Below, in pieces: positions 1-64,000 of a stretch of DNA of 64,000 nt. How positions within the stretch are numbered: the first letter of the stretch is position 1; each line of letters starts with the position of its first letter. Source of the stretch: an uncultured virus (IMG/VR IMGVR_UViG_2891407665_000020) (lineage: Duplodnaviria; Heunggongvirae; Uroviricota; Caudoviricetes); the IMG/VR virus record IMGVR_UViG_2891407665_000020; one strand, written 5' to 3'. The notes beneath the pieces were generated by a model. The model did no database searches. It was not told the DNA's origin and was given only the letters and a program-made list of their open reading frames with translations. The translations under genes were made by a program, and so were the position numbers.

Positions 1-1
1 C

Positions 2-568
2 CCTGAAGGGCAGATCATGGGGTATATTTCCAATGAGCTAACTATCGCGGAGGACGCGGCACGGTATCTTATTAAGAAATACCACAGTTATCTGCCGGAT
101 ATTGTGGCAGCTGTGAATACGCTGAAACAGTTTAGCTTTGTGGATAAGCAAATTGCCAAACGCTACTCCCCGGAAGCAAACCCTCTAGCACTTTATGAAC
201 TTGTTGGCTACCTTATAGGGTACAATTCCCGCATTACGTATAATGAGGCAGTCCATATTGTTTACAATTACAGATACGGCAGCGCGCACTTACTTACTTA
301 TTTGTCTGAGACACTTATGCAGTATGTGTTGGTGTACGAACAGATTGAACTTGGGCTGCTAAGTGCAGAGAATGTCACAGAATTTAAACGGGGCGCTAGC
401 ATAAATGAGATAAAAGATTTGAATAGCTATCAAATCCTTCGGATGATTGATAGCTATTCGTCTGTTTCAATGGAAAAACTGTGGTATGTCTATCTAAAGG
501 TTAAAAGCATCAAAAAAGACAGGTATTCCCTGTATAAATTAATTTACTTATTGAAGTTAGGCAAGTAA
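2..568 (+). CDS. DNA polymerase III delta (HolA)-like clamp-loader subunit, 5'-truncated by the window edge
   Basis: The frame is open upstream of the ATG at 17. ELTIAEDAARYLIKKYHSYLPDIVAAVNTLKQF...LALYELVGYL follows the HolA domain II/III pattern (I..dAa..L....g.dl..l..el.kL...iF.l.dal). The C-terminal LWYVYLKVKS...SLYKLIYLL also fits. Confidence 0.5.
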   Translation, partial: PEGQIMGYISNELTIAEDAARYLIKKYHSYLPDIVAAVNTLKQFSFVDKQIAKRYSPEANPLALYELVGYLIGYNSRITYNEAVHIVYNYRYGSAHLLTYLSETLMQYVLVYEQIELGLLSAENVTEFKRGASINEIKDLNSYQILRMIDSYSSVSMEKLWYVYLKVKSIKKDRYSLYKLIYLLKLGK

Positions 569-578
569 GGAGGTTGTC

Positions 579-1538
579 ATGGAGTTTATTGAGTTATTAA
601 CTGTAACAACAGAAAAAGGGGAAGGCGTTTTACTGGAAGAATGCGGCAGGCAGTACGGGCAGCTGCGCGGGATATACGTATACCTGAGCGAAAAAGATTA
701 TGCTTCTGTGCATGATTATATTGACTCTAATATAAGCAGGGCTGAAAACTGCAAGTCTAATTTTAAGAAGCAGCCCGCTGTGATTATGGGGATGTTACTA
801 ACCATGCTCGGTTATAAGAGTTATACAGAGTATGTGGTACAACGCCTTGGCGGACTAGATAATACTCTCGAGTATGCGAAAGGCATTCGGGAAATCGATC
901 GATTTTTAGATGAGGATGATTCTGATGACGCAGTCGCTGACGAGGAATTTATGGAGTATTTAAAAAACAGGGAGGCACATGGTACCGAAGAGGGTGTGGA
1001 CGGAACTGATTGTCATGGAAATGAAGCAAGTATTAGCGTGGAGCATGTCAGTACCGGTAAGAGTGGCAGCATGGATGTGTGCGATAATGGGGAATGCGAT
1101 AGCACTGAGGAAAGCGATAACGGGGAAGCCATCGCTGATGCTGGCACAGGCAGCAATAACCAGCCGGCAGGGCAGGAATACTGCAGTACAACAGATTCTT
1201 ATAAGGATAATGAATTTGCGGCTCAAACTGCTACTGAGCCATGTAAATCTTATAAAGAAAGTAACAGTGGGGATAGAGCCAGTAATTCTAAAATCGAAGA
1301 GTACCTTGAGAAGCTCTTACGCATAACAGAAAGCACACTTGCACTTCTGCAGAACCGTTCTGATACCACAGAAGATGGCGAGAAAACAGAAAGCAGCCAG
1401 TTGGGGGATACGGATGCTGATGTTATAAAAAGCGCACTGCTTAAGGCGCTTGATAGGGCAGACCTGGAAGATGTTTTCTATACAGGTTCCGATTTATTGA
1501 ACGATATCCTAGCATTAATAGAGGAGGTGATTCTGTGA
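579..1538 (+). CDS. Hypothetical protein with a long acidic disordered central linker
   Basis: 319-aa ORF, AGGAGG RBS, D/E/S/G-rich middle. Confidence 0.8.
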   Translation: MEFIELLTVTTEKGEGVLLEECGRQYGQLRGIYVYLSEKDYASVHDYIDSNISRAENCKSNFKKQPAVIMGMLLTMLGYKSYTEYVVQRLGGLDNTLEYAKGIREIDRFLDEDDSDDAVADEEFMEYLKNREAHGTEEGVDGTDCHGNEASISVEHVSTGKSGSMDVCDNGECDSTEESDNGEAIADAGTGSNNQPAGQEYCSTTDSYKDNEFAAQTATEPCKSYKESNSGDRASNSKIEEYLEKLLRITESTLALLQNRSDTTEDGEKTESSQLGDTDADVIKSALLKALDRADLEDVFYTGSDLLNDILALIEEVIL

Positions 1539-2176
1539 GCAAGAAAGACCGGGAGAGTTTTTATATTCTAGGTTTCATTCTAGGGATGATTGCAATCTGT
1601 TTAGTGGTGCGTTATAGCGCAAAATTTATTAATCCCTTGTACCTTGGCATTTTTGCTGTAATTGTACAGGTATTTATTATAATGCCGCGCATCGCTAAGA
1701 TGTATTACAAGATTATGGGCGCAGACCTTGGGTTTCAGGCTTATGTTCCGATTTATAATGAGCTGGCTATTTACAGTCCGGTGATGGCGAATGTGTCCCT
1801 TGTGATTTGGCTATTGGACGCCCTTATTCTAGGAATGAGCTGTATAGAAAATAGTGTATACGAATCTATACTCGGGATGCACGCTGCGTTTAATATTACG
1901 CACTCCCTTATCTGGGCTGCCATACTGGTGTACCTTGTGCAATGCCTGGTGCGCGGTATAGCAATGTGCCAGGTTTCATCTGTCGTATACAGAAAACGTG
2001 CTGAGTTTTATCAAGCGCCAAACAAGACTACGGTATTCAGGGTGTTACAGCTCTTCTTGTATTTTATACCGTTTATCCGTGTGTACTCTTTTTGTGTACT
2101 CTTTGATAAGTTGTACACCATGACAAAAGTCAGCCATTACAAAGAACGAAAACAATATTCTATGGAGGAAGAATAA
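1535..2176 (+). CDS. Polytopic membrane protein
   Basis: About 5 hydrophobic segments; AYVPIYN and FIPFIR motifs reminiscent of DUF5684-type membrane proteins; GTG start with GAGGAGG RBS. Confidence 0.75.
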   Translation: MSKKDRESFYILGFILGMIAICLVVRYSAKFINPLYLGIFAVIVQVFIIMPRIAKMYYKIMGADLGFQAYVPIYNELAIYSPVMANVSLVIWLLDALILGMSCIENSVYESILGMHAAFNITHSLIWAAILVYLVQCLVRGIAMCQVSSVVYRKRAEFYQAPNKTTVFRVLQLFLYFIPFIRVYSFCVLFDKLYTMTKVSHYKERKQYSMEEE

Positions 2177-2760
2177 TGGAAAGAGTTGAGAAAATTGCAA
2201 TTAAGAAAAGTAATAAAGACAATGAAGAAGCTGTTAAGGAGAATGTGGTGGAAGGTAACAAATGCATCAGCTGCGCCGGGATAACAGGGGTACAGATACC
2301 GACGATACCTGTCACGGTTGATGCGTATGTCATCAAGGAGATATACGATAACTCAGGAAGGTTTAGTGATATTCTAAATCATTGCTTCAGTGAATACGGG
2401 AAATGCGTGTTACCACTTTCCTTTACGAGAATCCCGCACCAGGTGGTCAGCATTGAGGGTTATAGATTCTTTGAGTTTGAGGGCGTGAAATACGTGTACC
2501 CTGAGCAGATTAACCCTGCAGTTATTTCAGAGTGGGAAGCAAAGATCAGTGATTGCATTACACAGGGTAATGCTTTCCATGTTGAGCTTACGCACAGTTC
2601 TGATTTATTCGGAAAAGGGAAGCAGGAATTTCTGATAACCCCGCTTGAGTGGTCTACACTCGCAGCAGAGTTTAGTAAATACAATGCAAATGTGATTAAG
2701 GCTGGGGATACAAACTGTCTGCACTTGACCGTGGAGGGTTTATGCCTTGGAGAAAAATGA
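2176..2760 (+). CDS. Hypothetical protein
   Basis: 194-aa ORF, TAATG coupling, GGAGG RBS. Confidence 0.75.
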   Translation: MERVEKIAIKKSNKDNEEAVKENVVEGNKCISCAGITGVQIPTIPVTVDAYVIKEIYDNSGRFSDILNHCFSEYGKCVLPLSFTRIPHQVVSIEGYRFFEFEGVKYVYPEQINPAVISEWEAKISDCITQGNAFHVELTHSSDLFGKGKQEFLITPLEWSTLAAEFSKYNANVIKAGDTNCLHLTVEGLCLGEK

Positions 2761-3112
2761 AGAGAATCTTGTAGATGATTTGGGAATTACCGAAATCGAT
2801 GACAGTGAATACAGCGCCCTTCAGCAATCCGATAAGCTTGTTTATCCATCGCTTGTTATTGAAGGCGTGATTACGGTTGAGGAGTTAAGCTTTTTCGCAA
2901 GGCGTAAGTTTAATGCCCGGGTTTCCCTGCCAATGTATGTCAAGCATTGTGGGATTACAAAAAAGATTGGTTCGCTTGATATGACAATGGATGCATTCCA
3001 AGGCATAGCGGCCATTGCCAGGTACCGTGTTGTGTTATGGAAAACGCCAACAGATAGCGTAGTGCTGGATTTGGAGAAACCTGATACATTCATAAAATTA
3101 ATAAAACTTTAG
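2747..3112 (+). CDS. Hypothetical protein
   Basis: 121-aa ORF, TTG start with GGAGG RBS. Confidence 0.7.
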   Translation: MEKNEENLVDDLGITEIDDSEYSALQQSDKLVYPSLVIEGVITVEELSFFARRKFNARVSLPMYVKHCGITKKIGSLDMTMDAFQGIAAIARYRVVLWKTPTDSVVLDLEKPDTFIKLIKL

Positions 3113-3122
3113 GAGGAACAGT

Positions 3123-3290
3123 ATGTTTGGAGATTTAACACCTGGAAAAATGATTGTTGTTGTTGGTATACTTTTGCTTATTTTCCTGGGAGGCAGGGGT
3201 AAAGGTAATGGGGCAAGGAAAGGTGGGACAGGCAATAGCTCAAGTTCGGTTTCTAGAAGCACACCGCCATCCACCCCGCCAATGGCATAG
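3123..3290 (+). CDS. Small single-pass membrane protein (55 aa, TatA-like N-terminus), not in the ORF track
   Basis: AGGAGG at 3111-3116, ATG at 3123. Translates MFGDLTPGKMIVVVGILLLIFLGGRGKGNGARKGGTGNSSSSVSRSTPPSTPPMA*. Confidence 0.75.
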   Translation: MFGDLTPGKMIVVVGILLLIFLGGRGKGNGARKGGTGNSSSSVSRSTPPSTPPMA

Positions 3291-3298
3291 GTGCCGAG

Positions 3299-3592
3299 AT
3301 GCTTTATTGTGTGACGCCCTTTGTGGTTATTATTAGCATTATTACGTTTTTCAGCTTCGATGCATTTTTCTTGGACAGTAACTCTGAGAAGCTGCTGTAT
3401 GCAGAAGATTCCTACAACCCTAAAGATGCAAAGGCACAGCCCGTCAAAGAAAAGGCTGCGGATACGGAGGACGATATACTGAATGAATATAGCGATGCTG
3501 AGATAAGGCAGGCATCGGAGTATGACCAGGCTGTTGCTGGTGAAGCTGAAGAACTTTTAAAAAGGATATATGAAGGTGGAAAAGGTGAATAA
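3299..3592 (+). CDS. Small membrane-anchored acidic protein
   Basis: N-terminal hydrophobic helix followed by an acidic soluble tail, 97 aa. Confidence 0.7.
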   Translation: MLYCVTPFVVIISIITFFSFDAFFLDSNSEKLLYAEDSYNPKDAKAQPVKEKAADTEDDILNEYSDAEIRQASEYDQAVAGEAEELLKRIYEGGKGE

Positions 3593-4034
3593 ATACGAAC
3601 GTTCTATACTATTTGTGCCGCAGGTAACAAAAGCTCTGGCATTAGTTATCTGCGGGCTGAACCTGGTGGCGCCCCTGTACAGGGGATTTGCGTGGCATTT
3701 CTCAGTCTTCCAAATACTGGCTGTTGCTATTTGGATTTTTGCAGCGCTGACTGCCACCGGGCATTTTTGTAAAAATTTGCATACGGAACAGGATGGCATG
3801 ATGCTCTATGAACAAAATCTTTCGCCTGTTGTAATCCTGATTGGGCTGAATAGGATTATTGAAGTGGCATACTATTTCCTCTTTAGGCGTGTGAATATCC
3901 AATGGGCTATGATTGGTTTTCTAGTGGTGGTCGATGTGTTCTTTTTAATCTTTTTATATGTAGATAAGATGCATTATGGGTATGCCAAAGAAATAACGAC
4001 GGAGGAGAACTTTGATGTTGACAAAAATTACTGA
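3570..4034 (+). CDS. Four-TM membrane protein (start may be GTG at 3585)
   Basis: Four hydrophobic segments in a 154-aa ORF. Confidence 0.75.
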   Translation: MKVEKVNKYERSILFVPQVTKALALVICGLNLVAPLYRGFAWHFSVFQILAVAIWIFAALTATGHFCKNLHTEQDGMMLYEQNLSPVVILIGLNRIIEVAYYFLFRRVNIQWAMIGFLVVVDVFFLIFLYVDKMHYGYAKEITTEENFDVDKNY

Positions 4035-4854
4035 CGATGGGTTATACTTGGATGTTGCGCAGTTGTCTGTGGGTTGCGATTATAAGAAAGTATGCCTGGT
4101 GCGTGATGTGAAATCTGGAATGACAGTTTATCAGGATGGGTACTACACCTTTTATGTAAAAGACTGCAATGCGAATATTATTGCCGCACGTCTATTCAAC
4201 CCTAAAGATTTCCTGGAGGACGGGTTCGATGCAATGTACTTAAAGGGTAAGCCAGTGCAGATGGAATTTACTGCACAAATCTACAACGGTTCCTGGTCAT
4301 GCATAGTGCATTCGATATCAGTGTATACCGGCGATTTTGATTTTGCAAGATTTTATGGGATAGCGCCCGCTGTGGACTATGAGTTTTTAAACAAGGTTTA
4401 CAGCCACCCTGTTACGCCAAACTTTTATAGTGGAAAACGCCTTTCTGCATTCTGTGACGGGCGGGTAGATGGGGTAGCTAAGATCTTTGAATCAGCCACA
4501 CGTATACTGATGAACTATGCTGGAGTTATTGATTCTGACAGGCTTTTTAAGGATTTCAATAAAGCTTTTGACAGCTATGTTAGATACAAGCAGCAGGAAG
4601 AGAACTTCGGTTTAGCAACAGCAGAGGATGTGGTAAAGCTGCTCCAGCCATTGCTGTTAGAGGATGACAGCGGGATTATCATAGAGGCGTTCTATGCTTT
4701 GATTGGAATGCAGGAACCGAAGAATTTGTATGCACATGCTATTGCAGATGCCGTGGGTATGGCGATCAAGATGTTCCATTTAATCTATCTTGAAAAGGCA
4801 ATGCCTTGCGGTTCCACGCTACAGTTTGATGGCGGGATATTGGTTAAATACTAG
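4012..4854 (+). CDS. YhaM/Cbf1-like OB-fold protein with a degenerate HD domain
   Basis: N-terminus (LSVG...CLVRDVKSGMT..DGYYTFYVKD...IAARLF...GKPVQMEFTAQIYNG) follows the YhaM OB fold. The C-terminal half resembles the HD region but lacks the HH and HD residues. Confidence 0.55.
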   Translation: MMLTKITDDGLYLDVAQLSVGCDYKKVCLVRDVKSGMTVYQDGYYTFYVKDCNANIIAARLFNPKDFLEDGFDAMYLKGKPVQMEFTAQIYNGSWSCIVHSISVYTGDFDFARFYGIAPAVDYEFLNKVYSHPVTPNFYSGKRLSAFCDGRVDGVAKIFESATRILMNYAGVIDSDRLFKDFNKAFDSYVRYKQQEENFGLATAEDVVKLLQPLLLEDDSGIIIEAFYALIGMQEPKNLYAHAIADAVGMAIKMFHLIYLEKAMPCGSTLQFDGGILVKY

Positions 4855-4876
4855 AGGTCAACATCTCTAGTATTTA
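4845..4876. terminator. Inverted repeat / probable intrinsic terminator
   Basis: TAAATACTAGAGGT-caac-ATCTCTAGTATTTA, overlapping the stop codon. Confidence 0.55.
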
Positions 4877-4919
4877 TTATAGTATACAGGGTTAAACCCG
4901 GAAAGTAGAGGATGCAAGA

Positions 4920-6158
4920 ATGTTTGATGAAATTGCGTACTGTTATCTAAATACAGTATTCGTGGATAGCCAAGGGCGGATACTCGCCTACGAGTTATCG
5001 ATGTCTGATAAGGCATTTACGGACACCTTTAGCTATCTGGCCTCTGAAGACGAAATAAAGTCTTTATACAGGACACTGAACGCACGTTTCAACTTTGCAT
5101 TTAAAGATGGATACCTTAAATGCAACCAGGTGAAACGTTCTTTAGTGAACAACCTTATAATGGAGAATCTAGGCAAGAAGATTGTGGGTAGTAAGGAGAA
5201 ATATTACACGTTATACAGCCTTTTGGAAGAGGGGATAAGTGATAATTTTATGCTCCTTGCAGACAGGTATGCGGAGGCAGGGAACACAATTAATGGATTT
5301 GGCGCGACAGAGTTTTTAAACGTTAAATTCAGTTCCTCTACTATGTCTGTATATTTTAATATTTTAACGGACGATGGGCTGGAAAATAAGCATATTATCT
5401 GCATGGAGGATTATAAGCTTTCCGCTAAGCCTTTCTTTTTTGCAGTACCAACCACAAAGCGCTTTAGTAAGGATGGCTCTGGTGGGATAGAGAACCTTGG
5501 CAATATTGTTATTAACAATGTCGAGTATGTCCTGTACAGGGCATCAGAAATCCTGATATACGATCTGGATGCTTATGTATCCGCAGGTTTGATAAACAGG
5601 GCGAGCATCGATGTCGCAAAGACACAGAATGCGCTGAATATACTGGCGGATTACAGGAGTTGTATGTGCAAAGCTCTTTATGAGGAAAGGGATGCTGGTA
5701 GTGTGCCATGGTCTGGAGGAACAGGGTCTTATGAATCCTGTTTTGGTGTTTTCTATAGGGCAGACATGGAAATTCTCAGTAAGAAAAGACGCCAAAAGGT
5801 GTTGGATATTGTGTTGAATGGTATTGTGTCAGAGTGCAAAAACTCAGGCCTTGAGGGTGCAGCTGCTAGGGTAAAGGAATTGGCTTTTTCCTATGAGGAG
5901 AAAGTGGCAAGCATTGCCTTATTGAATGTAGCAATGCGCGTAAGCTCACTGAAGGACGCAATCTTTTTAGCAGATAAGGCAATTTTATGCCATAAAGCAA
6001 AAAATGTGTCTGCTAATCTGTTTTTATACAAAGCCCGCTCCAGGGCATACCTGAAGAAAGAGGGATATGCCACGCTGTTAAATCCAATAATAACGGGGTC
6101 GGATGAAGCGATAAGTACAATTGCAACGGAGGTATTTTATTATGATAATCTTATCTGA
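4920..6158 (+). CDS. Hypothetical protein
   Basis: 412-aa ORF with GAGG RBS; no motif recognised. Confidence 0.8.
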   Translation: MFDEIAYCYLNTVFVDSQGRILAYELSMSDKAFTDTFSYLASEDEIKSLYRTLNARFNFAFKDGYLKCNQVKRSLVNNLIMENLGKKIVGSKEKYYTLYSLLEEGISDNFMLLADRYAEAGNTINGFGATEFLNVKFSSSTMSVYFNILTDDGLENKHIICMEDYKLSAKPFFFAVPTTKRFSKDGSGGIENLGNIVINNVEYVLYRASEILIYDLDAYVSAGLINRASIDVAKTQNALNILADYRSCMCKALYEERDAGSVPWSGGTGSYESCFGVFYRADMEILSKKRRQKVLDIVLNGIVSECKNSGLEGAAARVKELAFSYEEKVASIALLNVAMRVSSLKDAIFLADKAILCHKAKNVSANLFLYKARSRAYLKKEGYATLLNPIITGSDEAISTIATEVFYYDNLI

Positions 6159-7266
6159 GATTTTATCAAGTTCACAGAAATTCATGAGTGCAGGTGAATG
6201 CTCTATTATCATAGATGGTAAATTTCTATCTATGCAGTCATCCCTTGTTTATGCACAGATGGATGATGATAATGTATGCTATTACACGAAGACCACGAGC
6301 GATAATATTCAGCAGAAAATTATGCTGGATGATAGCACAATGGAGAGTAAATATGCAGAGCCGTTCTTCTGCGGGAAGTATTACTCTTTTATACCTTCCG
6401 TAACAAAGGATAACCTTGGCGTCGATGTAGATTCGGAACTCAAAATTATTTTCATTGAAACATTCATGTACAAAAAGATACGGGAGCTGATAGTCAATGA
6501 CACGTACCATGACGCAACCATGCTAGTGAAAGGCACGGAGCAGGTAATCAGTAATGAAGATATTACTGAGATGGTGAATCGTTTTAAAAGCAAGGCCTAT
6601 AGGAACTATTTAGAAACAGCCTACACAGGCAAATTTCTGAATAGGATTGTAAAGGCACGCGGAAATGCATTCTACAGCATACTGCGCTGCTTCGTGCCTG
6701 TAGCTATAGAGTGCAAATATTTGTACAATCCACTACTGGACAACCCTGCAATTAATTTTAAGTCAACAAGATTGTATGCGGATGCCGAGCAGAAAGGAAG
6801 GCATATGGAAATCTTGCCGAATGGCGTCCTGTCTACGATGTTGGCTACACATAACGAGATCTGTGAATCTCTTGGGATGAGTTATATGGTGCGGTTTACG
6901 CCACAGTTCCTGTATGAACTTATTGTAGGTTTTTACACGCAAGGCGATGCTGACTTCCCCAATGTAAACACCAAAGTGTGGAGGGCAACTTCGAGGAATT
7001 ATGCAGAATATGGATTGCGGCCGTACTACAGCATGTTGCAGCTTGCGGCTTTGCTGGATAGTTATAAAGATAAAACAGGCGAGTCACAAGAGAGTTCAGA
7101 TACTTTGGAATTTTTAAGTTCTTATACGGAGTCCGACAGTTTATGGTGCGCCATAGACAGGTACCGCTTAAAGCTTATCCATTATGGTGCACACGTATTG
7201 GATAATAAGCTCAGCTGTACAACAAATGCACTATACAACTACCTGTCAAAGGCTTCATTGTTTTAG
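6142..7266 (+). CDS. Hypothetical protein
   Basis: Long ORF; ATG at 6142 follows GGAGG (the track starts at 6121). Confidence 0.8.
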   Translation: MIILSEILSSSQKFMSAGECSIIIDGKFLSMQSSLVYAQMDDDNVCYYTKTTSDNIQQKIMLDDSTMESKYAEPFFCGKYYSFIPSVTKDNLGVDVDSELKIIFIETFMYKKIRELIVNDTYHDATMLVKGTEQVISNEDITEMVNRFKSKAYRNYLETAYTGKFLNRIVKARGNAFYSILRCFVPVAIECKYLYNPLLDNPAINFKSTRLYADAEQKGRHMEILPNGVLSTMLATHNEICESLGMSYMVRFTPQFLYELIVGFYTQGDADFPNVNTKVWRATSRNYAEYGLRPYYSMLQLAALLDSYKDKTGESQESSDTLEFLSSYTESDSLWCAIDRYRLKLIHYGAHVLDNKLSCTTNALYNYLSKASLF

Positions 7267-7277
7267 GAGGGGATGCT

Positions 7278-8135
7278 ATGGATATTTATTACGATTTGGA
7301 ACCAAGAGAAGATATTGGAGTGTGCATGGGTAAAAGGAACAAAGCGAGAACTCATTTGGACGTTTGTAATGGAGTGCTGTGCGATAAAGCGCTCCATAAT
7401 AATTTTGATCTATGGCTACAGTATGAGTTATTTGCGGCTGTGAAAGAGGATGATTTTTCTTTTTTAAATTCTGTTGGCGCCGGGGAGCTTGCCATTGCGA
7501 TTCAACAGGAGTACAACGTAGTGAAACTCGTTTACCCAGGCAGTTTAGGGCTTGCAATGGTCATAAAAAAGAGATTCAGGGAAATTGCGGAAGGATGCAT
7601 TTATAAGAGCTTGCAGCAGGTATTTCTAAACGCTAAAGATAGTGCAAGTCAAGAGGATATTACTCTTTTGGATGTTTCGGAATGCGATATAACGAATGCA
7701 GAAATAAAGGGACTACCAGAGTTAGTGATGCTTATGCACCCTGCATACACAGGCTATGATAATGGGGGTATCCGTTATAAAACAGATTCCTTTTTCCTTG
7801 AGTGTGAATTTTCCCTTCGAAGTATGCAGTCCTCAGAAATAAACTGCATTGCAGGATATTATAAATTCATGAATATGATGGCGCTTGCTAATGGGGCGCG
7901 TTTCAGCAGGGAGTTCTGCGGTGAAGTGTATGATGGCGCCAGGAGAGACTTTGTATACAAATGCACGGATGCATTCATGATATACGCATTGTTCAGCAGT
8001 GGTTATAATAAAGGCGAGAGTATGAGTGAGCGCCTGCTTGACCTGTCCAGGAAAGCAATACAGGCTGTCCGGCAGGACGGGATGGCGGAGATAGGAAAGA
8101 TGTTTAGCGAGGTGAACTTCTATGAAATTAATTGA
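7278..8135 (+). CDS. Hypothetical protein
   Basis: 285-aa ORF, AGGAGG RBS. Confidence 0.8.
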   Translation: MDIYYDLEPREDIGVCMGKRNKARTHLDVCNGVLCDKALHNNFDLWLQYELFAAVKEDDFSFLNSVGAGELAIAIQQEYNVVKLVYPGSLGLAMVIKKRFREIAEGCIYKSLQQVFLNAKDSASQEDITLLDVSECDITNAEIKGLPELVMLMHPAYTGYDNGGIRYKTDSFFLECEFSLRSMQSSEINCIAGYYKFMNMMALANGARFSREFCGEVYDGARRDFVYKCTDAFMIYALFSSGYNKGESMSERLLDLSRKAIQAVRQDGMAEIGKMFSEVNFYEIN

Positions 8136-9084
8136 GAAAAAGCTGATACAAAACTACTATGAGACGCACGGTTCATTCGACCGTATAACAACAACTGAAA
8201 CAGGTGTGCTGTTGCAGGACATAGAATCTGTAATGGAAGAATGCTATAAGATTTTAGGATATAAACCCTGCAGCGGGTATACGGCAAAGCAATGCCATGA
8301 TATACGGATTGCAATAAAAAAGGAAGATTTAACATTTTTGTACGATGTACTTGGTGTAGTAAACCTACAGGAAGCTCTTGAAAAGGCACAAGGGCTGGGG
8401 ATTATACAAGAACGCGAAGACAGCGATAAGTCACCTTTCCGGTACAACCACTCGTTGGAACGTTACAGTAGCGTGCTGGCCCGGTATTTTAGGATAACAA
8501 AAGATATTATCCAGTTTCGGACAGCCATTCCCTTATGCTATGCTATAGATAGTTTAAAGACAGAACCTAAGAAGCTTTTAAAGAATATAAAAGCTATCTA
8601 TGAAGGCAATCAGAGTCTAGTTAAGTTTTGCAATGATGGAAGTTCCCCTTATGTTTATAAAGGTGTTTTTCATGTAAACCGCAATTTCTCTGACAAGGAG
8701 GAAAAGACGGTCATACTTGACGCACTGAAACTGGCAACGGGGCTTTCACTTGGTATTAATTCGGAGATTGTGAAATCTCCTTATAAGTTTGCAATGCTGC
8801 CCTTTGATAATACAGAAGAGTATCTAGACTTGTTGGAAAAGGCAGAGGTTCTAAATACGACCTATGCCGGATTATTCTCTAGAATAGGCATAAATGTCCC
8901 TGATTATACGGGTATTTACTGTGCATTGAGGATTATCCCGGTCATCGCTTATGAGAAAGTGTTCTTTTTTACTGAAGAGTCCACAGAAGAGGCCCCCTTA
9001 GCAAAAACAGAGCTTTCCAGTTTCAAGCTGCTGCTCAGTAATATGATGGCGGGAGGTGCGGAAAATGCAGTATGTGCTGTTTGA
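8122..9084 (+). CDS. Hypothetical protein
   Basis: 320-aa ORF, GAGGTG RBS, overlaps both neighbours. Confidence 0.8.
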   Translation: MKLIEKKLIQNYYETHGSFDRITTTETGVLLQDIESVMEECYKILGYKPCSGYTAKQCHDIRIAIKKEDLTFLYDVLGVVNLQEALEKAQGLGIIQEREDSDKSPFRYNHSLERYSSVLARYFRITKDIIQFRTAIPLCYAIDSLKTEPKKLLKNIKAIYEGNQSLVKFCNDGSSPYVYKGVFHVNRNFSDKEEKTVILDALKLATGLSLGINSEIVKSPYKFAMLPFDNTEEYLDLLEKAEVLNTTYAGLFSRIGINVPDYTGIYCALRIIPVIAYEKVFFFTEESTEEAPLAKTELSSFKLLLSNMMAGGAENAVCAV

Positions 9085-9712
9085 CGTGGAAACCACAGGC
9101 CTTTCCAAATACGATGAAGTGATCCAGTTCTGCTGTTTTATTATGGATGGGCAGCTGCACAGGTGCAGTAATATGGTTGATTTTTATAGTATGTCAACTC
9201 AGCCAATTACGCAGGGCGCTTTGCAAAAACACCATGTTACGCTTGGGAGGTTGCGTGAATTGTCCAAGGGCGTCTTTTTTGAGGAGAGCTTTTACAAACT
9301 TGCCAAGACCTTTGAACGGGACTGTACGTTTATTTATTTCAGTTCTTCCAATTTTGATACTCGCCTTGTCAACCAGACTCTCCAGAACGCAAATCTCCCA
9401 GCTTATAATTTCGGCGACCGCATTAACACTTTGAGGAGTGTGGAAGGCCATCATTGCTTTGACCTGCAGTCGGCGGTTTCAAAATACTATGGGATTCCAG
9501 GTGGAAGAGTAAGCCTTGAAAAAGCGGTAAACCTTGTAACAGACGGGAATGTGAATTTAGTAACTCAGAGATATAAGAATTTCAATAAAGTGATTTCAGC
9601 AAAAAACAAAGAGTTGGCCTGCTCAGAAGAATTATTATTCCATAATGCAAGATTTGACGCATTTGTGTTGTGGTATATTTTACATAAGATAGGAGATTCG
9701 TTTGTAACCTGA
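9065..9712 (+). CDS. DEDDh 3'-5' exonuclease (DnaQ/epsilon-like)
   Basis: Exo I FDVETTGL..DEVIQ, Exo II NFD, Exo III HNARFDA; GGAGG precedes the ATG at 9065. Confidence 0.88.
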   Translation: MQYVLFDVETTGLSKYDEVIQFCCFIMDGQLHRCSNMVDFYSMSTQPITQGALQKHHVTLGRLRELSKGVFFEESFYKLAKTFERDCTFIYFSSSNFDTRLVNQTLQNANLPAYNFGDRINTLRSVEGHHCFDLQSAVSKYYGIPGGRVSLEKAVNLVTDGNVNLVTQRYKNFNKVISAKNKELACSEELLFHNARFDAFVLWYILHKIGDSFVT

Positions 9713-9713
9713 T

Positions 9714-11519
9714 ATGGATTATAATGAGTGTAAAAAGGAGCTGGACGCCACCAGGCGAGAGCATAGCAGGCTGCAGAATGAGTTAAGGTCAGTGACTGCC
9801 GAGCTGGAAATGATAACTTCCGAGAGCGCTAAAGAGGAAGCTCGGTATAAAATACAGCTAAAAGAGGCAAAAGATATAGAGCTGCAGCGACATGTCGAAC
9901 ATTGCTGCAAAGTTTACAGAGATGCTGTGGCATCAGTGGATAGGAAAATAGATTCCTTGGGTAAACAGCATGAAGAGAACCTCTCTAAGATAACCGCGGA
10001 GAGCATCATTAGCACAGAATCCTCTGACAGGGAGTACTACCAGGAGATAAAAGGAACGTTAGAGGAACTCGCGGAGAATCTGTTAAAGACGCTTGGGTTA
10101 CGGTTCAAAGATGAATTAATGTCGCAGCTGGGTACGCAAAAGATAACATTGAAGCCGGAGGACCTGCCCTCTTTTATAGCATATTTTACTTCGTTAAACG
10201 CCGAGCTGTTTAAGAATGCGGATAAGAATGATCATAGTATCTCTGATTTGTTAAAGCAGACAACAAATGGGATTACACTGGAGCGGTTGAAAGAAAACCC
10301 TATCAATCTTATACTGGCCTTTCTCTTGCTCGCAATAGGCTCTGTCGTATTTGCTGAAATAGTGCTGCCATTTTATGTGATTGCACTTATGGTTTCCTTA
10401 ATTTTTAATTTAAGGAAACATTATAAGCTTTATAAAGCCATCCTTGTGATGAAGGCTGTGCAGGATAATATCGCAGCAATTGAAGATATGCTGCTGAAAC
10501 AGGCAGAAAAGAAGGCAAAAGCACGCCGTGAAAGGGAGGACAGGCTGTATAACAAATGCCTTAGGGAGTACCTCGATGAGAAAGACTCTGCAACAGCAAG
10601 GATGCATAGTGCAGAGGAAAAAGCTAAAGAAAGCTTCGTGTTTCATGGGGGTAACCTCGCAACCGCAAGAAAGGCAGATTTGGCAAGCTTGCAGAATAAA
10701 CTATACAGACTAAAACAGCAAAAAGAACGTCTAGAGTTCGATATCCAAAGAATGCTAAAACGCAGTATAGAGCAGGAGAAGACTCTTGCACGGATAGCCG
10801 GGGATATACCAAAAGAGTATCTGAATCCTGAAAAAGTTGGTTCAGACTTTATCTTTAATCCGAAATTTATTTTCGACGTCGAGCATAATAACCCAGAGTT
10901 CTTTATGCATCCCGAGGCTAGCTGTCTTTTCATTTACAAGGACTTTGATGATGTAGTTTCTTTCGTAAAACTGATTAACCTGCAGCTCCGCGTAAGGTTT
11001 AGCCCTTCAGCATTTACTTCGGATGTTTATGATAGGAAATACGGTGGCATTGCCTTCCAGCCTTTTATAGCGGATAGCTATAAGCATTTATTCCAGATTC
11101 ACGTAAATTCGGAAGAGTTTACGCAAGCATTTAAAGATGTGGATGAGTTAATCACCAAGCGAACGCGCTTGATACTCTCATCATCAGATGATATTAAAAG
11201 TTATAATTCATTAATGCTTTCCTCAGAATCAGTTCCGGAAAGCTATATGTTTAGTTTTCTCCTCGACCCGGAGCAGTCAGACGTGCAGAATGAGTCTTTC
11301 CTTCGTGCATACCGGGTAGGCGGGAAATTAGGAGTGTTCTTTCATGTCTTTGTACAAAAAGATGTGTTTTTTGAGTTTGGAGACAGTGCGCGTACACTTG
11401 CTAATGAAGCAGGAAAATGCTTCATTTTACAGAATGGGAAATATAACCAGCGTGCCAAAAACTATGTCATGGAGACCATGATAAAAGACAATAATCGTAC
11501 TTCTTTACCTACATTATAA
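9714..11519 (+). CDS. Membrane-anchored coiled-coil protein with a C-terminal degenerate FtsK-like domain
   Basis: Coiled coil, TM hairpin (about aa 198-232), coiled coil. ITKRTRLI...IKSYN...PESYMFSFLLD...GGKLGVFF echoes the FtsK/EssC core (RR...I..YN...P..v.iiDE...GR..Gihl), but there is no Walker A. Confidence 0.55.
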   Translation: MDYNECKKELDATRREHSRLQNELRSVTAELEMITSESAKEEARYKIQLKEAKDIELQRHVEHCCKVYRDAVASVDRKIDSLGKQHEENLSKITAESIISTESSDREYYQEIKGTLEELAENLLKTLGLRFKDELMSQLGTQKITLKPEDLPSFIAYFTSLNAELFKNADKNDHSISDLLKQTTNGITLERLKENPINLILAFLLLAIGSVVFAEIVLPFYVIALMVSLIFNLRKHYKLYKAILVMKAVQDNIAAIEDMLLKQAEKKAKARREREDRLYNKCLREYLDEKDSATARMHSAEEKAKESFVFHGGNLATARKADLASLQNKLYRLKQQKERLEFDIQRMLKRSIEQEKTLARIAGDIPKEYLNPEKVGSDFIFNPKFIFDVEHNNPEFFMHPEASCLFIYKDFDDVVSFVKLINLQLRVRFSPSAFTSDVYDRKYGGIAFQPFIADSYKHLFQIHVNSEEFTQAFKDVDELITKRTRLILSSSDDIKSYNSLMLSSESVPESYMFSFLLDPEQSDVQNESFLRAYRVGGKLGVFFHVFVQKDVFFEFGDSARTLANEAGKCFILQNGKYNQRAKNYVMETMIKDNNRTSLPTL

Positions 11520-11628
11520 TACGCAAAACTAAGACCATAAACAAAATTGCTGGAAAGCAATAAAAACAATCCCCTTTAACGTTATAAAGATTCCTATACA
11601 AAGATAATAGAAGAAAGGGGGCGTTATT

Positions 11629-11898
11629 ATGGCAGCTTCTGTTTTTAATGAAGAGTGCACACAGGCTATCAAGAATGCTATTGATTCTTGTGAAGAGTTA
11701 ATCCCGAACCTTAAAAAAGGCGTTGCAAACTGTGCTGATATTTGCAAGGAGTCTGGTGCGGTTGAACTCGCGAAAACTGCGGATGGAGTTTCGGATGGTG
11801 TGGATAACCTGATTAGCACGATGGGTGAGCTTATTCAGACACTCACCACTCTTCTTCAGTATTATCAGAAAGTGCAGCGTGCAATGGGCAACGCATAA
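11629..11898 (+). CDS. Small helical-hairpin protein, WXG100-like
   Basis: 89 aa, two amphipathic helices around a central ESG turn, located between FtsK-like genes. No literal W-x-G. Confidence 0.5.
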   Translation: MAASVFNEECTQAIKNAIDSCEELIPNLKKGVANCADICKESGAVELAKTADGVSDGVDNLISTMGELIQTLTTLLQYYQKVQRAMGNA

Positions 11899-11929
11899 GT
11901 AAAAACAGTTAGAACGGAGGTGTATTATA

Positions 11930-12265
11930 GTGGCTATTCAGCTTAATGAAGAAAGGCTCAATGAGTCTGTTGGAATCGTTAAGGGTTGTATGAACTCTAA
12001 CGTGCTGGATGTTATGCAGAACTTGTCAGCAGCGATTATGCCTGAGGCTGGTACAAACCAGTTAGTTGATCAGGCAATCGAAGACTGCCGTAAGTTCCAG
12101 AATCAGTTCAATGAAACTACGAAAGGGCTTCGTGATTTCATTACTGAGATGGGCAAAGTTCTGGATATTAAGGAATACCTGGATAAGCTCAGCATTGGAA
12201 CTGTTAGCAACAGGGACACGAGCATTGTGACAGGTAAGATTGATGCTGATGCTGTAATCCAGTAG
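11930..12265 (+). CDS. Small helical protein, WXG100-like
   Basis: 111 aa; MAIQLNEERL N-terminus resembles the EsxA-type MA.I.v.peel; central EAG turn; GGAGG RBS and GTG start. Confidence 0.5.
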   Translation: MAIQLNEERLNESVGIVKGCMNSNVLDVMQNLSAAIMPEAGTNQLVDQAIEDCRKFQNQFNETTKGLRDFITEMGKVLDIKEYLDKLSIGTVSNRDTSIVTGKIDADAVIQ

Positions 12266-12273
12266 AAGCGGGT

Positions 12274-12318
12274 AAGGAGGACGTTTGTTAAGAGAGCAGA
12301 CGTCCTCCTTTTGTTTTT
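12274..12318 (+). terminator. Rho-independent terminator after the small-protein pair
   Basis: AAGGAGGACGTTTGTT...AGCAGACGTCCTCCTT stem followed by TTGTTTTT. Confidence 0.85.
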
Positions 12319-12376
12319 CGTTATACCCGAAGACGATAGGGTGGCGGCATTAAGATTACAAGACTAGGAGGTTATT

Positions 12377-14893
12377 ATGTATTTATTAGTAAGAGACGGT
12401 ACTATAAATGGCGAAACGAAAAAAATAGTTTTCGGCATTTATGATGAGAGCAGCACAAATGTAACGAGCGCTTTATTGCTCAGATCCCGGGAACTTTTTA
12501 ACCATTATTCCGCTCGCATATACTTAAAGATTGCCGTCCTTGATGGCAGTGTGCCTGTTTTAACTACGACCGCTACGCAGTCATTAATTGCCTGCAGCGG
12601 GATTTACAACACCGTTAAGAAGCATATGCGTCCGGATGGCGGATTGGACGATAAAGTAGCACAGGCGATTGCAGCACAGCTTGAGAATGTGCTTTCTTCG
12701 CGCAATATTGCCAGAGATACAGCCGGGAAGCTTGCAAACACAATTGTGCAGTTTTCAGCAAGTGACCTGAGCACAAACGGGAAGCTGACTTTAGCGCAGC
12801 TAGACAACTTTAGCGTTGAGCAGCTCGACCCGGCAACAAGCAGGACTATACTGGATGAGTATATGTCACGTGATGCCGCACGTGGGACAGATACTATCTT
12901 TCAGCATACGTGCACTGACAAGCTGTATCTTCGTCTTCCGACAAACTCACAATTGGCAAGCGATGATTTCGAGCTTGAGGATTTGATACCAAAGCGTGAA
13001 GAGGTATGTATACCATACCAGAATAAGGCTGCGTACACCAGTGCATACAAGCAGCCTGGTTCTGGCGTGCCGCAGAGCATGTACCCATTGATAGAAGGGA
13101 ATGCACAAAATAATGAGCTTCCAATACAGGAAAACGAGCGGGAGTTTTATGAGAAGCTGGTGCAATGGATAAGGGGAAATATAGCGTCAGAGCTTGGTCC
13201 GGAAGCGCTGAATGCCGATGATAAGAATGTTGTATTGGATTCCACGACTGAACAGTTCTTCAATACTATGTACGCTATTATCTACAGCTGGCATTGGGGG
13301 CACAACCCAAATGTGCCGATGTATGACCCTGAAGATGATAATGATGAATTTTCTGAGAATGCTGATACTGGTGGAAGCAAGTATGTTTATAATGTGATGC
13401 CGGGTGAAGAGTATGACCTGTATGTTCCGGCATTTGTCCCATTGCAGCATTTTGTGCAGCAGGCGGCGATGGAACTTGGTTATAAGATATTCGCTGAGGC
13501 AGTAATAAAACTTTGCCGCTGGGGCACACGAAAACCTACTGCATTATTCTTTGATGGTTATCCTTTTATCTTCGATTTAGGGAAGGGGCTAACCGAGGCA
13601 TACGCAGGAAAAATTTCTGATTATACGCAATGTGTTGATGAAAATGACTGCAATATGATTCTTAAGGGAGTCATCATGTGCAACAGCCGCATTATTGACA
13701 CAAAATATATGCTTGATGCTGGGTACACTTACAACTCATTCCCCGTGCCTGTGGGTTTGACTTTTGCACAGGTTTATGTGAATCGGAAAAACCCAGAAAA
13801 GAAACTTCAGCTGGAGTTTTATTACTCCATGGTTGATGTTGTGAATCTTTTGTTTTCAGGTAAGGATGGTACAGATGTTTCCTTTAGACCAAAAGGGTTC
13901 TCCATTAAAGATGGGAAAATCCTTGCGCCTGAGATGGTGGCGCGTAAGGATACTATAGGAGCATTAAGCGAGAAGTATGCTAATGAGAAAGCAACTTCTA
14001 TAGCAAATCCATTTTACTGCAGCCCAGCCCTACAGGACTTGTTCATTGAATTAAATGCTTCCAATATGGCGAGGGAGCTCAACCAGTTTTCCATTATAGA
14101 TAACGGCGTCCAGACAGCGGAGTTGGCAGAATCTTTTGAGGACAATTCCTTTTCCACCTTAAATGAGCTTGCGGAAAAATTTGCCGACTGTATTATCCCC
14201 AGCCAGGAATCTGCTATCTCCTCAAATGTCTTTAGGATACTGCTGCCTATCCTGCTTGATGTCAATAACTGTTTTGCAGGTAAGTCTGATTACAGCTTAT
14301 CTGATATACTTAATTCTTATAAAGATGCAATGGTCCGGAATGGGTATGTAGACGAGGCAGCTTTTTATAGTGGCAGAAAGCAGAATGTTAAGCCATTCAG
14401 TGAGAGGCATGGATTTAGCCCGGCTATGACTGCAGGAGACCCTGTTGACAATAATGGGCAAGAGCAGACAAATGTATCCACGAAGAAGCAAGAGGAGCGC
14501 CAGACAGAAGTGGTTCAAGAGAGCAACGCCGCTACTACAAAACCATATTACAGTGGAAACCCGCTCGTCTCCGAGGTGGGCGAAACTCCTGTTGTAACAT
14601 CGGTTTACTGGCAGGAAAAGAAAAACAGAATCGGGTACTGCACACTGCGCAAAATACTGGTTGATGGCAAGCCAAGCACGGAAATCGTTTTACTTGGAAA
14701 AGATTACCCGGAGCGCTATAGCGGCACGGAAGTTAAACGGTGCGCTAACTTTGCACAGTTAATTGCATACCTTCTAAATGACCTGCTGAGCCTGAGCAAA
14801 GGGGAAAACAGCTTTAGGGTTAAGGCTGAATCTGAAGAATGCTTGAAGTACTATGTAGACTTGTATGCAACATTAATCAAAAAGGAATCCTGA
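12377..14893 (+). CDS. Large hypothetical protein in the FtsK/WXG100-like locus
   Basis: 838-aa ORF, AGGAGG RBS, no TM segment or signal peptide. Confidence 0.85.
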   Translation: MYLLVRDGTINGETKKIVFGIYDESSTNVTSALLLRSRELFNHYSARIYLKIAVLDGSVPVLTTTATQSLIACSGIYNTVKKHMRPDGGLDDKVAQAIAAQLENVLSSRNIARDTAGKLANTIVQFSASDLSTNGKLTLAQLDNFSVEQLDPATSRTILDEYMSRDAARGTDTIFQHTCTDKLYLRLPTNSQLASDDFELEDLIPKREEVCIPYQNKAAYTSAYKQPGSGVPQSMYPLIEGNAQNNELPIQENEREFYEKLVQWIRGNIASELGPEALNADDKNVVLDSTTEQFFNTMYAIIYSWHWGHNPNVPMYDPEDDNDEFSENADTGGSKYVYNVMPGEEYDLYVPAFVPLQHFVQQAAMELGYKIFAEAVIKLCRWGTRKPTALFFDGYPFIFDLGKGLTEAYAGKISDYTQCVDENDCNMILKGVIMCNSRIIDTKYMLDAGYTYNSFPVPVGLTFAQVYVNRKNPEKKLQLEFYYSMVDVVNLLFSGKDGTDVSFRPKGFSIKDGKILAPEMVARKDTIGALSEKYANEKATSIANPFYCSPALQDLFIELNASNMARELNQFSIIDNGVQTAELAESFEDNSFSTLNELAEKFADCIIPSQESAISSNVFRILLPILLDVNNCFAGKSDYSLSDILNSYKDAMVRNGYVDEAAFYSGRKQNVKPFSERHGFSPAMTAGDPVDNNGQEQTNVSTKKQEERQTEVVQESNAATTKPYYSGNPLVSEVGETPVVTSVYWQEKKNRIGYCTLRKILVDGKPSTEIVLLGKDYPERYSGTEVKRCANFAQLIAYLLNDLLSLSKGENSFRVKAESEECLKYYVDLYATLIKKES

Positions 14894-14897
14894 TAGA

Positions 14898-17075
14898 ATG
14901 ATAAAAGTAGGGACAGATGATATTACAAAGCAGCACGCATTATACGTGGAATCATACAGGAATGGAAGTTCCGTTCCACTTTTATACGAGTCCTATACTG
15001 GGAAAACTCTTAAAACTCTTGCAGACAGTGTGGAATACCCGATGGATATAAAACTTCCAAAAGCACTTTCAGATATGCTCTATAATAAGGACTCCACTCC
15101 TGCTAGAATACTGCGCATAGAGAGGCAGCCTGTAAGGAGGCGCATCAGTAAGGACGGGGAACCTACTGATGAGTTTATTCCGGTATGGTTTGGCTCTACT
15201 GCAAATGGTGTAAACTTACGCTTCGGGTATAAGAACGGTGACAGCCGTTATTTATCAACCCATGCTTTATATGACAGGAGCGTACATGCCTTTCTGGGAG
15301 GGGCTACCGGGCAGGGGAAATCTGTTACATTGAATAATTTGATTTTTAATATGTGCGAAGAATACCCGCCATGGGAATTGGAGTTAGTGTTGATTGACCC
15401 AAAGATTGTGGAGTTTAAGGCGTACGCGCTGACTTCACCATTGCCCCATATACGCACGATAGGTGCCACTTCGGATTCAGATTATGTTATTTCCGCACTA
15501 GCGGCGCTCAGGGATGAGATGGATTCAAGGTCAAAGCTATTTGCACTGTTTGGCACAAAGAATATTAAAGAATTCCGGAAAGCCACAGGTTTAGCAATAC
15601 CAAGGAATGTAATCGTAATGGACGAGGTGCAGACCACCTTTAAAAATGCCGGGAAAAGGAGCAGGGAACTTATTGCGTTACTGGATGACTTTGCCAGGCT
15701 TGGACGTTCCTCAGGATACCACCTGCTTATGGCAAGCCAGGAGGTTAGCTCTGATATACCATCTGATACGCTTGCCAATATACAGATAAGAGGGGCGCTC
15801 GGGTGTACAGCGCCTGTCAGCGAGAAGATTATCGGCAATGACGAGGCCAGTATTTATTATGGGAAAGCTCCCGGGAATATGCTGGTAAACACGAATGCAT
15901 CACAAGGTCAAAAAGCAGACAATACCCTGTATAAGGTGCCATACTTAAGCACTGAGGTGCAGATTTCTGTGAGTAAGGAAGAGATGCGCTTGTCTAAAGA
16001 GGTAAACTTCCGGAATCCCTTAAACTTTTATGATGAGGAAGACCTTATTACCTTTAGCAGATACCCGGGGTATTTAGAGAAATTCCCATGCAATCCAAAT
16101 AGGGTATACTTAGGGGAGCCTTCTTTTGTCACAAAAAGCCCGGATAAGGTGCTTTACCTTGAGTTCACGTCTAAGGAATTAGAGAATATTCTGTGCATGT
16201 CTTATAACTCAAAGAACAGCTTACGGACTTTCCTTATGCTGAAAGAGAATTTGTTACGGTATAAAGGGTCTTATCTGCATAATGTGCTGTGTGCCGATAG
16301 CTCTTTCGAAGAGACTGGGAATGCGAGCGAGTTAGCAAATTCAAATAATTTTTACACGGATAAAACCTATTTGAACAATAACTTCTTCTCTATAACAGAA
16401 AGCGTTATCCGGCGCAGGAAAATGTTGATTAAGATAGACAGTTCTGTATTTGCGGACCCGAAGACCCATGAGCTGACGGACGAGTTATTCTACAAACTCG
16501 TCGAGCATGGCAGCGAGCTTGATACAAAAACAAACAGGAGCCGCTGTTTCTATTTATTTGCCTTGCTCTCTGAGAATGAGGAATACCAGGCTATGTTTAA
16601 CCCACAAAAGCGCTCCCCCGGAAGTGAAGAGTTTACAGATTTGTTCGCAAAACTACTTAATATTTTGTTGCAGATGTATAAGTGCTATGGGTGCCTTGAC
16701 AAGATGTTGACAGTTTCCTGCTTGCCTGCAATCTTTAATTGGATTCTCGGTATAGATAAGGTCATCGGACTTGGGCGTGATACCAAACAGCGTTATATTG
16801 AGACTCTAAAAAAGTGTATGTTTGATGCAAGCACGGTAAACGTGAGATATGTTATCTTTACGCGTGACCTATCTGAGATAAGAGAGCTTGTCAAGGCAAC
16901 CAGATGGGCGCTCTTTGAAGAGCTGATTTCAGGCGACCAAAGGGCTATCCTAGGTGACAGCAATTACCCGCCCGTGCACAATAACAGGCTTGCCATGGTT
17001 GTGGATATGACGCAGAAATCGGACAATATGTGCCTTAAATACAAAAAGACTCTTTTCGATGATGAGATAGTCTAA
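14898..17075 (+). CDS. FtsK/SpoIIIE-family ATPase (EssC/EccC-like, soluble) with a second degenerate ATPase domain
   Basis: HAFLGGATGQGKS Walker A, LIDPKIVEF, EMDSR, VIVMDE Walker B, ARLGRSSGYHLLMASQ. After VYLGEP there is a second RecA-like region without a P-loop. Confidence 0.9.
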   Translation: MIKVGTDDITKQHALYVESYRNGSSVPLLYESYTGKTLKTLADSVEYPMDIKLPKALSDMLYNKDSTPARILRIERQPVRRRISKDGEPTDEFIPVWFGSTANGVNLRFGYKNGDSRYLSTHALYDRSVHAFLGGATGQGKSVTLNNLIFNMCEEYPPWELELVLIDPKIVEFKAYALTSPLPHIRTIGATSDSDYVISALAALRDEMDSRSKLFALFGTKNIKEFRKATGLAIPRNVIVMDEVQTTFKNAGKRSRELIALLDDFARLGRSSGYHLLMASQEVSSDIPSDTLANIQIRGALGCTAPVSEKIIGNDEASIYYGKAPGNMLVNTNASQGQKADNTLYKVPYLSTEVQISVSKEEMRLSKEVNFRNPLNFYDEEDLITFSRYPGYLEKFPCNPNRVYLGEPSFVTKSPDKVLYLEFTSKELENILCMSYNSKNSLRTFLMLKENLLRYKGSYLHNVLCADSSFEETGNASELANSNNFYTDKTYLNNNFFSITESVIRRRKMLIKIDSSVFADPKTHELTDELFYKLVEHGSELDTKTNRSRCFYLFALLSENEEYQAMFNPQKRSPGSEEFTDLFAKLLNILLQMYKCYGCLDKMLTVSCLPAIFNWILGIDKVIGLGRDTKQRYIETLKKCMFDASTVNVRYVIFTRDLSEIRELVKATRWALFEELISGDQRAILGDSNYPPVHNNRLAMVVDMTQKSDNMCLKYKKTLFDDEIV

Positions 17076-17098
17076 GGAGTGCAGGGAAGGAGGATGAT

Positions 17099-18883
17099 AT
17101 GCTAACCTTTAGCAAGAACAGGGATATTGTTAATACAGAGGAGTACGAAAACAACCTGAGGTGCAATGGTTATATTATGTGCTGCAGTGACGAAATGGAG
17201 TTGCAGCACTTGTATGATGCCGCACTACGGGACAGCATGTATGTTTATGCCGTGGATATTATGAAAAGGCTCAGTGGTTATTCTTATAATGGTATTTCAC
17301 GGAACACCCTTTATAATTATCTGACTAAGGTTGAAGGATGCCCGGACAGGTATTTCTACAAGAAGGGCGTCAAAGGGACAAGCCTCGATATGAAAAAGGT
17401 CTTACAGCCCCTGTATGATAACGGGTATGCTAAAGAGTTCCTCGAGGCTTATATGGAATACACTTCCTGCTCCTCAAAGTGTTCCGCTATCGCATCAATT
17501 ATCAGAGGCATACAGGATTCAGGGCTTTCAAATCGTAATGGCAGCCGGCTTGGCAAGCTTGCATATACAGTCAACCAGCAGACGAATTTACGTTATAATT
17601 ACAGGAATTATGATATTATTTCACAGATACCTAAGGATTATGCAAAATTTATTTCAGTTGAGGAAGGGTACTTTTTAGCATGGGGTGATTTCGCGCAGGC
17701 AGACTTACGCATAGCTTACAATCTGCTGCTCCGGAATGAGGAGAACTATGGTTTAATGGCTAGCGTTACTGATAAATACGAAGGTATTGCAAGGCTTGTG
17801 GCAGATGCAAATAATGAGCCTTTTGATTATGAAAAGTTTAAAGCTGAGCGGAACTTATACAAGGTTTATGTGCTGGAGACTCTGTATGGGACACGGGTGG
17901 CAGCAACAAAGGAAGAAAGTAACTTTGTTAAAAAGCTACACAGATACCTAGGGACTTGCCGCAAATACAATGATTATTTGCAGCGCATCGCGGACAGGCA
18001 GATGCTGAACTTGCCTATCGTAACAAAAGGCTTCTTTGGTTATGAACAGGCTGTCCCCTCCTATAAGACCAGTGCTGAGGATATAAAGAATTTTTCCTTA
18101 AACAGCCCTATACAAACAGGCACGTCTGAAGTGATGATTTTAACCGTTAATAAGATTATCAAAATGTTAAGGACGCTCGGGTATGGTGAGGAGGATGCCA
18201 GTGTTTATATGGCAAGGCACGACGAGGTAGTATTTAAGTGTAAAAACACTGTATTGAAGGATGCATGGGTTTTTAAGGAAGCTTCTATCGTGCAGGTTGA
18301 TGACTGGATACCAATGCAGCTGGACTTTAGCTTTGGGTACAACTACTGTGTCCCTGACAGCGAATTGGAAAAGATTGTTCATATGAACTATAAGGAGAAT
18401 GATTACCGGATTACTTACAGCGAGCCACAGAATGTTGGGGTTTCAGAAAAGTATTTCCCAATCGCTGAGGTAATTAGGCTGACATACCATTTATCAGCCG
18501 TTGGCGCTAATACCATACTTACAATAGTTAACCTTCCCCTAAAGGCATATAGCGTTTATGTAATTCACGGGACTGCTGAGGAAGTTATAAAGAAATCAGT
18601 CGTCGGCAGAATCAATGAGATAGTACAGTCATTTCCTGAGGATGATTATCAAGGGACTCTTGTAGAGGGGAATGTTATAAATGGCGGGTTATACGAGAAT
18701 GGCAAGTTGATAAAATTTTTAAAGGTATCAAATGCATCTCTGTACTCTGCGCAATGCATAAGTGAATTTTATGCAAATAATTATGCAAAGGGTCATAGCA
18801 TGGATGCCCCCTACAGTGACCGCTCGTCAGAAATGCACCAATTCAAGGAGTACCGCCAGCTCAGTGCACTATTCAGTTCATAG
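17099..18883 (+). CDS. polA: Family A DNA polymerase (polymerase domain only, with C-terminal extension)
   Basis: Motif A WGDFAQADLRI, motif B RNLYKVYVLETLYG, NSPIQTG, motif C MARHDEVVF. No N-terminal exonuclease domains recognised. Confidence 0.88.
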   Translation: MLTFSKNRDIVNTEEYENNLRCNGYIMCCSDEMELQHLYDAALRDSMYVYAVDIMKRLSGYSYNGISRNTLYNYLTKVEGCPDRYFYKKGVKGTSLDMKKVLQPLYDNGYAKEFLEAYMEYTSCSSKCSAIASIIRGIQDSGLSNRNGSRLGKLAYTVNQQTNLRYNYRNYDIISQIPKDYAKFISVEEGYFLAWGDFAQADLRIAYNLLLRNEENYGLMASVTDKYEGIARLVADANNEPFDYEKFKAERNLYKVYVLETLYGTRVAATKEESNFVKKLHRYLGTCRKYNDYLQRIADRQMLNLPIVTKGFFGYEQAVPSYKTSAEDIKNFSLNSPIQTGTSEVMILTVNKIIKMLRTLGYGEEDASVYMARHDEVVFKCKNTVLKDAWVFKEASIVQVDDWIPMQLDFSFGYNYCVPDSELEKIVHMNYKENDYRITYSEPQNVGVSEKYFPIAEVIRLTYHLSAVGANTILTIVNLPLKAYSVYVIHGTAEEVIKKSVVGRINEIVQSFPEDDYQGTLVEGNVINGGLYENGKLIKFLKVSNASLYSAQCISEFYANNYAKGHSMDAPYSDRSSEMHQFKEYRQLSALFSS

Positions 18884-18884
18884 C

Positions 18885-18945
18885 AAATACTGCGTATTGC
18901 TGCAATACGCAGTATTTTTTAATTGGGAAAATCCCCCCAATTAAA
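18885..18945 (+). terminator. Long perfect inverted repeat with U-tract, plus a second hairpin
   Basis: AAATACTGCGTATTGC-t-GCAATACGCAGTATTT then TTT; followed by TTTAATTGGG...CCCAATTAAA. Confidence 0.75.
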
Positions 18946-18969
18946 ACAGATAGAATGGGAGTGATACAA

Positions 18970-20415
18970 ATGCAACGAAAAAAATTAATAGCGGTAATTA
19001 CGGGCTGCGTTTTAACCCTTACAGGGTGTTCCGCTACAAGCAGCATCCAGAGTGATGCACTTTTTGCGAACTTTGATATAAAACCTGTTAAGAAGATTGA
19101 GGTTGAGCAGCTGCCCGCGCTCAACCTGTCAGGACCAGAGTATAAGCTTGCAGCAAATAAGCAGAAAAGCGAAGGTTATATTTCAAATGGCTCCACCACT
19201 ACATACGATTACAGCAGGCTGATAATTGTCGGAGACTCAAGAGCCTGCGGAATGTACACCGCTGTATCAGCTAAAAATACAAGCAATGAAAAAATCGTAT
19301 ACTCGACAAATAATAAGCTGGAATATTTCATTTGTAAGGTAAGCCAGGGATTTAGCTGGTTCTCCACTACGGCGAGTAATGAAGTCAAGAAAAATGCTGA
19401 CAATAACACGGCGGTCGTTGTGTGGCTTGGGGTAAATGATATTGCAGGCGGTGATGAGCAAGGGGCAAAGAATGCCGCGAAGAAGTATGCGGATAAATTG
19501 AACCAGAGCGCTAAAGCATGGAACAGTGATGTGTACGCTTTGTGCGTGACGCCTTCGAATCCAACAAGCAATAGTAAGCTTAATAAAAACACGCAGGCAT
19601 TTAACCGTACGCTGGAAGAAAAGCTTGATAAAAGCGTTACATTTTTAGACAACTATGACAAGATTCTTGAGAAGTTAAAATCAGGCGAATACAAGACAGA
19701 TGCATCTGGAATACATTATCAGCAAGACTGCTATCGCGATATTTATAGCTTTATTAAATCCAGTGTGGGCAGTATTGGGAATAAGTCTGCTGACAGCGCC
19801 GGAGATATTGACAGCCTTACAGGTCTCCCTGAAGATGCATTCTTTTTCACGAAGTGGGAATCCGGGCAGGAAGGCTATGCGCAGGCTGGGGGTGATAACG
19901 GCAAAGCTTACGGAAAATACCAATTCGATTACAGATATTCTGCGATACCATTTGCGGCTTATTGCTATACACAGGATAAAGAGAACGGGACAAATTTTTA
20001 TAAAAAACTGCACGAGTTCCGCAATTATAGCACAGGTGACCTTGCCCCAGGGACAGAGGGTTCAGGTAAGTTTACTAAGGCATGGAAAGCGACTTACGAG
20101 GAAAGCCCAAAGGAGTTTAAAGCAGCACAGGACGCTTTTGCTTATGCCCAATACTATCAGCCGGTGCATGATAATTTAGTTAAACACGGCATTGACGTTG
20201 ATAAGCGTGCAGATGTTATTAAGGGGGTTCTCTTTTCATACTCGATACAGCACGGCTCGCTTACAGCGGCTAATAATATTAAAGGCGCTGTCAATAATGC
20301 CATGTCTGACGCAGAGTTCATAAAAGCCGTATACAGTGACAGGATGAACCGATATCCTGCTTACAGCTCACGGTATACAGAGGAACGTGATACGGCGCTT
20401 AAAATGCTTAAGTGA
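18970..20415 (+). CDS. Lipoprotein: SGNH/GDSL esterase fused to a lysozyme-like (VgrG3-C-type) muramidase domain
   Basis: Lipobox LTLTGC; SGNH blocks VGDSR, WLGVND and DASGIH; C-terminal KWESG...GGDNGKAYGKYQF...SIQHG...RYTEE. Confidence 0.75.
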   Translation: MQRKKLIAVITGCVLTLTGCSATSSIQSDALFANFDIKPVKKIEVEQLPALNLSGPEYKLAANKQKSEGYISNGSTTTYDYSRLIIVGDSRACGMYTAVSAKNTSNEKIVYSTNNKLEYFICKVSQGFSWFSTTASNEVKKNADNNTAVVVWLGVNDIAGGDEQGAKNAAKKYADKLNQSAKAWNSDVYALCVTPSNPTSNSKLNKNTQAFNRTLEEKLDKSVTFLDNYDKILEKLKSGEYKTDASGIHYQQDCYRDIYSFIKSSVGSIGNKSADSAGDIDSLTGLPEDAFFFTKWESGQEGYAQAGGDNGKAYGKYQFDYRYSAIPFAAYCYTQDKENGTNFYKKLHEFRNYSTGDLAPGTEGSGKFTKAWKATYEESPKEFKAAQDAFAYAQYYQPVHDNLVKHGIDVDKRADVIKGVLFSYSIQHGSLTAANNIKGAVNNAMSDAEFIKAVYSDRMNRYPAYSSRYTEERDTALKMLK

Positions 20416-20418
20416 GTA

Positions 20419-21216
20419 TTGAGTGAAGCATTAGCAGAAACCAGAAAGTTGTGGCAAGACCAGGGGGTGTTTATGTCTTATAAAAAGGAATCAAACAAGA
20501 CTCTGAAAGAGTATTATAAAACGCATTCGATTGAGGACACAATTCGTGTAGCGAAAACAATGCTTTATTCAGATTCTTATAAGGACATTAAGGCTTTTAA
20601 TGCGCATGTTCATGGTGAGATCTGTGAAACAGTATTAGAACTTCTGGTTATGGATTATATGAAGAAAAATCCTGTAAAAACGAAAGAGTGGTTCTATTCG
20701 AAAGGCTTGATAATTAAAGATATTGACAACCCATCTAACGGATATTTTACAGAGCTTGACCTTACAGTGTTTACCCCGCAGAAGATTTTTGCCTTCGAGT
20801 GTAAATCATATGGCGGGGATAAGAAAATTACACAAAAATGTATGATACAGAAAAAGAAAGGCGGTAGGTTTGACGTATATGCACAGCACGAGAAGCACGC
20901 GCGGGTACTTGCAAAACAGTTAAAAGCATTTAGGAAATCCCTGTACACAGATAAGCCCGCTTACCAGCTCGTGCTTTTCGATTTTGCTACCGGAACTACT
21001 GAGGATGTACGCACATCAGCCAATAAGCTGATTATGCCATGCCTGAATGAGGCAAACGTGCTGAATATCTTTAGCGTTTATGAGGATGGACCTGTGATTT
21101 GGAATATGGAATATTTAAGCAGGGCTATAAAAATAATAGAGCGGAAACATGACAGTTATGCTAAAAAGCATTTAAGCTATGTGCGTAAGCTTAATGCAAA
21201 CAGGAGGAATGTATGA
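20419..21216 (+). CDS. NERD-domain (PD-(D/E)xK) nuclease-like protein
   Basis: GEICE...TELDLTVFTPQKIFAFECKSYGG...QHEKH matches the NERD pattern. Confidence 0.75.
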   Translation: MSEALAETRKLWQDQGVFMSYKKESNKTLKEYYKTHSIEDTIRVAKTMLYSDSYKDIKAFNAHVHGEICETVLELLVMDYMKKNPVKTKEWFYSKGLIIKDIDNPSNGYFTELDLTVFTPQKIFAFECKSYGGDKKITQKCMIQKKKGGRFDVYAQHEKHARVLAKQLKAFRKSLYTDKPAYQLVLFDFATGTTEDVRTSANKLIMPCLNEANVLNIFSVYEDGPVIWNMEYLSRAIKIIERKHDSYAKKHLSYVRKLNANRRNV

Positions 21217-22034
21217 ACAACTTAACAAAAATCAGGGCTGTGTGGTCTAACCTGGAGGATAACTATAAACGTTACTGCAAGGAGGAGACAGCTCTTACGA
21301 GAGAGGAATACCTTAAAACCTTACTGGCATTTGAGTGTGGGAAACCGAACCTTACGCTAGTAAGAAGCGTTTTAGGAAATGAGATTAACACGTACAGTGG
21401 AGATGATGCAAAAGCATATGACGCCCTGTTTAGCACAATGGAGCGTGTGGGGAAAGCGCTGGTTGACAATGCAGATATAATAAGCAATCTAGATGAATTT
21501 TGCTATATGACAATAGACAGTAAGCCTGCCGATAAGAATAAAAGACAGGTCAGCATAGTGCTGTCTGATTATAATTTTTATTCAGTATACAGCTGTACGC
21601 CAATACAGGCAGCCCTTGCTGCCGGTGCATTTACAGATTATGCAGGTGAGGGTGATGAGTACTATTCTGTGGACACGCAGGGCGATTTCTACAAATACTT
21701 TAAAAATTCACAGTCGGTGGCTCTATTTATCTATAAATACCGAAAAGATGACATAGAACATACTGTATTTAATGACAAGGTATATGCCATCCTGATAGAG
21801 CTTGTGAAACGTAAGAGTGGGATTGAAGACTTCAGCATAATAGCGCCTGAGTTGTATGTATACCAGAATAACCGTGTTACTATTGGTGGTGCCGTATACA
21901 AGCTACCTGGGAATAAGGCAGTCGAGGCGCTTAAATTTGAGGATAAATACTGCACAGGCATCGAAGTATCTTTCTTTAGGAAAACACTTAACACGGCAAG
22001 GGGTCGCAAAGAAGATGTGATCTTTGTGAGATAG
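21213..22034 (+). CDS. Hypothetical protein
   Basis: 273-aa ORF, AGGAGG RBS, ATGA overlap. Confidence 0.8.
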   Translation: MNNLTKIRAVWSNLEDNYKRYCKEETALTREEYLKTLLAFECGKPNLTLVRSVLGNEINTYSGDDAKAYDALFSTMERVGKALVDNADIISNLDEFCYMTIDSKPADKNKRQVSIVLSDYNFYSVYSCTPIQAALAAGAFTDYAGEGDEYYSVDTQGDFYKYFKNSQSVALFIYKYRKDDIEHTVFNDKVYAILIELVKRKSGIEDFSIIAPELYVYQNNRVTIGGAVYKLPGNKAVEALKFEDKYCTGIEVSFFRKTLNTARGRKEDVIFVR

Positions 22035-22042
22035 GAGGCGCT

Positions 22043-22825
22043 ATGTCTTTCGAGTCTATGGTTCGGAGCGGCATCCAGAAAATTTATGAAGAGGATTATG
22101 ATTCGCAATTATTTTATGTGAAGGAGATTTGTGATGGGATACGTAAGATAGACAGCCAGATAATTTTTGATGTCAATGGCTTCTTTGTGCCAAATGATGA
22201 GTATGTAAAAAGATACTTTCCCCACGGCATAGAGGATGCGGAGTATGGGATGTATTCCGCAACTGGGGTGTGCTACTGGAATAACGTACTTGTGTTGCCG
22301 GTCACTAATGTTGTAGGGGATATCGTAGGACTTGCCGGGTATAACCCATTTCACCATTTAGAAGCAAAGGAAGACGAGAGCTTGTTATTGAATTATTATA
22401 CGTATTCCATGAAGTCCGTATTTAAGAAAGGGGATTTCTTATACTGTAAGCCGGGTGTTTACAAGCAGGCATTGCATCAGGGTTACCTGATTATAACAGA
22501 TGGTATTTTTGATACATTATCTTTGACTGCGGCAGGGTATCTGAGCGCCGCCCTGCTCGGCTCTGTCATAACTGATGTTGTTGCTGCACAGTTAAGGTTT
22601 ATCAAGAAAATAATTGTCGCTGTGGATAATGACGAGGCGGGTAATTTATTATTTGACAGGATTTCCAGGTTCCACCGTGGAACGGTCTTTTTAAAGCAAG
22701 GAAAACAGAAAGATGCTGATGATATTTTAAAAACAGGCTATCGCTGCGGGTATCTGCGTACGCTCGATAAGTGTATTTCCAATGAACTTAGTTTATCATA
22801 TGTATTCAGCCCTAAACGAGCCTGA
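22043..22825 (+). CDS. DnaG-like primase core (TOPRIM), without zinc finger or helicase-binding domain
   Basis: NVLVLPV...GDIVGLAG, FKKGDFLY, IITDGIFDTLSL, ALLGS, AVDNDEAG, KDADD. Confidence 0.8.
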   Translation: MSFESMVRSGIQKIYEEDYDSQLFYVKEICDGIRKIDSQIIFDVNGFFVPNDEYVKRYFPHGIEDAEYGMYSATGVCYWNNVLVLPVTNVVGDIVGLAGYNPFHHLEAKEDESLLLNYYTYSMKSVFKKGDFLYCKPGVYKQALHQGYLIITDGIFDTLSLTAAGYLSAALLGSVITDVVAAQLRFIKKIIVAVDNDEAGNLLFDRISRFHRGTVFLKQGKQKDADDILKTGYRCGYLRTLDKCISNELSLSYVFSPKRA

Positions 22826-22973
22826 GTAAACAGAGACGGCAAAGAGCCTTTAGTGAACAATAGTGTTTGTAAGAGATGTTGCCAATAGAAGCATAAAGCT
22901 GTTTTAGAGAGAGTTTATCTTTATACCAAATTAATGCATGGGATGAAAGGTACCGTGTATTCACATTGTAAAC

Positions 22974-22979
22974 TATAAT
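22974..22979 (+). promoter_or_regulatory. -10 element (TATAAT) upstream of the 23007 gene; no canonical -35
   Basis: Perfect TATAAT in a 180-bp intergenic region, about 28 bp before the ATG. Confidence 0.4.
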
Positions 22980-23006
22980 ACAGAAAGAAAGACGAGGTTG
23001 CAAATT

Positions 23007-24377
23007 ATGACACTGAAAGAATTCAAAGAAAAAGCAAGTCAGGGAAAGGTAAGTATGGGAAGCCAGTTGGCAATGCGCAACGAGAATATTCAGGCACGTA
23101 AAAGGGTAAATCAGTACACAAAGCTGAAACGTGAGAAGAGCAAGGTGTGCCGGCTCCTTGTGCCAAAGGAGATAGCGCTGGATTTTGACCCAATGACTGG
23201 CAGTGTAACGGATGAGTTCAATGCGGACAGGAAGTTCCGCCCACTTATGGCGCCGTCGGAATTAGCGCTTATTCTGAAGGAAATTGCGGATAGCGTCCCA
23301 GAAACAAAAGAACGGTTAATGTCCCGGTCAGGAGTGGAAGAATGGGACACATCGAATTTTTCCGAGTTGACTGAGGTGGATAAAGCCGTGTTCCGCCCTT
23401 ATCTTTATCCGGTTATTTACACAATCCCGGTATTTAACACGACATTAAAGACTATGTCCAGGAATAGTTATGGCGCAAGCTTTATTATTAAGGTAGACCG
23501 TGACCCTATCACTAATCGTGTGATTGGCGAGACTCCGCTTCCGTTGCAGGCAAATTACTTTTTCCGTGCCGTAGCGCAGGAGGAGATTTCTGAGCTGAAG
23601 AGCCGTGTAGAAAAAGGAGAGGAAGACCTGACGGACAAGCAGCTGACAGATAAGATCCGGCAGATCAACGATGCAAGAGTATTAGTGTCCAGCGAGTTCC
23701 CGTCTAACTGGGTCAGGGTTATTGAGGTGCCGTTGAACCCAACGGATATGAGTATTGACCCATCATTTAAAGTGGGCACAGTGACTAATGAGAGTATGCC
23801 AGATTTTGTGCGGCTGTCACGATACACTTCTGAGTTAAGGGAAACGATTCTTAAGTTCCGTACAGGGGCTTGGAAGAACAAGGACGTCAACTTCGATTTT
23901 TATGAATTTGATATGGTGTGCCCAACCACTGGTGATAAGCCTGCTGATGTTGGCAGGGCTACCAGGTATGAGAAACCGGAAATGTCTATTTCGGAGCAGG
24001 AAGGCTTCGCTAAATTTATAGATGTTTACCGTGAAGCATTCGGAAAGGATGAGTATGCCGAGCAGACGGTATTGACGTCTACCTACTTCAAGAATTACGA
24101 CAGCAGCGTGGAGAAGAAACTTTTGGAGGCTCTGAGTCTTGAGATTGATTTAGCAAACAGGTATGTCACGGAAGAGGTCCTGATTAATAACCAGGAGTTC
24201 ATCACTACTGTTTTCGGGGAGCAAGGTGATGAGATTTTGCTGCAGGCCGAGATGGGAATTTCTGGCAAGAGTAAGGGAAATTTTAATCCTGCAAAGGCTG
24301 AGGAACCCACTTACGACCTGAATGAGATGACAAGTTTCGATGATGTTGATTTGGATATGGATGAAATAACTGAGTAA
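23007..24377 (+). CDS. Hypothetical protein with acidic C-terminal tail; candidate ssDNA-binding protein
   Basis: About 456 aa with its own promoter-like site and terminator; ends in FDDVDLDMDEITE; lies between the primase and SbcCD genes. The ORF is solid, the function is speculative. Confidence 0.6.
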   Translation: MTLKEFKEKASQGKVSMGSQLAMRNENIQARKRVNQYTKLKREKSKVCRLLVPKEIALDFDPMTGSVTDEFNADRKFRPLMAPSELALILKEIADSVPETKERLMSRSGVEEWDTSNFSELTEVDKAVFRPYLYPVIYTIPVFNTTLKTMSRNSYGASFIIKVDRDPITNRVIGETPLPLQANYFFRAVAQEEISELKSRVEKGEEDLTDKQLTDKIRQINDARVLVSSEFPSNWVRVIEVPLNPTDMSIDPSFKVGTVTNESMPDFVRLSRYTSELRETILKFRTGAWKNKDVNFDFYEFDMVCPTTGDKPADVGRATRYEKPEMSISEQEGFAKFIDVYREAFGKDEYAEQTVLTSTYFKNYDSSVEKKLLEALSLEIDLANRYVTEEVLINNQEFITTVFGEQGDEILLQAEMGISGKSKGNFNPAKAEEPTYDLNEMTSFDDVDLDMDEITE

Positions 24378-24378
24378 T

Positions 24379-24414
24379 GCACTGGGTGGTGTAAAAGCCA
24401 CCCAATGCCTTTTA
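24379..24414 (+). terminator. Intrinsic terminator
   Basis: GCACTGGGTGGT / GCCACCCAATGC stem then CTTTTA. Confidence 0.65.
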
Positions 24415-24494
24415 TGTGTGTTCCAGGGCCGATAGGGCAGCCCAGTGCCAGAGTTAGAGGGCAAGGTGCTGGGTACTGTGTAGAGAGGGCATTA

Positions 24495-24528
24495 GAGGCA
24501 TTGGCGGCAGTCCGCCGGTGCCTTTTTT
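24495..24528 (+). terminator. Second intrinsic terminator in the same intergenic region
   Basis: GAGGCATTGGCGG-cagt-CCGCCGGTGCCTT then TTTT. Confidence 0.75.
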
Positions 24529-24570
24529 GTCGTTGACTATGTAGCCTCTGGCAGCTAGGAGGGTGTTTAT

Positions 24571-24828
24571 ATGATTACAAGTAAACAAGCCGCAAAGGTA
24601 ATTTATAAGAGGTTAGTCTATCTTATAGCACAGTCAGATTGGGATGACGGTAATACAGCATTGCAGATAAGGGCATTATTCACAACAATTTGTATTATTT
24701 GTGGTGTGGATGCAGATACCCCATCCTGTGATTACTTACTTAATCTAATCTATAAGAATCTGAGTATTGGCGGGGCTACAGTCGATTATGGTAAGTTCGA
24801 AAATTTTATGTTAGAGCTGATAGTGTAA
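24571..24828 (+). CDS. Small hypothetical protein
   Basis: 85 aa, AGGAGG RBS. Confidence 0.7.
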   Translation: MITSKQAAKVIYKRLVYLIAQSDWDDGNTALQIRALFTTICIICGVDADTPSCDYLLNLIYKNLSIGGATVDYGKFENFMLELIV

Positions 24829-26087
24829 TGGGAGGGGTGGATTTGAGTACAGAATGTGTAAGTGCTGAGAGTCAAAAAACGCGAGTCTGTCTGAAAGAGG
24901 TGCGGCTTATCAATTGCCAGGCTTATGAGGATGTGACCATACCTCTTGCAGATGATAAGCTGAATGTGTTAGTGGCAAATAACAGTGTTGGCAAAAGCAT
25001 CTTTTTTAAGATGCTGGATGTTACGGCATGTCCTGAAAAGTTTGACGCTGAAGACCGGAAAAATATTATCCGGCATGGGAAAGATTACGCGCAAGTAATG
25101 TTTTCTTTCTCAGATGGCGTGATTGCAGCCGTGCGGGTATTGGCAAGCCGAGTTATCTATTTTTACAAGGCGGCAGGTGAAAGTATATTCTATGCTTATG
25201 AGTCCGCGCCAGATTCCCTTTTAGAACACCTTGGGCTACTGGTTGATAAGCGCGAGGGGTTTATAGCGAATATCATGGACTCTGACCATGATTTACTGCT
25301 AGTAGATTCCAAGGAGAGAAGCAACCATAATGCCCTCAGGATGATTACTGAAAATGCACAGCTGAGTGGCCTCCAGGAATTGCTGGACAGGAAAGCAGCG
25401 GAAGCGTCAGAATTGAAACTTAAGGTGGAAGATAGATTTTCTTCAATTATGCAGCAGATGAAGGGTTACCGGTATGTTGATGAGAGCGCCTTGCAGGACA
25501 ATATCGACTCCTGCGAACTGTTATTCCGTATGGTATGCGTGCTTTCAGATGCAGAAGTTCATCTGCATAATATAATGTTCTTTACAAGGGACACAAAAAA
25601 TTATGACAGCCTTATTGAAGAAACAGAGCTGTACCAGAAGATACAGGATGCGGCGCAGATACTTATGCGGTATAAAACGCCGTCAGGGTTTAATGAAAAG
25701 GCGCTCTGGGTTGTCGAGCTTTGTGAGAAAATACAGGCTCTGCGAGATACAGCGCTTGGGTATAAAAAACCACGCAGATTTAATGAAAATACTTTTGTAG
25801 TCTGTGATATCTTAAGCGAATTAAGCAAGGCGAACGCAGGATTAACCCCTATCCCAGATAGTCCGAACTACAATGCCCTTGCGGAGATATTTAATATCTA
25901 TTCAAAAGCTGATAGAGTGCGGAGAGCTATGCAGGAGTACTGCAGACGCCATAAGTCTTGTATAAAAAGTTCTGATACTATTTCAGATATTGTTGGTTAT
26001 TTAAAAGAGAATAACACAGTACACCATTGTGAGATCTATGGGGAGGTATTATACGATGGAGAAACATGCATACCTGTTAATCTCTGA
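24828..26087 (+). CDS. sbcC: SbcC/Rad50-like ATPase, N-terminal half
   Basis: LKEVRLINCQAYED...LNVLVANNSVGKS Walker A, IIRHG..YAQV, then coiled coil ending in HHCEIYGE (hook-like). Confidence 0.75.
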   Translation: MGGVDLSTECVSAESQKTRVCLKEVRLINCQAYEDVTIPLADDKLNVLVANNSVGKSIFFKMLDVTACPEKFDAEDRKNIIRHGKDYAQVMFSFSDGVIAAVRVLASRVIYFYKAAGESIFYAYESAPDSLLEHLGLLVDKREGFIANIMDSDHDLLLVDSKERSNHNALRMITENAQLSGLQELLDRKAAEASELKLKVEDRFSSIMQQMKGYRYVDESALQDNIDSCELLFRMVCVLSDAEVHLHNIMFFTRDTKNYDSLIEETELYQKIQDAAQILMRYKTPSGFNEKALWVVELCEKIQALRDTALGYKKPRRFNENTFVVCDILSELSKANAGLTPIPDSPNYNALAEIFNIYSKADRVRRAMQEYCRRHKSCIKSSDTISDIVGYLKENNTVHHCEIYGEVLYDGETCIPVNL

Positions 26088-27129
26088 TTTGCATGATTCT
26101 TATAAGAAAAAAGAAAACAGATATAGCTATGAGGACGAGATACGTTTTGTTAAAAAGAAGCTAATTTCAGTTATACAAGATTTAAGCGGGAAGGGTCATA
26201 AGGTCTTTTTAATCTTTATGGGAGATGTATTTGACACAGGCTACAGAGATGTCTTTAGCTCAACGATAGCAAACAATTTCTTTATTTTCCTGCGCGGAAT
26301 GTGTGACGGGATGTATCTCCTGTTCGGGAATCATGAGCTGACCTATTATAGCGGTAATCCCATTTATACGCTAATTCAGAATATTGAGAGCGAAAAGGTC
26401 AGGGGAATACAGAATAAGATGTGGAAACCGCAAGGGTTATTCCAGACCTTTTCTGTTGTCGACCAGATTACTGACGGTGACACTGTAATACATTTTAACC
26501 ATTACGGCACCAGGCTGAGCAAACCGGTAAGTGGCAAGGTGAATATAGCGCTATACCACCAGGATGTTGTTTGCCCTGAGATACTTGAGGATATGCAGGC
26601 TCGCCAGAAACGTACGTTATATGGTTTTACTCTTAATAATTTTGATGACAGTGGAATCTTTGAGGGCATTGATTTTAATTTTTTCGGGCATATGCATTCC
26701 GTCTATGGCGAGTGGACGTGGGAATCTGCATGTACTGGATGGAAATCTAAATTACAGTATTTAGCGTCTCTTGGCAGACCAAACTATTTAGAAGTAAATA
26801 ATGATTTCCTTGAAAGGGATATGCCGGCAATTGTAGTGGAGGACGGAAAGTTCAGCGGTATCATACATAATAGATTCGTACTCCCAACTTATGAGGAATG
26901 CGTAAGGAGCGAGATAGTCGCCATTGAGAAAAAGAATTATGAATCCATCAAAGAGAGGAAGGAGATACGTTCGTATCTGCCAACATCAGATGACCCGGTC
27001 AGGAATTTGTATGAGAGATGTACAACTGCTGAGCAGCAGACAGTATTAAAAGAATTGCTTACAGTAGGTACAACTTCAGCTGAAAAAGAAATAAAAGAAA
27101 GAATCAGGGAGGTGCTGTACAGTGAATGA
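26056..27129 (+). CDS. sbcD: SbcD/Mre11-like metallophosphoesterase nuclease
   Basis: ISDLH, MGDVFD, GNHE, LYHQ, FGHMH motifs; GGAGG precedes the ATG at 26056. Confidence 0.85.
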   Translation: MEKHAYLLISDLHDSYKKKENRYSYEDEIRFVKKKLISVIQDLSGKGHKVFLIFMGDVFDTGYRDVFSSTIANNFFIFLRGMCDGMYLLFGNHELTYYSGNPIYTLIQNIESEKVRGIQNKMWKPQGLFQTFSVVDQITDGDTVIHFNHYGTRLSKPVSGKVNIALYHQDVVCPEILEDMQARQKRTLYGFTLNNFDDSGIFEGIDFNFFGHMHSVYGEWTWESACTGWKSKLQYLASLGRPNYLEVNNDFLERDMPAIVVEDGKFSGIIHNRFVLPTYEECVRSEIVAIEKKNYESIKERKEIRSYLPTSDDPVRNLYERCTTAEQQTVLKELLTVGTTSAEKEIKERIREVLYSE

Positions 27130-27424
27130 TATGACATTTGATATTGCGAAATTGAAAGAAAAACTGATTGAGGAGCGTGCAGTTCATGCCACAGAGGTAG
27201 CGGCAGCCCGTTCAGCCATGATAAAATTCAAAGAAGCCCTTAGCGGGATTACAGATGAGGATTATGAAAGAATGCGTATGCTTGGCTACCCTATAGATAT
27301 GTTACAGGGAATTGATACAGAGCGTTTCGAGAAGGATGGTGTATACGTGAGAGAAGTCCAGCAAGCTGTGTCTGAGCTGCTCGCGAAATTATACGAGCGG
27401 CTGGAGGCTGAGATAAATGGATAG
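27122..27424 (+). CDS. Small helical/coiled-coil protein
   Basis: 100 aa, GGAGG RBS, GTG start. Confidence 0.7.
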   Translation: MNDMTFDIAKLKEKLIEERAVHATEVAAARSAMIKFKEALSGITDEDYERMRMLGYPIDMLQGIDTERFEKDGVYVREVQQAVSELLAKLYERLEAEING

Positions 27425-28418
27425 GATTGCAGTCAGGGTTTCGAATGAAGCGATATTTGCCAAGTTTTTGTCTCTTACAGATAAAGAATATGTGGATGTG
27501 TTTTTCTCTAAAAATCAAGCATTCGCAGTGAATAACTCCTCAGAGGTCTTTGGGTACTTGCCGCTGGCGTGTGCCGGATGCAGCCAGGAGTCATTAATTT
27601 CGTGCAGGGTAAGCAGGACAGATTTAGCAAGGCTTGTTTCAGAGGGATTCCTTGTATTCTCTATTGCGGATGGCTGGGTGTCTATAGAGTTTATAGACAG
27701 CGAAAATAATAAGCTTTATACCCTAAAACTCAGAAACCAGCAAGTGCATAGTGAAGAATACCAGGACAAATTATTGCTTTTATCGCATGTTACCAAGGAT
27801 ATGTTTTTTGATGCGGATTGCCTGCGACCCATGTGTAAACTGATGAAAACATACAAAGCTGTGCTCACTATCGAGAACGGCGTCATCAGCGCCCCATTGC
27901 CTATGCGAGGCAAGATTTTCCAGGAAGTCGATACTGGCATAGCGTTTGCCTGTACAGCAGAAAAACTGGATATGCTATTATCCATCTCCGGCAGGATATT
28001 TAGCGCAGAAAATTATGCGGGAGCCAGCGCACAGGGGATCAGCATTCTAGTAACAAAATGCCGTGGGTTGGACAATAGTGAGTATGCATTATTTAAGGAA
28101 GCGAAGTCTGCATTTGTCTGCACATTGGATTTGCAGCGGCTGCGTTCGGTGATTGCTAAGTATGACAGGGATGACGGCGTCATAACCATTAATGTCCAAA
28201 AGCAGCATGCAATCCTGCAAAAGGGACGCGCACAGATTATTGTCCCAGTCCGTGTGTCCGATGTTCAGAGAAGTGCTAAATGTGATCTGGAAACGATAGA
28301 TATCCCGACTGACGCCCTGAAAAGGGTATTCAGTAAGCTCAGTAATTGCGTTTTTCGTTTCTCGCAGAAGAAATATGCAATGCTTTTTGAAGCCGAGGGT
28401 ATCGAGTTTTATCTTTAG
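27417..28418 (+). CDS. Sliding clamp (DnaN/beta-like), divergent
   Basis: 333 aa with three repeated beta-alpha-beta modules, of beta-clamp size; replication context with DnaX- and HolA-like genes. Confidence 0.5.
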   Translation: MDRIAVRVSNEAIFAKFLSLTDKEYVDVFFSKNQAFAVNNSSEVFGYLPLACAGCSQESLISCRVSRTDLARLVSEGFLVFSIADGWVSIEFIDSENNKLYTLKLRNQQVHSEEYQDKLLLLSHVTKDMFFDADCLRPMCKLMKTYKAVLTIENGVISAPLPMRGKIFQEVDTGIAFACTAEKLDMLLSISGRIFSAENYAGASAQGISILVTKCRGLDNSEYALFKEAKSAFVCTLDLQRLRSVIAKYDRDDGVITINVQKQHAILQKGRAQIIVPVRVSDVQRSAKCDLETIDIPTDALKRVFSKLSNCVFRFSQKKYAMLFEAEGIEFYL

Positions 28419-28426
28419 GGGGAATT

Positions 28427-29098
28427 ATGCGTACACAGGTAACTAAGATAGACAGGGAATACTACCGAGAGAAGATTCTTGAAAAGAAATTACAGCTGGA
28501 ACGTTCTAAAGTCATGAATCAGGAATTGCTAAAGTTAAATGCAAAAAAAGATGCGATACAGCAAGTCAAAGATGATCTGTCAGCGTATGTGGATCTTTTG
28601 TTTTATCTAAAGAGAACAGTGCTTGCAGAAGATACAGCATTTAGGGAAAGACGCGTGGAATACCTTAATAACGTAATTACAGAGGAGCTTCAAAAGATTT
28701 TTCCCCATTCAGGACTCCAGGCAAAAATTGCTTACAACGACAAGTATAGCAGGACAAAAGCGACCCTGCGTTTGGTCGACTCTGACGGGTATTCCAGGAA
28801 ACCTAAGATTGCGGAAGGGAAACTATGCCAATACCTAATTAGCTTTGCTGCCGTGAATGGCGTTGTCAGGAGTCTTGGGTACAGCAATATTTACGTTGAT
28901 GAGGCATTTGGTGTGTCTTCACCGGAGAACTTGCCGCGTGTCGGAGAATCACTGCAGCAGAGCATCGATTCCGGTATGCAGATTGTGCTTGTGTCACAAA
29001 ATCCAGCTCTCTATGAGAGTATACCGAGACAGGAAATACATTTGCGACATGAACCTGCTGATGGGCGAACAGTAATAGATAACATAGCAGAGTATTAG
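28427..29098 (+). CDS. SbcC/Rad50-like ATPase, C-terminal half
   Basis: Coiled coil, then signature-like IAEGKL, Walker B/D-loop IYVDEAFGVSS, H-loop variant IVLVSQ. Confidence 0.78.
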   Translation: MRTQVTKIDREYYREKILEKKLQLERSKVMNQELLKLNAKKDAIQQVKDDLSAYVDLLFYLKRTVLAEDTAFRERRVEYLNNVITEELQKIFPHSGLQAKIAYNDKYSRTKATLRLVDSDGYSRKPKIAEGKLCQYLISFAAVNGVVRSLGYSNIYVDEAFGVSSPENLPRVGESLQQSIDSGMQIVLVSQNPALYESIPRQEIHLRHEPADGRTVIDNIAEY

Positions 29099-29109
29099 TG
29101 GAGGGAACT

Positions 29110-30867
29110 ATGGCTAATGTAAATATAGATATTGCGCTGTCGGAGCTGCCTAATTATAATGCGGCTAAGCATCTTTGGGGGATTGGGAGTGAAATACGTG
29201 AGCAGTTATACTCCTTTTTCACTAACCATAAACGGAATGTGTTCTACACCTTTGAATACGAAAACAACAAGGAGCTCCTTTCACGTATAAATAGCAATAT
29301 GCTGGATGTTTATAATTCCTACGGGCTGTATTTTACTAAGGATGTGCGGAACGCCATCCGTTATTTCGTCCTGATAATTCCCAAAGATGTGTTCTACGCC
29401 GCGGCAGATAATCCGAAAGCTCTACAGGACTATGTCGACACTTTCTTTATAGAGAACAAAGTCTCTGAGGAGCATATAGGATTTAGCGTTATTGAATGCA
29501 CCAAAGGGGAGCAGGCGGAGTTCTTGAACCGTCTGCTTTGTGATGGCGAAAATATTACGGCGTATAAGGATTTCTATGAACGGTACAGGGTGGAGAACCC
29601 AGGTTTTAATTTCAATGAGATGACTGATACCAGCAGGTATACGGATCATCCTGCATTCCGGGGGTATACCTTTATTAATTTTGCTAAACTTGTTGCTGAA
29701 AACAGGTGCTTCCATGCAGTTGGGTATATGAGGACGCTGAACTTGCAGCTGGAGCTGCTTAAGAAAGTGGAATCTTTAGGAGGAGCGCATGTTATGTTTT
29801 ATTGTAATACAAAAGATATAAGCATCCCCTATGAGGATAGGGTACTTTTCCAGGGAAAATACCAGATGGTGCTTGGCACTATGTATGTGAAATATGCTGC
29901 ATATCTGGTTTTAAAATACGGATACAAATTTGACGTCCCGGATAAGATGCATAAGAGGTTCATTGCGGAGATGGCAGAGTTGATATCACCATCGCACAGG
30001 TATGTAGGGCGTTACCTTGAATACTTGGAAAACCCGGTGCCTATTGCAATTAAACAACCAAGCATGCATCCGGCGTTTTTATGCCAGCGTAAGAAATCAC
30101 CTACAGATTTCGTATGTATAACTGTGCAATACGTGGAAATTGATAGCGGCAGTTATACGGTTCTCCCCTGCGCAGCTAAGAGTGAGCGATTCTGTCTTTC
30201 TGCAATAGAGGTACTGCAGATTACTGATGTTTATAATCTACATACGCATAACTATGTAGAGGGGAGGGCAGAGATGCGGCGTTTACAGCAGATGCTGGAT
30301 AGTGTGCAGGAAGCTTTATCAGAGTTGAACAGTTCAGTAACGGAATCACTTGATTGTTCGAATACTCTGATTTTTAGGAAAGACGGACACCTATACGCTG
30401 GTTATGTATCGGATATTAAGGTGCGCAAACGTTATTCAACACAGATCTTTACACAAGGGTATAGTTTTATTGAGGATAAAGATTTTGATGAGCAAACATT
30501 AAAAACACTGATAGACGTCCGGTGTTACCCTGATTTTGATGTATTGTTCAAAAGGGATATACGAAATTTATTTGGTGGGTTGGATGACACGTCTGATGGT
30601 TTTATCAATACAATAACAAACCATAACCAGGAGAATGTTACAGAAGCGTGCGGGCTTTATTACGATTCGGTTGGCTTATGGAATCATGGTTCGAGCCTTC
30701 TTAGGGGCAAGCAGATTACTCGTCTGACAAACTGTGGGCTGCCAATAAAAGGATTGCGAAGGAATTTTTTATCATTCTTTGGGGGACCGCACCCCTTTCT
30801 TGGGAAAAATGTTGATGCTGATAAGCCAACGCTAGAATTAGATTACACAATATGGGAGGATTGCTAA
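29110..30867 (+). CDS. Hypothetical protein
   Basis: About 585-aa ORF; GGAGG precedes the ATG at 29110. Confidence 0.8.
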   Translation: MANVNIDIALSELPNYNAAKHLWGIGSEIREQLYSFFTNHKRNVFYTFEYENNKELLSRINSNMLDVYNSYGLYFTKDVRNAIRYFVLIIPKDVFYAAADNPKALQDYVDTFFIENKVSEEHIGFSVIECTKGEQAEFLNRLLCDGENITAYKDFYERYRVENPGFNFNEMTDTSRYTDHPAFRGYTFINFAKLVAENRCFHAVGYMRTLNLQLELLKKVESLGGAHVMFYCNTKDISIPYEDRVLFQGKYQMVLGTMYVKYAAYLVLKYGYKFDVPDKMHKRFIAEMAELISPSHRYVGRYLEYLENPVPIAIKQPSMHPAFLCQRKKSPTDFVCITVQYVEIDSGSYTVLPCAAKSERFCLSAIEVLQITDVYNLHTHNYVEGRAEMRRLQQMLDSVQEALSELNSSVTESLDCSNTLIFRKDGHLYAGYVSDIKVRKRYSTQIFTQGYSFIEDKDFDEQTLKTLIDVRCYPDFDVLFKRDIRNLFGGLDDTSDGFINTITNHNQENVTEACGLYYDSVGLWNHGSSLLRGKQITRLTNCGLPIKGLRRNFLSFFGGPHPFLGKNVDADKPTLELDYTIWEDC

Positions 30868-33209
30868 TGTTTATGTCCAGAACGCCTGCTAATGTAGATG
30901 AGTTGCCTGTGTCTGAGTTGTTAAGCCTTGCTACTGATTCAGAGGGGATGCCCGCTGCTGCTGTGCGTTATAAAATAATCAGGATGCTGTTTGATGTGCT
31001 CGGTTTTGAACTGTCGAACGACACTTTGCTTATGCTATTAAGTGAACCTGCGGCAAAACTCTGTCTTTCCACAGCAGGCGGCGGTAAGACGAGTTCTGCT
31101 AATATACAGATACTCGCAGAGAAAATCATGCGCAAATCGAGAAAGCATCCAGGCAGCGGCATTGCAGGTTCCAAGATTTTATGCCTGGTTTACAATAGGC
31201 ATAACGTTTCTGATTTTTATGAAAAGCACAAAAAGATGGTGAGCCAGTTAAGGTGTGCAAATATCCGCGGCTTGTCTATTGATGACGAACTACAGGTAAC
31301 AACCATGCATGCATTTTGCGAAATGTGGCGTAGGGAGTATAGTGTGGAATGCGAACTAGTCGGTTTCAGGCTTGTGCAGGAAGACCAGGCGCTTGTGTTC
31401 ATGAATAGTGCATCTAAAGTTGTACTTCAAAAATACAATATGACGAATAACACCATCAACGCTAACAATTTATATACATTGTACACTTACAAGATGGAAG
31501 CCATGCTGTCCTATGACGAGATAGAGGAGACTGATAAATTTATTGACTTACGGATCCCCGTGGAGGCACTGCGTGATATCTTTAGCTCATACGAGTCAAT
31601 CAAGCGTAGGCGGCGTGTATACGATTTTACGGATATGCTGACAAAAGTATATGCTTTACTGAAAAGCAGAAAGGATATACTGGAACGCGTACAAAAGTTT
31701 TATGAGTACGTGGTGGTTGATGAGGTGCAGGATTTCACGCCGTTAATGATGGAGCTTTTGCGGCTGTTTGTGAATAATCGTACGCCATTGCTATGTATTG
31801 GAGATGAGGACCAGTCCATATACGGCTTCCGTGGGGCTGATATTTATAATACGCTTGATTTTGAGGATAAGTTCCCTGGTGGCGAGGTATACTTGCTTAA
31901 TAGGAACCGCAGATGCGGGAAGAATATCTTGGATATTGCAGCGAGGGTTATCACCCGTAATAATATGAGGTATCAAAAACAACTGGGCGCCGTGCGTGAG
32001 GGTGGTGATATTTATTATATCCCATACTTGACTACTGAAGGGCAGCTTCTTAATGTTATTGGGAAAATCAAAGACTTTAGCATTACACAGATGCAAAAGA
32101 CAGTAATCTGCTGCAGGGAAAAAGAGGGCTCACAATTACTGACGCAATTACTGGCAGAAAACAGGATACCACACCATGTGATTAGTGGGTACCACGCATA
32201 CTCCCATGAACTTTACAGGCATCTGCTGGATGTGCTGTATGTGCTCTACAGGCCTTTGGATTCCCAGGTTCAGCTCAACCTGTATAAGATATTGCCAGTC
32301 ACCAAAGATGCTTTATTTGAAATACTCCAGTACGATGATAAGCATGGCAAATTTTTAGACACAAAGGAGCGCAAACATTTCGCACAGGTCGATTATGGGC
32401 AGTTCCTAACGCATAATGGATTTAAGGAAGTTATTTCAGAACTAACACGTATGTCTCAGGTAATACATACAGAACCTATGTGTGCATACGTACCGCGTTT
32501 ATTTCTTTTACTGAAAAAGTATTATTGGAACTGGAAGAAACAGTATAATGCCAATCCGGAACTAGATGACACTTTCGAGGCGAAGGTATTGGAATACTTT
32601 AGCGCTAACAGTACTTTTGCAGACTTCCTGAACCAGCACAGCCAGAACAAACAGTTTTGCTCCACAAATCAGAATGGGTGCCGTGGGGTTGCAATTTCTA
32701 CATTCCATGGTCTTAAAGGGCTTGAGTTCGACACGGTTTTCCTTATCAATCTGGATAACGATATTTTCCCAAACTACCCATTGATAGACAGTAAAAATTA
32801 TACTGATGAAATTAAGCAAAGCCTGAAAGAGTCTGAGGTCAGGCTGTTTTACGTTGCAATTACGCGTGCACGTGATACATTGTATATGTATTACCAGCAG
32901 AATAACCCATCACTGTTTGTAAAAGAGCTTATGGGCACTGATTACCAGGAGGAGTACCTTGTGTATGATGTTGATACTGTTGCCGATTCCAGCGGCGGGG
33001 AATACGATGTTAATCCAAACCCTGAGCTGGATATAGAGGATGACTTGAGCGCTATTTTTGAGGATGATTCGGAAGAGCTGCTGGATAGTGAATTGGATGT
33101 GGCGTCTTCAAGTGAGCACAAAGATTTAGGCAGCCCAGCTTTTGACGTGGATGAGCCACCACTGGTAATGTCCAATAATTTTTTGACACAAATCTTGAAT
33201 AATTTCTAG
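30867..33209 (+). CDS. uvrD: UvrD/PcrA-family SF1 DNA helicase
   Basis: STAGGGKT, VTTMHAF, VVVDEVQD, IGDEDQSIYGFRGA, NRRC, STFHGLKGLEF, LFYVAITRAR; acidic C-terminal tail. Confidence 0.93.
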   Translation: MFMSRTPANVDELPVSELLSLATDSEGMPAAAVRYKIIRMLFDVLGFELSNDTLLMLLSEPAAKLCLSTAGGGKTSSANIQILAEKIMRKSRKHPGSGIAGSKILCLVYNRHNVSDFYEKHKKMVSQLRCANIRGLSIDDELQVTTMHAFCEMWRREYSVECELVGFRLVQEDQALVFMNSASKVVLQKYNMTNNTINANNLYTLYTYKMEAMLSYDEIEETDKFIDLRIPVEALRDIFSSYESIKRRRRVYDFTDMLTKVYALLKSRKDILERVQKFYEYVVVDEVQDFTPLMMELLRLFVNNRTPLLCIGDEDQSIYGFRGADIYNTLDFEDKFPGGEVYLLNRNRRCGKNILDIAARVITRNNMRYQKQLGAVREGGDIYYIPYLTTEGQLLNVIGKIKDFSITQMQKTVICCREKEGSQLLTQLLAENRIPHHVISGYHAYSHELYRHLLDVLYVLYRPLDSQVQLNLYKILPVTKDALFEILQYDDKHGKFLDTKERKHFAQVDYGQFLTHNGFKEVISELTRMSQVIHTEPMCAYVPRLFLLLKKYYWNWKKQYNANPELDDTFEAKVLEYFSANSTFADFLNQHSQNKQFCSTNQNGCRGVAISTFHGLKGLEFDTVFLINLDNDIFPNYPLIDSKNYTDEIKQSLKESEVRLFYVAITRARDTLYMYYQQNNPSLFVKELMGTDYQEEYLVYDVDTVADSSGGEYDVNPNPELDIEDDLSAIFEDDSEELLDSELDVASSSEHKDLGSPAFDVDEPPLVMSNNFLTQILNNF

Positions 33210-33226
33210 AGAAAGAAGGGATTTTT

Positions 33227-34741
33227 ATTTTTTACCAGTATTTAAGGGAGAACGGGCTTCAGGATATCCTGGAGCCCGTTGATTTTGTATTTCCTACTTT
33301 TTCAAATGAGGAAAAAGTTTTTTCTTTTTTAAGGGATATTGTGGGGCATAAGCGTAAAGTCCTTATTGAAGGTGACTATGATGTAGATGGGATTATGTGC
33401 ACCTTAATTATAAACGACTACCTAACTGCATTAGGCTCAACGATGCATGAAATTTACAGGTATCGCGCAAGAACCCATCGGATGGATAAATACGCCATGC
33501 ATCAATGTATACAGGGGCGCTATGACTATCTGATAGTAGGCGACACTGGATCATCAGATATGGAAATACTGCATCGGCTAGGGGATATGGGAATTAAGGT
33601 GATTGTTCTTGACCATCATAACTCCATTTATTCTTATGATGACTTCCCAGAGAATGTTGCCATTATAAACACTACGATAGAGAATCTGATAGCGAAGCAG
33701 GACGTCTACCGGTTTAGCGCAGGGGCGCTCTGTTATTGCATATTTGCAAAGTTTGCACAAGTACACGCAGATATTACCCTTAAAGGTGAAGTCGCATATG
33801 CACTTACAAGTTTATATGCGGACAGCATGGATATGTCAAGCTCTTTAAACAGGGGTATTTATTGGGAAGCCATTCAGCTGAAGAGGCATGAGCTGCCAGT
33901 ATTCCTGCAGCATTTCATGAATGAGTATACGGTATTCGGCAGGAGATATATTGATTTTTGGTATGCTCCCCGTATTAATGCGGCTTTCCGGTCTGAGAGG
34001 CTTGGACTTATAAATAACTATTTCTTCAATACGGAACTGGGGACAGTCGAGAGAGCGAAATGTATTGAAGACCTTGAAAAAGTTTATGTGGAATGCCGCA
34101 ATATGGTGAATAAGCTTGCCGATATCGTAAAGGTGGAAGAGCTGGATAATTTTGTTCTGTGCAATCTGAGCTGCGTTGATGACGTGATGCCCATCAATGA
34201 GAACAGGCTGTTCAACTACACAGGCCTGCTAGCCAACAAACTGACAGAAAGGTATAAGAAAACTGCAGTTGTGCTATGTGAAACAGCAAGGCATTATAAA
34301 GGCTCACTCAGGGATAAATATAACCGAAATTATTTACATACATTCCAACAGTTTTGTGAAGCTGGCGGGCATAAGCCGGCTTTTGGATTTACTGTAAACC
34401 TGCTGGACTACCAGAGATTTTTAGCATCCGTTGTACGCATTGACAAATATTACAGCGACAAGTCAAAGAAAGAAGGCCCTATTGTGGAAGAGCATGAGGT
34501 GGCATCCCCTGATGACAGGCTGGTGGAGGAAATGGCTCTGTATAATGATTTTGCCGGTGGTAACCTTCCGGCTGCTTTTATAAAAAAGCAGTTCGTTGGG
34601 TATATGCCAGAGTGCTATAACACTTACAATTACGTATACCAGTGGGGTGATTACAGGATACAAAGTACCTATCAGCTTGATTTCGGCTCACAATTGCTGC
34701 TAAAACCCGTAAAGCGCAAAAAAGTAACTTTAATGGTATAA
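33227..34741 (+). CDS. recJ: RecJ-like DHH ssDNA exonuclease (probable ATT start; the track starts at GTG 33341)
   Basis: GDYDVDG, IVGDTG, LDHH, APRINAAFR, GSLR, GGHKPAFG. The frame is open back to 33203 and encodes RecJ-like N-terminal sequence. Confidence 0.82.
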   Translation: MFYQYLRENGLQDILEPVDFVFPTFSNEEKVFSFLRDIVGHKRKVLIEGDYDVDGIMCTLIINDYLTALGSTMHEIYRYRARTHRMDKYAMHQCIQGRYDYLIVGDTGSSDMEILHRLGDMGIKVIVLDHHNSIYSYDDFPENVAIINTTIENLIAKQDVYRFSAGALCYCIFAKFAQVHADITLKGEVAYALTSLYADSMDMSSSLNRGIYWEAIQLKRHELPVFLQHFMNEYTVFGRRYIDFWYAPRINAAFRSERLGLINNYFFNTELGTVERAKCIEDLEKVYVECRNMVNKLADIVKVEELDNFVLCNLSCVDDVMPINENRLFNYTGLLANKLTERYKKTAVVLCETARHYKGSLRDKYNRNYLHTFQQFCEAGGHKPAFGFTVNLLDYQRFLASVVRIDKYYSDKSKKEGPIVEEHEVASPDDRLVEEMALYNDFAGGNLPAAFIKKQFVGYMPECYNTYNYVYQWGDYRIQSTYQLDFGSQLLLKPVKRKKVTLMV

Positions 34742-34805
34742 CTAGTGGGAGTTAAAAAATTTGTTATAAAAATATGATAGTAAGGATGGAATATAAAGAA
34801 AAGAG

Positions 34806-35573
34806 GTGGTTACTATTAATATTTTTGCTATCAGCCCTGATTATATGGACGCACTCTATAAAGAGGCTATTTCTTTTGACTTTGCATTACAGGGGTATGG
34901 GAATCCGGATGCAGCGCTAAAGGGGTTGTGCTATACGAATATTTCGGATGTTATAGGGTTTCTTTATATGGCGAGCAGGCTTCCCAAAAATGTGGATGCC
35001 CTCCGACGGTTTTTGTTTGTGTGTGACAAGATGGCGTCTGATAATGGACTTACCTTTCTTTTCGCGCTGAATTCCAAACAGAATCCCTGGAATATGCTAG
35101 GACTGGGGGAATACACGAACTTGCGGTTTAGCACACTTACTGCCATAGATGATGTTACAGATACTCTAATAAAGCATGATATTTTTGGCAGCCTGCTTCT
35201 TTCGAGATTTGAGCCTTATGACCTTAGGGAAAAGCAGGAAATTCTGGACAAAAAGCAGCCGATAATACCTGTGCTGGAGTACAGGCCGGTTTTTTCAAGC
35301 CTTGTATTAAAAGTATTAGAACCGTCTGTTGGGTTAATGTCATTAACCCGAACATTGAAAGCGGACGCCATTTACTGCGAATTACTGCAGGTTTCCAGGG
35401 TTGCGTCGGATATACGCAGATTCGTTATAATGCGCCGTATGGGGATGGATACTGAGAGGTTGAAGAAATCGCTGGATAGAACAATTAATGATATTGATGA
35501 TCCGGCTTCCTATTGCAATTACAGGGCATTGCTACAACTGGCAGCAGAAGAGGAGGTGGCAAAAGTTGTATGA
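34806..35573 (+). CDS. Pseudo-receiver-domain protein
   Basis: INIFAISPDYMDALYKEA...FALQGYGNPDAALKGL...DVIGFLY follows the CheY-like beta/alpha pattern without the DD/D residues. Confidence 0.45.
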   Translation: MVTINIFAISPDYMDALYKEAISFDFALQGYGNPDAALKGLCYTNISDVIGFLYMASRLPKNVDALRRFLFVCDKMASDNGLTFLFALNSKQNPWNMLGLGEYTNLRFSTLTAIDDVTDTLIKHDIFGSLLLSRFEPYDLREKQEILDKKQPIIPVLEYRPVFSSLVLKVLEPSVGLMSLTRTLKADAIYCELLQVSRVASDIRRFVIMRRMGMDTERLKKSLDRTINDIDDPASYCNYRALLQLAAEEEVAKVV

Positions 35574-37194
35574 CTTAGACCTGATGCCTGAAGTCTCCGG
35601 CATCCTACAGGACAGGATGCTGACTGAGGAGCGCGATGTACTATATGTGCTAGAGATGTATAAATTCAAAACTCGCGATAATATTATCAGGATTTTAGAG
35701 AAGCATTACGCTGATACTGTTAATGAGAATTATTTTTCTGACGACGAGAAGCCTATCGTGCAATCTGTGGACAGTATCTGCCGGGACAGGAATTTTTCTA
35801 GCCTGGAGCATGAGTGCGGGGTATTGCTTGATGTTGCATCGGAGGACACGGTAAACGTTATTTGTGTCTACGGGGAGAGCTATAATAAAGCAAAAGTTGA
35901 GTTAGGGGTTCCCTATAAGTTCTTAAACACAATCTATGTTACCCCATACAATTATGCATTGCTGGAATCCGGCGGGAAGCCTCCTTCCTATGATGCGGAT
36001 TTACTGCTTAAACGGATTATCCTTGAGTGCGTCAACCGCAAGGGGACAGACTTACATCTAACAGTGCACCATGTAAACAAAAAACCGGTGTATAAGGTTA
36101 GGTACAGGCGCAATGGCATGTTGTGCGATATGGACCTTTTTGAGATAGACAGGCGGCTGAACAAGGAGATCATCAGCATCCTAATTAGCAGGAATACAAA
36201 CAAGGATTCCATTGATTTATTGCTTTCGGATGGGTTGACAGCGCTCGCACCTGATATTTTCAGGGACAAGAGCGTAGAACTCCGTGTTTCCGCAAACCGC
36301 GTACGTGATGGATACGAGTGCGTTGCCCGCATACAGAGGACTGATAATGTAACAATGAAGATAGAGCAGCTTGGGTTCCCTGCTAGTGTGCAGGATGACC
36401 TTCGTTGTTTAGCCAGGAAACAGTCTGGCATAACCTTAATAACAGGTCCTATACGAACAGGGAAGAATACAACCGCTTTTGCGATAGCAAACGAGATGGC
36501 TGGGCGCCCCATAAAGATTAAAAGTTTTGAATCACCTATTGAAGCTCTTATGGACTTCCCACAAGTCGATTATGCGGACGACCCTGCTAAGCTCAGGGAA
36601 GCAATAAAACTCGCCAAGAAGCAGGACGTTAATGTTGCATTCTTGAATGAGATACCGAATAAAGAGGTTGCATTTGCAGTAAAGGATTTAGTGAACTCCT
36701 CAGTACATGTAATCACTACTATGCATATAAACCGCATCTGGCATCTCCCTTACAAGCTTTACGAGTTTTACGGGGAGTCTTACAAAGACGTTATCTGCCA
36801 GATAAATGGTGTTATCAACCAGAAAATGTTCGGGGTTCTATGTCCCCATTGCCAGGATATTGTGCTTGCGTCCGACCTGCCGGATTCAAGAAAGTCTGCG
36901 CTTTTGATGCGATATGGCGTGAATACTGTTGCAGTGGCAAGGGGATGCAGTTTCTGCCTGGATGCAGAAACACATACACACGGAATTGTAGTGGGCAGTA
37001 ACCAGCCCTATACGGAACGGCTGATTTTTACCGAGGATGTGAGGAGTATGCTAATGTCCTGCAAGGAGCCTTATGAAATGGAAAATGTGATAAAGAATCA
37101 AGTAATGCAGAACCATCATGAGCTAGAGCAGGCGCTCGCTAACGGTATCAGGGATGGAAAACTTTCCACAGACGCATTAGATTCTGTACTTTAG
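35566..37194 (+). CDS. PilB/GspE-family pilus assembly ATPase, divergent
   Basis: GTDLHL, VRYRRNG, ELRVS, EQLGF, ITGPIRTGKNTT, FESPIE, FLNEI, TTMH, LCPHC...GCSFC zinc motif; GAGGAGG precedes the TTG at 35566. Confidence 0.88.
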   Translation: MYDLDLMPEVSGILQDRMLTEERDVLYVLEMYKFKTRDNIIRILEKHYADTVNENYFSDDEKPIVQSVDSICRDRNFSSLEHECGVLLDVASEDTVNVICVYGESYNKAKVELGVPYKFLNTIYVTPYNYALLESGGKPPSYDADLLLKRIILECVNRKGTDLHLTVHHVNKKPVYKVRYRRNGMLCDMDLFEIDRRLNKEIISILISRNTNKDSIDLLLSDGLTALAPDIFRDKSVELRVSANRVRDGYECVARIQRTDNVTMKIEQLGFPASVQDDLRCLARKQSGITLITGPIRTGKNTTAFAIANEMAGRPIKIKSFESPIEALMDFPQVDYADDPAKLREAIKLAKKQDVNVAFLNEIPNKEVAFAVKDLVNSSVHVITTMHINRIWHLPYKLYEFYGESYKDVICQINGVINQKMFGVLCPHCQDIVLASDLPDSRKSALLMRYGVNTVAVARGCSFCLDAETHTHGIVVGSNQPYTERLIFTEDVRSMLMSCKEPYEMENVIKNQVMQNHHELEQALANGIRDGKLSTDALDSVL

Positions 37195-37214
37195 AAGGAG
37201 GAGCGGAAAAGATT

Positions 37215-37613
37215 ATGCTTGGAATTTCAGCAAAAAATATTGCGAAGAAAAACAAACGGTTTAAAAAAGAAAAAAACCAACAAGAACAGGAACAAAAAAA
37301 CCAGCGCAGTGACGTCACGATTAAGCCGGATGATACCAAAAAGGAGAATCTAAAGACAGTGTCCTTACTGGAAGGGCTGGTTCTTGACACGAGCCAGGTG
37401 CAGACAGATGATTATGTTGTCTGGCTAACTAAGAACGCAAAGAAAACATCATCGCTCCCGATAGTCAGCAGCATTAGCGGCTCTGATTTTATAGAGGATG
37501 CAATAAAGAAAGCGGTTACACGGTACAACAGCGGAGACTTCGTAAAGAACCAGAAAGAAGAAGTATCTATGGACCAGCTCGTGCCGCATAAATTGGAGGT
37601 GAATATCTTTTGA
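37215..37613 (+). CDS. Hypothetical protein with K/Q-rich N-terminus
   Basis: 132 aa, AGGAGG RBS. Confidence 0.7.
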   Translation: MLGISAKNIAKKNKRFKKEKNQQEQEQKNQRSDVTIKPDDTKKENLKTVSLLEGLVLDTSQVQTDDYVVWLTKNAKKTSSLPIVSSISGSDFIEDAIKKAVTRYNSGDFVKNQKEEVSMDQLVPHKLEVNIF

Positions 37614-38128
37614 AGAAAAAAATTATATGCATTATCCTGGCAGCTGCAACTGTAGCAGTCGCTTCCATTGGGGCAGCCCCCAGCGCAGTTAGCTTATTCC
37701 AAAATCTCAGGGATTTTAAAAAGCTGCAGTCAGACCTGAAAAAAGAGCAGCAGCAGCATAGCGATGCAAACAACAAACTAGCAGGAAAGGGAAGCCAGGG
37801 GGCAGCCAATGGTAATGATTTAGACAGCACGATCATCACAGCAGCTGTAGCAAGCGATGGGCAGGCCGTATTGGATTCCGTTACTGCTTACACTGTAGAG
37901 GATGGTATCTTGCGCAAATTAGCAGTCTTGGATAATGCTGCTGATGTGCCTAATTTACAAGGGAATGCAGATGTATTGGAGTATGCAGTAAGCACGAGTG
38001 ACACTGCGGTGTATTTAAAGGGACTCACAGGGACGCCAATTGTGTTCGATAAAATAACCGTGTTGCCATTAACAGGACAGGTTTATACTAGGGTAAGCCT
38101 GCAGAATGGAGGGAACGCGCATGATTAG
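37610..38128 (+). CDS. Membrane-anchored coiled-coil protein, PilO-like candidate
   Basis: N-terminal TM/signal, short coiled coil, small alpha/beta domain; near the PilB-like gene. Confidence 0.45.
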   Translation: MKKKIICIILAAATVAVASIGAAPSAVSLFQNLRDFKKLQSDLKKEQQQHSDANNKLAGKGSQGAANGNDLDSTIITAAVASDGQAVLDSVTAYTVEDGILRKLAVLDNAADVPNLQGNADVLEYAVSTSDTAVYLKGLTGTPIVFDKITVLPLTGQVYTRVSLQNGGNAHD

Positions 38129-39584
38129 ATACTATGTGGAGCTCGGCTCTGTTATAAAAACTTCCTTGTTTGATGATGAGTACTTAATTGCCTATGAAGA
38201 GTATAAATACAATGTCGGGATACTGAATACCTTGGCGTCACGGTTGACAGACAGTCATGCAGACTCTGCGATTGTTATTACCCATGGCACGCTTTATAAA
38301 GGTGAACTGGCGGAAAGCTATATGGCGTTTTCGTTGCCAATCAACGGGAACAAATACTATTGCAACCTGAATAAAATTGATGTCGATACCATGCTGTCAT
38401 TATTGGACAGGATCCATGTGAAGTCCGTGCGTGTCGTGGATAAGTTCGGGTATTATGAATCATTGTCTGCACAGGATAATGTCATTATTATTGATAAGGC
38501 TGCAGACCTGTACCTAATTTATGTAAAACAAGATGACAACAGACAGATTTCTTACGTGCCGAGCGCTGACCTTGAAGATGCTATCGTCAGGACAATGGCA
38601 AGGACCGGCATTACGAATGTCATTAACGCATTCAGTGAGTTTGTGAAGAATGACCGTCTCAGCGTCAAGAACCTGGAAGGGGTTGACCCTGATAAAGTGC
38701 AGTCCCTGCTTGCTGCTTTATCTACATGCTGTTATGCAGATTCAGAATTGTCGAGTAATTATGAGTTGAAAATTAATTCTGTAGATGTAACAGCTGCCCA
38801 GTCGACAAGGCTGGAGCTGCCACAAGAGGACAATATTAGTAATGCACAGAAGGAAAACGCCACCGCTGACGGATTTGATGGCCTTATTGAGTACGAGCCG
38901 GATGAGTTTGATGCGCCAAGCAAGAGTGAAGAAGAATTCTACAGTAACAGCATCACTGGCAGTGATAGCGCAAAGAACGCGGCAGGGGACAATTGTACAC
39001 CGTCGGGGATAGGTTCATCACAGGCGTGCGACGCAGGATCTGGAGAATCTGAAAGAATTACACGTGGAAGCAGTGACGATAGCGCAATTGAAGAGCAAGA
39101 TGATATCAGTATGGTCAACTTGGGAGAAAGAAGCGGAACAGAGAACCGTAAGCATTTTCCATTGGCTCCGATTTTAGCATTCTGCCTGGCAGCTTGCGTC
39201 TGTGGCACGGTTATACTCAAGATACAGGGCGATATTTGGGGGCGTAAAAGTATTTCGCTGCGCAATGAAATTGCAGACCTAAAAACATCCCGTGAATCCA
39301 TCGAATCAGTTCTTGCAGGCGGAGGGACAGCGGTGGAACTTAGTGATAAGGACGCCTCAATTTTAGAGAAGCTGGGGGCATTCTCCGTTGACGGATATTT
39401 AGGAGAGATCACTGTGAACAGAAATTCTTATGAAGTGCTGACATACCTCTATAATCAGGAGGACAGTAAGAGTGTAGAGGAGTCTATTAACAGTTACGCA
39501 CAAGTAGAACGTTCAGAGTTCTATGGCGTTTTGGATGTCATGGATAAAAGACTTTATAAATTTAAGTACACTTTAAAGAGATAG
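38121..39584 (+). CDS. PilM-PilN-like fusion candidate
   Basis: N-terminal alpha/beta domain (YYVELGS; VIIIDK...YLIYV), acidic linker, one TM, coiled coil, and a small C-terminal domain ending YKFKYTLK. Confidence 0.45.
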   Translation: MIRYYVELGSVIKTSLFDDEYLIAYEEYKYNVGILNTLASRLTDSHADSAIVITHGTLYKGELAESYMAFSLPINGNKYYCNLNKIDVDTMLSLLDRIHVKSVRVVDKFGYYESLSAQDNVIIIDKAADLYLIYVKQDDNRQISYVPSADLEDAIVRTMARTGITNVINAFSEFVKNDRLSVKNLEGVDPDKVQSLLAALSTCCYADSELSSNYELKINSVDVTAAQSTRLELPQEDNISNAQKENATADGFDGLIEYEPDEFDAPSKSEEEFYSNSITGSDSAKNAAGDNCTPSGIGSSQACDAGSGESERITRGSSDDSAIEEQDDISMVNLGERSGTENRKHFPLAPILAFCLAACVCGTVILKIQGDIWGRKSISLRNEIADLKTSRESIESVLAGGGTAVELSDKDASILEKLGAFSVDGYLGEITVNRNSYEVLTYLYNQEDSKSVEESINSYAQVERSEFYGVLDVMDKRLYKFKYTLKR

Positions 39585-39596
39585 GTGGTAAATGGC

Positions 39597-40961
39597 ATGA
39601 GATTGGCAGGATTTTACGGATTGACCGCCCCGTTTGTTATCCTTTTGTACCAGGAGGCCGGTGCGAAGAAATTGGCAGATTTTTGTGAAAAGCTTAACAA
39701 CTACAGCGATAAGGATAATATTGAATTTGCAAAATGCGAGCTTATGTATTTTAAGAAAGCTATCGACCGTATCCCGTTATTACGTAAATCTGAAATGGAT
39801 GAATACTTTACAGATGCTGAGGAGATAGCTTATTGCAATTGCAGTAAATTAAGCGGATATAAGGGCGATGCCGGCGTGCTCATGGGCAAGGTTAAGAGGG
39901 GAATCATGGTACGGGTGGCAGAAGAACTTTTGGATAGCAGTCTGAACAATTTTATTGCAGTGGAGCGTTTCAGTAATGTGAAGATACGCAATTGCATAGC
40001 AGATGCTGTTACGGATTTTATTGGCAGGGAAAGCTTTAGCATCGGGACTATACCCAGTGTGGCAAAGAAAATCTCACGAAAATTTATAAACAGACGTAAA
40101 ATGTGCAAGGACACTGCTGAGCTCGAGCGTCTTAATAAAAAGATTATGTCCGAGTTCAGAATAACACTTGAATGCTCTGACACGGTAGTGGTTAATGGTA
40201 ATACAGTTGTGTTAACAGATGATGAACGGAAAGTTTTACAGTATTTTGTGTGCCATAAGTGTGACATAGATACCATCATTAAACTGCTGAATACCAGTGG
40301 CGCCAATAGTGTGGAAATTTTTGGGTCAAGGTTTACTGACCTGATGCAGCGAAAACCAACCTACCTATTTAGCGTAGTGGCAAGGGAATTAAACCTTGGG
40401 GATTCCATGAAAGCACAGTTTCTCATAAAGAGCCATAATGATATTCTTGAGCAGCTTCTGGAGTTTAAAAGGCTATTTAATGAGAATATGGCATTGGTTA
40501 GCGAGAGTTGCGTGTTTGGGTTACAGCCTGATGAAGCGCTTGAGATTGTTGACAAGTTCCCGGGAGATGCCAGTGATATCAGGGCGCTCATAAACAGGAA
40601 TGCAATCTGCACTGAGAATCTAGATGAACAGACACTGCAGGCTGTTATGGAGCTTGGGAATATCATTTCAGGGATGGATGTAGAAAAGCTCAACCGCTGT
40701 TTCAGTGTATCGTTGACCGTAGCAGGATGGGAAGACTGCATAGATAAAATGAACAGCCTTGGCATTTATGGGTTGAATTTATACTCGCGGCATCTGTTCA
40801 ATAAATTCCTTGCAAATTCGACATTAAATCTGCTTGACAAGATTATAATCACGGAGCGGCTAAAGACGGAATTTGAGCATGTAATTTCAGAAATAGAAGC
40901 TTTACTTAATACTTTAAAACCGATAGGGGGGAGAGTAGATGAGAAACTTACACATCTTTGA
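39597..40961 (+). CDS. Degenerate sigma70-like protein with C-terminal extension
   Basis: Collinear matches to primary sigma factors: MYFKKAIDRIPLL (region 1.2), IAVERF (2.2), IRNCIADAVTD...IPSVAKKISRKF (2.4-3.0), LTDDERKVL...DIDTIIKLLNTS (4.1-4.2). Confidence 0.55.
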   Translation: MRLAGFYGLTAPFVILLYQEAGAKKLADFCEKLNNYSDKDNIEFAKCELMYFKKAIDRIPLLRKSEMDEYFTDAEEIAYCNCSKLSGYKGDAGVLMGKVKRGIMVRVAEELLDSSLNNFIAVERFSNVKIRNCIADAVTDFIGRESFSIGTIPSVAKKISRKFINRRKMCKDTAELERLNKKIMSEFRITLECSDTVVVNGNTVVLTDDERKVLQYFVCHKCDIDTIIKLLNTSGANSVEIFGSRFTDLMQRKPTYLFSVVARELNLGDSMKAQFLIKSHNDILEQLLEFKRLFNENMALVSESCVFGLQPDEALEIVDKFPGDASDIRALINRNAICTENLDEQTLQAVMELGNIISGMDVEKLNRCFSVSLTVAGWEDCIDKMNSLGIYGLNLYSRHLFNKFLANSTLNLLDKIIITERLKTEFEHVISEIEALLNTLKPIGGRVDEKLTHL

Positions 40962-41970
40962 TGTGTCTGGCGTTGTTTATTATGGCACAACAGGTTCAGC
41001 AGCGAGCAATATAGCAAACACGTTCCGGAAATTCCCGATTGGCGGAATAAAAACATTAATGTCAAGGCTGGCAATGGCATTGGCTGAGAACGGTGATGTT
41101 TTGCTTGCGTTTGACAGCAGGTCATTCAGGAAAGATCTGCTTGATGTGTACAAGGGCGACCGCGCCCCCAATAGGTCAGTAAGCGCTCAGCTGGATTTTT
41201 TATACGACCAGCTGGCGAAAGCAGGGGTTCCCGTTGCTAAGTATGATACATACGAGGCTGACGATATTATAAGCTGGGCAGTAAAGGATTATGTAAGCGC
41301 GTATGATTATATTACCATCTGCTCCAATGACCACGACGTTGCGCATAATGTACAGAACAAGGTTATCATGAAACCATTCAGCAGGAACGATGCTATTATT
41401 TCTGCAATTAATTTCGAGTACACTGTGCAAAAAGGGAAACGCATACAGTTTAACACCATTAGTGCATACAAAGTTTTTATGGGTTGCAGCAGCGATCGGA
41501 TAGCAGTATTTAAAAGCGCTAAGTATAATTCGGAATCTTTGTATAGGTGTTTTTTGAACTTTCTGCGTGAGCACAATTTAGATGGGAACTACGGCGCTAC
41601 GACGGATAAAAAGACATTGGCAATTTTCATTAATACCAGCGGTCTCTTTACGGAAAGTGAAAAGGAAGAGCTTTACAAGAGAATAGACCTTGTGTATCCC
41701 GCCGAGAAACCTGCATGTATTTCACTTCGTCCTGTTAATAAGAACATGCTAGATTTAAGCTCAATTGCGGAAATCTTAATCATGTGCAGGGACAGAGCTT
41801 CAGTGAAGAATCTGGGGGTTGCTTATTTTGATTTATCAGACAGTTTCCTACATCTCTTGGACAGCTACAGCCAAAGCCTAAACAGCGGGGCGTACTCTGT
41901 CGATCGTAACTTGGAAGTAGACCCCAGCTATGAGCTTGATTCTGCAACATTCTTTTTAAAGGAGTTTTGA
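40939..41970 (+). CDS. 5'-3' exonuclease / flap endonuclease (Pol I N-terminal-domain family)
   Basis: IFDVSG, AFDSRSFRKDLLDVYKGDR, YEADDII, CSNDHD, MGCSSDRI. Confidence 0.9.
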   Translation: MRNLHIFDVSGVVYYGTTGSAASNIANTFRKFPIGGIKTLMSRLAMALAENGDVLLAFDSRSFRKDLLDVYKGDRAPNRSVSAQLDFLYDQLAKAGVPVAKYDTYEADDIISWAVKDYVSAYDYITICSNDHDVAHNVQNKVIMKPFSRNDAIISAINFEYTVQKGKRIQFNTISAYKVFMGCSSDRIAVFKSAKYNSESLYRCFLNFLREHNLDGNYGATTDKKTLAIFINTSGLFTESEKEELYKRIDLVYPAEKPACISLRPVNKNMLDLSSIAEILIMCRDRASVKNLGVAYFDLSDSFLHLLDSYSQSLNSGAYSVDRNLEVDPSYELDSATFFLKEF

Positions 41971-41971
41971 T

Positions 41972-42643
41972 ATGAATGTGACATACGAAAGGATACTTCA
42001 GCTGTTCCTGATTGCGCACTCAGATTCACGTATAATTGATGCATTCGCTGTGCACGAAACACCGCTTACTATCATGTACAGCGATTATGTGAAGAGCCAG
42101 CTACATTTGAATGCCGTTTCAAGTTTTTATTCGGTAACACGCAGACGTAATATTTTTGAGTATGCTAAGGCCCTGGAATACCTGGAAGGGGACCTACGAA
42201 ATTTAGGGGATGCACAGAAAGTACTGACATACTTCTACGAAGATATTTCAAAGTTTTTAATGAAAAATAAGAAAGAAGTAAAAGTAAGTTTGGTTGTCGA
42301 TGCTGACTTAAATATACCCGCACAGCATGTTATCTTTGAGGCTGTTAAGGGGATGATGCTAGATATACTTTCCTGTGCTGCTGATAATGCTCCGGAGGTG
42401 CGTAACGTGTTAAGCGAGGTGAATGCATCCATACTGTATGCTGCGCAACAGAGGCAGGGAACCTTATTTGATAAGTTGGAGAAGTTTGAATACTCCGATA
42501 TTTTCGATGAGTATTCACTAAGCGCAGAAAGTGTGAATGATATCTGCTCGCGTATTAACAATATTGTATACGCTAGTATTTTTAAGAAATTTGCTATTTC
42601 TGGCAAACAGGTAAGCGAATTAAGAGAGGTGATTATAGAATGA
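41972..42643 (+). CDS. Hypothetical protein
   Basis: 223 aa, AAGGAG RBS; contains QGTLF. Confidence 0.75.
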   Translation: MNVTYERILQLFLIAHSDSRIIDAFAVHETPLTIMYSDYVKSQLHLNAVSSFYSVTRRRNIFEYAKALEYLEGDLRNLGDAQKVLTYFYEDISKFLMKNKKEVKVSLVVDADLNIPAQHVIFEAVKGMMLDILSCAADNAPEVRNVLSEVNASILYAAQQRQGTLFDKLEKFEYSDIFDEYSLSAESVNDICSRINNIVYASIFKKFAISGKQVSELREVIIE

Positions 42644-43278
42644 AATTTAATGTGGACAAGGGCTGTGGCAGGTTTATTGCCAATGCTATACGGCAGATGA
42701 TTTATGTTAAAAGATACGTGGTACGCCCGGTTGCCTTCAAGGTCGGTATAGACACGAACATACTTACTGCTGGAAACCTTTTTATTGAAGATATGATTAA
42801 GTTTTCGTCGGATTTAAGTTCGTTGCGTTTCGCCTATGATGGTCCGGGAAGCAAATCTGACAGGATTATAAGGCGCGACTGTGTCTGTCATGGGGAACTC
42901 CGTTCCCGCGACTTGGAGGGTGACGGTATCCGGATAGTGGGCGGGCGGTGCAAAGATGATGTACTATTACATACGGTAGCCGGTGATAATACAGACTTTA
43001 CTATTTCCATCATCTTTAGGAACGCACAAGGTGGTTATACGCATGACGAGAATAAATACGCCATTATGGCCAGCTTGAACGGTGCGGAATTAGATAGTTC
43101 CTATGTGGTTATGTCAAGCCGGCATTCAGATGTTATTTCTGTAAAAACCGGTGTCTCCACCGAGATGGACTGTGATGTGGTGGATATTTCTGCAGAAGTG
43201 TACACCGGAGAACCAGAAGATGCCATTGTTAGCGCCGCGTGTGAATCTATGAAATATCTGCTAGGGCAAATAAGCTAA
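42640..43278 (+). CDS. rpoA: RNA polymerase alpha-subunit N-terminal-domain homolog, lacking the alpha-CTD
   Basis: KGCGRFIANAIRQ (cf. RGFGxTLGNALRR), IEDMIKFSSDLSSLRF (cf. xEDVxEIILNLKxLRF), GELRSRDL, ISIIFRNAQGGY (cf. MELxVxxGRGY), EPEDAIVSAA (cf. xPxEALxxAA); stops at aa 212. Confidence 0.72.
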   Translation: MKFNVDKGCGRFIANAIRQMIYVKRYVVRPVAFKVGIDTNILTAGNLFIEDMIKFSSDLSSLRFAYDGPGSKSDRIIRRDCVCHGELRSRDLEGDGIRIVGGRCKDDVLLHTVAGDNTDFTISIIFRNAQGGYTHDENKYAIMASLNGAELDSSYVVMSSRHSDVISVKTGVSTEMDCDVVDISAEVYTGEPEDAIVSAACESMKYLLGQIS

Positions 43279-43345
43279 CGAATTAAGGCTGGAATACGCC
43301 ATTAGAGATACTATAAGCAATTAATGTAAAAAAGGAGGAAGCCTT

Positions 43346-45016
43346 ATGATAACATTGGGCTATTTACAGGAAAGAGGCTTAATTTCGGATGTATTGAAGC
43401 TTTGTGATACGGAAACCCGCGTATTGTGTAAGGCTTCCGAATTTGAGTCCAAGAAAGACGTTGGTTACTGCGATAGTATCGTAGTAATTGATGGTTTCAG
43501 GTGGGTTGCATCTGATACGCCACTTGCGGACAACCCAGCCATCGTTTATTCCTCGGATGGTAACAGTTTATGCTGCTGGAACAGGGATGAACAGAAACTT
43601 ATAAAAAAGGGCATCCAGGATGGTATGCTCGTAGTCACAGAAGTGGTAAAAAATAATTATAAAAAGGAGAATGAAACTATGAGTGATCTTAACAATCTCA
43701 ATCTCGACGACCTGGGGGATGTTAGCATTGACAACACCTTGAGTAATCTGGAAGCTTTCGGAGAAGCGCCTGTAGCAACCGGCAGCATTGTTCCGAAAGA
43801 GAACTTCGAATCCGCAAACCAGAAGTTTTTCCTTCATGCTAAGGAAAATGGGCGTTTCCATGCTTTTGTTACTAAAACACCGACAGCGGTTAAAGCAAGC
43901 AAAACCAGCGTAAAACTGCTGGACGCTAATGGCTGCATCCAGCTTGATCCGGATAACCCACTGACACCGGAAGAGCAGAATACTTTCGACAAGTCCAAGA
44001 AGGCGCCGCTGTCAAAGATTCTGAAAGAACAGGTTGTTACTTTCCGTGAGGCAAAACCAGGCCAAATTGTAGGCGGAATTATTTCTTACCCGGCTGGTAT
44101 CCAGTCAAGCGTTTCTTTTATCGATGACGTGCTTGCTAAGAAAGAGGTTTCTTTCGATCCGAATAATAAAGAAAAGGTCATTAAAGTTCTTCCGTATGAG
44201 CAGCTACTGGCTACCATCGCTGCAATCTTCCATGGTCAGATTCGTGAGGACGACGCCATTATGGGCAAAGAAGCTTCCTGGCTGCAGATTTCCAAGAAAC
44301 AGATTAAGAAGAAAAAAGCTGATGCAGATGTGACGGGCACGGCACAGCCGGCGCAGTATCGCCCGACACTTATTTTAAGGAAAGACACTGCAACAAGAAA
44401 ATCCATGGTTACAGAAAAGAACTATGTTCCTATGGCAGTGTACAAGACGGCGTCACAGCAGCACCTGACGGCTGAGGAAGCTGATGGGCTGAACCTGCAT
44501 GTTGAGTCCGTAATCAAGAATAAAGGGATCTACGACGCGCTGTCAGACTCCACGAAGGCTGATATTAAGTGGGATGATGCAAACAGCGAAGTACGGGTAA
44601 GCTCCGAATACTTCAAGACAAAAGGCCAGTGCAAGCCTATCGTTGTTCCGAGGTACTTTGACAAGACCTTGACCCTGACGGATGTTCTTATCCCGGTCAA
44701 GACCAGGAAAGTGAATAAGAAAGACCCGGCTAAGTTTACGTACAGCTATGTTACTTACAAGCTGGACGACCCAGAGAACGGGCCGCTGGCTAACCCGAAT
44801 TACCGTGATGTAATCGAGAAGTCCGGTCTTTCCCTGGAAGTGTTCGCTGAGGAAGCGAGGAAGCTGACACGCAGGAAGAGCAAAAAGGATGACGAGGATA
44901 CTTCGGTAGATACATACCTGTCTGCAATGCAGGGTGATATCAACAACAAGTCAATGTTTGAGGGCGCAATCATTGATTCCGCAGAATTGACAAAGATTCT
45001 CAAAGGAATTGCCTAA
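43346..45016 (+). CDS. Lysine-rich hypothetical protein, probably abundant; second in-frame start at 43679
   Basis: 556 aa, AAGGAGG RBS, upstream TATAAG, downstream terminator. Confidence 0.85.
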   Translation: MITLGYLQERGLISDVLKLCDTETRVLCKASEFESKKDVGYCDSIVVIDGFRWVASDTPLADNPAIVYSSDGNSLCCWNRDEQKLIKKGIQDGMLVVTEVVKNNYKKENETMSDLNNLNLDDLGDVSIDNTLSNLEAFGEAPVATGSIVPKENFESANQKFFLHAKENGRFHAFVTKTPTAVKASKTSVKLLDANGCIQLDPDNPLTPEEQNTFDKSKKAPLSKILKEQVVTFREAKPGQIVGGIISYPAGIQSSVSFIDDVLAKKEVSFDPNNKEKVIKVLPYEQLLATIAAIFHGQIREDDAIMGKEASWLQISKKQIKKKKADADVTGTAQPAQYRPTLILRKDTATRKSMVTEKNYVPMAVYKTASQQHLTAEEADGLNLHVESVIKNKGIYDALSDSTKADIKWDDANSEVRVSSEYFKTKGQCKPIVVPRYFDKTLTLTDVLIPVKTRKVNKKDPAKFTYSYVTYKLDDPENGPLANPNYRDVIEKSGLSLEVFAEEARKLTRRKSKKDDEDTSVDTYLSAMQGDINNKSMFEGAIIDSAELTKILKGIA

Positions 45017-45022
45017 TCGTGT

Positions 45023-45057
45023 GAAAGAGGGGTGTATGCACCCCTCTTTCTGCTTTT
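45023..45057 (+). terminator. Intrinsic terminator
   Basis: GAAAGAGGGGTG-tatg-CACCCCTCTTTC then TGCTTTT. Confidence 0.85.
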
Positions 45058-45102
45058 ATAGGCATTTGTGCGGAACTGTCAGAATCAGTAGGAGAAATTT
45101 GT

Positions 45103-46314
45103 ATGATTATGCAATTTAGAAATATTGTGGGACAATCAGGTTCAGTTATTCTGCTGCAGCGGGCATTATCGAACGGTAATTTCCCAAAGCTGACAATATT
45201 GGCTGGTTATCATGGGACAGGGAAATCCACGACAGCGCTGCTCTCTGCTATGTCCATTTTGTGTGAAAACCCATCGCAGGGTGAACCCTGTTTAGGATGT
45301 GGAAGCTGTAAACAGCTGCAAAATGCTATAAGTAAGGATATCCCTACCTGTAACTTCATGCGCGTAAATATGGCTGAGAAAAATAGCAGGTCTGATTTTG
45401 GGGAATTGGTTAAAGAGATATTTGTCTTGCAGCCATCCGCCAAGAAATGTGTGTATGTTCTAGAGGAGATGCACGCCGTTAAAGACGAATACTTGCAAAC
45501 CATGTTACTCGAGAGGATTGACGCGATGCCTCCTAATGTCCATATTATTATGACAACTACAGAGTTAAATAAGTTAATAACGCCTTTACGAAGCCGTGCG
45601 AGGGTATTCAGGTTCACCAGGATCAACCAGAATGAGTCAGAAGCGCTTCTGACTCAATGGTGTGCCAATAATTATGTGAGAATCCCTAAAGAGGTCTCAA
45701 GCCTTATCATAAAAAGTGCGGGGGGCGTGCCACGTGAGCTAATCAACCTGGCCGAATTTGTATCAGAGAATAGTGTAACACAGGAAGAACTTATCAACTA
45801 TTTGAATTTGATTGATATTGATGAAATTATAGAGTTGTTTACGGCATTTACAGAGGCACAGATGACTTCCAGCATCATAGCAGCTGATAAAATGTTAAAA
45901 GCACATGAAAAAAGTACTGTTGTGCAGCAGATAAAATCTTTCATACTCGAGGTAATATACCTTATGGAAGGCAATATAACTGGCGATTTCACTAAGGAGC
46001 AGGCAGCGATTGTCAAAGAAGTGTTCAGGAACACAGCATTAGTGCAGCTTGCATCAGTTGGGGAGAAATTAAATGCATATTCTTCTGAAAACGATATAAA
46101 ATTTGCTTTTTTAAAGATGCGGCAAATAATGAGAAATAAATCTATTAAAGACATAGTAAGGGATGACAGGAAAGCTGCCACTTTGCAGCGCAAGGAAGCC
46201 AATTCCGTATTTAAAGATAAAAAAGCTGTTGCACAGGCTGTTTCTAATGCAACAGCCAGCCTTGACAAAGAAACTTTCCTTGAATCCATGAATATGTTTG
46301 GGGGTGATAACTAA
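45103..46314 (+). CDS. dnaX: DNA polymerase III gamma/tau-like clamp-loader ATPase
   Basis: FRNIVGQ, LAGYHGTGKST, CENP...PCLGCGSC zinc motif, VYVLEEMH, IMTTTE, PLRSR, GGVPRELINL. Confidence 0.9.
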   Translation: MIMQFRNIVGQSGSVILLQRALSNGNFPKLTILAGYHGTGKSTTALLSAMSILCENPSQGEPCLGCGSCKQLQNAISKDIPTCNFMRVNMAEKNSRSDFGELVKEIFVLQPSAKKCVYVLEEMHAVKDEYLQTMLLERIDAMPPNVHIIMTTTELNKLITPLRSRARVFRFTRINQNESEALLTQWCANNYVRIPKEVSSLIIKSAGGVPRELINLAEFVSENSVTQEELINYLNLIDIDEIIELFTAFTEAQMTSSIIAADKMLKAHEKSTVVQQIKSFILEVIYLMEGNITGDFTKEQAAIVKEVFRNTALVQLASVGEKLNAYSSENDIKFAFLKMRQIMRNKSIKDIVRDDRKAATLQRKEANSVFKDKKAVAQAVSNATASLDKETFLESMNMFGGDN

Positions 46315-46778
46315 TGAGGGCTGTAATTGGCAGGGAAGTCGATATAAACCAGCCATTGAATTTAAGGCGGCTATCTCCTTGGCAGAAGGTGATAGTCGCT
46401 ATACGGAAAGAACTGTCCGAAAGCTCTTTTTTCCTAAATAGTAAACGCGAACGAATGCAGGAAGCACATAAGGCTAGGATAGTCCGTGAAGACAAAGTGA
46501 AAGAAATGATCCTTACAGAGATATACCAGGAGCTTGTAAAAGGGGCGTCCGGCAAGGGCAGTGACCGCGTACAGAAGATTGTCATCGCTGTGAACCCAGA
46601 ATTTAAGGATGTAATTTTTGATTCCTGCAATAGCGAGGGGGAAGTTGTAAGGCAGGGCATTTTTTCGCATAGTGATTTTTCACAGTATGAGATTGTAGCT
46701 GTTAAAGAGAACGCGGATATACGCAGGGCTTTTTCAAAGATGCCTTATCTGTTTGAAGTATCACGAAAACTAATTTAG
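46314..46778 (+). CDS. Hypothetical protein
   Basis: 154 aa, TAATG coupling to the dnaX-like gene. Confidence 0.75.
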   Translation: MRAVIGREVDINQPLNLRRLSPWQKVIVAIRKELSESSFFLNSKRERMQEAHKARIVREDKVKEMILTEIYQELVKGASGKGSDRVQKIVIAVNPEFKDVIFDSCNSEGEVVRQGIFSHSDFSQYEIVAVKENADIRRAFSKMPYLFEVSRKLI

Positions 46779-46788
46779 GAGGTGCGAT

Positions 46789-49700
46789 GTGAAAAAGAAA
46801 GCAATGTTAGCTGCCATGGCCGCTTGCCTGCTGTCCGGTAATCTTGCTGCTTATGCGCCACTGAATGTGCTAGCAACAGATATCAAAACTACGCAGGATG
46901 GTTTCGAGGCGGCTGATGTGCCCTTTGTTACCTGGGCAAATACAATGGCAAGCGCTAAAGCCTCTTCCTGGGGCGATGTACGGGGTTTTTACTCTGTGAA
47001 TAACAACAATAAGGGAGTAGACTTCAAAATAACGAAAAAGCAGTTTAATACGATAACGAGCTCCATAGGTTACGCAAAGGACAGGGATACTTATTTTAAT
47101 GAGGTTCCTGACCGGACGATGGGCGGGTTGTCAGCAACCAAGTCTTACTTAATCGAGCATAATTTCTTACAGAGAAGAGTTGCATTAAGTTACGGCAGGA
47201 GAGGGATAGAAGCAACGCTAGACGGGAGCGGTGAGGACTTTGACCTTATAAACCGTATGGACAAGACTGAGCTGTATACCATGCTGTATAAAATTCTGTA
47301 TGGCACGGTTGAATCCCGAACAATCATCTGGCGGACGGACGCATTTAGAAATGTGGATGGGAGTATGCAAAGGGTCAGCAGCCAAAAGAACTATAAAACC
47401 ACGGATGGCCAGGCAGTACACGCTATTTTTGATTCTGATTACAATGTGTATGCACACCCTGATGTGTATGAACTGTACCTTTCGGAACTTTTAAATAAAG
47501 GACTGATAGAGCAGGGTGAGATAAGTACCGCGAAGAGCAGTTTCCTTACAGAGTACAATCTGATGCAGCGCAGTGATTATAAGCCCCCCTGGCATCCATC
47601 ACAGCGCCCAGTTATTATCAGTGGGGATGAACCTGTGGAAGGTACTAACTATCTAGGGAGTTCTGTATCACTTAATAGGCTTGATGGCAGCAGTGTTTTT
47701 GATGCTGATGTTGAGCAATCCCCTGCGGGGAAGAGCAGAACGATTATTATGGAAAGTGAACAGCCTGACTATTTTAGGCAGGAAAATTTAACTACCATAG
47801 ATGCATTAAAGATTATAGAAACCATGCTCCGTGGAACCGAAAAGGATATGACAAAGACAGAAGCCAATACGGTTGCTTACAAGTACGGGACTAGGTATCT
47901 TGGTTCATTGGACTCCAGCGCAAAGGGTACTGTAGCTTTTTTGATTGCGAAAGGTATCCTGAATTTTGAAGATGATTCTGAGTATATTGATTTGTACCAG
48001 GACTTTACATACGAGACGGCGTATAAGCTGCTGTACCGTGTGGCGAATAAGGATGCACGCTATGATTTTTCTAAGATACAGCTAACAGACAATGAAGTGT
48101 TCTGGCAGGAGCAGGGGTTTGCGGAAGACCGTGTATCATTTGTGGATGGCAGCGATCTGCCTTATATGAAGATTTTGGAAGACAGCGAGAGTTTTGCCAG
48201 TTACGACGATAGGGTAAAGAAATCAGCAACGGTGGCAAAGGTAGAGGGGGATGGGGCTGAGGAACCGCCCTCGGAGTCGGAAACGGAGACAGAGACGGTA
48301 TGGGAACAGGATTCCCTTCTTTATGTGCAGTGCATAGACAATGACACCAACCAGCCGATAAGCAATGCTACAATCTCGGTTTATGCGGAAGACGGCACAG
48401 CCGTTGGTGAGAGCGTTACTGACCAGCAGGGTGTGGTAACCTTCCAGTTAAGGGAAGGCACTTATTATTTCGAGCAGACAGACGTACCTGACGACTATGT
48501 GCTTAACGACTACTATAACAGTGTCAGCTTTAGCCAGGACGGTGAAATCCGGAAATTCAGGATTAGAAACAGCCCTGCTGAGAAAGGAAATTTAACTGTA
48601 AGTGTACATGAAGAAGATGCCGGTGTACCGGTGCCCGGGGCGTACGTAGAGGTTTACGACAGCGAAGGGGAAATAGCCGAGAGCTTCTTCTATGGGGAAA
48701 GCGTGCACAAATCTACGCTTCCTTATGGCGTCTATACAGTAAAGGTGTCAAGTGTACCAGAGGGTTACGAGAACCCGGAGCCAGCCTTGACAAAAACAAT
48801 AAAACTGTCGAAGTATAACAGGAATGCGAGCGCTGACTTTACAATAGCGCTTAAGAGCACGATTGTCGGGAACGCAGCGCAATTTATCAACAACCTGTTT
48901 GCTGATACTGCTGTATACGCGGCGAATAAGAAAGCTTATGTCATTAAACTCCTGTTGGAGGATAAGAATGGGTACTCTTACAGCTATGGGAGCACATCAA
49001 TTAACGCAACAACAAAGAAATCAGACAATGATGATTTAGCGGCTGATGTGGCAACCAAGGTTTATGCCGGCAGCAGAATGTACCAGGTGACTTTCAAGAT
49101 TGAGGCAGCTTCCAGGGATGACGCATTGAGCATCGTCCAGTCTAAGCTAAGGGTCTCTGGGGTCACGGAACAAAGCTCTGTAATAGGCGTAACAGAAATA
49201 GAGGGTTCCGATGGCGTTAAGTCAACAATGGTATCCGCAGATGATGTGCGCAGTGGAATGGCAGATGTTAAGGTTATTAACAATAATACCCTTATGAATG
49301 TTAAAACCGGCGCCACAGCTATGATTCTGCCTGAGCAGGGGTATGCGCTTGTTGGCAATAAGATTATAAAGTCCGATAACCTTGTAGCTGTGACTGACAG
49401 CAACAAGGTTTATTATAATTTGGAGATTATCTGTGCTATTCTCAGCAATGCATCCATTAAAAAGATTAATGGTGCAACATCATTAGTGAGTAAATCCATT
49501 AAGAAAGAAAAACTGTTTGATGTTTACTCTGAGAACGGGACTAAGTTAGAGTCTAATTATGCAGCAACTTTTGACAGTGTCGTATACGAAGAAAAGAATG
49601 AGGGCGGCACCATACGTAAAAAAACATTGATGTATAATATGGACTCTATGTCCCGTGGTCTTTCATGCCTGACGCGTACGTTTAAAAAGCGTGTGAATAT

Positions 49701-52026
49701 CGGTGCAGAGAAAAATGCATCATCCGATGTTACGATAATTGTTAAGTGGAACTTTATAGTACCTAATATAGACTCTTTAGAAGTGCAGGGAATCAAGAGC
49801 ACAGCACAATCCGGTACAATCACTTTCCAGGATGCTGCTGATATTCTAAACACCGAACCAAAAGACAGTGTACTGAGAGAGTGGTGGAATTATAATCTTG
49901 ATATGTCAAATGCCCTGGCAAACTTCATGTATGGTACAAAAGGAACCCAGTATGTTACATGCGGATATTTAGTGCCAAGCGTGACAGTTTTAAGCTCTGC
50001 CGGGGGCAACCGCAAAGGGAGCGTCAGTATCTCCGGTGATAACCAGGGGGTATCCTGTTCTTTAAAGAGCTTATCTGACAGCCAGCTCAATAAGCTCTTC
50101 AAGGAGTTGAGCCTGTCCCCCTCATACTTAAAGAAATACCTTGGAAGCACGAAAAGTAATTGGTGGGAATCTTACTACAATGTCAGTAAATACGATAGCA
50201 GTTTCATAAAGTCACTGATGAGCAAGGCTTCGTTCAGGAATTTAGCAGGCTCGGAAGTCTACTATGGGCAGGATGCCAGCCAGGCGACTACAGATGGGCA
50301 CGTGTTTGGCAACGCGGAGTACTTGATACTGAATAATGGCACCGTTTATGCTAATGCGGAAACGAATACTGATTTCACGCTGGATAAAAACGGGCATAGG
50401 ATTACTGTCAGGAACTTCTCCACAGGTGGCGTTGAGATGGTTGTTGGGAAAGGGACGCAGGTCGTTGTCAATAGCGGCGGTCAGGAAGCAACCTTTGAAT
50501 ATTGCTCCACAGAAGCCATTGGCGAAGGGATTTACCATAAGATGCGACTGGTCGCTACGGATGGCAGTATGCCTGTGTACTTTTCAGGGTACCTGGACAG
50601 CAAAGGGTGCAAGTCTGTTGAGCAGTTACAGAAAGCCGCGGAAAATCCAGAGAACTACAAGACACAGCTTGGTATGTCGTTATACGATTATGAGAAGAAC
50701 CTTTATAAATTCCTCGGGATGCAGGGTGTGCCGGTTGCGAACATGAATGTTTCAAAACGTTTCGCACTTAACAAGGATAGCCTGGGGAATGGTATTCTTG
50801 GCTCTATATACGCCGATTTTTATAATGATGGCGTATCTGGCGTGCGGTTTTGCAGGTATGGCGATAAGTCACTTACAGATGTAGCCACGCAGGATCTAGC
50901 AGTCATGGAAAACGGCTCCTGTCTCATAAAGTCCTTAATCAGTGCGAATGTCTTTGTGTATGTGCCCACAAATAATTATTATTTTGCGAAAGATAGCGCA
51001 GGCGCTGTGAAATTATTTGCAGGTTCGGATGTTGGCGTCCTTAATACAAGGATTTACTACACCGGGCTTAACAATTCTTTGCGTGATTCCATTTTAGCAG
51101 AGTCAGCAGGGACTATCCCTGTAAACCAGATAGCATCTGGTTCGAAAGTCTATGTAGGCGGGATACTGTTCACAAAGATGCAGGATGGCAACCTTGTTGC
51201 AGGTCCTGTTAAATCCCAGAACAGCCTCATACTTGGTGTTTTGTCCGCGATCGACAGTAATAACGATGAGTCGCTGAAATCTTGTTTATTGCAGACTTTT
51301 GGGGCACAGTGTGTTATTGTTGGGACGCGCAATGTGTCTTTGCAGTCATTTATAACCGATATCGCGGTTGGCCCTCAGAACGGAGTGCAGGAAAAGAAGA
51401 CATTATTCCGTGAGAAATCTGGTTACCAGTATGTAGTGAGTGCGAAAAAATGCAAAGACTACCAGAAAGGGAGTGTCCCTAATCTGATTAATTACAACCT
51501 GTCAATACGTGTGGATGACGCACTGTTATGCCGTCCTATCGATAGCCAGGGTTTGCTGTATCAGATGCTTTACTGTTCGGATGCTTATGTGAGCGGGCTT
51601 GGGAATCTTCCATTTTATCCCGAGTATCTTGGCGAGGACCGTAACAGCACCTTAAATGTTTATTGGGAGAAAACAGCATATGCAATCCATCAGTATGTCA
51701 ATTCAATGAAAGATAGCTTTTTGGAGGATTACCGTAAGGCATGGGAAGGCGATTTCATTTCAATGTGTAAAATGATTGTTGCCAGCATCTTACTATACCT
51801 TATGATAATTAGCTGGATTTGTTTATTTTTCTTGAAATTTGGGGTTGGTAGGCGTTTCTTTGAGGCTCTGGCTATGCCAACAGGGATTTCCAGGAATGGG
51901 ATTGATTTGTTCAAGATTTTGTCCCTTGGGCTGTTTCACTATGATGACATACCCAGCGTTAGTAGAGTTGCCCTTATGAACTTTGTGTTCTATGGCATCA
52001 TGTTTATAATACTTGATATTTTATAG
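46789..52026 (+). CDS. Giant cell-surface protein: signal peptide, SLH-like motifs, Cna-B/SpaA-like repeats, copper-amine-oxidase-N-like domain, C-terminal TM helices
   Basis: VAFLIAKGIL...FTYETAYKLLYRV and two similar SLH-like segments; PISNATISVY...TDQQG...GTYYFEQTDVPDDY and VPGAYVEVY...GVYTVKVSSVPEGY; GYALVGNKII...NKVYYNLEIIC; two C-terminal hydrophobic helices. Confidence 0.75.
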   Translation: MKKKAMLAAMAACLLSGNLAAYAPLNVLATDIKTTQDGFEAADVPFVTWANTMASAKASSWGDVRGFYSVNNNNKGVDFKITKKQFNTITSSIGYAKDRDTYFNEVPDRTMGGLSATKSYLIEHNFLQRRVALSYGRRGIEATLDGSGEDFDLINRMDKTELYTMLYKILYGTVESRTIIWRTDAFRNVDGSMQRVSSQKNYKTTDGQAVHAIFDSDYNVYAHPDVYELYLSELLNKGLIEQGEISTAKSSFLTEYNLMQRSDYKPPWHPSQRPVIISGDEPVEGTNYLGSSVSLNRLDGSSVFDADVEQSPAGKSRTIIMESEQPDYFRQENLTTIDALKIIETMLRGTEKDMTKTEANTVAYKYGTRYLGSLDSSAKGTVAFLIAKGILNFEDDSEYIDLYQDFTYETAYKLLYRVANKDARYDFSKIQLTDNEVFWQEQGFAEDRVSFVDGSDLPYMKILEDSESFASYDDRVKKSATVAKVEGDGAEEPPSESETETETVWEQDSLLYVQCIDNDTNQPISNATISVYAEDGTAVGESVTDQQGVVTFQLREGTYYFEQTDVPDDYVLNDYYNSVSFSQDGEIRKFRIRNSPAEKGNLTVSVHEEDAGVPVPGAYVEVYDSEGEIAESFFYGESVHKSTLPYGVYTVKVSSVPEGYENPEPALTKTIKLSKYNRNASADFTIALKSTIVGNAAQFINNLFADTAVYAANKKAYVIKLLLEDKNGYSYSYGSTSINATTKKSDNDDLAADVATKVYAGSRMYQVTFKIEAASRDDALSIVQSKLRVSGVTEQSSVIGVTEIEGSDGVKSTMVSADDVRSGMADVKVINNNTLMNVKTGATAMILPEQGYALVGNKIIKSDNLVAVTDSNKVYYNLEIICAILSNASIKKINGATSLVSKSIKKEKLFDVYSENGTKLESNYAATFDSVVYEEKNEGGTIRKKTLMYNMDSMSRGLSCLTRTFKKRVNIGAEKNASSDVTIIVKWNFIVPNIDSLEVQGIKSTAQSGTITFQDAADILNTEPKDSVLREWWNYNLDMSNALANFMYGTKGTQYVTCGYLVPSVTVLSSAGGNRKGSVSISGDNQGVSCSLKSLSDSQLNKLFKELSLSPSYLKKYLGSTKSNWWESYYNVSKYDSSFIKSLMSKASFRNLAGSEVYYGQDASQATTDGHVFGNAEYLILNNGTVYANAETNTDFTLDKNGHRITVRNFSTGGVEMVVGKGTQVVVNSGGQEATFEYCSTEAIGEGIYHKMRLVATDGSMPVYFSGYLDSKGCKSVEQLQKAAENPENYKTQLGMSLYDYEKNLYKFLGMQGVPVANMNVSKRFALNKDSLGNGILGSIYADFYNDGVSGVRFCRYGDKSLTDVATQDLAVMENGSCLIKSLISANVFVYVPTNNYYFAKDSAGAVKLFAGSDVGVLNTRIYYTGLNNSLRDSILAESAGTIPVNQIASGSKVYVGGILFTKMQDGNLVAGPVKSQNSLILGVLSAIDSNNDESLKSCLLQTFGAQCVIVGTRNVSLQSFITDIAVGPQNGVQEKKTLFREKSGYQYVVSAKKCKDYQKGSVPNLINYNLSIRVDDALLCRPIDSQGLLYQMLYCSDAYVSGLGNLPFYPEYLGEDRNSTLNVYWEKTAYAIHQYVNSMKDSFLEDYRKAWEGDFISMCKMIVASILLYLMIISWICLFFLKFGVGRRFFEALAMPTGISRNGIDLFKILSLGLFHYDDIPSVSRVALMNFVFYGIMFIILDIL

Positions 52027-52046
52027 GCGGCACAGGCCGCCTATAA
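52021..52046. promoter_or_regulatory. Perfect intergenic hairpin without a U-tract
   Basis: TTATAGGCGGC-acag-GCCGCCTATAA. Confidence 0.5.
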
Positions 52047-52067
52047 CTGGTTAGGAGGCGATATAGA

Positions 52068-53276
52068 TTGGACACAAACAAAACAAACCTTGATAGCTTG
52101 CGCAGGAACACCATAGTAGGACTTTTGGCATTATTTGCAGTTTACAGCATTTTACTTAATGCAAGCTTTACAGTGACACATGCAAAATCCCTTACCGAAG
52201 TTTTTACTACGGATGCCTTTACAGGTTCATGGGAAGTGTTTTCAAAGTTTAATTTTCTAGGTAAACTTATGAATTTCATACTTTCAGCATTTAGTTTGCT
52301 TGGGCTGTTTATAGTTGCATGGCAGAGACTGGTTACATTGCTGTACCTAAGCGGGCGTACATTATTCGACCGGGTGCATGAGATAAAGTCCTCTGGCAAG
52401 GGGCAGAAGTTCCTTGGGCTTCCAGCGATTTTCCAGAGCACGATAATGAACAGCCAGTACGGCACTGGGGCGGATTCTATTGTCTCTTTTTTACTGTCCC
52501 TTTTGCCGGATGTAAAAGAGGCCTCTGACTATAGTGAAGGCAATAGACAATATAATCTAGAGGATACAGATTCTGTTACACAGTATATTTTGAAGGTATC
52601 TATCCCAACCATTATGATTATTTTCTTCTTCACGATAGGGTTTAACGGGACATACTTCCAGATTTATGGGAATATCGTGGAGGGCATGGCAACAGTCGCA
52701 GATAATTTTGTTGACACCAAACTATCGAAGTATGTTGATAGGCTTATTAACAAAGGTGCTGCCTATAAGTTTGCATATGCCGACGATGGAAGCAATATAG
52801 GGAAGATGAGGCAGTCAATTGCGTCAGATATTTACACGAAGGTGCTGAAAAATATAGAGAACCCTAATTCAGACGCCACTTTGTTAATAGGGCAGCAGGT
52901 AGATTCAATAGTAGAACAGCATTACACAGCAGAGGCTATTTCGGCAGCTCTCGGGTCTGTTAACGATTCAAATGAGTCGAAATTAAAGTGGGATGGCAGT
53001 GACGAGACTGCGAAGAATGTGCAATATTCAGTGACTGTGAATGCACGAAGCGAGCCTTATTCAGGTGAGGTCGCAGGCGCACCATTTAGCCTTGCAGACC
53101 TTTCCTGCGGTTTCCCTATGAGTGGGACATACGCAAATGAGGGTGGCATAGGATATGTCCATGTCGTATTTAATAAGAAGAATAACTCAGAAGAGCATAA
53201 TTATTTCCAGACGCCGGATGAGAAAACTTCTGGTGGGCGTGGGAAGGATGCTAGCAATCCTGAGAAAGCAGACTAA
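52068..53276 (+). CDS. Membrane protein of the conjugation region
   Basis: 402 aa, three hydrophobic segments then a soluble domain; AGGAGG RBS, TTG start. Confidence 0.75.
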   Translation: MDTNKTNLDSLRRNTIVGLLALFAVYSILLNASFTVTHAKSLTEVFTTDAFTGSWEVFSKFNFLGKLMNFILSAFSLLGLFIVAWQRLVTLLYLSGRTLFDRVHEIKSSGKGQKFLGLPAIFQSTIMNSQYGTGADSIVSFLLSLLPDVKEASDYSEGNRQYNLEDTDSVTQYILKVSIPTIMIIFFFTIGFNGTYFQIYGNIVEGMATVADNFVDTKLSKYVDRLINKGAAYKFAYADDGSNIGKMRQSIASDIYTKVLKNIENPNSDATLLIGQQVDSIVEQHYTAEAISAALGSVNDSNESKLKWDGSDETAKNVQYSVTVNARSEPYSGEVAGAPFSLADLSCGFPMSGTYANEGGIGYVHVVFNKKNNSEEHNYFQTPDEKTSGGRGKDASNPEKAD

Positions 53277-53346
53277 GTTTTTGGTTGCATGGGTGTAAGA
53301 GCCCATGTAACCATTAGTGCCAAAATAAATTTAAAGGAGGCGGGTT

Positions 53347-56300
53347 ATGCACAAAAAATTAAAGAAGGGTACAGCTCTTTTTATGGCACTGTTAATTTTT
53401 ACAGCTATGCTGGCGCCATCGCAGGAAGCATTTGCCAACAGCGTAACAGATGGAGAGAAAGCGGCTATAGAAACGCGATGCAAAGCATTGCAGGAAAAGA
53501 TAGCTGAGAATGCTGCGGGCGAATATGGCCTGCTGTGTAAGCTGAAAGCTGTGCTGGAGTACCAGATGTATGTTAAGTTTATCTACGATAACCGGCTTGG
53601 TTTCACAAAAAATGAAATTGAGAACTATGTAGGTAACTTACGCAGGTATATAAAAGCTTTCAACGAAATGTATGGCAAAAAACCAAAACAAAAGTCCTTT
53701 ACCCCGCTGAAGCTCGGTCAGGTAAAAGTAAAAAAAGATCCAGGCATGGCTATACGCGGTAATGTGTGTGATAAGATACCGAAATATGTAGAGGATATCT
53801 TGGAGTCTGTACAAAAGGATGTTGTACAGGGTAAGACTGATGCGGAGAAGGAAAGGGCAATGAAAAAGAGCGACACGATACTCCGTATGTGTTTTGATAT
53901 CTTGTCTACTTATGACGAGACGATTACAGAGTTGACAAACCAATCTGCATTAAGCAGCAATGGCGGTGAGAAGGAACTTTTTATTATTGATGGCACTAAA
54001 GACAATTCCAAAATCACCCAAGTATTATCTGCAATACGGGAAAAATACACAGAACTGCTGGAGTACGGGGAGGCTTTATCGGCAAACTACCATGTGACAG
54101 GCAGCATAAGCGATATTGACGTAACAAAGCCGGCTATTGAGATATTCAGTAACGCATCTACGGATGAGGACGGGAACCTTGTGTTTAATGGTGAACCTGA
54201 GCTAAATGCCAGTTATATGGCGCTCATTTCGGCGTCCTCAGTTTACAGGCCGTTTGAGTCTTATGTCGGTGCGGAAGAATTTTTAGCATCCGTTTCTTAT
54301 TTGTGTTCAAGCGAGAAAGCTGCAGCCAAGTTATGTAGCGCTTATGCATCCACAAAGGACTATAGAAAACCATTATACAGAAGGAAATTAAACCAGGCTG
54401 GCGAGCCCACAGGCGTTGCAGAGATCATTACGCTCCAAGAGTTTTTGGATGCTATAGTTTCCGGTGAATCTTTTGCACTCGTTTCTATTGACGGTATATT
54501 CAAGCTCAATCAAGATACACAAACATGGGTATACTCCACCGCGGGTCCTGAAGAAACGAAAGACCCGGCCGGGGAGGCAGAGGAAACGGATGACGCATTA
54601 GACACCGATGATACCGAAGGGGAGCCTGCTGCGGGTAACGATACAACTGCCTCTAATAGTATGCTTAAGACTATCTATAGATCGCACCAGAATAAGGCCG
54701 TAGCCACTAACGGCAGTACGCCAGCCACCAATGGGTTTAATGATATGGAGTCGCTATACAGCAATGTTGCGGAGGAGTTTGATGAGGAACCCAAGGAGGA
54801 CGACGCTGATGACAGTAACCCTGCGGCAACTCCTAGTCAGACAAATTATGACACAGCTTATAAGAAAGCGCGTTCGGAGACGACAATTGACGCTTATGAG
54901 GAGATTACTGATATAGCGAGGATGAGTGAACCGCTCTTACTTTTTGGGAGTTCCAAAGCGCGTGCTGTTGATAATATGACTACAGCGATATTAACTAATG
55001 TGCTAAAAAATATTGGGACGATTGACAGCATTAAGAACCGTGATACGCGCTTTGTCTATGTAAACCCATACGGTGATATTGTTTTAGATGATAACCTTGT
55101 CTTACTGCCTGGGATTGCGAATCCAATCTTTTGGAAAGACGGGGGGCAGTATGTTCCTTATAATGCCGCCATAATGAACAATTACCCATCTGCGTTGTAT
55201 AACCATTCTTTCTTTAAGCTTTATAATAGCTCTGATATTGGTAAGTATATGTTTTTTGGGGAGTCATCATCCTCGCAGTCCCTGTTAACAGACAAAGAGG
55301 TTAGCTACACAGGGTATTCGCTTTATCGGACGCGGTCGCTTGATGGTTTTGACGAGAAACAGCTGTTTATGCCAGAATTGGACCTGGAGTTTGAAATGAG
55401 TGATGGCTCTGAGGATTCTCTGGAGTTGCTGCGTACAAAGACCTTTTTGTACAATAGTGGGACGGATTTTACTCCTGGGAAATTAGCGCCTTTTGTCCGC
55501 ATCACTAACGAGACTGTGAATGGCAGCTATGTCTTTCCCTACCGGGTAGAGGAGGACCCAGGATTCTCACTCGCAAAAATCATTGTAAGCAATATGTACA
55601 ATAAGCTTATGCATGATGAGCGCAGCAAGGAGTCTAAAAACCAGGGGCGCTTGAATGATAATTATGTTATTCAAAATATTCTCCAGCAGCAGCTTGACGG
55701 CACTTCTAACCCGGAAGCATACAGTAAGAACGCATTGCTTCAGTATGATAGTTTTGTCAAGAATACACCGGAGCGTATGAAAACAAATATTGCAAATGTG
55801 GCAAATGGCATTTTAGAGTACGCCGGGGACGTAGATGGCATTATTGGGATTAAGGACACTTATACGCTGCATATTGTCGGGAGGCTTTTTAATGCCATTC
55901 GTGAGAATATTGCCTTTATACTTGTGCTGATCGCTATTTTTGTAGTTATTTGCTTTATAAAAAACAATAATAGTTTATTCAATTCTATTCTTGTAGGCGC
56001 ATTATCTATGGCTGTCGCTTATGTATTTATTATCGTGGTTCCAGTTTATCTGCCTTATATTTACAATAGTATAACAAACAATGTTTCGCAGCCTCTTGCA
56101 TTTGAGACATTAGGTACGCAGCTTGAGAAAGAGAGCATTTATCCGACAGCAAATTTATCCTTGGATGCAAAAAGGAATGTCAATTTAACAGCTTCTTCAA
56201 TTTCCCTGTACCGTTACCCATTCTATGATTTGAGCGGGATTGAAAAAAATCTTTCTCTTGATGATATGGATGAAGCGACTGGCGGTAATTCTTATGTCAT

Positions 56301-57765
56301 TAATGAGGATTCCGGTGTTTACCTTGAGAACAGCACTATTAAAGTAAGTCTTTCCAGTTTGATGGGAACCTTGAAAATTGACGGTGGATATGCTAGTGAA
56401 GCAGGTAATGGTGTCTATCAGCTTAAGGCTTATAAGACAGCTTCCAATAATATAGACTTTTACACTCCGTACTACCAGATGGTCGATGGCTTTATAGACA
56501 AGCTGAACACATTGATTGAGGTGTACCGTGTACCACGGACAGTCTCAACTTATGCAAAAGGTACGCAGAAGGATAAGTTTGCTGTTAATTGCTATTTAAC
56601 TTCTGCGCCGTTTGTGACGCCTGGCAAATATAGTTCCATGATTGACTATGAACAAGAAAAGGCAGCCGGGCTGACGGATGAGGAGATTAAGGAATGTGTT
56701 GAGTATGATGAGCAGCTCGAAGATGTACTCACCAAGGCATATGGGAACAATGATGATTGGCTGGGAATTACAGACGTCATAGAGGCGCCAACTTTGACAG
56801 AGAATGCAGATTTGCGCGGGACATTGTGGGCTGCCGAGTTACAGAAGCAAGGGTATTATGATGAGAATTGGAAACTGAACACTGAACGCTGTGCAGAGCT
56901 GGTTGGCTATGTGAACTATGTTACAAAGAAATTTGTTTATGATATTGAGGATTTGACTACGAAATTGAGCGATGATACCTTGATTAAGCTGATAACACTC
57001 AGAGCGCTTTTAGCTCTTAACCAGCACGCATCTGACGCAGTTGGGAAAATGTATCCTCTGTTTGTCAATTATGATAATTTTAAGCTTGGCGGGATTATGA
57101 CCGCGGTGTACACGGATGATTTCCAGTCTTTTGCCAGCATGGATATGGATGTTGCAAATTATGTGATAGATAAATATGGTATGCTTTCTCTGCTTTTCTA
57201 TGTGATTGCAGTCTTGGAGATAGTAGTATTTTCTTTCATTGTCCGCATACTATTTCCCCTTATCTATGTCAGCTTTGGGGCGCTTTTGCTTGCAAAGCTT
57301 TTCTCCAACAGGAATATACATCCGCTAGTTCGTGGCTACTTTAAGTTTTCTGCGTTTGTCTTCGCAGAATTTAGTTTATTCTGCGTGAGCCTGACACTCA
57401 TAAGGCAGCTGAGGAGCAGCTTTATCAGCATTATATTCCTGTTCCTCATCATGACAGCTCTTGTATGGCTGTTGTTCAAATTACTCCTTTCCTGGTTCGA
57501 GGACAAGGCTAATTTAGGTAATAGCAGTTTCAATGTATCTGTGGTAGATGCCTTTGCGAAAGCTAAAAACCGAATCATAAATAGCATGACCGTAAGGAGA
57601 GCCGTAATGCCGACAGACAGTGACAATAGTATGCAAGAAGATACCGAAAGTTCTGGATTCAGTGAATACGCTGGGACAGCGAGTGTGGATGACTTGTATA
57701 AGAATGCGGGTACTTATACCAGTGGTGCAGACGAATCAGATTTTGATGATTATGGGGGTGATTAA
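53347..57765 (+). CDS. Very large secreted/polytopic membrane protein; candidate mating-channel (VirB6/TcpH-like) component
   Basis: Signal peptide, large extracellular region, TM pair near aa 855-905, and a TM bundle near aa 1280-1385; upstream of the VirB3-like and VirB4 genes. The ORF is solid, the function is inferred. Confidence 0.55.
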   Translation: MHKKLKKGTALFMALLIFTAMLAPSQEAFANSVTDGEKAAIETRCKALQEKIAENAAGEYGLLCKLKAVLEYQMYVKFIYDNRLGFTKNEIENYVGNLRRYIKAFNEMYGKKPKQKSFTPLKLGQVKVKKDPGMAIRGNVCDKIPKYVEDILESVQKDVVQGKTDAEKERAMKKSDTILRMCFDILSTYDETITELTNQSALSSNGGEKELFIIDGTKDNSKITQVLSAIREKYTELLEYGEALSANYHVTGSISDIDVTKPAIEIFSNASTDEDGNLVFNGEPELNASYMALISASSVYRPFESYVGAEEFLASVSYLCSSEKAAAKLCSAYASTKDYRKPLYRRKLNQAGEPTGVAEIITLQEFLDAIVSGESFALVSIDGIFKLNQDTQTWVYSTAGPEETKDPAGEAEETDDALDTDDTEGEPAAGNDTTASNSMLKTIYRSHQNKAVATNGSTPATNGFNDMESLYSNVAEEFDEEPKEDDADDSNPAATPSQTNYDTAYKKARSETTIDAYEEITDIARMSEPLLLFGSSKARAVDNMTTAILTNVLKNIGTIDSIKNRDTRFVYVNPYGDIVLDDNLVLLPGIANPIFWKDGGQYVPYNAAIMNNYPSALYNHSFFKLYNSSDIGKYMFFGESSSSQSLLTDKEVSYTGYSLYRTRSLDGFDEKQLFMPELDLEFEMSDGSEDSLELLRTKTFLYNSGTDFTPGKLAPFVRITNETVNGSYVFPYRVEEDPGFSLAKIIVSNMYNKLMHDERSKESKNQGRLNDNYVIQNILQQQLDGTSNPEAYSKNALLQYDSFVKNTPERMKTNIANVANGILEYAGDVDGIIGIKDTYTLHIVGRLFNAIRENIAFILVLIAIFVVICFIKNNNSLFNSILVGALSMAVAYVFIIVVPVYLPYIYNSITNNVSQPLAFETLGTQLEKESIYPTANLSLDAKRNVNLTASSISLYRYPFYDLSGIEKNLSLDDMDEATGGNSYVINEDSGVYLENSTIKVSLSSLMGTLKIDGGYASEAGNGVYQLKAYKTASNNIDFYTPYYQMVDGFIDKLNTLIEVYRVPRTVSTYAKGTQKDKFAVNCYLTSAPFVTPGKYSSMIDYEQEKAAGLTDEEIKECVEYDEQLEDVLTKAYGNNDDWLGITDVIEAPTLTENADLRGTLWAAELQKQGYYDENWKLNTERCAELVGYVNYVTKKFVYDIEDLTTKLSDDTLIKLITLRALLALNQHASDAVGKMYPLFVNYDNFKLGGIMTAVYTDDFQSFASMDMDVANYVIDKYGMLSLLFYVIAVLEIVVFSFIVRILFPLIYVSFGALLLAKLFSNRNIHPLVRGYFKFSAFVFAEFSLFCVSLTLIRQLRSSFISIIFLFLIMTALVWLLFKLLLSWFEDKANLGNSSFNVSVVDAFAKAKNRIINSMTVRRAVMPTDSDNSMQEDTESSGFSEYAGTASVDDLYKNAGTYTSGADESDFDDYGGD

Positions 57766-57767
57766 AT

Positions 57768-58748
57768 ATGGTTTATCCAATTAGCGTGCATAAGCAAGCA
57801 CAGAAGGCTGGAAAGGTCACACAAGGTGATATGATGCGCTTTGGCACGACCCTTTTTATTATGTTGTCTGTTGGGTTATTCTTCCTCTTACAGTGGATTC
57901 TAAAAGTGTATCTTGGGGCTAGTATGTGGCTGGCGCTGTTAATCACCTTGTTAATAGCAGCAATTATAGGAAGCGTGTTACTTCGGTATTTTGTTTTTGA
58001 CGAACCTACCAGGGTGCAGGAATACGAAAATCAGAGCAATGACTCTTTTGCAAAATATGTTTTTACGCGCAAAGACATTGTTAATCCCATTGACGTACAT
58101 GGGGAAGAATGCCAGTGTTTTGAATTTACCGATGGGTCACAGGTATGCGTGCTGCAATTCCGGTACGGGAGTAATGATGATACAAAAGCAGCAGAGACCC
58201 TCAGACAGCTGGAAAAATGCTTCGCCGTACTAGGTGAGGAGAATATGCCATTCAGGACTATCAGTATGCGTGAGGACTTCAGTGACTCTGTAGAATGCGA
58301 CAATATTATACGCCATTGCAATTCTATAGAAGACAAGAAGCTAGCCAGGCATCTACTGTCTGTGGCAAACAATGTGCTAACAGAAGTACAGCGCCAGGGG
58401 AATGTCATTACCTTATACCTTATGATATGCCCGAAGGCAAATTACCATTTAGCAGACCTTGAAGCTGTACTACGAAAGGTTTTCGCTGTACTACAGTCCA
58501 GCCCAAATGCATTCCGGAGTATCGAGTGCCTCAACCAGCAGCAGCTTCTGAAACTGTATAAAGATTTTTATGGATTGGAAACGATAGACCTTTCCACAAT
58601 GCGGGTATTAGAATTATCTAATGACACAAAGGAGAGTTTTGGTAAGGTAGTATCGCTTTACAAGATGCAAACGGAGTCTGGTAAGACGTTGGTCAATAAG
58701 GACGCTATACTTGGTAATTTCAGGACTAATACACGGGAGTGTAAATAG
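57768..58748 (+). CDS. PrgI/TcpE (VirB3-like) TM pair fused to a TrsD-like soluble domain
   Basis: Two N-terminal TMs, then a soluble domain ending ECLNQQQLLKLYKDFY, typical of proteins encoded just upstream of Gram-positive VirB4. Confidence 0.55.
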   Translation: MVYPISVHKQAQKAGKVTQGDMMRFGTTLFIMLSVGLFFLLQWILKVYLGASMWLALLITLLIAAIIGSVLLRYFVFDEPTRVQEYENQSNDSFAKYVFTRKDIVNPIDVHGEECQCFEFTDGSQVCVLQFRYGSNDDTKAAETLRQLEKCFAVLGEENMPFRTISMREDFSDSVECDNIIRHCNSIEDKKLARHLLSVANNVLTEVQRQGNVITLYLMICPKANYHLADLEAVLRKVFAVLQSSPNAFRSIECLNQQQLLKLYKDFYGLETIDLSTMRVLELSNDTKESFGKVVSLYKMQTESGKTLVNKDAILGNFRTNTRECK

Positions 58749-58752
58749 AAAT

Positions 58753-58792
58753 AGCACTGTTCAGCCTAAAAACTGGATAGTGCTTTATTATT
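58753..58792 (+). terminator. Hairpin / weak terminator
   Basis: AGCACTGTTCAG...CTGGATAGTGCT then TTATTATT. Confidence 0.5.
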
Positions 58793-58811
58793 AAAAATAA
58801 GGAGGATTTCT

Positions 58812-60161
58812 ATGATTAAGCTAATGATAGTTGCTGGCAGGCAGTCTGCAAAGCTGGCCGAACACCTAAACAAAACAGGGGCATTCAGGGCAGACTATGT
58901 GTACCATTCCCTTGCGCAAAACCAGGAAAAAATAAAAAATTCCATAATAAAGGTTGATAAGCTGTTATACATTTATCAGCCTGAGGAGGATAATGGGGTC
59001 ACTTCCATACGCGAGGATATGGTAATACTTCAAAAACTCATCATTTCCGATGAGTTCTTCAGCACGAATGAGGTGATTTTTATTCAGAAGAGCAGTTCTT
59101 TGTCCGAACAGGCAGCAGACTATTTTAATACGGTAATGAAAGAATGCACTGCGGCATTGCGCCAGGAAAGACACAAAAAGGCACAAATACTGTATAGCAT
59201 CGAGACTGTTGATGGCGTACTTAGCTTTCAGAGCATCCATAATTATCTGCTTGGCGTGACAGAAGCTGAAGATTTCCATAATACCATAGGTAAGGTATAC
59301 CGGTATGAGAAAGGGTCTGAGGCAACAACTGCTTATGTTGCAGCAGATACACGCAATAGTATAGTGGAGCCTTTTACTTTTGAGAATATTGATGATTATG
59401 AGAGGGCGCGGGATAACAGCATAAAGTTCGACCCCGGGCGTGTAGTACATGACAGTAAGGAAGATGAGCTAGAGACGATTGACTCCCCGGTATTCGGGAA
59501 GCTCCATATTAGCCGGGTATCGCCAGTTAAGAATACACTCCTATTGACCGGTGGCGATAAGACTGGGAAGAGTATGTGGGGTGCGGCACTTGCTGTGTCC
59601 TCTATGTCCGCTAAAGTACGGACATTCGTTCTTGACCTGACAGTATCAGGGAATATACGGAACACCTTCAAAAGCTTTGACACAGAATTTAGCGAAATTG
59701 ATATGTTATCGATGCTGCACCCTAACTCAGAGACTGAATCATTCATTACACTATGCAGGCCAACTGCTATAGAAATGGAGGTAGTTTGCGAGTTTTTGCA
59801 GCTGCTTTATAGGGAGGAGGTCTCTTCAAAGTTCGACCAAGTTCTTATCCTGGCTGACAGGGCTTCCCTGCCGGGCATAAAAAGGCACATACAGCCAAAC
59901 CTGAAAATGGTATTTTATTGTATGTTCCCACTAGAATGTGATTTGCCTAAAATCAAACAATCCATTCTTGAGTGTGGCGGCGCACTTTGCACTATTTTAT
60001 GCAGCAATGCACTACAGATTGGTGTTAAGGACAAATATCTTCATCCATCAGAGTTAAAACCACAGGCGCCACATGATGTTAAGGTAGTAGCCCCAATACA
60101 GTTTACAAATATGAATCTAGACAGCACATTGTACGAGAAATTAATGGGAGGTGATTGCTAG
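58812..60161 (+). CDS. Pseudo-receiver plus MinD/CpaE(TadZ)-like P-loop protein
   Basis: MIKLMIV receiver-like start; LLLTGGDKTGKS deviant Walker A; FVLDLT; FDQVLILAD. Confidence 0.6.
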   Translation: MIKLMIVAGRQSAKLAEHLNKTGAFRADYVYHSLAQNQEKIKNSIIKVDKLLYIYQPEEDNGVTSIREDMVILQKLIISDEFFSTNEVIFIQKSSSLSEQAADYFNTVMKECTAALRQERHKKAQILYSIETVDGVLSFQSIHNYLLGVTEAEDFHNTIGKVYRYEKGSEATTAYVAADTRNSIVEPFTFENIDDYERARDNSIKFDPGRVVHDSKEDELETIDSPVFGKLHISRVSPVKNTLLLTGGDKTGKSMWGAALAVSSMSAKVRTFVLDLTVSGNIRNTFKSFDTEFSEIDMLSMLHPNSETESFITLCRPTAIEMEVVCEFLQLLYREEVSSKFDQVLILADRASLPGIKRHIQPNLKMVFYCMFPLECDLPKIKQSILECGGALCTILCSNALQIGVKDKYLHPSELKPQAPHDVKVVAPIQFTNMNLDSTLYEKLMGGDC

Positions 60162-61462
60162 TGAATTTAGTGAAAAAAGATGCTGGCAGGGAGCAGGAAC
60201 TTTATATTATGTTAATTGACCGCTGGTGCAAGAACACCATCCGGGCAAGCATCTCTAACAGTATGCGAAGTAGGATTATCTTTATCAATGACTTTGTGGA
60301 AATCACTGAAGAGATACTGAGCAGGTCAAGGACTTTGTTCGTATTGGAGTCTTTTATGAACAACCATACGGCGGTTGCATTCTTGTCGCTTTACAAAAAG
60401 TTAATGGGTTTGGATATTATTTACCTTGGGTGTGATAGAGCGCTCTTTAGTAAAGTTTCCCCTATTTGCAGGGTTTATCCTTGCGATGTCACAGGGTTGA
60501 GCATGGAGTTGCTAGTCAGCGCTGCATACGATGACGAGTCTATGAAGAGCAAAGACTGTACAGACAATTACTATGAGGAAAGTAGAGCGTTTGCCAAGAG
60601 TCTGGTGGACAGCAGTTCCAGTGACGAAATAAGGAAACTGGCGTGCGACTTCCTTTCATTGGAAGATGAACGGGAGTCCCACTTAAGCAAGCGTATCAAG
60701 CTTGCTTCGGATTTATCAGATGCACTTACTGATAACAGCCGACTATTGGAAGAGAACAGAAAACTTGCCGAGGGGTATAAGAATATCCTCGCCGACTCCT
60801 ATAGCTTAAATCATGCATTGCGGGATTACGAAGGGATACTGTCAAAAGAGATGTACAAGAAAATTAACTTAAGTGAGTACCAAGACCGGCCGTTGATTTT
60901 ATACTTTAAGGAGTTTGAAGAGCTGCTTGGGTTTGATATGTTTATAAGTACGTTATACGAAATCTTTAGGATGCAGAATAAAAACTCAGTCAAAGTACTT
61001 ATGCTTTTTGATAGCTACACAGCAATGCGAATGCGTGTTCTCCCGGATTATTTTACGACACTGTACAATTCTTATAATACCAGGCAGGTTATACTTTGCG
61101 ATTTCCTTGCGAAGTCTGGAGATGCTTCCGGGGTATTGGATCAGCTGCTACGCAATAAGGAAAATCTGAACGTTCTTTTAATCTTTGACTGCAAAAGTTT
61201 ACCGGCCACGGTCCTTTCGGGGCAATACTTACAGTTCAATATTTGTCGGGACTGCAGACACCTTGCCGCCTACGATTTAGTGGACGAGAACACTATAGTG
61301 AATGGGCATGGCGGGGTTAATTACCTGGAGTTTGACCATGCGCAGTACGAAAGGGAACTTCCGAATTTTGTAAACCAGACTGAGAAATTTTTATACCTGT
61401 CCTCACAGCAGATTTACCAAAATATATTAACACTGACAAAATTATACAAAGACAGGATGTAG
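60161..61462 (+). CDS. Hypothetical protein (alpha/beta N-domain, coiled coil, alpha/beta C-domain) upstream of virB4
   Basis: About 433 aa; GGAGG precedes the GTG at 60161. Confidence 0.75.
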   Translation: MNLVKKDAGREQELYIMLIDRWCKNTIRASISNSMRSRIIFINDFVEITEEILSRSRTLFVLESFMNNHTAVAFLSLYKKLMGLDIIYLGCDRALFSKVSPICRVYPCDVTGLSMELLVSAAYDDESMKSKDCTDNYYEESRAFAKSLVDSSSSDEIRKLACDFLSLEDERESHLSKRIKLASDLSDALTDNSRLLEENRKLAEGYKNILADSYSLNHALRDYEGILSKEMYKKINLSEYQDRPLILYFKEFEELLGFDMFISTLYEIFRMQNKNSVKVLMLFDSYTAMRMRVLPDYFTTLYNSYNTRQVILCDFLAKSGDASGVLDQLLRNKENLNVLLIFDCKSLPATVLSGQYLQFNICRDCRHLAAYDLVDENTIVNGHGGVNYLEFDHAQYERELPNFVNQTEKFLYLSSQQIYQNILTLTKLYKDRM

Positions 61463-61473
61463 GGAGGTGTGCT

Positions 61474-63453
61474 ATGGCAAAGTTTTTTCTACTTTCTATG
61501 TATGCGGAGATTTTTGCAAATTGGGTAAGCGGGGGCAGACTTATAAACCGTGATAAAATTTCCGCACTTGGCCTGAAGTCGGTATACAATCAGTTTATCA
61601 CGCGTAATTGGATTACAAAAGCTTGGTGCATCACGGCGTTGCCCGTAGCATACGACCATAACTTACAAGAAGGGATACAGGCCAAGATGCGTGAGGCTTA
61701 TCCGCATGTGCGCACTATCACACACACCTATAATAAGCCCGTAAATGTGAATGTGAACTCACGTATCTATAAGCAGCTCATGGGCAGCATAACCTCCGCT
61801 TATGACGAGTATGCTTCCTATTTTTCGGAGTTAAGGGATGATGAGAAGTTGACTGGGAAAACCGGATATAATCCACAAACAGGGCGCAGATATTATATAA
61901 ACAAGGAACAGTTGCAGAAAATCAAGGAAAAACGCGATTCATACCATTATGTATACCGGGCAGTATCCTCTGGCAAGCAGATGTTTGAAACATACCTTTT
62001 TGTACAGGCGTCCGCAAAAACGCGACGCGAGCTTGAACGTTACGGAAAACGGTTAGTTGGCCTTTTGCAGCAGGATAAGATTTGCGTGCGTGAGATCAAA
62101 GGGAATATTGGGGAATATTTGTCTAACTTCTGCCCGGCGTCTTTCCAGCGTGGGAATATAAAAAATACTTCAAGTTTTCTCGTAGGCCAGGAAGCGCTTG
62201 CATTCCAGATGCCTTATAGGCTGAAAGGGCTTATTAACAGCTCTGGGATGCTCCTTGGTATGGACTGGCAGACCAGACTTCCGTTTGTGTATAACCCTTT
62301 GGAGACTCCGGATGGACAGGTCGTGCTTGTTGCCGGTCGTACAGGTTCAGGAAAGACTTACACTTGCTTTAATATTGCACAGCAGGGGATTGGTTATGGC
62401 ATACACAGTTCCGCTATAGACTTCAAAGGGCGAGAATGGTGCAAGCTTGCCGAGTTTGTAGACACGAAAGTGATTTCAATGGATGGGGCAGACCCAGTGT
62501 TTGTAAATACGTTGCGCTTGGACGACTTAAACTGCACAAAGGACAATTGCAAGGAGATGTTTAGCAACGCAGTGACCGGTACTGTGATGCTGTTATCACT
62601 TATGGTAGATTTACAGCCCAACGAAGGGAACGCTGTTGATTTGCATACCATACTTGAAAAAGCAACTATGAAGCTGTACAGCAGGGAAGGCGTGTTCCAG
62701 GACAACCCAGAAACATTTAGCAGGACAGCATCAATGACTTACCAGGACATAATTGATATTGTAGCCGATTTGGAAAGCACGGGAATTTATAATGAGAACC
62801 AGGTTAGGATTTGTAATTTAATTAAACTTAGGTGCTCAAATTACTTCTCCTCTGATGGGCGGTATAGCGACCTTATGCGGAATGAGGTAACCGTGGGGGA
62901 TATTCTTAACACGCCGCTCATTGTATATTCATTCAATAAAAACAGTAATGGCGAGCTTGATTTGCTTGACACCATTAAGGTATTTATGGTGCAGTTCCTA
63001 GATAGCAAAAAGCATGAGATTCGTAAACAGCAGCATTTGCATACATTTGCCTTCTATGAAGAGCTGCAGCGTTGCACCAGCTTCACTGTATTGCTCCGGT
63101 ATATAAGCAGCCGCGTAACAGGGTCAAGGAGTTCAAATGTGTCCGTGTTCCTTTTGCTTAATGCCATTTCGGCGCTTGATTCTGATGCAATGGCACAAAT
63201 ACGTTCTAATATTACAACTAAGATTATTGGGAAAGTGACAGAAGAAGATAAAAAGGTTTTAGTGGAAAAGTTCGGGTGTGGCGCCATTGAAAAGTATATT
63301 GACTTAATAATAGATACGTCAAGTGTTTTATACCGGAATTGTTTTGCCATCCAGTATGAAACAGGGCACAATATGGATAAGGCGCTATTTAAAACTATCC
63401 TCCCTGATTATATGTGGGAAAAGCTGAATACCAGGGATAGCGTGGGTATGTGA
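61474..63453 (+). CDS. virB4: VirB4-family conjugation ATPase
   Basis: GMLLGMD...PFVYNP, VLVAGRTGSGKT, AIDFKGREW, VNTL, FAFYEELQ, IRSNITTKIIG. Confidence 0.88.
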   Translation: MAKFFLLSMYAEIFANWVSGGRLINRDKISALGLKSVYNQFITRNWITKAWCITALPVAYDHNLQEGIQAKMREAYPHVRTITHTYNKPVNVNVNSRIYKQLMGSITSAYDEYASYFSELRDDEKLTGKTGYNPQTGRRYYINKEQLQKIKEKRDSYHYVYRAVSSGKQMFETYLFVQASAKTRRELERYGKRLVGLLQQDKICVREIKGNIGEYLSNFCPASFQRGNIKNTSSFLVGQEALAFQMPYRLKGLINSSGMLLGMDWQTRLPFVYNPLETPDGQVVLVAGRTGSGKTYTCFNIAQQGIGYGIHSSAIDFKGREWCKLAEFVDTKVISMDGADPVFVNTLRLDDLNCTKDNCKEMFSNAVTGTVMLLSLMVDLQPNEGNAVDLHTILEKATMKLYSREGVFQDNPETFSRTASMTYQDIIDIVADLESTGIYNENQVRICNLIKLRCSNYFSSDGRYSDLMRNEVTVGDILNTPLIVYSFNKNSNGELDLLDTIKVFMVQFLDSKKHEIRKQQHLHTFAFYEELQRCTSFTVLLRYISSRVTGSRSSNVSVFLLLNAISALDSDAMAQIRSNITTKIIGKVTEEDKKVLVEKFGCGAIEKYIDLIIDTSSVLYRNCFAIQYETGHNMDKALFKTILPDYMWEKLNTRDSVGM

Positions 63454-64000
63454 TGCGTAAAAAAGGTAACGGCTTTGGGAAATTTCTTCTGTCAATAATT
63501 CTAGCAACTTCCATGTTTTTTCTAGCAGCATTATCAGATCTTGATTCTTCAATGATGTACGTGCTCCTTGACCGCACAAGATTCAGCCCCGCCGGGATGT
63601 TATTTGATGGGCTACATGTATTCACAGAGGATGTGGAAGACAACAGCTCTAATAATGGTGCAGTGTCCTACGATGGGCTAAATTATGCTCTGATAGACCA
63701 GCTAAGCAATTCTTATGTCAAGAATCTGCTGAAATTATACCAATCATCAGCTTCAGGTGAGCTGGATAACTTTAAAAGCCATGTCACAGTGACAGGGCTT
63801 TTAACAACGCAGGTTTCCTCTACAGGGTATTATCCGAACACGGCGCTCCCCTTGTCTTATCTGCCTTTTGAGAACAATAAAGTCATTTGGGGGGAACCAT
63901 ACAAGGGCGTATCAAAGGATGATATGACGCTGCGTACTTTTGGTACGCAGCAGTACCGGAAGATTGGCGGGGAGGAATATAACCAGCTGATGAATGAGAA
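63453..64000 (+). CDS. Secreted/membrane protein, 3'-truncated by the window edge (not in the ORF track)
   Basis: TGATG coupling to virB4; MRKKGNGFGKFLLSIILATSMFFLAAL signal/TM; frame open to the end of the window. Confidence 0.75.
   Translation, partial: MRKKGNGFGKFLLSIILATSMFFLAALSDLDSSMMYVLLDRTRFSPAGMLFDGLHVFTEDVEDNSSNNGAVSYDGLNYALIDQLSNSYVKNLLKLYQSSASGELDNFKSHVTVTGLLTTQVSSTGYYPNTALPLSYLPFENNKVIWGEPYKGVSKDDMTLRTFGTQQYRKIGGEEYNQLMNE

Follow-up and report, generated by a model that had tools for sequence, protein, structure and literature searches.

The described systems closest to the locus analysed here are plasmids of Bacillus: pXO16 (NC_018516), a ~350-kb conjugative plasmid of Bacillus thuringiensis sv. 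israelensis, together with the 215-kb B. velezensis/amyloliquefaciens plasmids NZ_CP076292 and NZ_CP071971. The parts of the literature available to us equate pXO16 with pBTHD789-1 (PMC6199540) and describe it as conjugative by experiment, with co-oriented coding sequences, no known relaxase, and surface proteins that promote aggregation (PMC9673590, PMC6199540). A further point of comparison is Hodor, the human-gut conjugative megaplasmids (bioRxiv 2026, PMC12934698); according to the accessible portion of that preprint their VirB6 is hard to recognise, they lack TerL, and they were first filed among huge phages (PMC12934698). Likenesses to our locus are also found in jumbo phages (phiKZ and the AR9/PBS2 group), which have a multisubunit RNA polymerase (RNAP), a tubulin, a replisome and dense co-oriented genes.

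The window, a stretch of 64,000 nucleotides (C1:184,354-248,353), makes up the middle third of a mobile element, at least 150 kb long, that is integrated in a mouse-gut Lachnospiraceae chromosome. Chromosomal genes continue up to ~143 kb on contig C1, and the element/chromosome joint falls at about C1:143,150, where the border gene, encoding a large serine recombinase (C1:143087-144769; 2.5e-111 against phrog_95, a phage-type integrase), abuts an alpha/beta-type SASP gene. The joint falls inside the SASP gene, which is truncated with its last ~9 codons gone (Pfam E 4e-26, the match ending at profile position 52/59), and a 13.4-kb independent metagenome contig crosses it. The window is integrated in the chromosome, so there is no free replicon here. 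With one border located (a search for the second, far border found none), the size of the element is a lower bound, at least 151 kb, and may exceed 167 kb; neither an excised circle nor an attP or empty attB came to light. Contig depth differed between flank and element in 2 of the 3 runs covering the stretch (17.6 vs 5.5-8.4 in X5; 11.9 vs 17.8 in X16), metagenome contig depth not being equivalent to copy number. This may point to a copy-number difference between flank and element, although SASP paralogy or strain mixtures can account for it, and multi-copy SASP genes can explain the assembly break at the joint.

Gene layout in the window is co-oriented and coupled, as the original prediction had it: all 54 non-nested ORFs (≥50 aa) lie on the + strand (50/51 in a second, independent ORF call), and 36 of the 53 gene junctions measure no more than 12 bp, 24 of these being overlaps, at a coding fraction of about 0.96. 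GC skew is above 0 in 32/32 two-kb bins. Co-orientation reaches 97-98% in the element vs 88-93% in the host chromosome arms of the same contig; because those arms are also strongly co-oriented, strand bias by itself does not set the element apart. The proteins are highly diverged. No Pfam family was matched at E≤0.01 by 35/54 window proteins, and 5 of the 19 Pfam-matched proteins had spurious sub-threshold matches only, so that about three quarters are uninformative; this is more than the earlier estimate of about half unrecognisable. PHROGs matches were obtained for 12/54 and NCBIfam matches for 14/52. The dnaX, recJ and uvrD copies are as divergent as had been claimed, scoring far under the curated NCBIfam cut-offs (bits/cut-off: DnaX 127/250, RecJ 129/397, PcrA 189/911), and the reported altered motifs are real: the GspE-like ATPase has a GKN Walker A (GPIRTGKN vs the expected GK[ST]) and the UvrD-like helicase a shortened P-loop reduced to AGGGKT.

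Among its replication and repair genes the element has those for a DnaB-like helicase, a DnaG-like primase divided between two genes, two family-A polymerases, a DnaX-like clamp loader, an epsilon-like exonuclease, a FEN, an NAD-ligase-like protein, RecJ, UvrD and SbcCD-like proteins; its segregation-type genes encode TubZ, which matches phrog_17961 and the PhuZ family phrog_4733, and a MinD/ParA-like protein. This replisome and repair set supports the prediction that the element has its own replication genes. Those assigned in the window are as follows, with a NERD-domain nuclease listed alongside them.

9056..9712, +, DnaQ/epsilon-like 3'-5' exonuclease (Pfam RNase_T 4.6e-7; phrog_192 2.2e-11; weak PolC/epsilon NCBIfam matches)
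17099..18883, +, divergent family-A polymerase-like protein, 594 aa (Pfam DNA_pol_A 2.6e-8)
20419..21216, +, NERD-domain nuclease (Pfam 9.5e-10)
22043..22825, +, Toprim protein (DnaG-type primase catalytic)
24828..27129, +, pair of SbcC-like (AAA_23) and SbcD-like (Metallophos) genes (weak matches)
30852..33209, +, UvrD/PcrA-like helicase with shortened P-loop (Pfam 5.9e-34)
33341..34741, +, RecJ-like DHH exonuclease (DHH motif at 91)
40939..41970, +, 5'-3' exonuclease/flap endonuclease (Pfam 2e-16)
45103..46314, +, DnaX-like clamp-loader ATPase (Pfam, PHROGs, NCBIfam)

The primase's Zn ribbon is encoded by a gene of its own, which lies outside the window (C1:171446-172069), and the 594-aa polymerase-like protein, kept in 3 relatives, scored 33.7 bits against a DNA_pol_A cut-off of 34.3.

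For transcription, the element encodes a fused RNAP beta-beta' of 2,752 aa outside the window (C1:261706-269964), in which Pfam finds Rpb2_6 (194 bits), Rpb1_2 and Rpb1_5 within one ORF. NADFDGD is intact in this protein at residue 1652 and is present in giant frames of 2,591-2,878 aa in 4/4 elements; the fused RNAP matches phrog_25354 and phrog_24349 at 1e-77 to 1e-88. The element also has genes for a sigma-70 family member and for a GreA-N-like protein, and the window holds an alpha-like gene.

42640..43278, +, RNA polymerase alpha-NTD homolog, 212 aa, without the CTD (NCBIfam rpoA 2.5e-4; family profile)

The alpha-like family has 115 representatives, mostly of 190-235 aa, and RNA_pol_L was found in 11/51 members. 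Its profile matched PDB RpoA with E 7.2e-14 over alpha residues ~28-230, and every one of its 55 PDB matches at E<0.01 was an alpha subunit. The gene first called rpoA is thus present, only as a divergent alpha-NTD homolog. Relatives have a normal host rpoB (432-467 bits) beside the fused copy, one isolate included, and in 4/5 a host rpoA beside the alpha-like gene; this coexistence upholds the claim that the element has transcription genes of its own.

The other genes listed in the window include those of an envelope or candidate transfer module.

1535..2176, +, 213-aa protein with about 5 TM, kept in the Wujia relative
11629..12265, +, pair of small helical proteins (89 and 111 aa), preceding the FtsK-like gene
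12377..14893, +, conserved core protein, 838 aa, with no assigned function (orthologs in 3 relatives)
14898..17075, +, FtsK/SpoIIIE-type ATPase, Walker A at 135, candidate DNA translocase/coupling protein (Pfam 7.6e-23)
18955..20415, +, predicted lipoprotein with GDSL hydrolase and VgrG3-C-like domains
35488..37194, +, GspE/PilB-type (T2SSE) ATPase with Walker A variant GKN, kept in 3 relatives
46789..52026, +, secreted SpaA-domain surface protein, 1,745 aa
52068..53276, +, 402-aa protein with about 3 TM, conserved beside the transfer genes in relatives
53347..57765, +, polytopic membrane protein, 1,472 aa, with signal peptide and about 6 TM
57768..58748, +, conserved 326-aa protein with 2 TM
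58812..60161, +, Walker-A protein, 449 aa (ParA/MinD-class P-loop similarity non-significant)
60155..61462, +, conserved 435-aa protein with no assigned function
61474..63453, +, VirB4/TraC-like (HerA-FtsK superfamily) ATPase, 659 aa (atlas; remote plasmid similarity)
63450..64000, +, NlpC/P60 cell-wall hydrolase, 5' part of 702 aa, continuing past the window (C1:182796-184904)

Envelope genes of the element also include a sortase and an SPKTG-anchored giant adhesin. The VirB4-like protein matched the atlas at features 0.99 and TM 0.56-0.72, and its best 10 named atlas matches all carried the DUF87/AAA_10/P-loop_TraG set (10/10); within its family, Pfam found DUF87 in 7/33 members and P-loop_TraG in 6/33, while the window's own protein reached no Pfam model and its profile matched no solved structure in the PDB. 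The T4SS component originally proposed is thus a remote call, the window's own VirB4-like protein being without a Pfam model. Several of the atlas clusters nearest to this protein bear a Uroviricota label. The FtsK-like ATPase matched YukB (3.8e-14), FtsK (2e-13) and the coupling protein 6o1w (5e-4) in the PDB. Atlas and PDB profile searches with the 838-aa core protein gave no match. For the 1,472-aa membrane protein we infer a possible VirB6-like role. Pfam, PHROGs and NCBIfam gave no relaxase family for the element's proteins, 54 of them in the window and 88 elsewhere.

Two further machines that had been proposed, type IV pili and a T7-like system, found no support as systems. For a type IV pilus or T2SS we found the one GspE/PilB-type ATPase alone (GspE 2.2e-16, PilF, PilB), and Pfam/NCBIfam scans of the element matched no T2SSF platform protein, pilin or prepilin peptidase (A24). 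For type VII secretion there is one FtsK/SpoIIIE domain, carried by a protein of 725 aa for which no TM is predicted (EssC 65 bits vs a cut-off of 778), and no Pfam/NCBIfam match to WXG100, EssB or EsaA in the window.

Comparison with the Bacillus plasmids gave the nearest relationships outside the family. The VirB4-like protein matched NC_018516 at 23.9% identity over 68% of the query (E 3e-11) and had remote matches in 25 records at 22-24% identity, including pXO16 and the 215-kb Bacillus plasmids; PolA had matches in 12/72,556 records, all Bacillus. Close plasmid homologs, which were to have counted against the original prediction, were not found, the nearest being pXO16 at 22-27% identity. 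The element and these plasmids are alike in having co-oriented coding sequences with few database homologues, a single neighbourhood with VirB4-like and FtsK/SpoIIIE ATPases, a giant protein and wall hydrolases (the FtsK/SpoIIIE protein in the NC_018516 neighbourhood, a hydrolase in the element and the B. velezensis plasmid), a clamp-loader-like AAA ATPase upstream, and a PolA of 1,133-1,157 aa. They differ in that the Bacillus systems are free plasmids in Bacilli, whereas the element is integrated in Clostridia chromosomes; the RNAP beta domain is absent from both Bacillus records examined, and only 3/120 element proteins had tblastn matches in the two Bacillus plasmid stretches. Firmicutes ICEs and pCW3-type (Tcp) systems share with the element a border integrase, an FtsK-like and a VirB4-like ATPase together, a polytopic membrane protein and a peptidoglycan hydrolase; the element differs from them in having an RNAP, a replisome and a TubZ of its own and in lacking a recognisable relaxase. 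Typical ICEs are five to ten times smaller than the element. Hodor, in the accessible part of its description, resembles the element in being giant, in residing in gut Bacillota, and in having sortases, giant secreted surface proteins and VirB4 (PMC12934698). Only Hodor, however, is a plasmid of >300 kb with Rep_3, ParB/ParM, SecYEG, trigger factor, a MOBH-like HD relaxase and VirD4 (PMC12934698), all of these genes being absent from the element ORFs by Pfam; "RNA polymerase" occurs 0 times in the available portion of the Hodor paper (PMC12934698).

The prediction of a divergent family with syntenic relatives was confirmed in 6 other Bacillota species genomes, each collinear with the element over >20 kb at 20-48% identity, and collinearity with G031:C37 extends over about 130 kb. 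The same order of genes is kept in hosts from Lachnospiraceae, Oscillospiraceae, Clostridium and Anaeroplasmataceae, and isolates carrying an element of the family include Lachnospiraceae bacterium 47-T17. The integrated state is seen in this element and three relatives; ends of relatives have tyrosine integrases adjoining chromosomal miaB or ispF, so integration modules and insertion sites vary among members. One relative ends in a sigma-r4/HTH_16/tyrosine-integrase trio, which we take to resemble Tn916-type ends.

Could the element instead be a giant temperate phage, a jumbo prophage or phage-plasmid with virion genes too divergent to recognise? Its RNAP, tubulin and replisome would then work in a lytic cycle, with the VirB4/HerA-like ATPase used for packaging or in another role. 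Multisubunit RNAPs and PhuZ/TubZ tubulins are found in jumbo phages, as the available parts of two accounts describe (PMC7598289, PMC7824862), and the PHROGs matches of TubZ and the fused RNAP, the phage-type serine integrase, the Uroviricota-labelled atlas neighbours and the dense, co-oriented genes all point the same way; with some three quarters of the proteins unread, virion genes could lie unrecognised among them. We nevertheless consider a phage unlikely. Virion genes, named at the outset as the mark of a jumbo phage, were found neither in the element nor in the ends of its relatives: in searches sensitive to HMM level only, terminase, portal and capsid numbered 0/142 among element proteins (PHROGs, E≤1e-3) and 0/109 among end-region ORFs of relatives (Pfam), and PDB profile searches of 3 conserved proteins of no assigned function gave no virion fold. 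No relative was found in IMG/VR or in 50,697 phage records. The RNAP is fused, with an alpha-NTD homolog and a sigma factor, whereas the jumbo-phage enzymes are split over several polypeptides in the accessible text (PMC7824862); the sortase, LPXTG-type adhesins, NlpC/P60 hydrolase, and FtsK-like and VirB4-like ATPases also argue against a phage, and the only plasmid kin are of the pXO16 type, for which no plaques were found, according to the available part of that report (PMC6199540). A few PHROG "tail" labels, at E 1e-5 to 1e-7, fell on the NlpC/P60, MBL and Ig-domain proteins; domains held in common account for them, though these proteins may yet serve in a virion.

Slightly less probable again is an integrated, non-transferring "mini-nucleoid" island, kept vertically, whose envelope module would serve adhesion, secretion or DNA uptake. 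The lack of a relaxase in the Pfam/PHROGs/NCBIfam scans, of any circular form seen, and of a canonical Walker A in the GspE-like ATPase would fit such an island, as would the rarity of the family (0/398 other reference genomes of the class). It sits poorly with the intact giant ORFs of 2,752, 1,745 and 1,472 aa, with gene order kept across four host groups at 20-48% identity, with integration modules and insertion sites that differ among members, with a composition unlike the element's own flank (TNF r 0.78 vs 0.915), and with flank and element depths that vary between samples. That the stretch is ordinary chromosome or a chromid holding its host's only copies of these genes is very improbable. 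The fused gene is indeed the sole rpoB/rpoC-type match in C1's assembly, but the completeness of that assembly is 94.9%, and C1 looks mis-binned, apparently from an organism other than the rest of the bin; the relatives, isolate included, have normal rpoB and rpoA besides, and the element genes lie far under equivalog cut-offs.

A giant integrative element with its own RNAP and replisome and pXO16/pCW3-like transfer is, in our judgement, the probable identity of the locus; "conjugative element" is the best reading of its sequence, with relaxase, excision and transfer all putative. The original prediction is supported in that the window is the core of a large, very divergent element family with its own replication, transcription and envelope or transfer genes, and "autonomous" does not apply to the integrated form seen here. 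We did not find the combination of own RNAP, own replication genes and a pXO16-like transfer machine described in the literature. In such an element the recombinase would excise the DNA as a circle, which would replicate and segregate by the element's own machinery and be transcribed by its own polymerase, largely independently of the host. Adhesins would keep donor and recipient together while DNA passed through a pXO16/pCW3-like channel, distantly related to T4SS and driven by the VirB4-like and FtsK-like ATPases, and the element would then integrate in the recipient.

The window occupies C1:184,354-248,353, on the minus strand of the 310-kb contig C1 of assembly G000, and contains 54 non-nested ORFs, all 54 on its + strand, with junctions of 12 bp or less at 36 of the 53 gene boundaries, overlaps at 24 of the 53, a coding fraction of ~0.96, and positive GC skew in 32 of 32 bins; no tRNA or Rfam family was found in it. 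Pfam gave no match for 35 of the 54 proteins and only spurious matches for another five. The readable genes were mainly those of replication and repair, as follows.

Readable genes in the window
epsilon-like exonuclease (replication/repair)
FtsK/SpoIIIE ATPase
PolA-like protein, weak
NERD nuclease
Toprim primase domain
SbcCD-like pair
UvrD and RecJ
GspE/PilB-type ATPase
flap endonuclease
DnaX-like clamp loader

All of these scored far under the NCBIfam equivalog cut-offs, and two had altered P-loops; these results and the layout counts thus confirmed the observation behind the original prediction, which had described co-oriented, coupled genes, about half of them unrecognisable, with altered motifs in the others. 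The GspE/PilB-type ATPase (window 35488-37194) has GKN in its Walker A motif instead of GK[ST], while the P-loop of the UvrD-like helicase (window 30852-33209) is shortened to AGGGKT; both could be inactive or unusual NTPases. Short intergenic gaps, such as those upstream of 12377, 18955, 45103, and 58812, hold a GC-rich hairpin followed by a T run, resembling an intrinsic terminator directly before the ribosome-binding site of the next gene; across 32 gaps, mostly filled by such hairpins, no common promoter motif was obvious. A predicted lipoprotein (window 18955-20415) with a GDSL hydrolase domain and a VgrG3-C-terminal-like domain could represent either an effector or a further enzyme acting on the wall. 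A 172-residue protein contains an LPLTG, which we rejected as a sorting signal for lack of a hydrophobic anchor after it, and PADLOC returned only generic UvrD/GajB and FtsK-domain similarities. A protein atlas gave no usable match for the 838-residue protein, and profile searches of the PDB gave none of significance for the VirB4-like, 449-aa, 435-aa, 252-aa, 838-aa, and 459-aa families.

The first 143 kb of C1 are plainly chromosomal, with a flagellar regulon, mutS/mutL, mreBCD, minCDE, L21/L27, obg, the his operon, and recU, and near 105 kb, where both gene arms and the GC skew converge, lies an apparent replication terminus. Two flagellin genes lie in tandem (C1:38,265-40,190), with protein matches that are 100% identical; behind them is a ~28-kb island (C1 40-68 kb) that encodes GT2/TPR glycosyltransferases along with radical-SAM and sugar-nucleotide enzymes and probably serves flagellin glycosylation. 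A large serine recombinase (C1:143,087-144,769) comes next, and then a ~150-kb stretch, containing the window, whose genes are co-oriented and for the most part unreadable. At the junction, a + strand ORF (C1:142,980-143,213) encodes an alpha/beta-type SASP (Pfam E 4e-26) whose match ends at profile position 52 of 59, and an intact paralog runs ~9 residues further, so we place the element inside a spore-protein gene. The SASP gene is cut ~9 codons short by the element, and its last ~63 nt are overlapped by the recombinase ORF on the opposite strand. An independent 13.4-kb contig of another study spans this junction, and the stretch is present in mouse-gut metagenomes of about ten studies. Contig depth across the junction (C1:140,001-160,000) was 17.6 on the chromosome side versus 5.5-8.4 on the element side in metagenome run X5, and 11.9 versus 17.8 in run X16; the differences could reflect presence/absence polymorphism or extra copies, and are not proof of either.

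Searches for an att-core repeat or a SASP remnant did not find the far border, so the element extends at least as far as an Xer-type recombinase (C1:294,690) and perhaps beyond the contig end. The candidate att core, a 38-bp high-depth unitig located where a SASP gene is conserved, had no second copy. The expected SASP 3' remnant, a short target of only ~9 codons, was not found by peptide motif (≤2 substitutions, all contigs) and by a loose pattern in C1:288-310 kb. Terminal overlaps that would indicate circularity were absent from C1 and from the contigs of three relatives. Near the far end (C1:295,575-297,426), a DUF262/GmrSD (NsnA-like) gene lies in two overlapping ORFs of 102 and 523 residues, perhaps split by a frameshift, next to a CapP-like M78 peptidase and several DUF4116-repeat proteins.

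The assembly itself calls for caution. C1:99-140 kb is collinear with contig C14:0.5-38 kb at just 40-78% protein identity, the flagellar regulon is duplicated on contig C21, and 85 of C1's 137 chromosomal ORFs are present a second time elsewhere in G000. Genomes of the same genus match C14 (70-96%) and not C1, and the chromosomal part of C1 is a compositional outlier (r 0.915). We therefore consider C1 most likely to derive from another organism than the rest of the bin, a Lachnospiraceae by its MutS (83% to 'uncultured Robinsoniella sp.'), and G000 looks chimeric. The chimerism was exposed by an empty-site comparison with same-genus genomes, itself unusable since those genomes are orthologous to C14 and not to C1. 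It follows that the 'chromosomal paralogs' of the bin are not from the host of the element. No host-type rpoB or rpoC was found in the whole G000 assembly, where PF00562 and PF00623 match only the fused gene of the element; this is probably an assembly gap and, with C1 most likely foreign to the bin, is uninformative either way.

Outside the window the element carries a further set of transcription, replication, partitioning, and surface genes.

Genes of the element outside the window
fused RNAP beta-beta', 2,752 aa, with NADFDGD
sigma-70-family protein; GreA-N-like protein
PolA, 1,341 aa
DnaB-like helicase; DnaG zinc-ribbon protein
NAD-ligase-like protein; RuvC-like protein
Hsp70-like protein
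TubZ; MinD/ParA-like protein
signal peptidase; sortase
giant SpaA/TQ adhesins, one with SPKTG and a membrane anchor at its end

The window gene originally called rpoA (42640-43278) is an alpha-NTD homolog; no CTD is present, and its match alone was weak (NCBIfam E 2.5e-4). Its family comprises 115 representative clusters, mostly of 190-235 residues, and the family profile matched RpoA structures across the whole N-terminal domain (E 7.2e-14), all 55 matches at E<0.01 being alpha subunits. Just past the 3' end of the window (C1:181,104-181,862) is the best-conserved small core protein, of 252 residues; it is 30-49% identical across six genomes and has a four-cysteine zinc ribbon at its N-terminus, with only a non-significant similarity to DnaC.

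With regard to whether the element is a phage or a conjugative element, none of its 142 proteins matched terminase, portal, or capsid PHROGs, and its few PHROG 'tail' labels belonged to domains of the NlpC/P60, MBL, and Ig types. In its 3' third the window resembles an envelope machine: a secreted 1,745-residue SpaA protein, a 1,472-residue polytopic protein, and small TM proteins are joined by two Walker-A proteins, with an NlpC/P60 hydrolase after these. Protein-language features and a predicted structure suggest that the 659-residue Walker-A protein (window 61474..63453) is remotely VirB4/TraC-like; only 6-7 of the 33 members of its family match the DUF87 or P-loop_TraG models, the copy in the window matches neither, and the family profile matched no solved structure. 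No relaxase was recognised among the element proteins. The original prediction had also proposed T4P and T7-like machinery. The GspE-like ATPase resembles GspE, PilF, and PilB and not VirB11, and no pilin, platform protein, or prepilin peptidase was found with it; the FtsK-like ATPase matched YukB/EssC roughly as well as FtsK, and the search for WXG100 and other T7SS parts was negative. With these partners missing, neither T4P nor T7SS is supported as a system.

Homologs of the VirB4-like protein form 85 clusters (32-99% identity) on contigs reaching 342 kb, almost none of them named. When 185,579 species genomes were scanned by pattern, six loci emerged: in Wujia, in an Oscillospiraceae, in the isolate Lachnospiraceae bacterium 47-T17, in an Anaeroplasmataceae, and in two MAGs, one of Clostridia and one of Clostridium. 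Each of the six is collinear with the 3' end of the window, and in Wujia the collinearity with the element covers ~130 kb. The family was absent from a sample of 398 other class genomes, IMG/VR held no relative with a single protein or an alignment as query, and phage records gave no VirB4-like match. Four relatives have a giant fused frame (2,591-2,878 residues) beside a host-type rpoB sequence (fragmented in relative G032), and in a fifth, G035, a frame of 1,520 residues with a divergent beta domain lies beside a normal rpoB; host rpoA and the alpha-like gene occur together in four of the five. The relatives also have chromosomal flanks, but their ends are tyrosine integrases at other sites, as opposed to the serine recombinase found here, indicating that integration modules are exchanged; no virion genes were found among 109 ORFs of their end regions. 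The upstream arms of two relatives (G034:C1:1-35 kb and G031:C37:203-250 kb) have variable cargo, including HicAB, ParE/RelB, and Zeta toxin-antitoxin genes, Fic, ThyA, dNMP kinase, PBP1, and a 3,938-residue protein with 23 SpaA repeats. The giant RNAP-like proteins form 1,041 clusters at E<=1e-10, some with >1,500 member sequences, and the best 120 of the 1,041 all have beta and beta' domains. The family is common in assemblies, labelled 'hypothetical protein' where named, and is present in the cultured isolates Lachnospiraceae bacterium 47-T17 and Paraclostridium bifermentans, making transfer, excision, and polymerase biochemistry directly testable.

Among 72,556 plasmids, the VirB4-like protein matched 25 records, 21 of them from Bacillus, and PolA matched 12 (E<=1e-10), all from Bacillus; these were ~350-kb B. 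thuringiensis plasmids and 215-kb B. velezensis/amyloliquefaciens plasmids. One, NC_018516 (pBTHD789-1), corresponds to pXO16 according to a passage of PMC6199540. Passages of that paper and of a second (PMC6199540; PMC9673590) describe pXO16 as conjugative and highly coding with few homologues, its CDS all co-oriented, 'suggesting a phage-like nature', and its ssDNA transfer as distantly T4SS-related in mechanism with the relaxase unknown. The Bacillus plasmids share the large PolA but, unlike the element, have no RNAP beta domain. Two of the 215-kb plasmids (NZ_CP076292.1 and NZ_CP071971.1), typed 'non-mobilizable' by MOB-suite, share the pXO16 layout of VirB4-like protein, FtsK, PolA, and hydrolase, and may be unrecognised conjugative plasmids. 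The Hodor megaplasmids (PMC12934698) are a parallel family different from the element. We conclude that this is a giant integrative element that brings its own machinery for transcription and replication, and that it is most likely conjugative after the fashion of pXO16; its excision, its transfer, and the role of its polymerase we infer. Its family represents the first distant relatives of the orphan pXO16 system outside Bacillus.

To our knowledge, plasmids and ICEs depend on host RNA polymerase, and we found no exception in the literature searched. That literature, which comprised openly readable papers and the main texts of preprints and included passages of two Aravind-lab papers, contained no description of a fused beta-beta' together with alpha in a mobile element. 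A bolder and rather doubtful possibility is that gut Clostridia harbour a class of capsid-less 'mega-elements' in its own right, to which these elements belong: integrative, spread by conjugation, and equipped with a replisome and an entire transcription core of the cell type (fused beta-beta', alpha-NTD, sigma, and Gre factor). If so, they would express and replicate their genes almost independently of the host, in the manner of a giant virus without a virion. Their own polymerase could then allow immediate expression on entry into distantly related hosts, or serve during host transcription shut-down, e.g., in sporulation, a link hinted at by the position of the element within a spore-protein gene. 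The boundary separating plasmids and ICEs from giant viruses would become less sharp with an integrative, apparently conjugative element that encodes a replisome and sigma as well as a fused beta-beta' and a homolog of alpha.

Follow-up and report, generated by a model that had tools for sequence, protein, structure and literature searches.

Jumbo phages of the phiKZ and AR9 type encode RNA polymerases (RNAPs) made of split β and β′ pieces, and these enzymes include no α- or ω-like product (PMC2919709; PMC7598289). Because they work without α, the subunit is not strictly needed by the RNAP of a mobile element (PMC2919709). The RNAPs of bacterial mobile elements described so far in the literature consulted are either single-subunit enzymes or α-less multisubunit enzymes of phages. 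Fused ββ′ chains occur in Helicobacter and Wolbachia, where a single polypeptide works with α according to Table 1 of PMC2919709, and the same source describes Orf6 of the yeast cytoplasmic linear plasmid pGKL2, a non-viral extrachromosomal element, as an Rpb2::Rpb1 fusion. The RNAPs of poxviruses and African swine fever virus (ASFV) keep Rpb3/Rpb11-like platform subunits that have no bacterial-type CTD (PMC13374769). A second, non-identical α gene within one bacterial genome is reported for Francisella (α1/α2; PMC3294249). Our search of the literature outside subscription journals returned no bacterial plasmid or ICE with α plus a fused ββ′.

Here we analyse a window of 64,000 nucleotides, by which we mean the whole stretch of DNA under study, and the element of about 150 kb in genome G000 that holds the gene of interest, together with a counterpart in a second genome, G166. 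The features around the gene of interest are as follows.

39585..40961, + strand: 458-aa ORF, called sigma-like earlier, abutting the co-directional gene run of α
40939..41970, + strand: 5′–3′ exonuclease/flap-nuclease-like gene (Pfam 5_3_exonuc_N, E 2e-16; syntenic match in G166)
41972..42643, + strand: 223-aa ORF of no known family, upstream of α (ORF list)
42624..42632, + strand: Shine–Dalgarno-like AGAGAGGTG before the α ATG (read from the sequence)
42640..43278, + strand: CTD-less RNAP α-NTD homologue, 212 aa (ORF, family profile, AF2 model, hhalign)
43346..45016, + strand: 556-aa ORF of no known family, directly downstream of α, with a strong RBS (ORF list, sequence)
45023..45050, + strand: intrinsic-terminator-like hairpin, 12-bp stem with 7 G–C pairs and a T-rich tail (consensus match only)
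45103..46314, + strand: clamp-loader gene (DNA_pol3_delta2/AAA; Pfam E 9e-17; PHROG 'clamp loader' E 1e-28; syntenic match in G166)

An α-NTD homologue without linker or CTD

The ORF at 42640–43278 genuinely encodes a conserved homologue of the bacterial RNAP α N-terminal domain (NTD), one with neither linker nor CTD. The 212-aa protein matches no Pfam family at E≤1 and no NCBIfam family, and current annotation pipelines overlook it. The check initially proposed, an HMM search against RNA_pol_A_bac and RNA_pol_L, would for the same reason have failed if used alone. Searched against the PDB as a single sequence, the protein gave one match only, the RpoA chain 4noi at E 0.074; a profile built on 4 relatives gave E 0.0044, and one built on 110 relatives reached E 3.8e-17 against solved α chains (4noi), across the whole NTD. 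Positions 7–202 of this last profile align with residues 57–252 of the 4noi chain, and positions 5–202 with α residues ~28–231. Bacterial α chains make up 56 of the 59 entries among the matches listed, and every significant match is a bacterial α; likeness to Rpb3(D)/Rpb11(L) was confined in this search to Rpb11 at E 0.26–0.30, with no significant stretch.

Aligning the α family with the RpoA of the same genome by hhalign gave a probability of 97.2% (E 3.6e-11) over host residues 36–235 of 327, with 17% identity between element and host α. Because the alignment covers this interval, the protein stops where the host linker and CTD start, the host Pfam CTD lying at 251–316; the preliminary description had placed the end of the protein at this boundary and had proposed collinear similarity over its whole length, and both statements are upheld, the latter by the 110-relative profile and by the fold described below. 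Genome-wide, PF03118 (CTD) exceeds its cut-off only in host rpoA, and nowhere in the element.

At E≤0.1, Pfam RNA_pol_L recognises 38 of the 110 relatives and RNA_pol_A_bac recognises 2. Conservation in the family is at least 90% at R18, P30, D51, G131 and N138, and R18, P30, E50-D51 and G131 pair with identical residues of 4noi. The second arginine of the LRR motif of 4noi and 9n9p is replaced by glutamine in the family consensus.

An AlphaFold (AF2) model computed from the 110-sequence alignment has a pLDDT of 93.5 and a pTM of 0.88, and supersedes an earlier run on 4 relatives (pLDDT 57.5). In this model terminal helices (residues 10–23 and 193–211) flank a β-rich insert. Foldseek comparison of the model listed RNAP entries in every row (chains of 206–307 residues, E down to 3.4e-13), with TMq values against α chains of 0.63–0.73 at a structural-alignment identity of ~14–19%. 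As modelled, the protein is confirmed to have the two-domain α-NTD fold, with predicted N- and C-terminal dimerisation helices.

The α locus and its neighbours

The α ATG is preceded, 8–16 nt upstream, by AGAGAGGTG, and its start shares 4 nt (ATGA) with the stop of the 223-aa ORF, an overlap suggesting that the two genes may be translationally coupled. The 223-aa ORF has no family in Pfam, PHROG or NCBIfam; nor has the 556-aa ORF, for which the ESM Atlas likewise returned nothing usable. G166 carries ORFs of 180 aa and 587 aa at the equivalent positions, the former having a YFYEDI motif in common with the 223-aa ORF. The terminator-like hairpin sits just 3′ of the 556-aa ORF. In both elements the conserved neighbours of this block, and hence of α, are the flap nuclease upstream and the clamp loader downstream. 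Host rpoA lies on a different contig in the order S11–S4–rpoA–L17, in agreement with the earlier statement that the element gene stands outside any ribosomal-protein operon.

That statement was coupled with the proposal of an operon shared with a sigma-like gene 1.7 kb away. The 458-aa ORF in question does abut the same co-directional run, but its likeness to sigma factors was not recovered in any search: there was none in Pfam or in PDB sequence and profile searches, the ESM Atlas gave nothing usable, and hhalign returned probabilities of 0.4% against an ECF-type sigma of the element and 0.09% against host sigma-A. Relatives of this ORF lie on contigs of 93–142 kb. The ECF-type sigma is encoded at G000:C1:163916-164524 and has no Sigma70_r2 counterpart on G166:C1; no initiation factor conserved between the two elements was identified.

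The α gene is present, at an identity of at least 95%, in RNA-library contigs from 4 runs of 2 studies, contigs that may contain DNA. Identity to the α gene is at least 99% in 56 of the 59 such contigs compared, and single contigs span both α and the 556-aa ORF.

Extent of the α family

HMMER, run exhaustively over 1.84 billion representatives, yielded 115 matches at E≤1e-3, 77–242 aa in length and none of the size of a cellular α (~320 aa); the family as a whole lacks the CTD. These matches correspond to 115 clusters at 50% identity, whose representatives are of near-constant length and diverge to 25% identity. Because identities among relatives are 25–54%, they are not assembly duplicates of one sequence. 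Carriers belong to hosts of different families (f1, f21, f6).

Narrower searches found little. An 11-row alignment of the family found no relative among the genome and viral contigs searched and, among metagenome contigs, only one identical contig of 1,089 bp. Megablast of positions 38000–47000 and tblastn of α gave no match in PLSDB or the phage collection, and 40 close relatives yielded host rpoA only. Six matches at E≤1e-18 in a class-level sample of 400 genomes were considered as further element α genes and rejected, since their frames of 318–336 aa identify them as full-length host α genes of small genomes. An order-level sample of 400 genomes contained one genome (G358) with an α relative, which has an in-frame TGA, and no fused ββ′ found, and another (G316) with a fused ββ′ and no short α found; with these assemblies broken into 500 and 160 contigs, we regard the mismatches as uninformative, not contrary.

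A chromosomally integrated element with a replisome

The α gene sits in a chromosomally integrated element of ~150 kb, bounded by recombinase and housekeeping genes. The label of plasmid that the locus first received does not hold in this assembly: the contig runs past a large serine recombinase into genes for L21, L27, Obg and RNase E/G and the his operon, and PLSDB contains no match. In G166 the element adjoins, past an integrase, MiaB, MutS, MutL, MiaA and fab genes. Compared for direct repeats (att sites), the two element ends yielded no more than one 14-mer, and the borders of the element are therefore approximate. An excised circular form is conceivable, relatives lying on contigs of 130–150 kb.

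Comparison with G166:C1 shows that 42 of the 121 ORFs of the element match collinearly, at protein identities of 22–48%. In both elements α is flanked by the flap nuclease and the clamp loader, a fused ββ′ gene lies upstream of it by 56 kb (G000) or 61 kb (G166), and a divergent GreA-like gene occupies a syntenic place. The element encodes its own replisome. Of the 121 element ORFs, the 119 of at least 90 aa were scanned against PHROG, and none matched a capsid, portal or terminase family at E≤1e-6; no ω-like gene was found in the element.

The fused ββ′ chain

One option raised in the preliminary description was a multisubunit RNAP of the element's own, its β and β′ being encoded elsewhere. 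As this option predicts, a scan for such genes located a fused ββ′ ORF of 2752 aa at G000:C1:261706-269964, on the contig and strand of α. Its domains run in the order Rpb2_45, Rpb2_6, Rpb2_7 and then Rpb1_2, Rpb1_4, Rpb1_5, with NADFDGD intact, and the pairing with α recurs in G166; the co-occurrence is drawn from these two contiguous elements only. In a 48-member ββ′ alignment the N, A, D, D, G and D of NADFDGD are invariant and the F is at least 90% conserved.

The 2752-aa ORF is the sole match to Rpb2_6 and Rpb1_2 in the whole assembly, in which no other rpoB or rpoC was found. We considered whether it could be the host's own enzyme and rejected this because its scores against the cellular NCBIfam fused models NF007172 and NF011417 are very low, 425 bits (cut-off 5372) and 400 bits (cut-off 4632), and because G166 has both kinds, a fused frame of 2591 aa alongside host rpoB and rpoC as separate frames of 1316 and 1191 aa, respectively. 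Judged by its sequence, the 2752-aa chain is not a cellular ββ′, and it is more likely that host rpoB and rpoC are missing from the assembly, which is 94.9% complete and in 111 contigs.

The fused ββ′ family comprises 258 clusters at 90% identity. Relatives of the element ββ′ carry the annotation 'hypothetical protein'. In PLSDB and the phage collection, tblastn of the ββ′ core retrieved mostly cellular-type rpoB/rpoC stretches filed as plasmids or phages. The same search weakly matched (about 24%) hypothetical proteins in three Vibrio phages of ~187 kb (H33–H35).

Interpretation

We favour the reading that α serves an element-encoded RNAP as its assembly platform, a reading to which our analysis assigns a probability of roughly 0.7. 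The protein corresponds to α cut down to its NTD, that is, the dimerisation domain and the insert domain. By analogy with cellular α, two copies would dimerise through the helices at either end, and on this platform the single-chain ββ′ (2752 aa, NADFDGD) would fold and be held. With neither linker nor CTD, such an enzyme could not use UP elements or α-CTD-dependent activators, and its promoter choice would therefore rest on one or more initiation factors. Together with the GreA-like cleavage factor and the full replisome, this RNAP would render the element largely independent of host transcription, for instance once it has excised or has reached a new cell.

The same protein could, alternatively, enter the host core, either joining host β/β′ as a homodimer or forming a heterodimer with host α, and so reprogramme the host RNAP, which would no longer touch UP elements and class I activators through an α-CTD, damping host promoters and favouring those of the element. 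CTD-truncated E. coli α still assembles into core enzyme, the predicted fold is that of the host α-NTD, aligned end to end, and it is exactly the CTD that is lost across the whole family. We nevertheless hold such a swap to be unlikely, and less likely than an RNAP of the element's own: identity to the host α-NTD is only 17% and an LRR motif residue is changed, the family is conserved across hosts of different families when a hijacker should track the α of its host, and a cognate ββ′ is encoded in both contiguous elements.

It is still less probable that the α-NTD fold has been reused outside RNAP, for example as a dimeric scaffold for the replication or transfer machinery of the element. The position of the gene among replication genes (flap nuclease, clamp loader) and not beside ββ′ would suit such a role, as would the presence on either side of ORFs without assigned function. 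Yet the motifs of cellular α are retained (R18, P30, E50-D51 and G131, aligned with 4noi), the element also conserves a catalytic chain of RNAP and a Gre factor, and no case of this fold working outside RNAP is known to us. Decay of a captured rpoA into a non-functional remnant, to which the missing CTD and the in-frame TGA of the G358 relative might point, is very improbable, given an open frame with an RBS and apparent translational coupling, the 115 cluster representatives that keep a near-constant length down to 25% identity, the very confident fold predicted from a deep alignment, and a syntenic position kept in an element diverged to 22–48% identity.

Returning to the element-encoded RNAP, we lean, somewhat less firmly, towards a broader proposal: that widespread integrative non-phage elements of ~130–160 kb in gut Clostridia-like bacteria carry a complete bacterial-type transcription core (α-NTD dimer, single-chain ββ′ and Gre factor) beside a full replisome. 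If true, these would be the first bacterial mobile elements besides phages to be self-sufficient in replication as well as transcription, and theirs the first mobile-element RNAP of bacteria to retain an α platform, with the CTD-less α marking an RNAP lineage split deeply from all cellular ones and adding a new branch for the reconstruction of RNAP evolution. Beside the single-subunit and α-less multisubunit phage enzymes, a non-phage integrative element with α-NTD, fused ββ′ and Gre factor would form a third kind. Studies of RNAP assembly and promoter use would gain from it a natural minimal α2ββ′ core without CTD. A large body of gut-microbiome DNA would also be transcribed from uncharacterised promoters, by an enzyme on which host regulation and RNAP-targeting antibiotics may have no effect.

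Comparison with known systems

Compared with the NTD of bacterial RpoA (Pfam RNA_pol_L PF01193 and RNA_pol_A_bac PF01000; 4noi, 1bdf), the element protein has the same two-domain fold, as predicted, is collinear and has motifs in common, but it lacks linker and CTD, falls below Pfam and NCBIfam thresholds and is carried by a mobile element. Both Francisella α subunits are full-length; both are chromosomal and serve a single cellular core enzyme, whereas the element α is on a mobile element. Cellular lineages with fused ββ′ likewise keep a full-length α, in contrast to the CTD-less α of the element, and the element ββ′ scores far below the cut-offs for the cellular fused type and in G166 coexists with host rpoB and rpoC.

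Like pGKL2 Orf6, the locus represents an element with its own fused two-barrel RNAP. Orf6 is eukaryotic and strongly reduced (982 aa), and the account consulted does not mention an α/Rpb3-like subunit (PMC2919709), whereas the present enzyme is full-sized, of bacterial type and accompanied by an α-NTD. With poxviruses and ASFV it would have in common a multisubunit RNAP, mobile or viral, with a dedicated α-like assembly platform, although theirs derives from the eukaryotic Rpb3/Rpb11 heterodimer and the element α matches bacterial α. Like the jumbo phages, the element is a mobile genetic entity of bacteria with its own divergent β/β′-like catalytic chains; unlike them, with no capsid, portal or terminase family found in 119 of its 121 ORFs, it has ββ′ in one chain and an α-NTD.

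An NTD-only alpha family

The preliminary description had read the following frame as an RNA polymerase (RNAP) alpha N-terminal domain (NTD) that ends where the linker and C-terminal domain (CTD) would begin:

Window 42640–43278, plus strand: alpha ORF, 212 aa (ORF scan)

A Shine-Dalgarno-like AGAGAGGTG lies upstream of this ORF, and the stop of the preceding 223-aa ORF and the alpha ATG overlap by 4 nt. The Pfam search that had been proposed gave no match for the single sequence (0 families at E≤1), the protein was not recognised by NCBIfam, and a search of all PDB chains gave 4noi RpoA as the sole match (E 0.074, improving to 0.0044 with a profile of four close relatives). Exhaustive HMMER searching of 1.84 billion cluster representatives recovered 115 relatives at E≤1e-3, every one 77–242 aa long. 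For the family alignment, 109 of these were combined with the window protein to give 110 sequences; P0001, 99% identical to the query, was left out, as were the short fragments P0047, P0057, P0059, P0083 and P0111. The resulting profile matched solved alpha chains over nearly the entire NTD (E 3.8e-17); among the 59 matches listed, 56 are bacterial alpha, two are Rpb11 (at non-significant E) and one is a hypothetical protein. Pfam RNA_pol_L is detectable at E≤0.1 in 38 of the 110 members. The AlphaFold2 model built from the same alignment (pLDDT 93.5, pTM 0.88) has helices at the N terminus (10–23) and the C terminus (193–211) with a beta-rich insert between them, and Foldseek comparison with the PDB returned RNAP entries throughout the matches listed (E down to 3.4e-13, TMq 0.63–0.73, 13–19% identity). 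The similarity to alpha is real despite the Pfam and NCBIfam blanks, and the protein represents a CTD-less alpha family beyond the reach of current family models.

The family profile aligns to residues 36–235 of the 327-residue host RpoA (hhalign probability 97.2%, E 3.6e-11, 17% identity), which has its CTD at 251–316 and is encoded within an S11-S4-rpoA-L17 operon. Because the alignment ends at host residue 235, with the host CTD beyond, the element protein is an alpha-NTD that stops at the linker start, as had been proposed, and does so family-wide. At the position of the second LRR-motif arginine of the solved alphas 4noi and 9n9p, the family consensus carries glutamine. That arginine is important for beta binding in E. 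coli, and the glutamine would be in keeping with an interface adjusted to some other beta.

In the class sample, six small genomes (0.8–1.6 Mb; G473, G561, G587 and G762 of family f78, G459 and G753 of family f69) have full-length host alphas that score unusually high against the element-alpha profile, at E 1e-19 to 1e-21 versus about 1e-12 for relatives of the window's host. These scores could be a lead on the family's origin, or a composition effect.

A fused beta-beta' chain in the same element

The alpha gene sits in a roughly 150-kb integrated block of the source assembly, G000. Scanning this element for NADFDGD, as the preliminary description had suggested, gave one match, inside the first of two transcription genes:

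G000:C1:261706–269964, minus strand (the same strand as alpha): fused beta-beta', 2752 aa (NADFDGD, Pfam)
G000:C1:180597–181100, about 3.3 kb past the window end: divergent full-length GreA homologue, 167 aa (NCBIfam greA 80 bits, cut-off 139)

The fused gene lies 56 kb upstream of alpha and 13–22 kb upstream of window position 1. Its product carries Rpb2_45, Rpb2_6 and Rpb2_7 (beta) followed by Rpb1_2, Rpb1_4 and Rpb1_5 (beta'), and Rpb2_6 and Rpb1_2 matches in the whole assembly are confined to this frame. The chain lies a long way from its cellular counterparts: NCBIfam models give it 425 bits as a fused beta/beta' (cut-off 5372) and 381 bits as rpoC (cut-off 963). The family comprises 258 clusters at E≤1e-3, with proteins of 1,513–4,816 aa (mostly 2,400–3,000 aa) on contigs that are often 100–300 kb; the few names attached are 'hypothetical protein' or RNAP beta/beta' labels. 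Across 48 aligned members, N, A, D, D, G and D of the catalytic motif are invariant and F is conserved in at least 90%. Searches of the element revealed neither an omega-like nor a CTD-like gene.

The fused chain is the sole rpoB/rpoC-like sequence in G000 (94.9% complete, 111 contigs), where tblastn at E≤10 and Pfam found no host rpoB or rpoC; the assembly does contain host rpoA and, as a match to the Rpb6 family, an omega-like gene. We attribute the missing host genes to assembly incompleteness, since a second genome with a collinear element, G166 (98% complete), carries host rpoB (1316-aa frame) and rpoC (1191-aa frame) as distinct genes on a different contig, in addition to a fused beta-beta' (2591-aa frame). 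The G166 fused gene is 61 kb upstream of a short alpha on the same contig. Between the two elements, 42 of 121 G000 element ORFs match (22–48% identity), and these matches are collinear throughout a span of about 120 kb; both share the order flap nuclease, small ORF, alpha, ~570-aa ORF, clamp loader, ~150-aa ORF and ~1,700-aa surface protein, and G166 has a GreA_N match at the syntenic place (G166:C1:134090–134242).

The short alpha occurs in none of 40 close relatives, two of 400 genomes in the order sample have one (G166 and G358), and the 399 scored of 400 class-sample genomes added none, only full-length host alphas passing the threshold. In two fragmented assemblies one gene each was found, which speaks neither for nor against linkage: alpha in G358 (C35:9327–9899), with one in-frame TGA that could mark a pseudogene, a sequencing error or recoding, and beta-beta' in G316 (1807-aa frame).

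An integrated element with its own replication genes

The window corresponds to G000:C1:184354–248353 (minus strand) of a 310-kb contig, on which about 105–143 kb holds ordinary chromosomal genes by Pfam (L21, L27, Obg, RNase E/G, the his operon, rRNA-modification enzymes). Beyond these lie:

G000:C1:143,087–144,769: large serine recombinase, after the chromosomal genes
G000:C1:293,776–294,690: tyrosine recombinase, far end of the block
Window 17099–18883, G000:C1:253603–257628, window 45103–46314, 22043–22825, 30852–33209, 33341–34741: two family-A DNA polymerases, clamp loader, Toprim primase, UvrD-like helicase, RecJ-like exonuclease
G000:C1:155777–156892 and 279996–280880: TubZ-like tubulin and ParA partition genes
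G000:C1:172056–173831: Hsp70-family chaperone
Window 46789–52026, 53347–57765, 14898–17075, 35488–37194, G000:C1:146808–151514, 280887–288116: surface proteins (most with SpaA or TQ ester-bond domains), sortase, signal peptidase, two ATPases

Between the recombinases, about 150 kb of genes are co-directional and most match no known Pfam family. Together with a DnaB-like helicase, primase domains, a NAD-dependent ligase, a flap nuclease and a Mre11-type phosphoesterase, the polymerases, clamp loader, RecJ-like and UvrD-like proteins look like the element's own replisome and repair set; the DnaB-like and NAD-ligase genes, like a SNF2-like gene, lie beyond the window. TubZ, ParA and Hsp70 hint at an extrachromosomal phase. 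Several surface proteins of 1,500–2,400 aa, the sortase, the signal peptidase and the two transfer-type ATPases (FtsK/SpoIIIE and PilB/GspE-type) suggest an apparatus for cell-to-cell transfer or adhesion; no VirB4-type family was recognised in the element. Cell-wall hydrolases are encoded as well.

Of the 121 element ORFs, the 119 with 90 aa or more gave no match to a capsid, portal or terminase family at E≤1e-6. Given this, the chromosomal flank and the recombinases, the element is integrated and resembles an integrative element of very large size, possibly a conjugative one, more than a plasmid or a recognisable prophage. The plasmid label of the preliminary description is not supported, housekeeping genes continuing on the same contig past the serine recombinase. 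The G166 element likewise adjoins an integrase and then MiaB, MutS, MutL, MiaA, TGT and fab genes. Exact borders were not found in G000; relatives of alpha and of its 458-aa neighbour lie on 93–147 kb contigs, compatible with an element of this size.

RNA libraries and neighbouring genes

Runs from 14 studies, labelled as metagenomes of mouse gut or faeces, contain the 4.5-kb stretch around alpha; several of these runs are RNA libraries. Contigs of four metatranscriptomic runs (two studies) cover window 38000–48000 at ≥95% identity, 56 of 59 at ≥99%. Alpha and the downstream 556-aa ORF occur together on single RNA-library contigs, in libraries that can contain DNA. Contigs over either or both (window 42645–45751) reach depths of 100 and 45 in runs X16 and X18, against about 4–17 in the flanks, depths that cannot rank genes. 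One high-depth contig stops at 45030, within this feature:

Window 45023–45050: strong terminator-like hairpin, directly after the 556-aa ORF

Depth and contig end are a slight indication of a genuine, abundant transcript.

The 458-aa ORF (window 39585–40961), described earlier as sigma-like, does lie 1.7 kb upstream of alpha in the same run of abutting co-directional ORFs. Its sigma identity is not supported: no sigma similarity emerged from Pfam (the ORF and four relatives), PDB sequence and profile searches or the ESM Atlas, and hhalign probabilities against host sigma-A and the following element gene were only 0.09% and 0.4%.

G000:C1:163916–164524, inside the element: ECF-type sigma (Sigma70_r2 + r4, 202 aa; Pfam)

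Sigma70_r2 has no match on the G166 element contig, and this ECF-type sigma, the only sigma recognisable in the element, may be an accessory rather than a core initiation factor. The small ORF whose overlap with alpha suggests translational coupling (window 41972–42643; L038:7757–8299 in G166) has a YFYEDI motif common to both elements, is otherwise very divergent, and is a candidate additional RNAP-associated protein.

A proposed element RNAP

We propose, with a probability of roughly 0.7, that the 212-aa alpha serves as the platform for an alpha2-beta-beta' core encoded by the element. By homology, the alpha-NTD would dimerise and bind the element beta-beta'; having no CTD, such an enzyme would be unable to respond to UP elements or to activators that work through the CTD. 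The preliminary description had left open an alternative, a swap of the CTD-less alpha into host RNAP, which would strip that enzyme of CTD functions. The genomic evidence favours the element's own RNAP, with a NADFDGD-bearing beta-beta' in the same element and the pairing repeated in G166, and we regard capture of the host enzyme as unlikely. A scaffold role for the alpha-like protein outside RNAP appears more doubtful still, and a decaying remnant, contradicted by the conservation data, is very improbable.

Searches of open-access article text, PMC5512222, PMC7824862 and PMC6814731 included, yielded no description of such a system. Jumbo-phage multisubunit RNAPs have beta/beta' in split pieces without alpha or omega (PMC2919709; PMC7598289), the yeast plasmid pGKL2 encodes a reduced Rpb2::Rpb1 fusion (PMC2919709), Helicobacter-type cells join beta to beta' and retain a normal alpha (PMC2919709; other fused lineages in PMC11515920), large eukaryotic DNA viruses retain Rpb3/11-like platforms (PMC13374769), and the two alphas of Francisella are both chromosomal (PMC3294249). 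The proposed reading of an element with its own RNAP is more novel than the alpha protein alone. In contrast to all of these systems, the present one, a non-phage integrative element, carries a Gre factor and an entire fused beta-beta' alongside an alpha-NTD of bacterial type.
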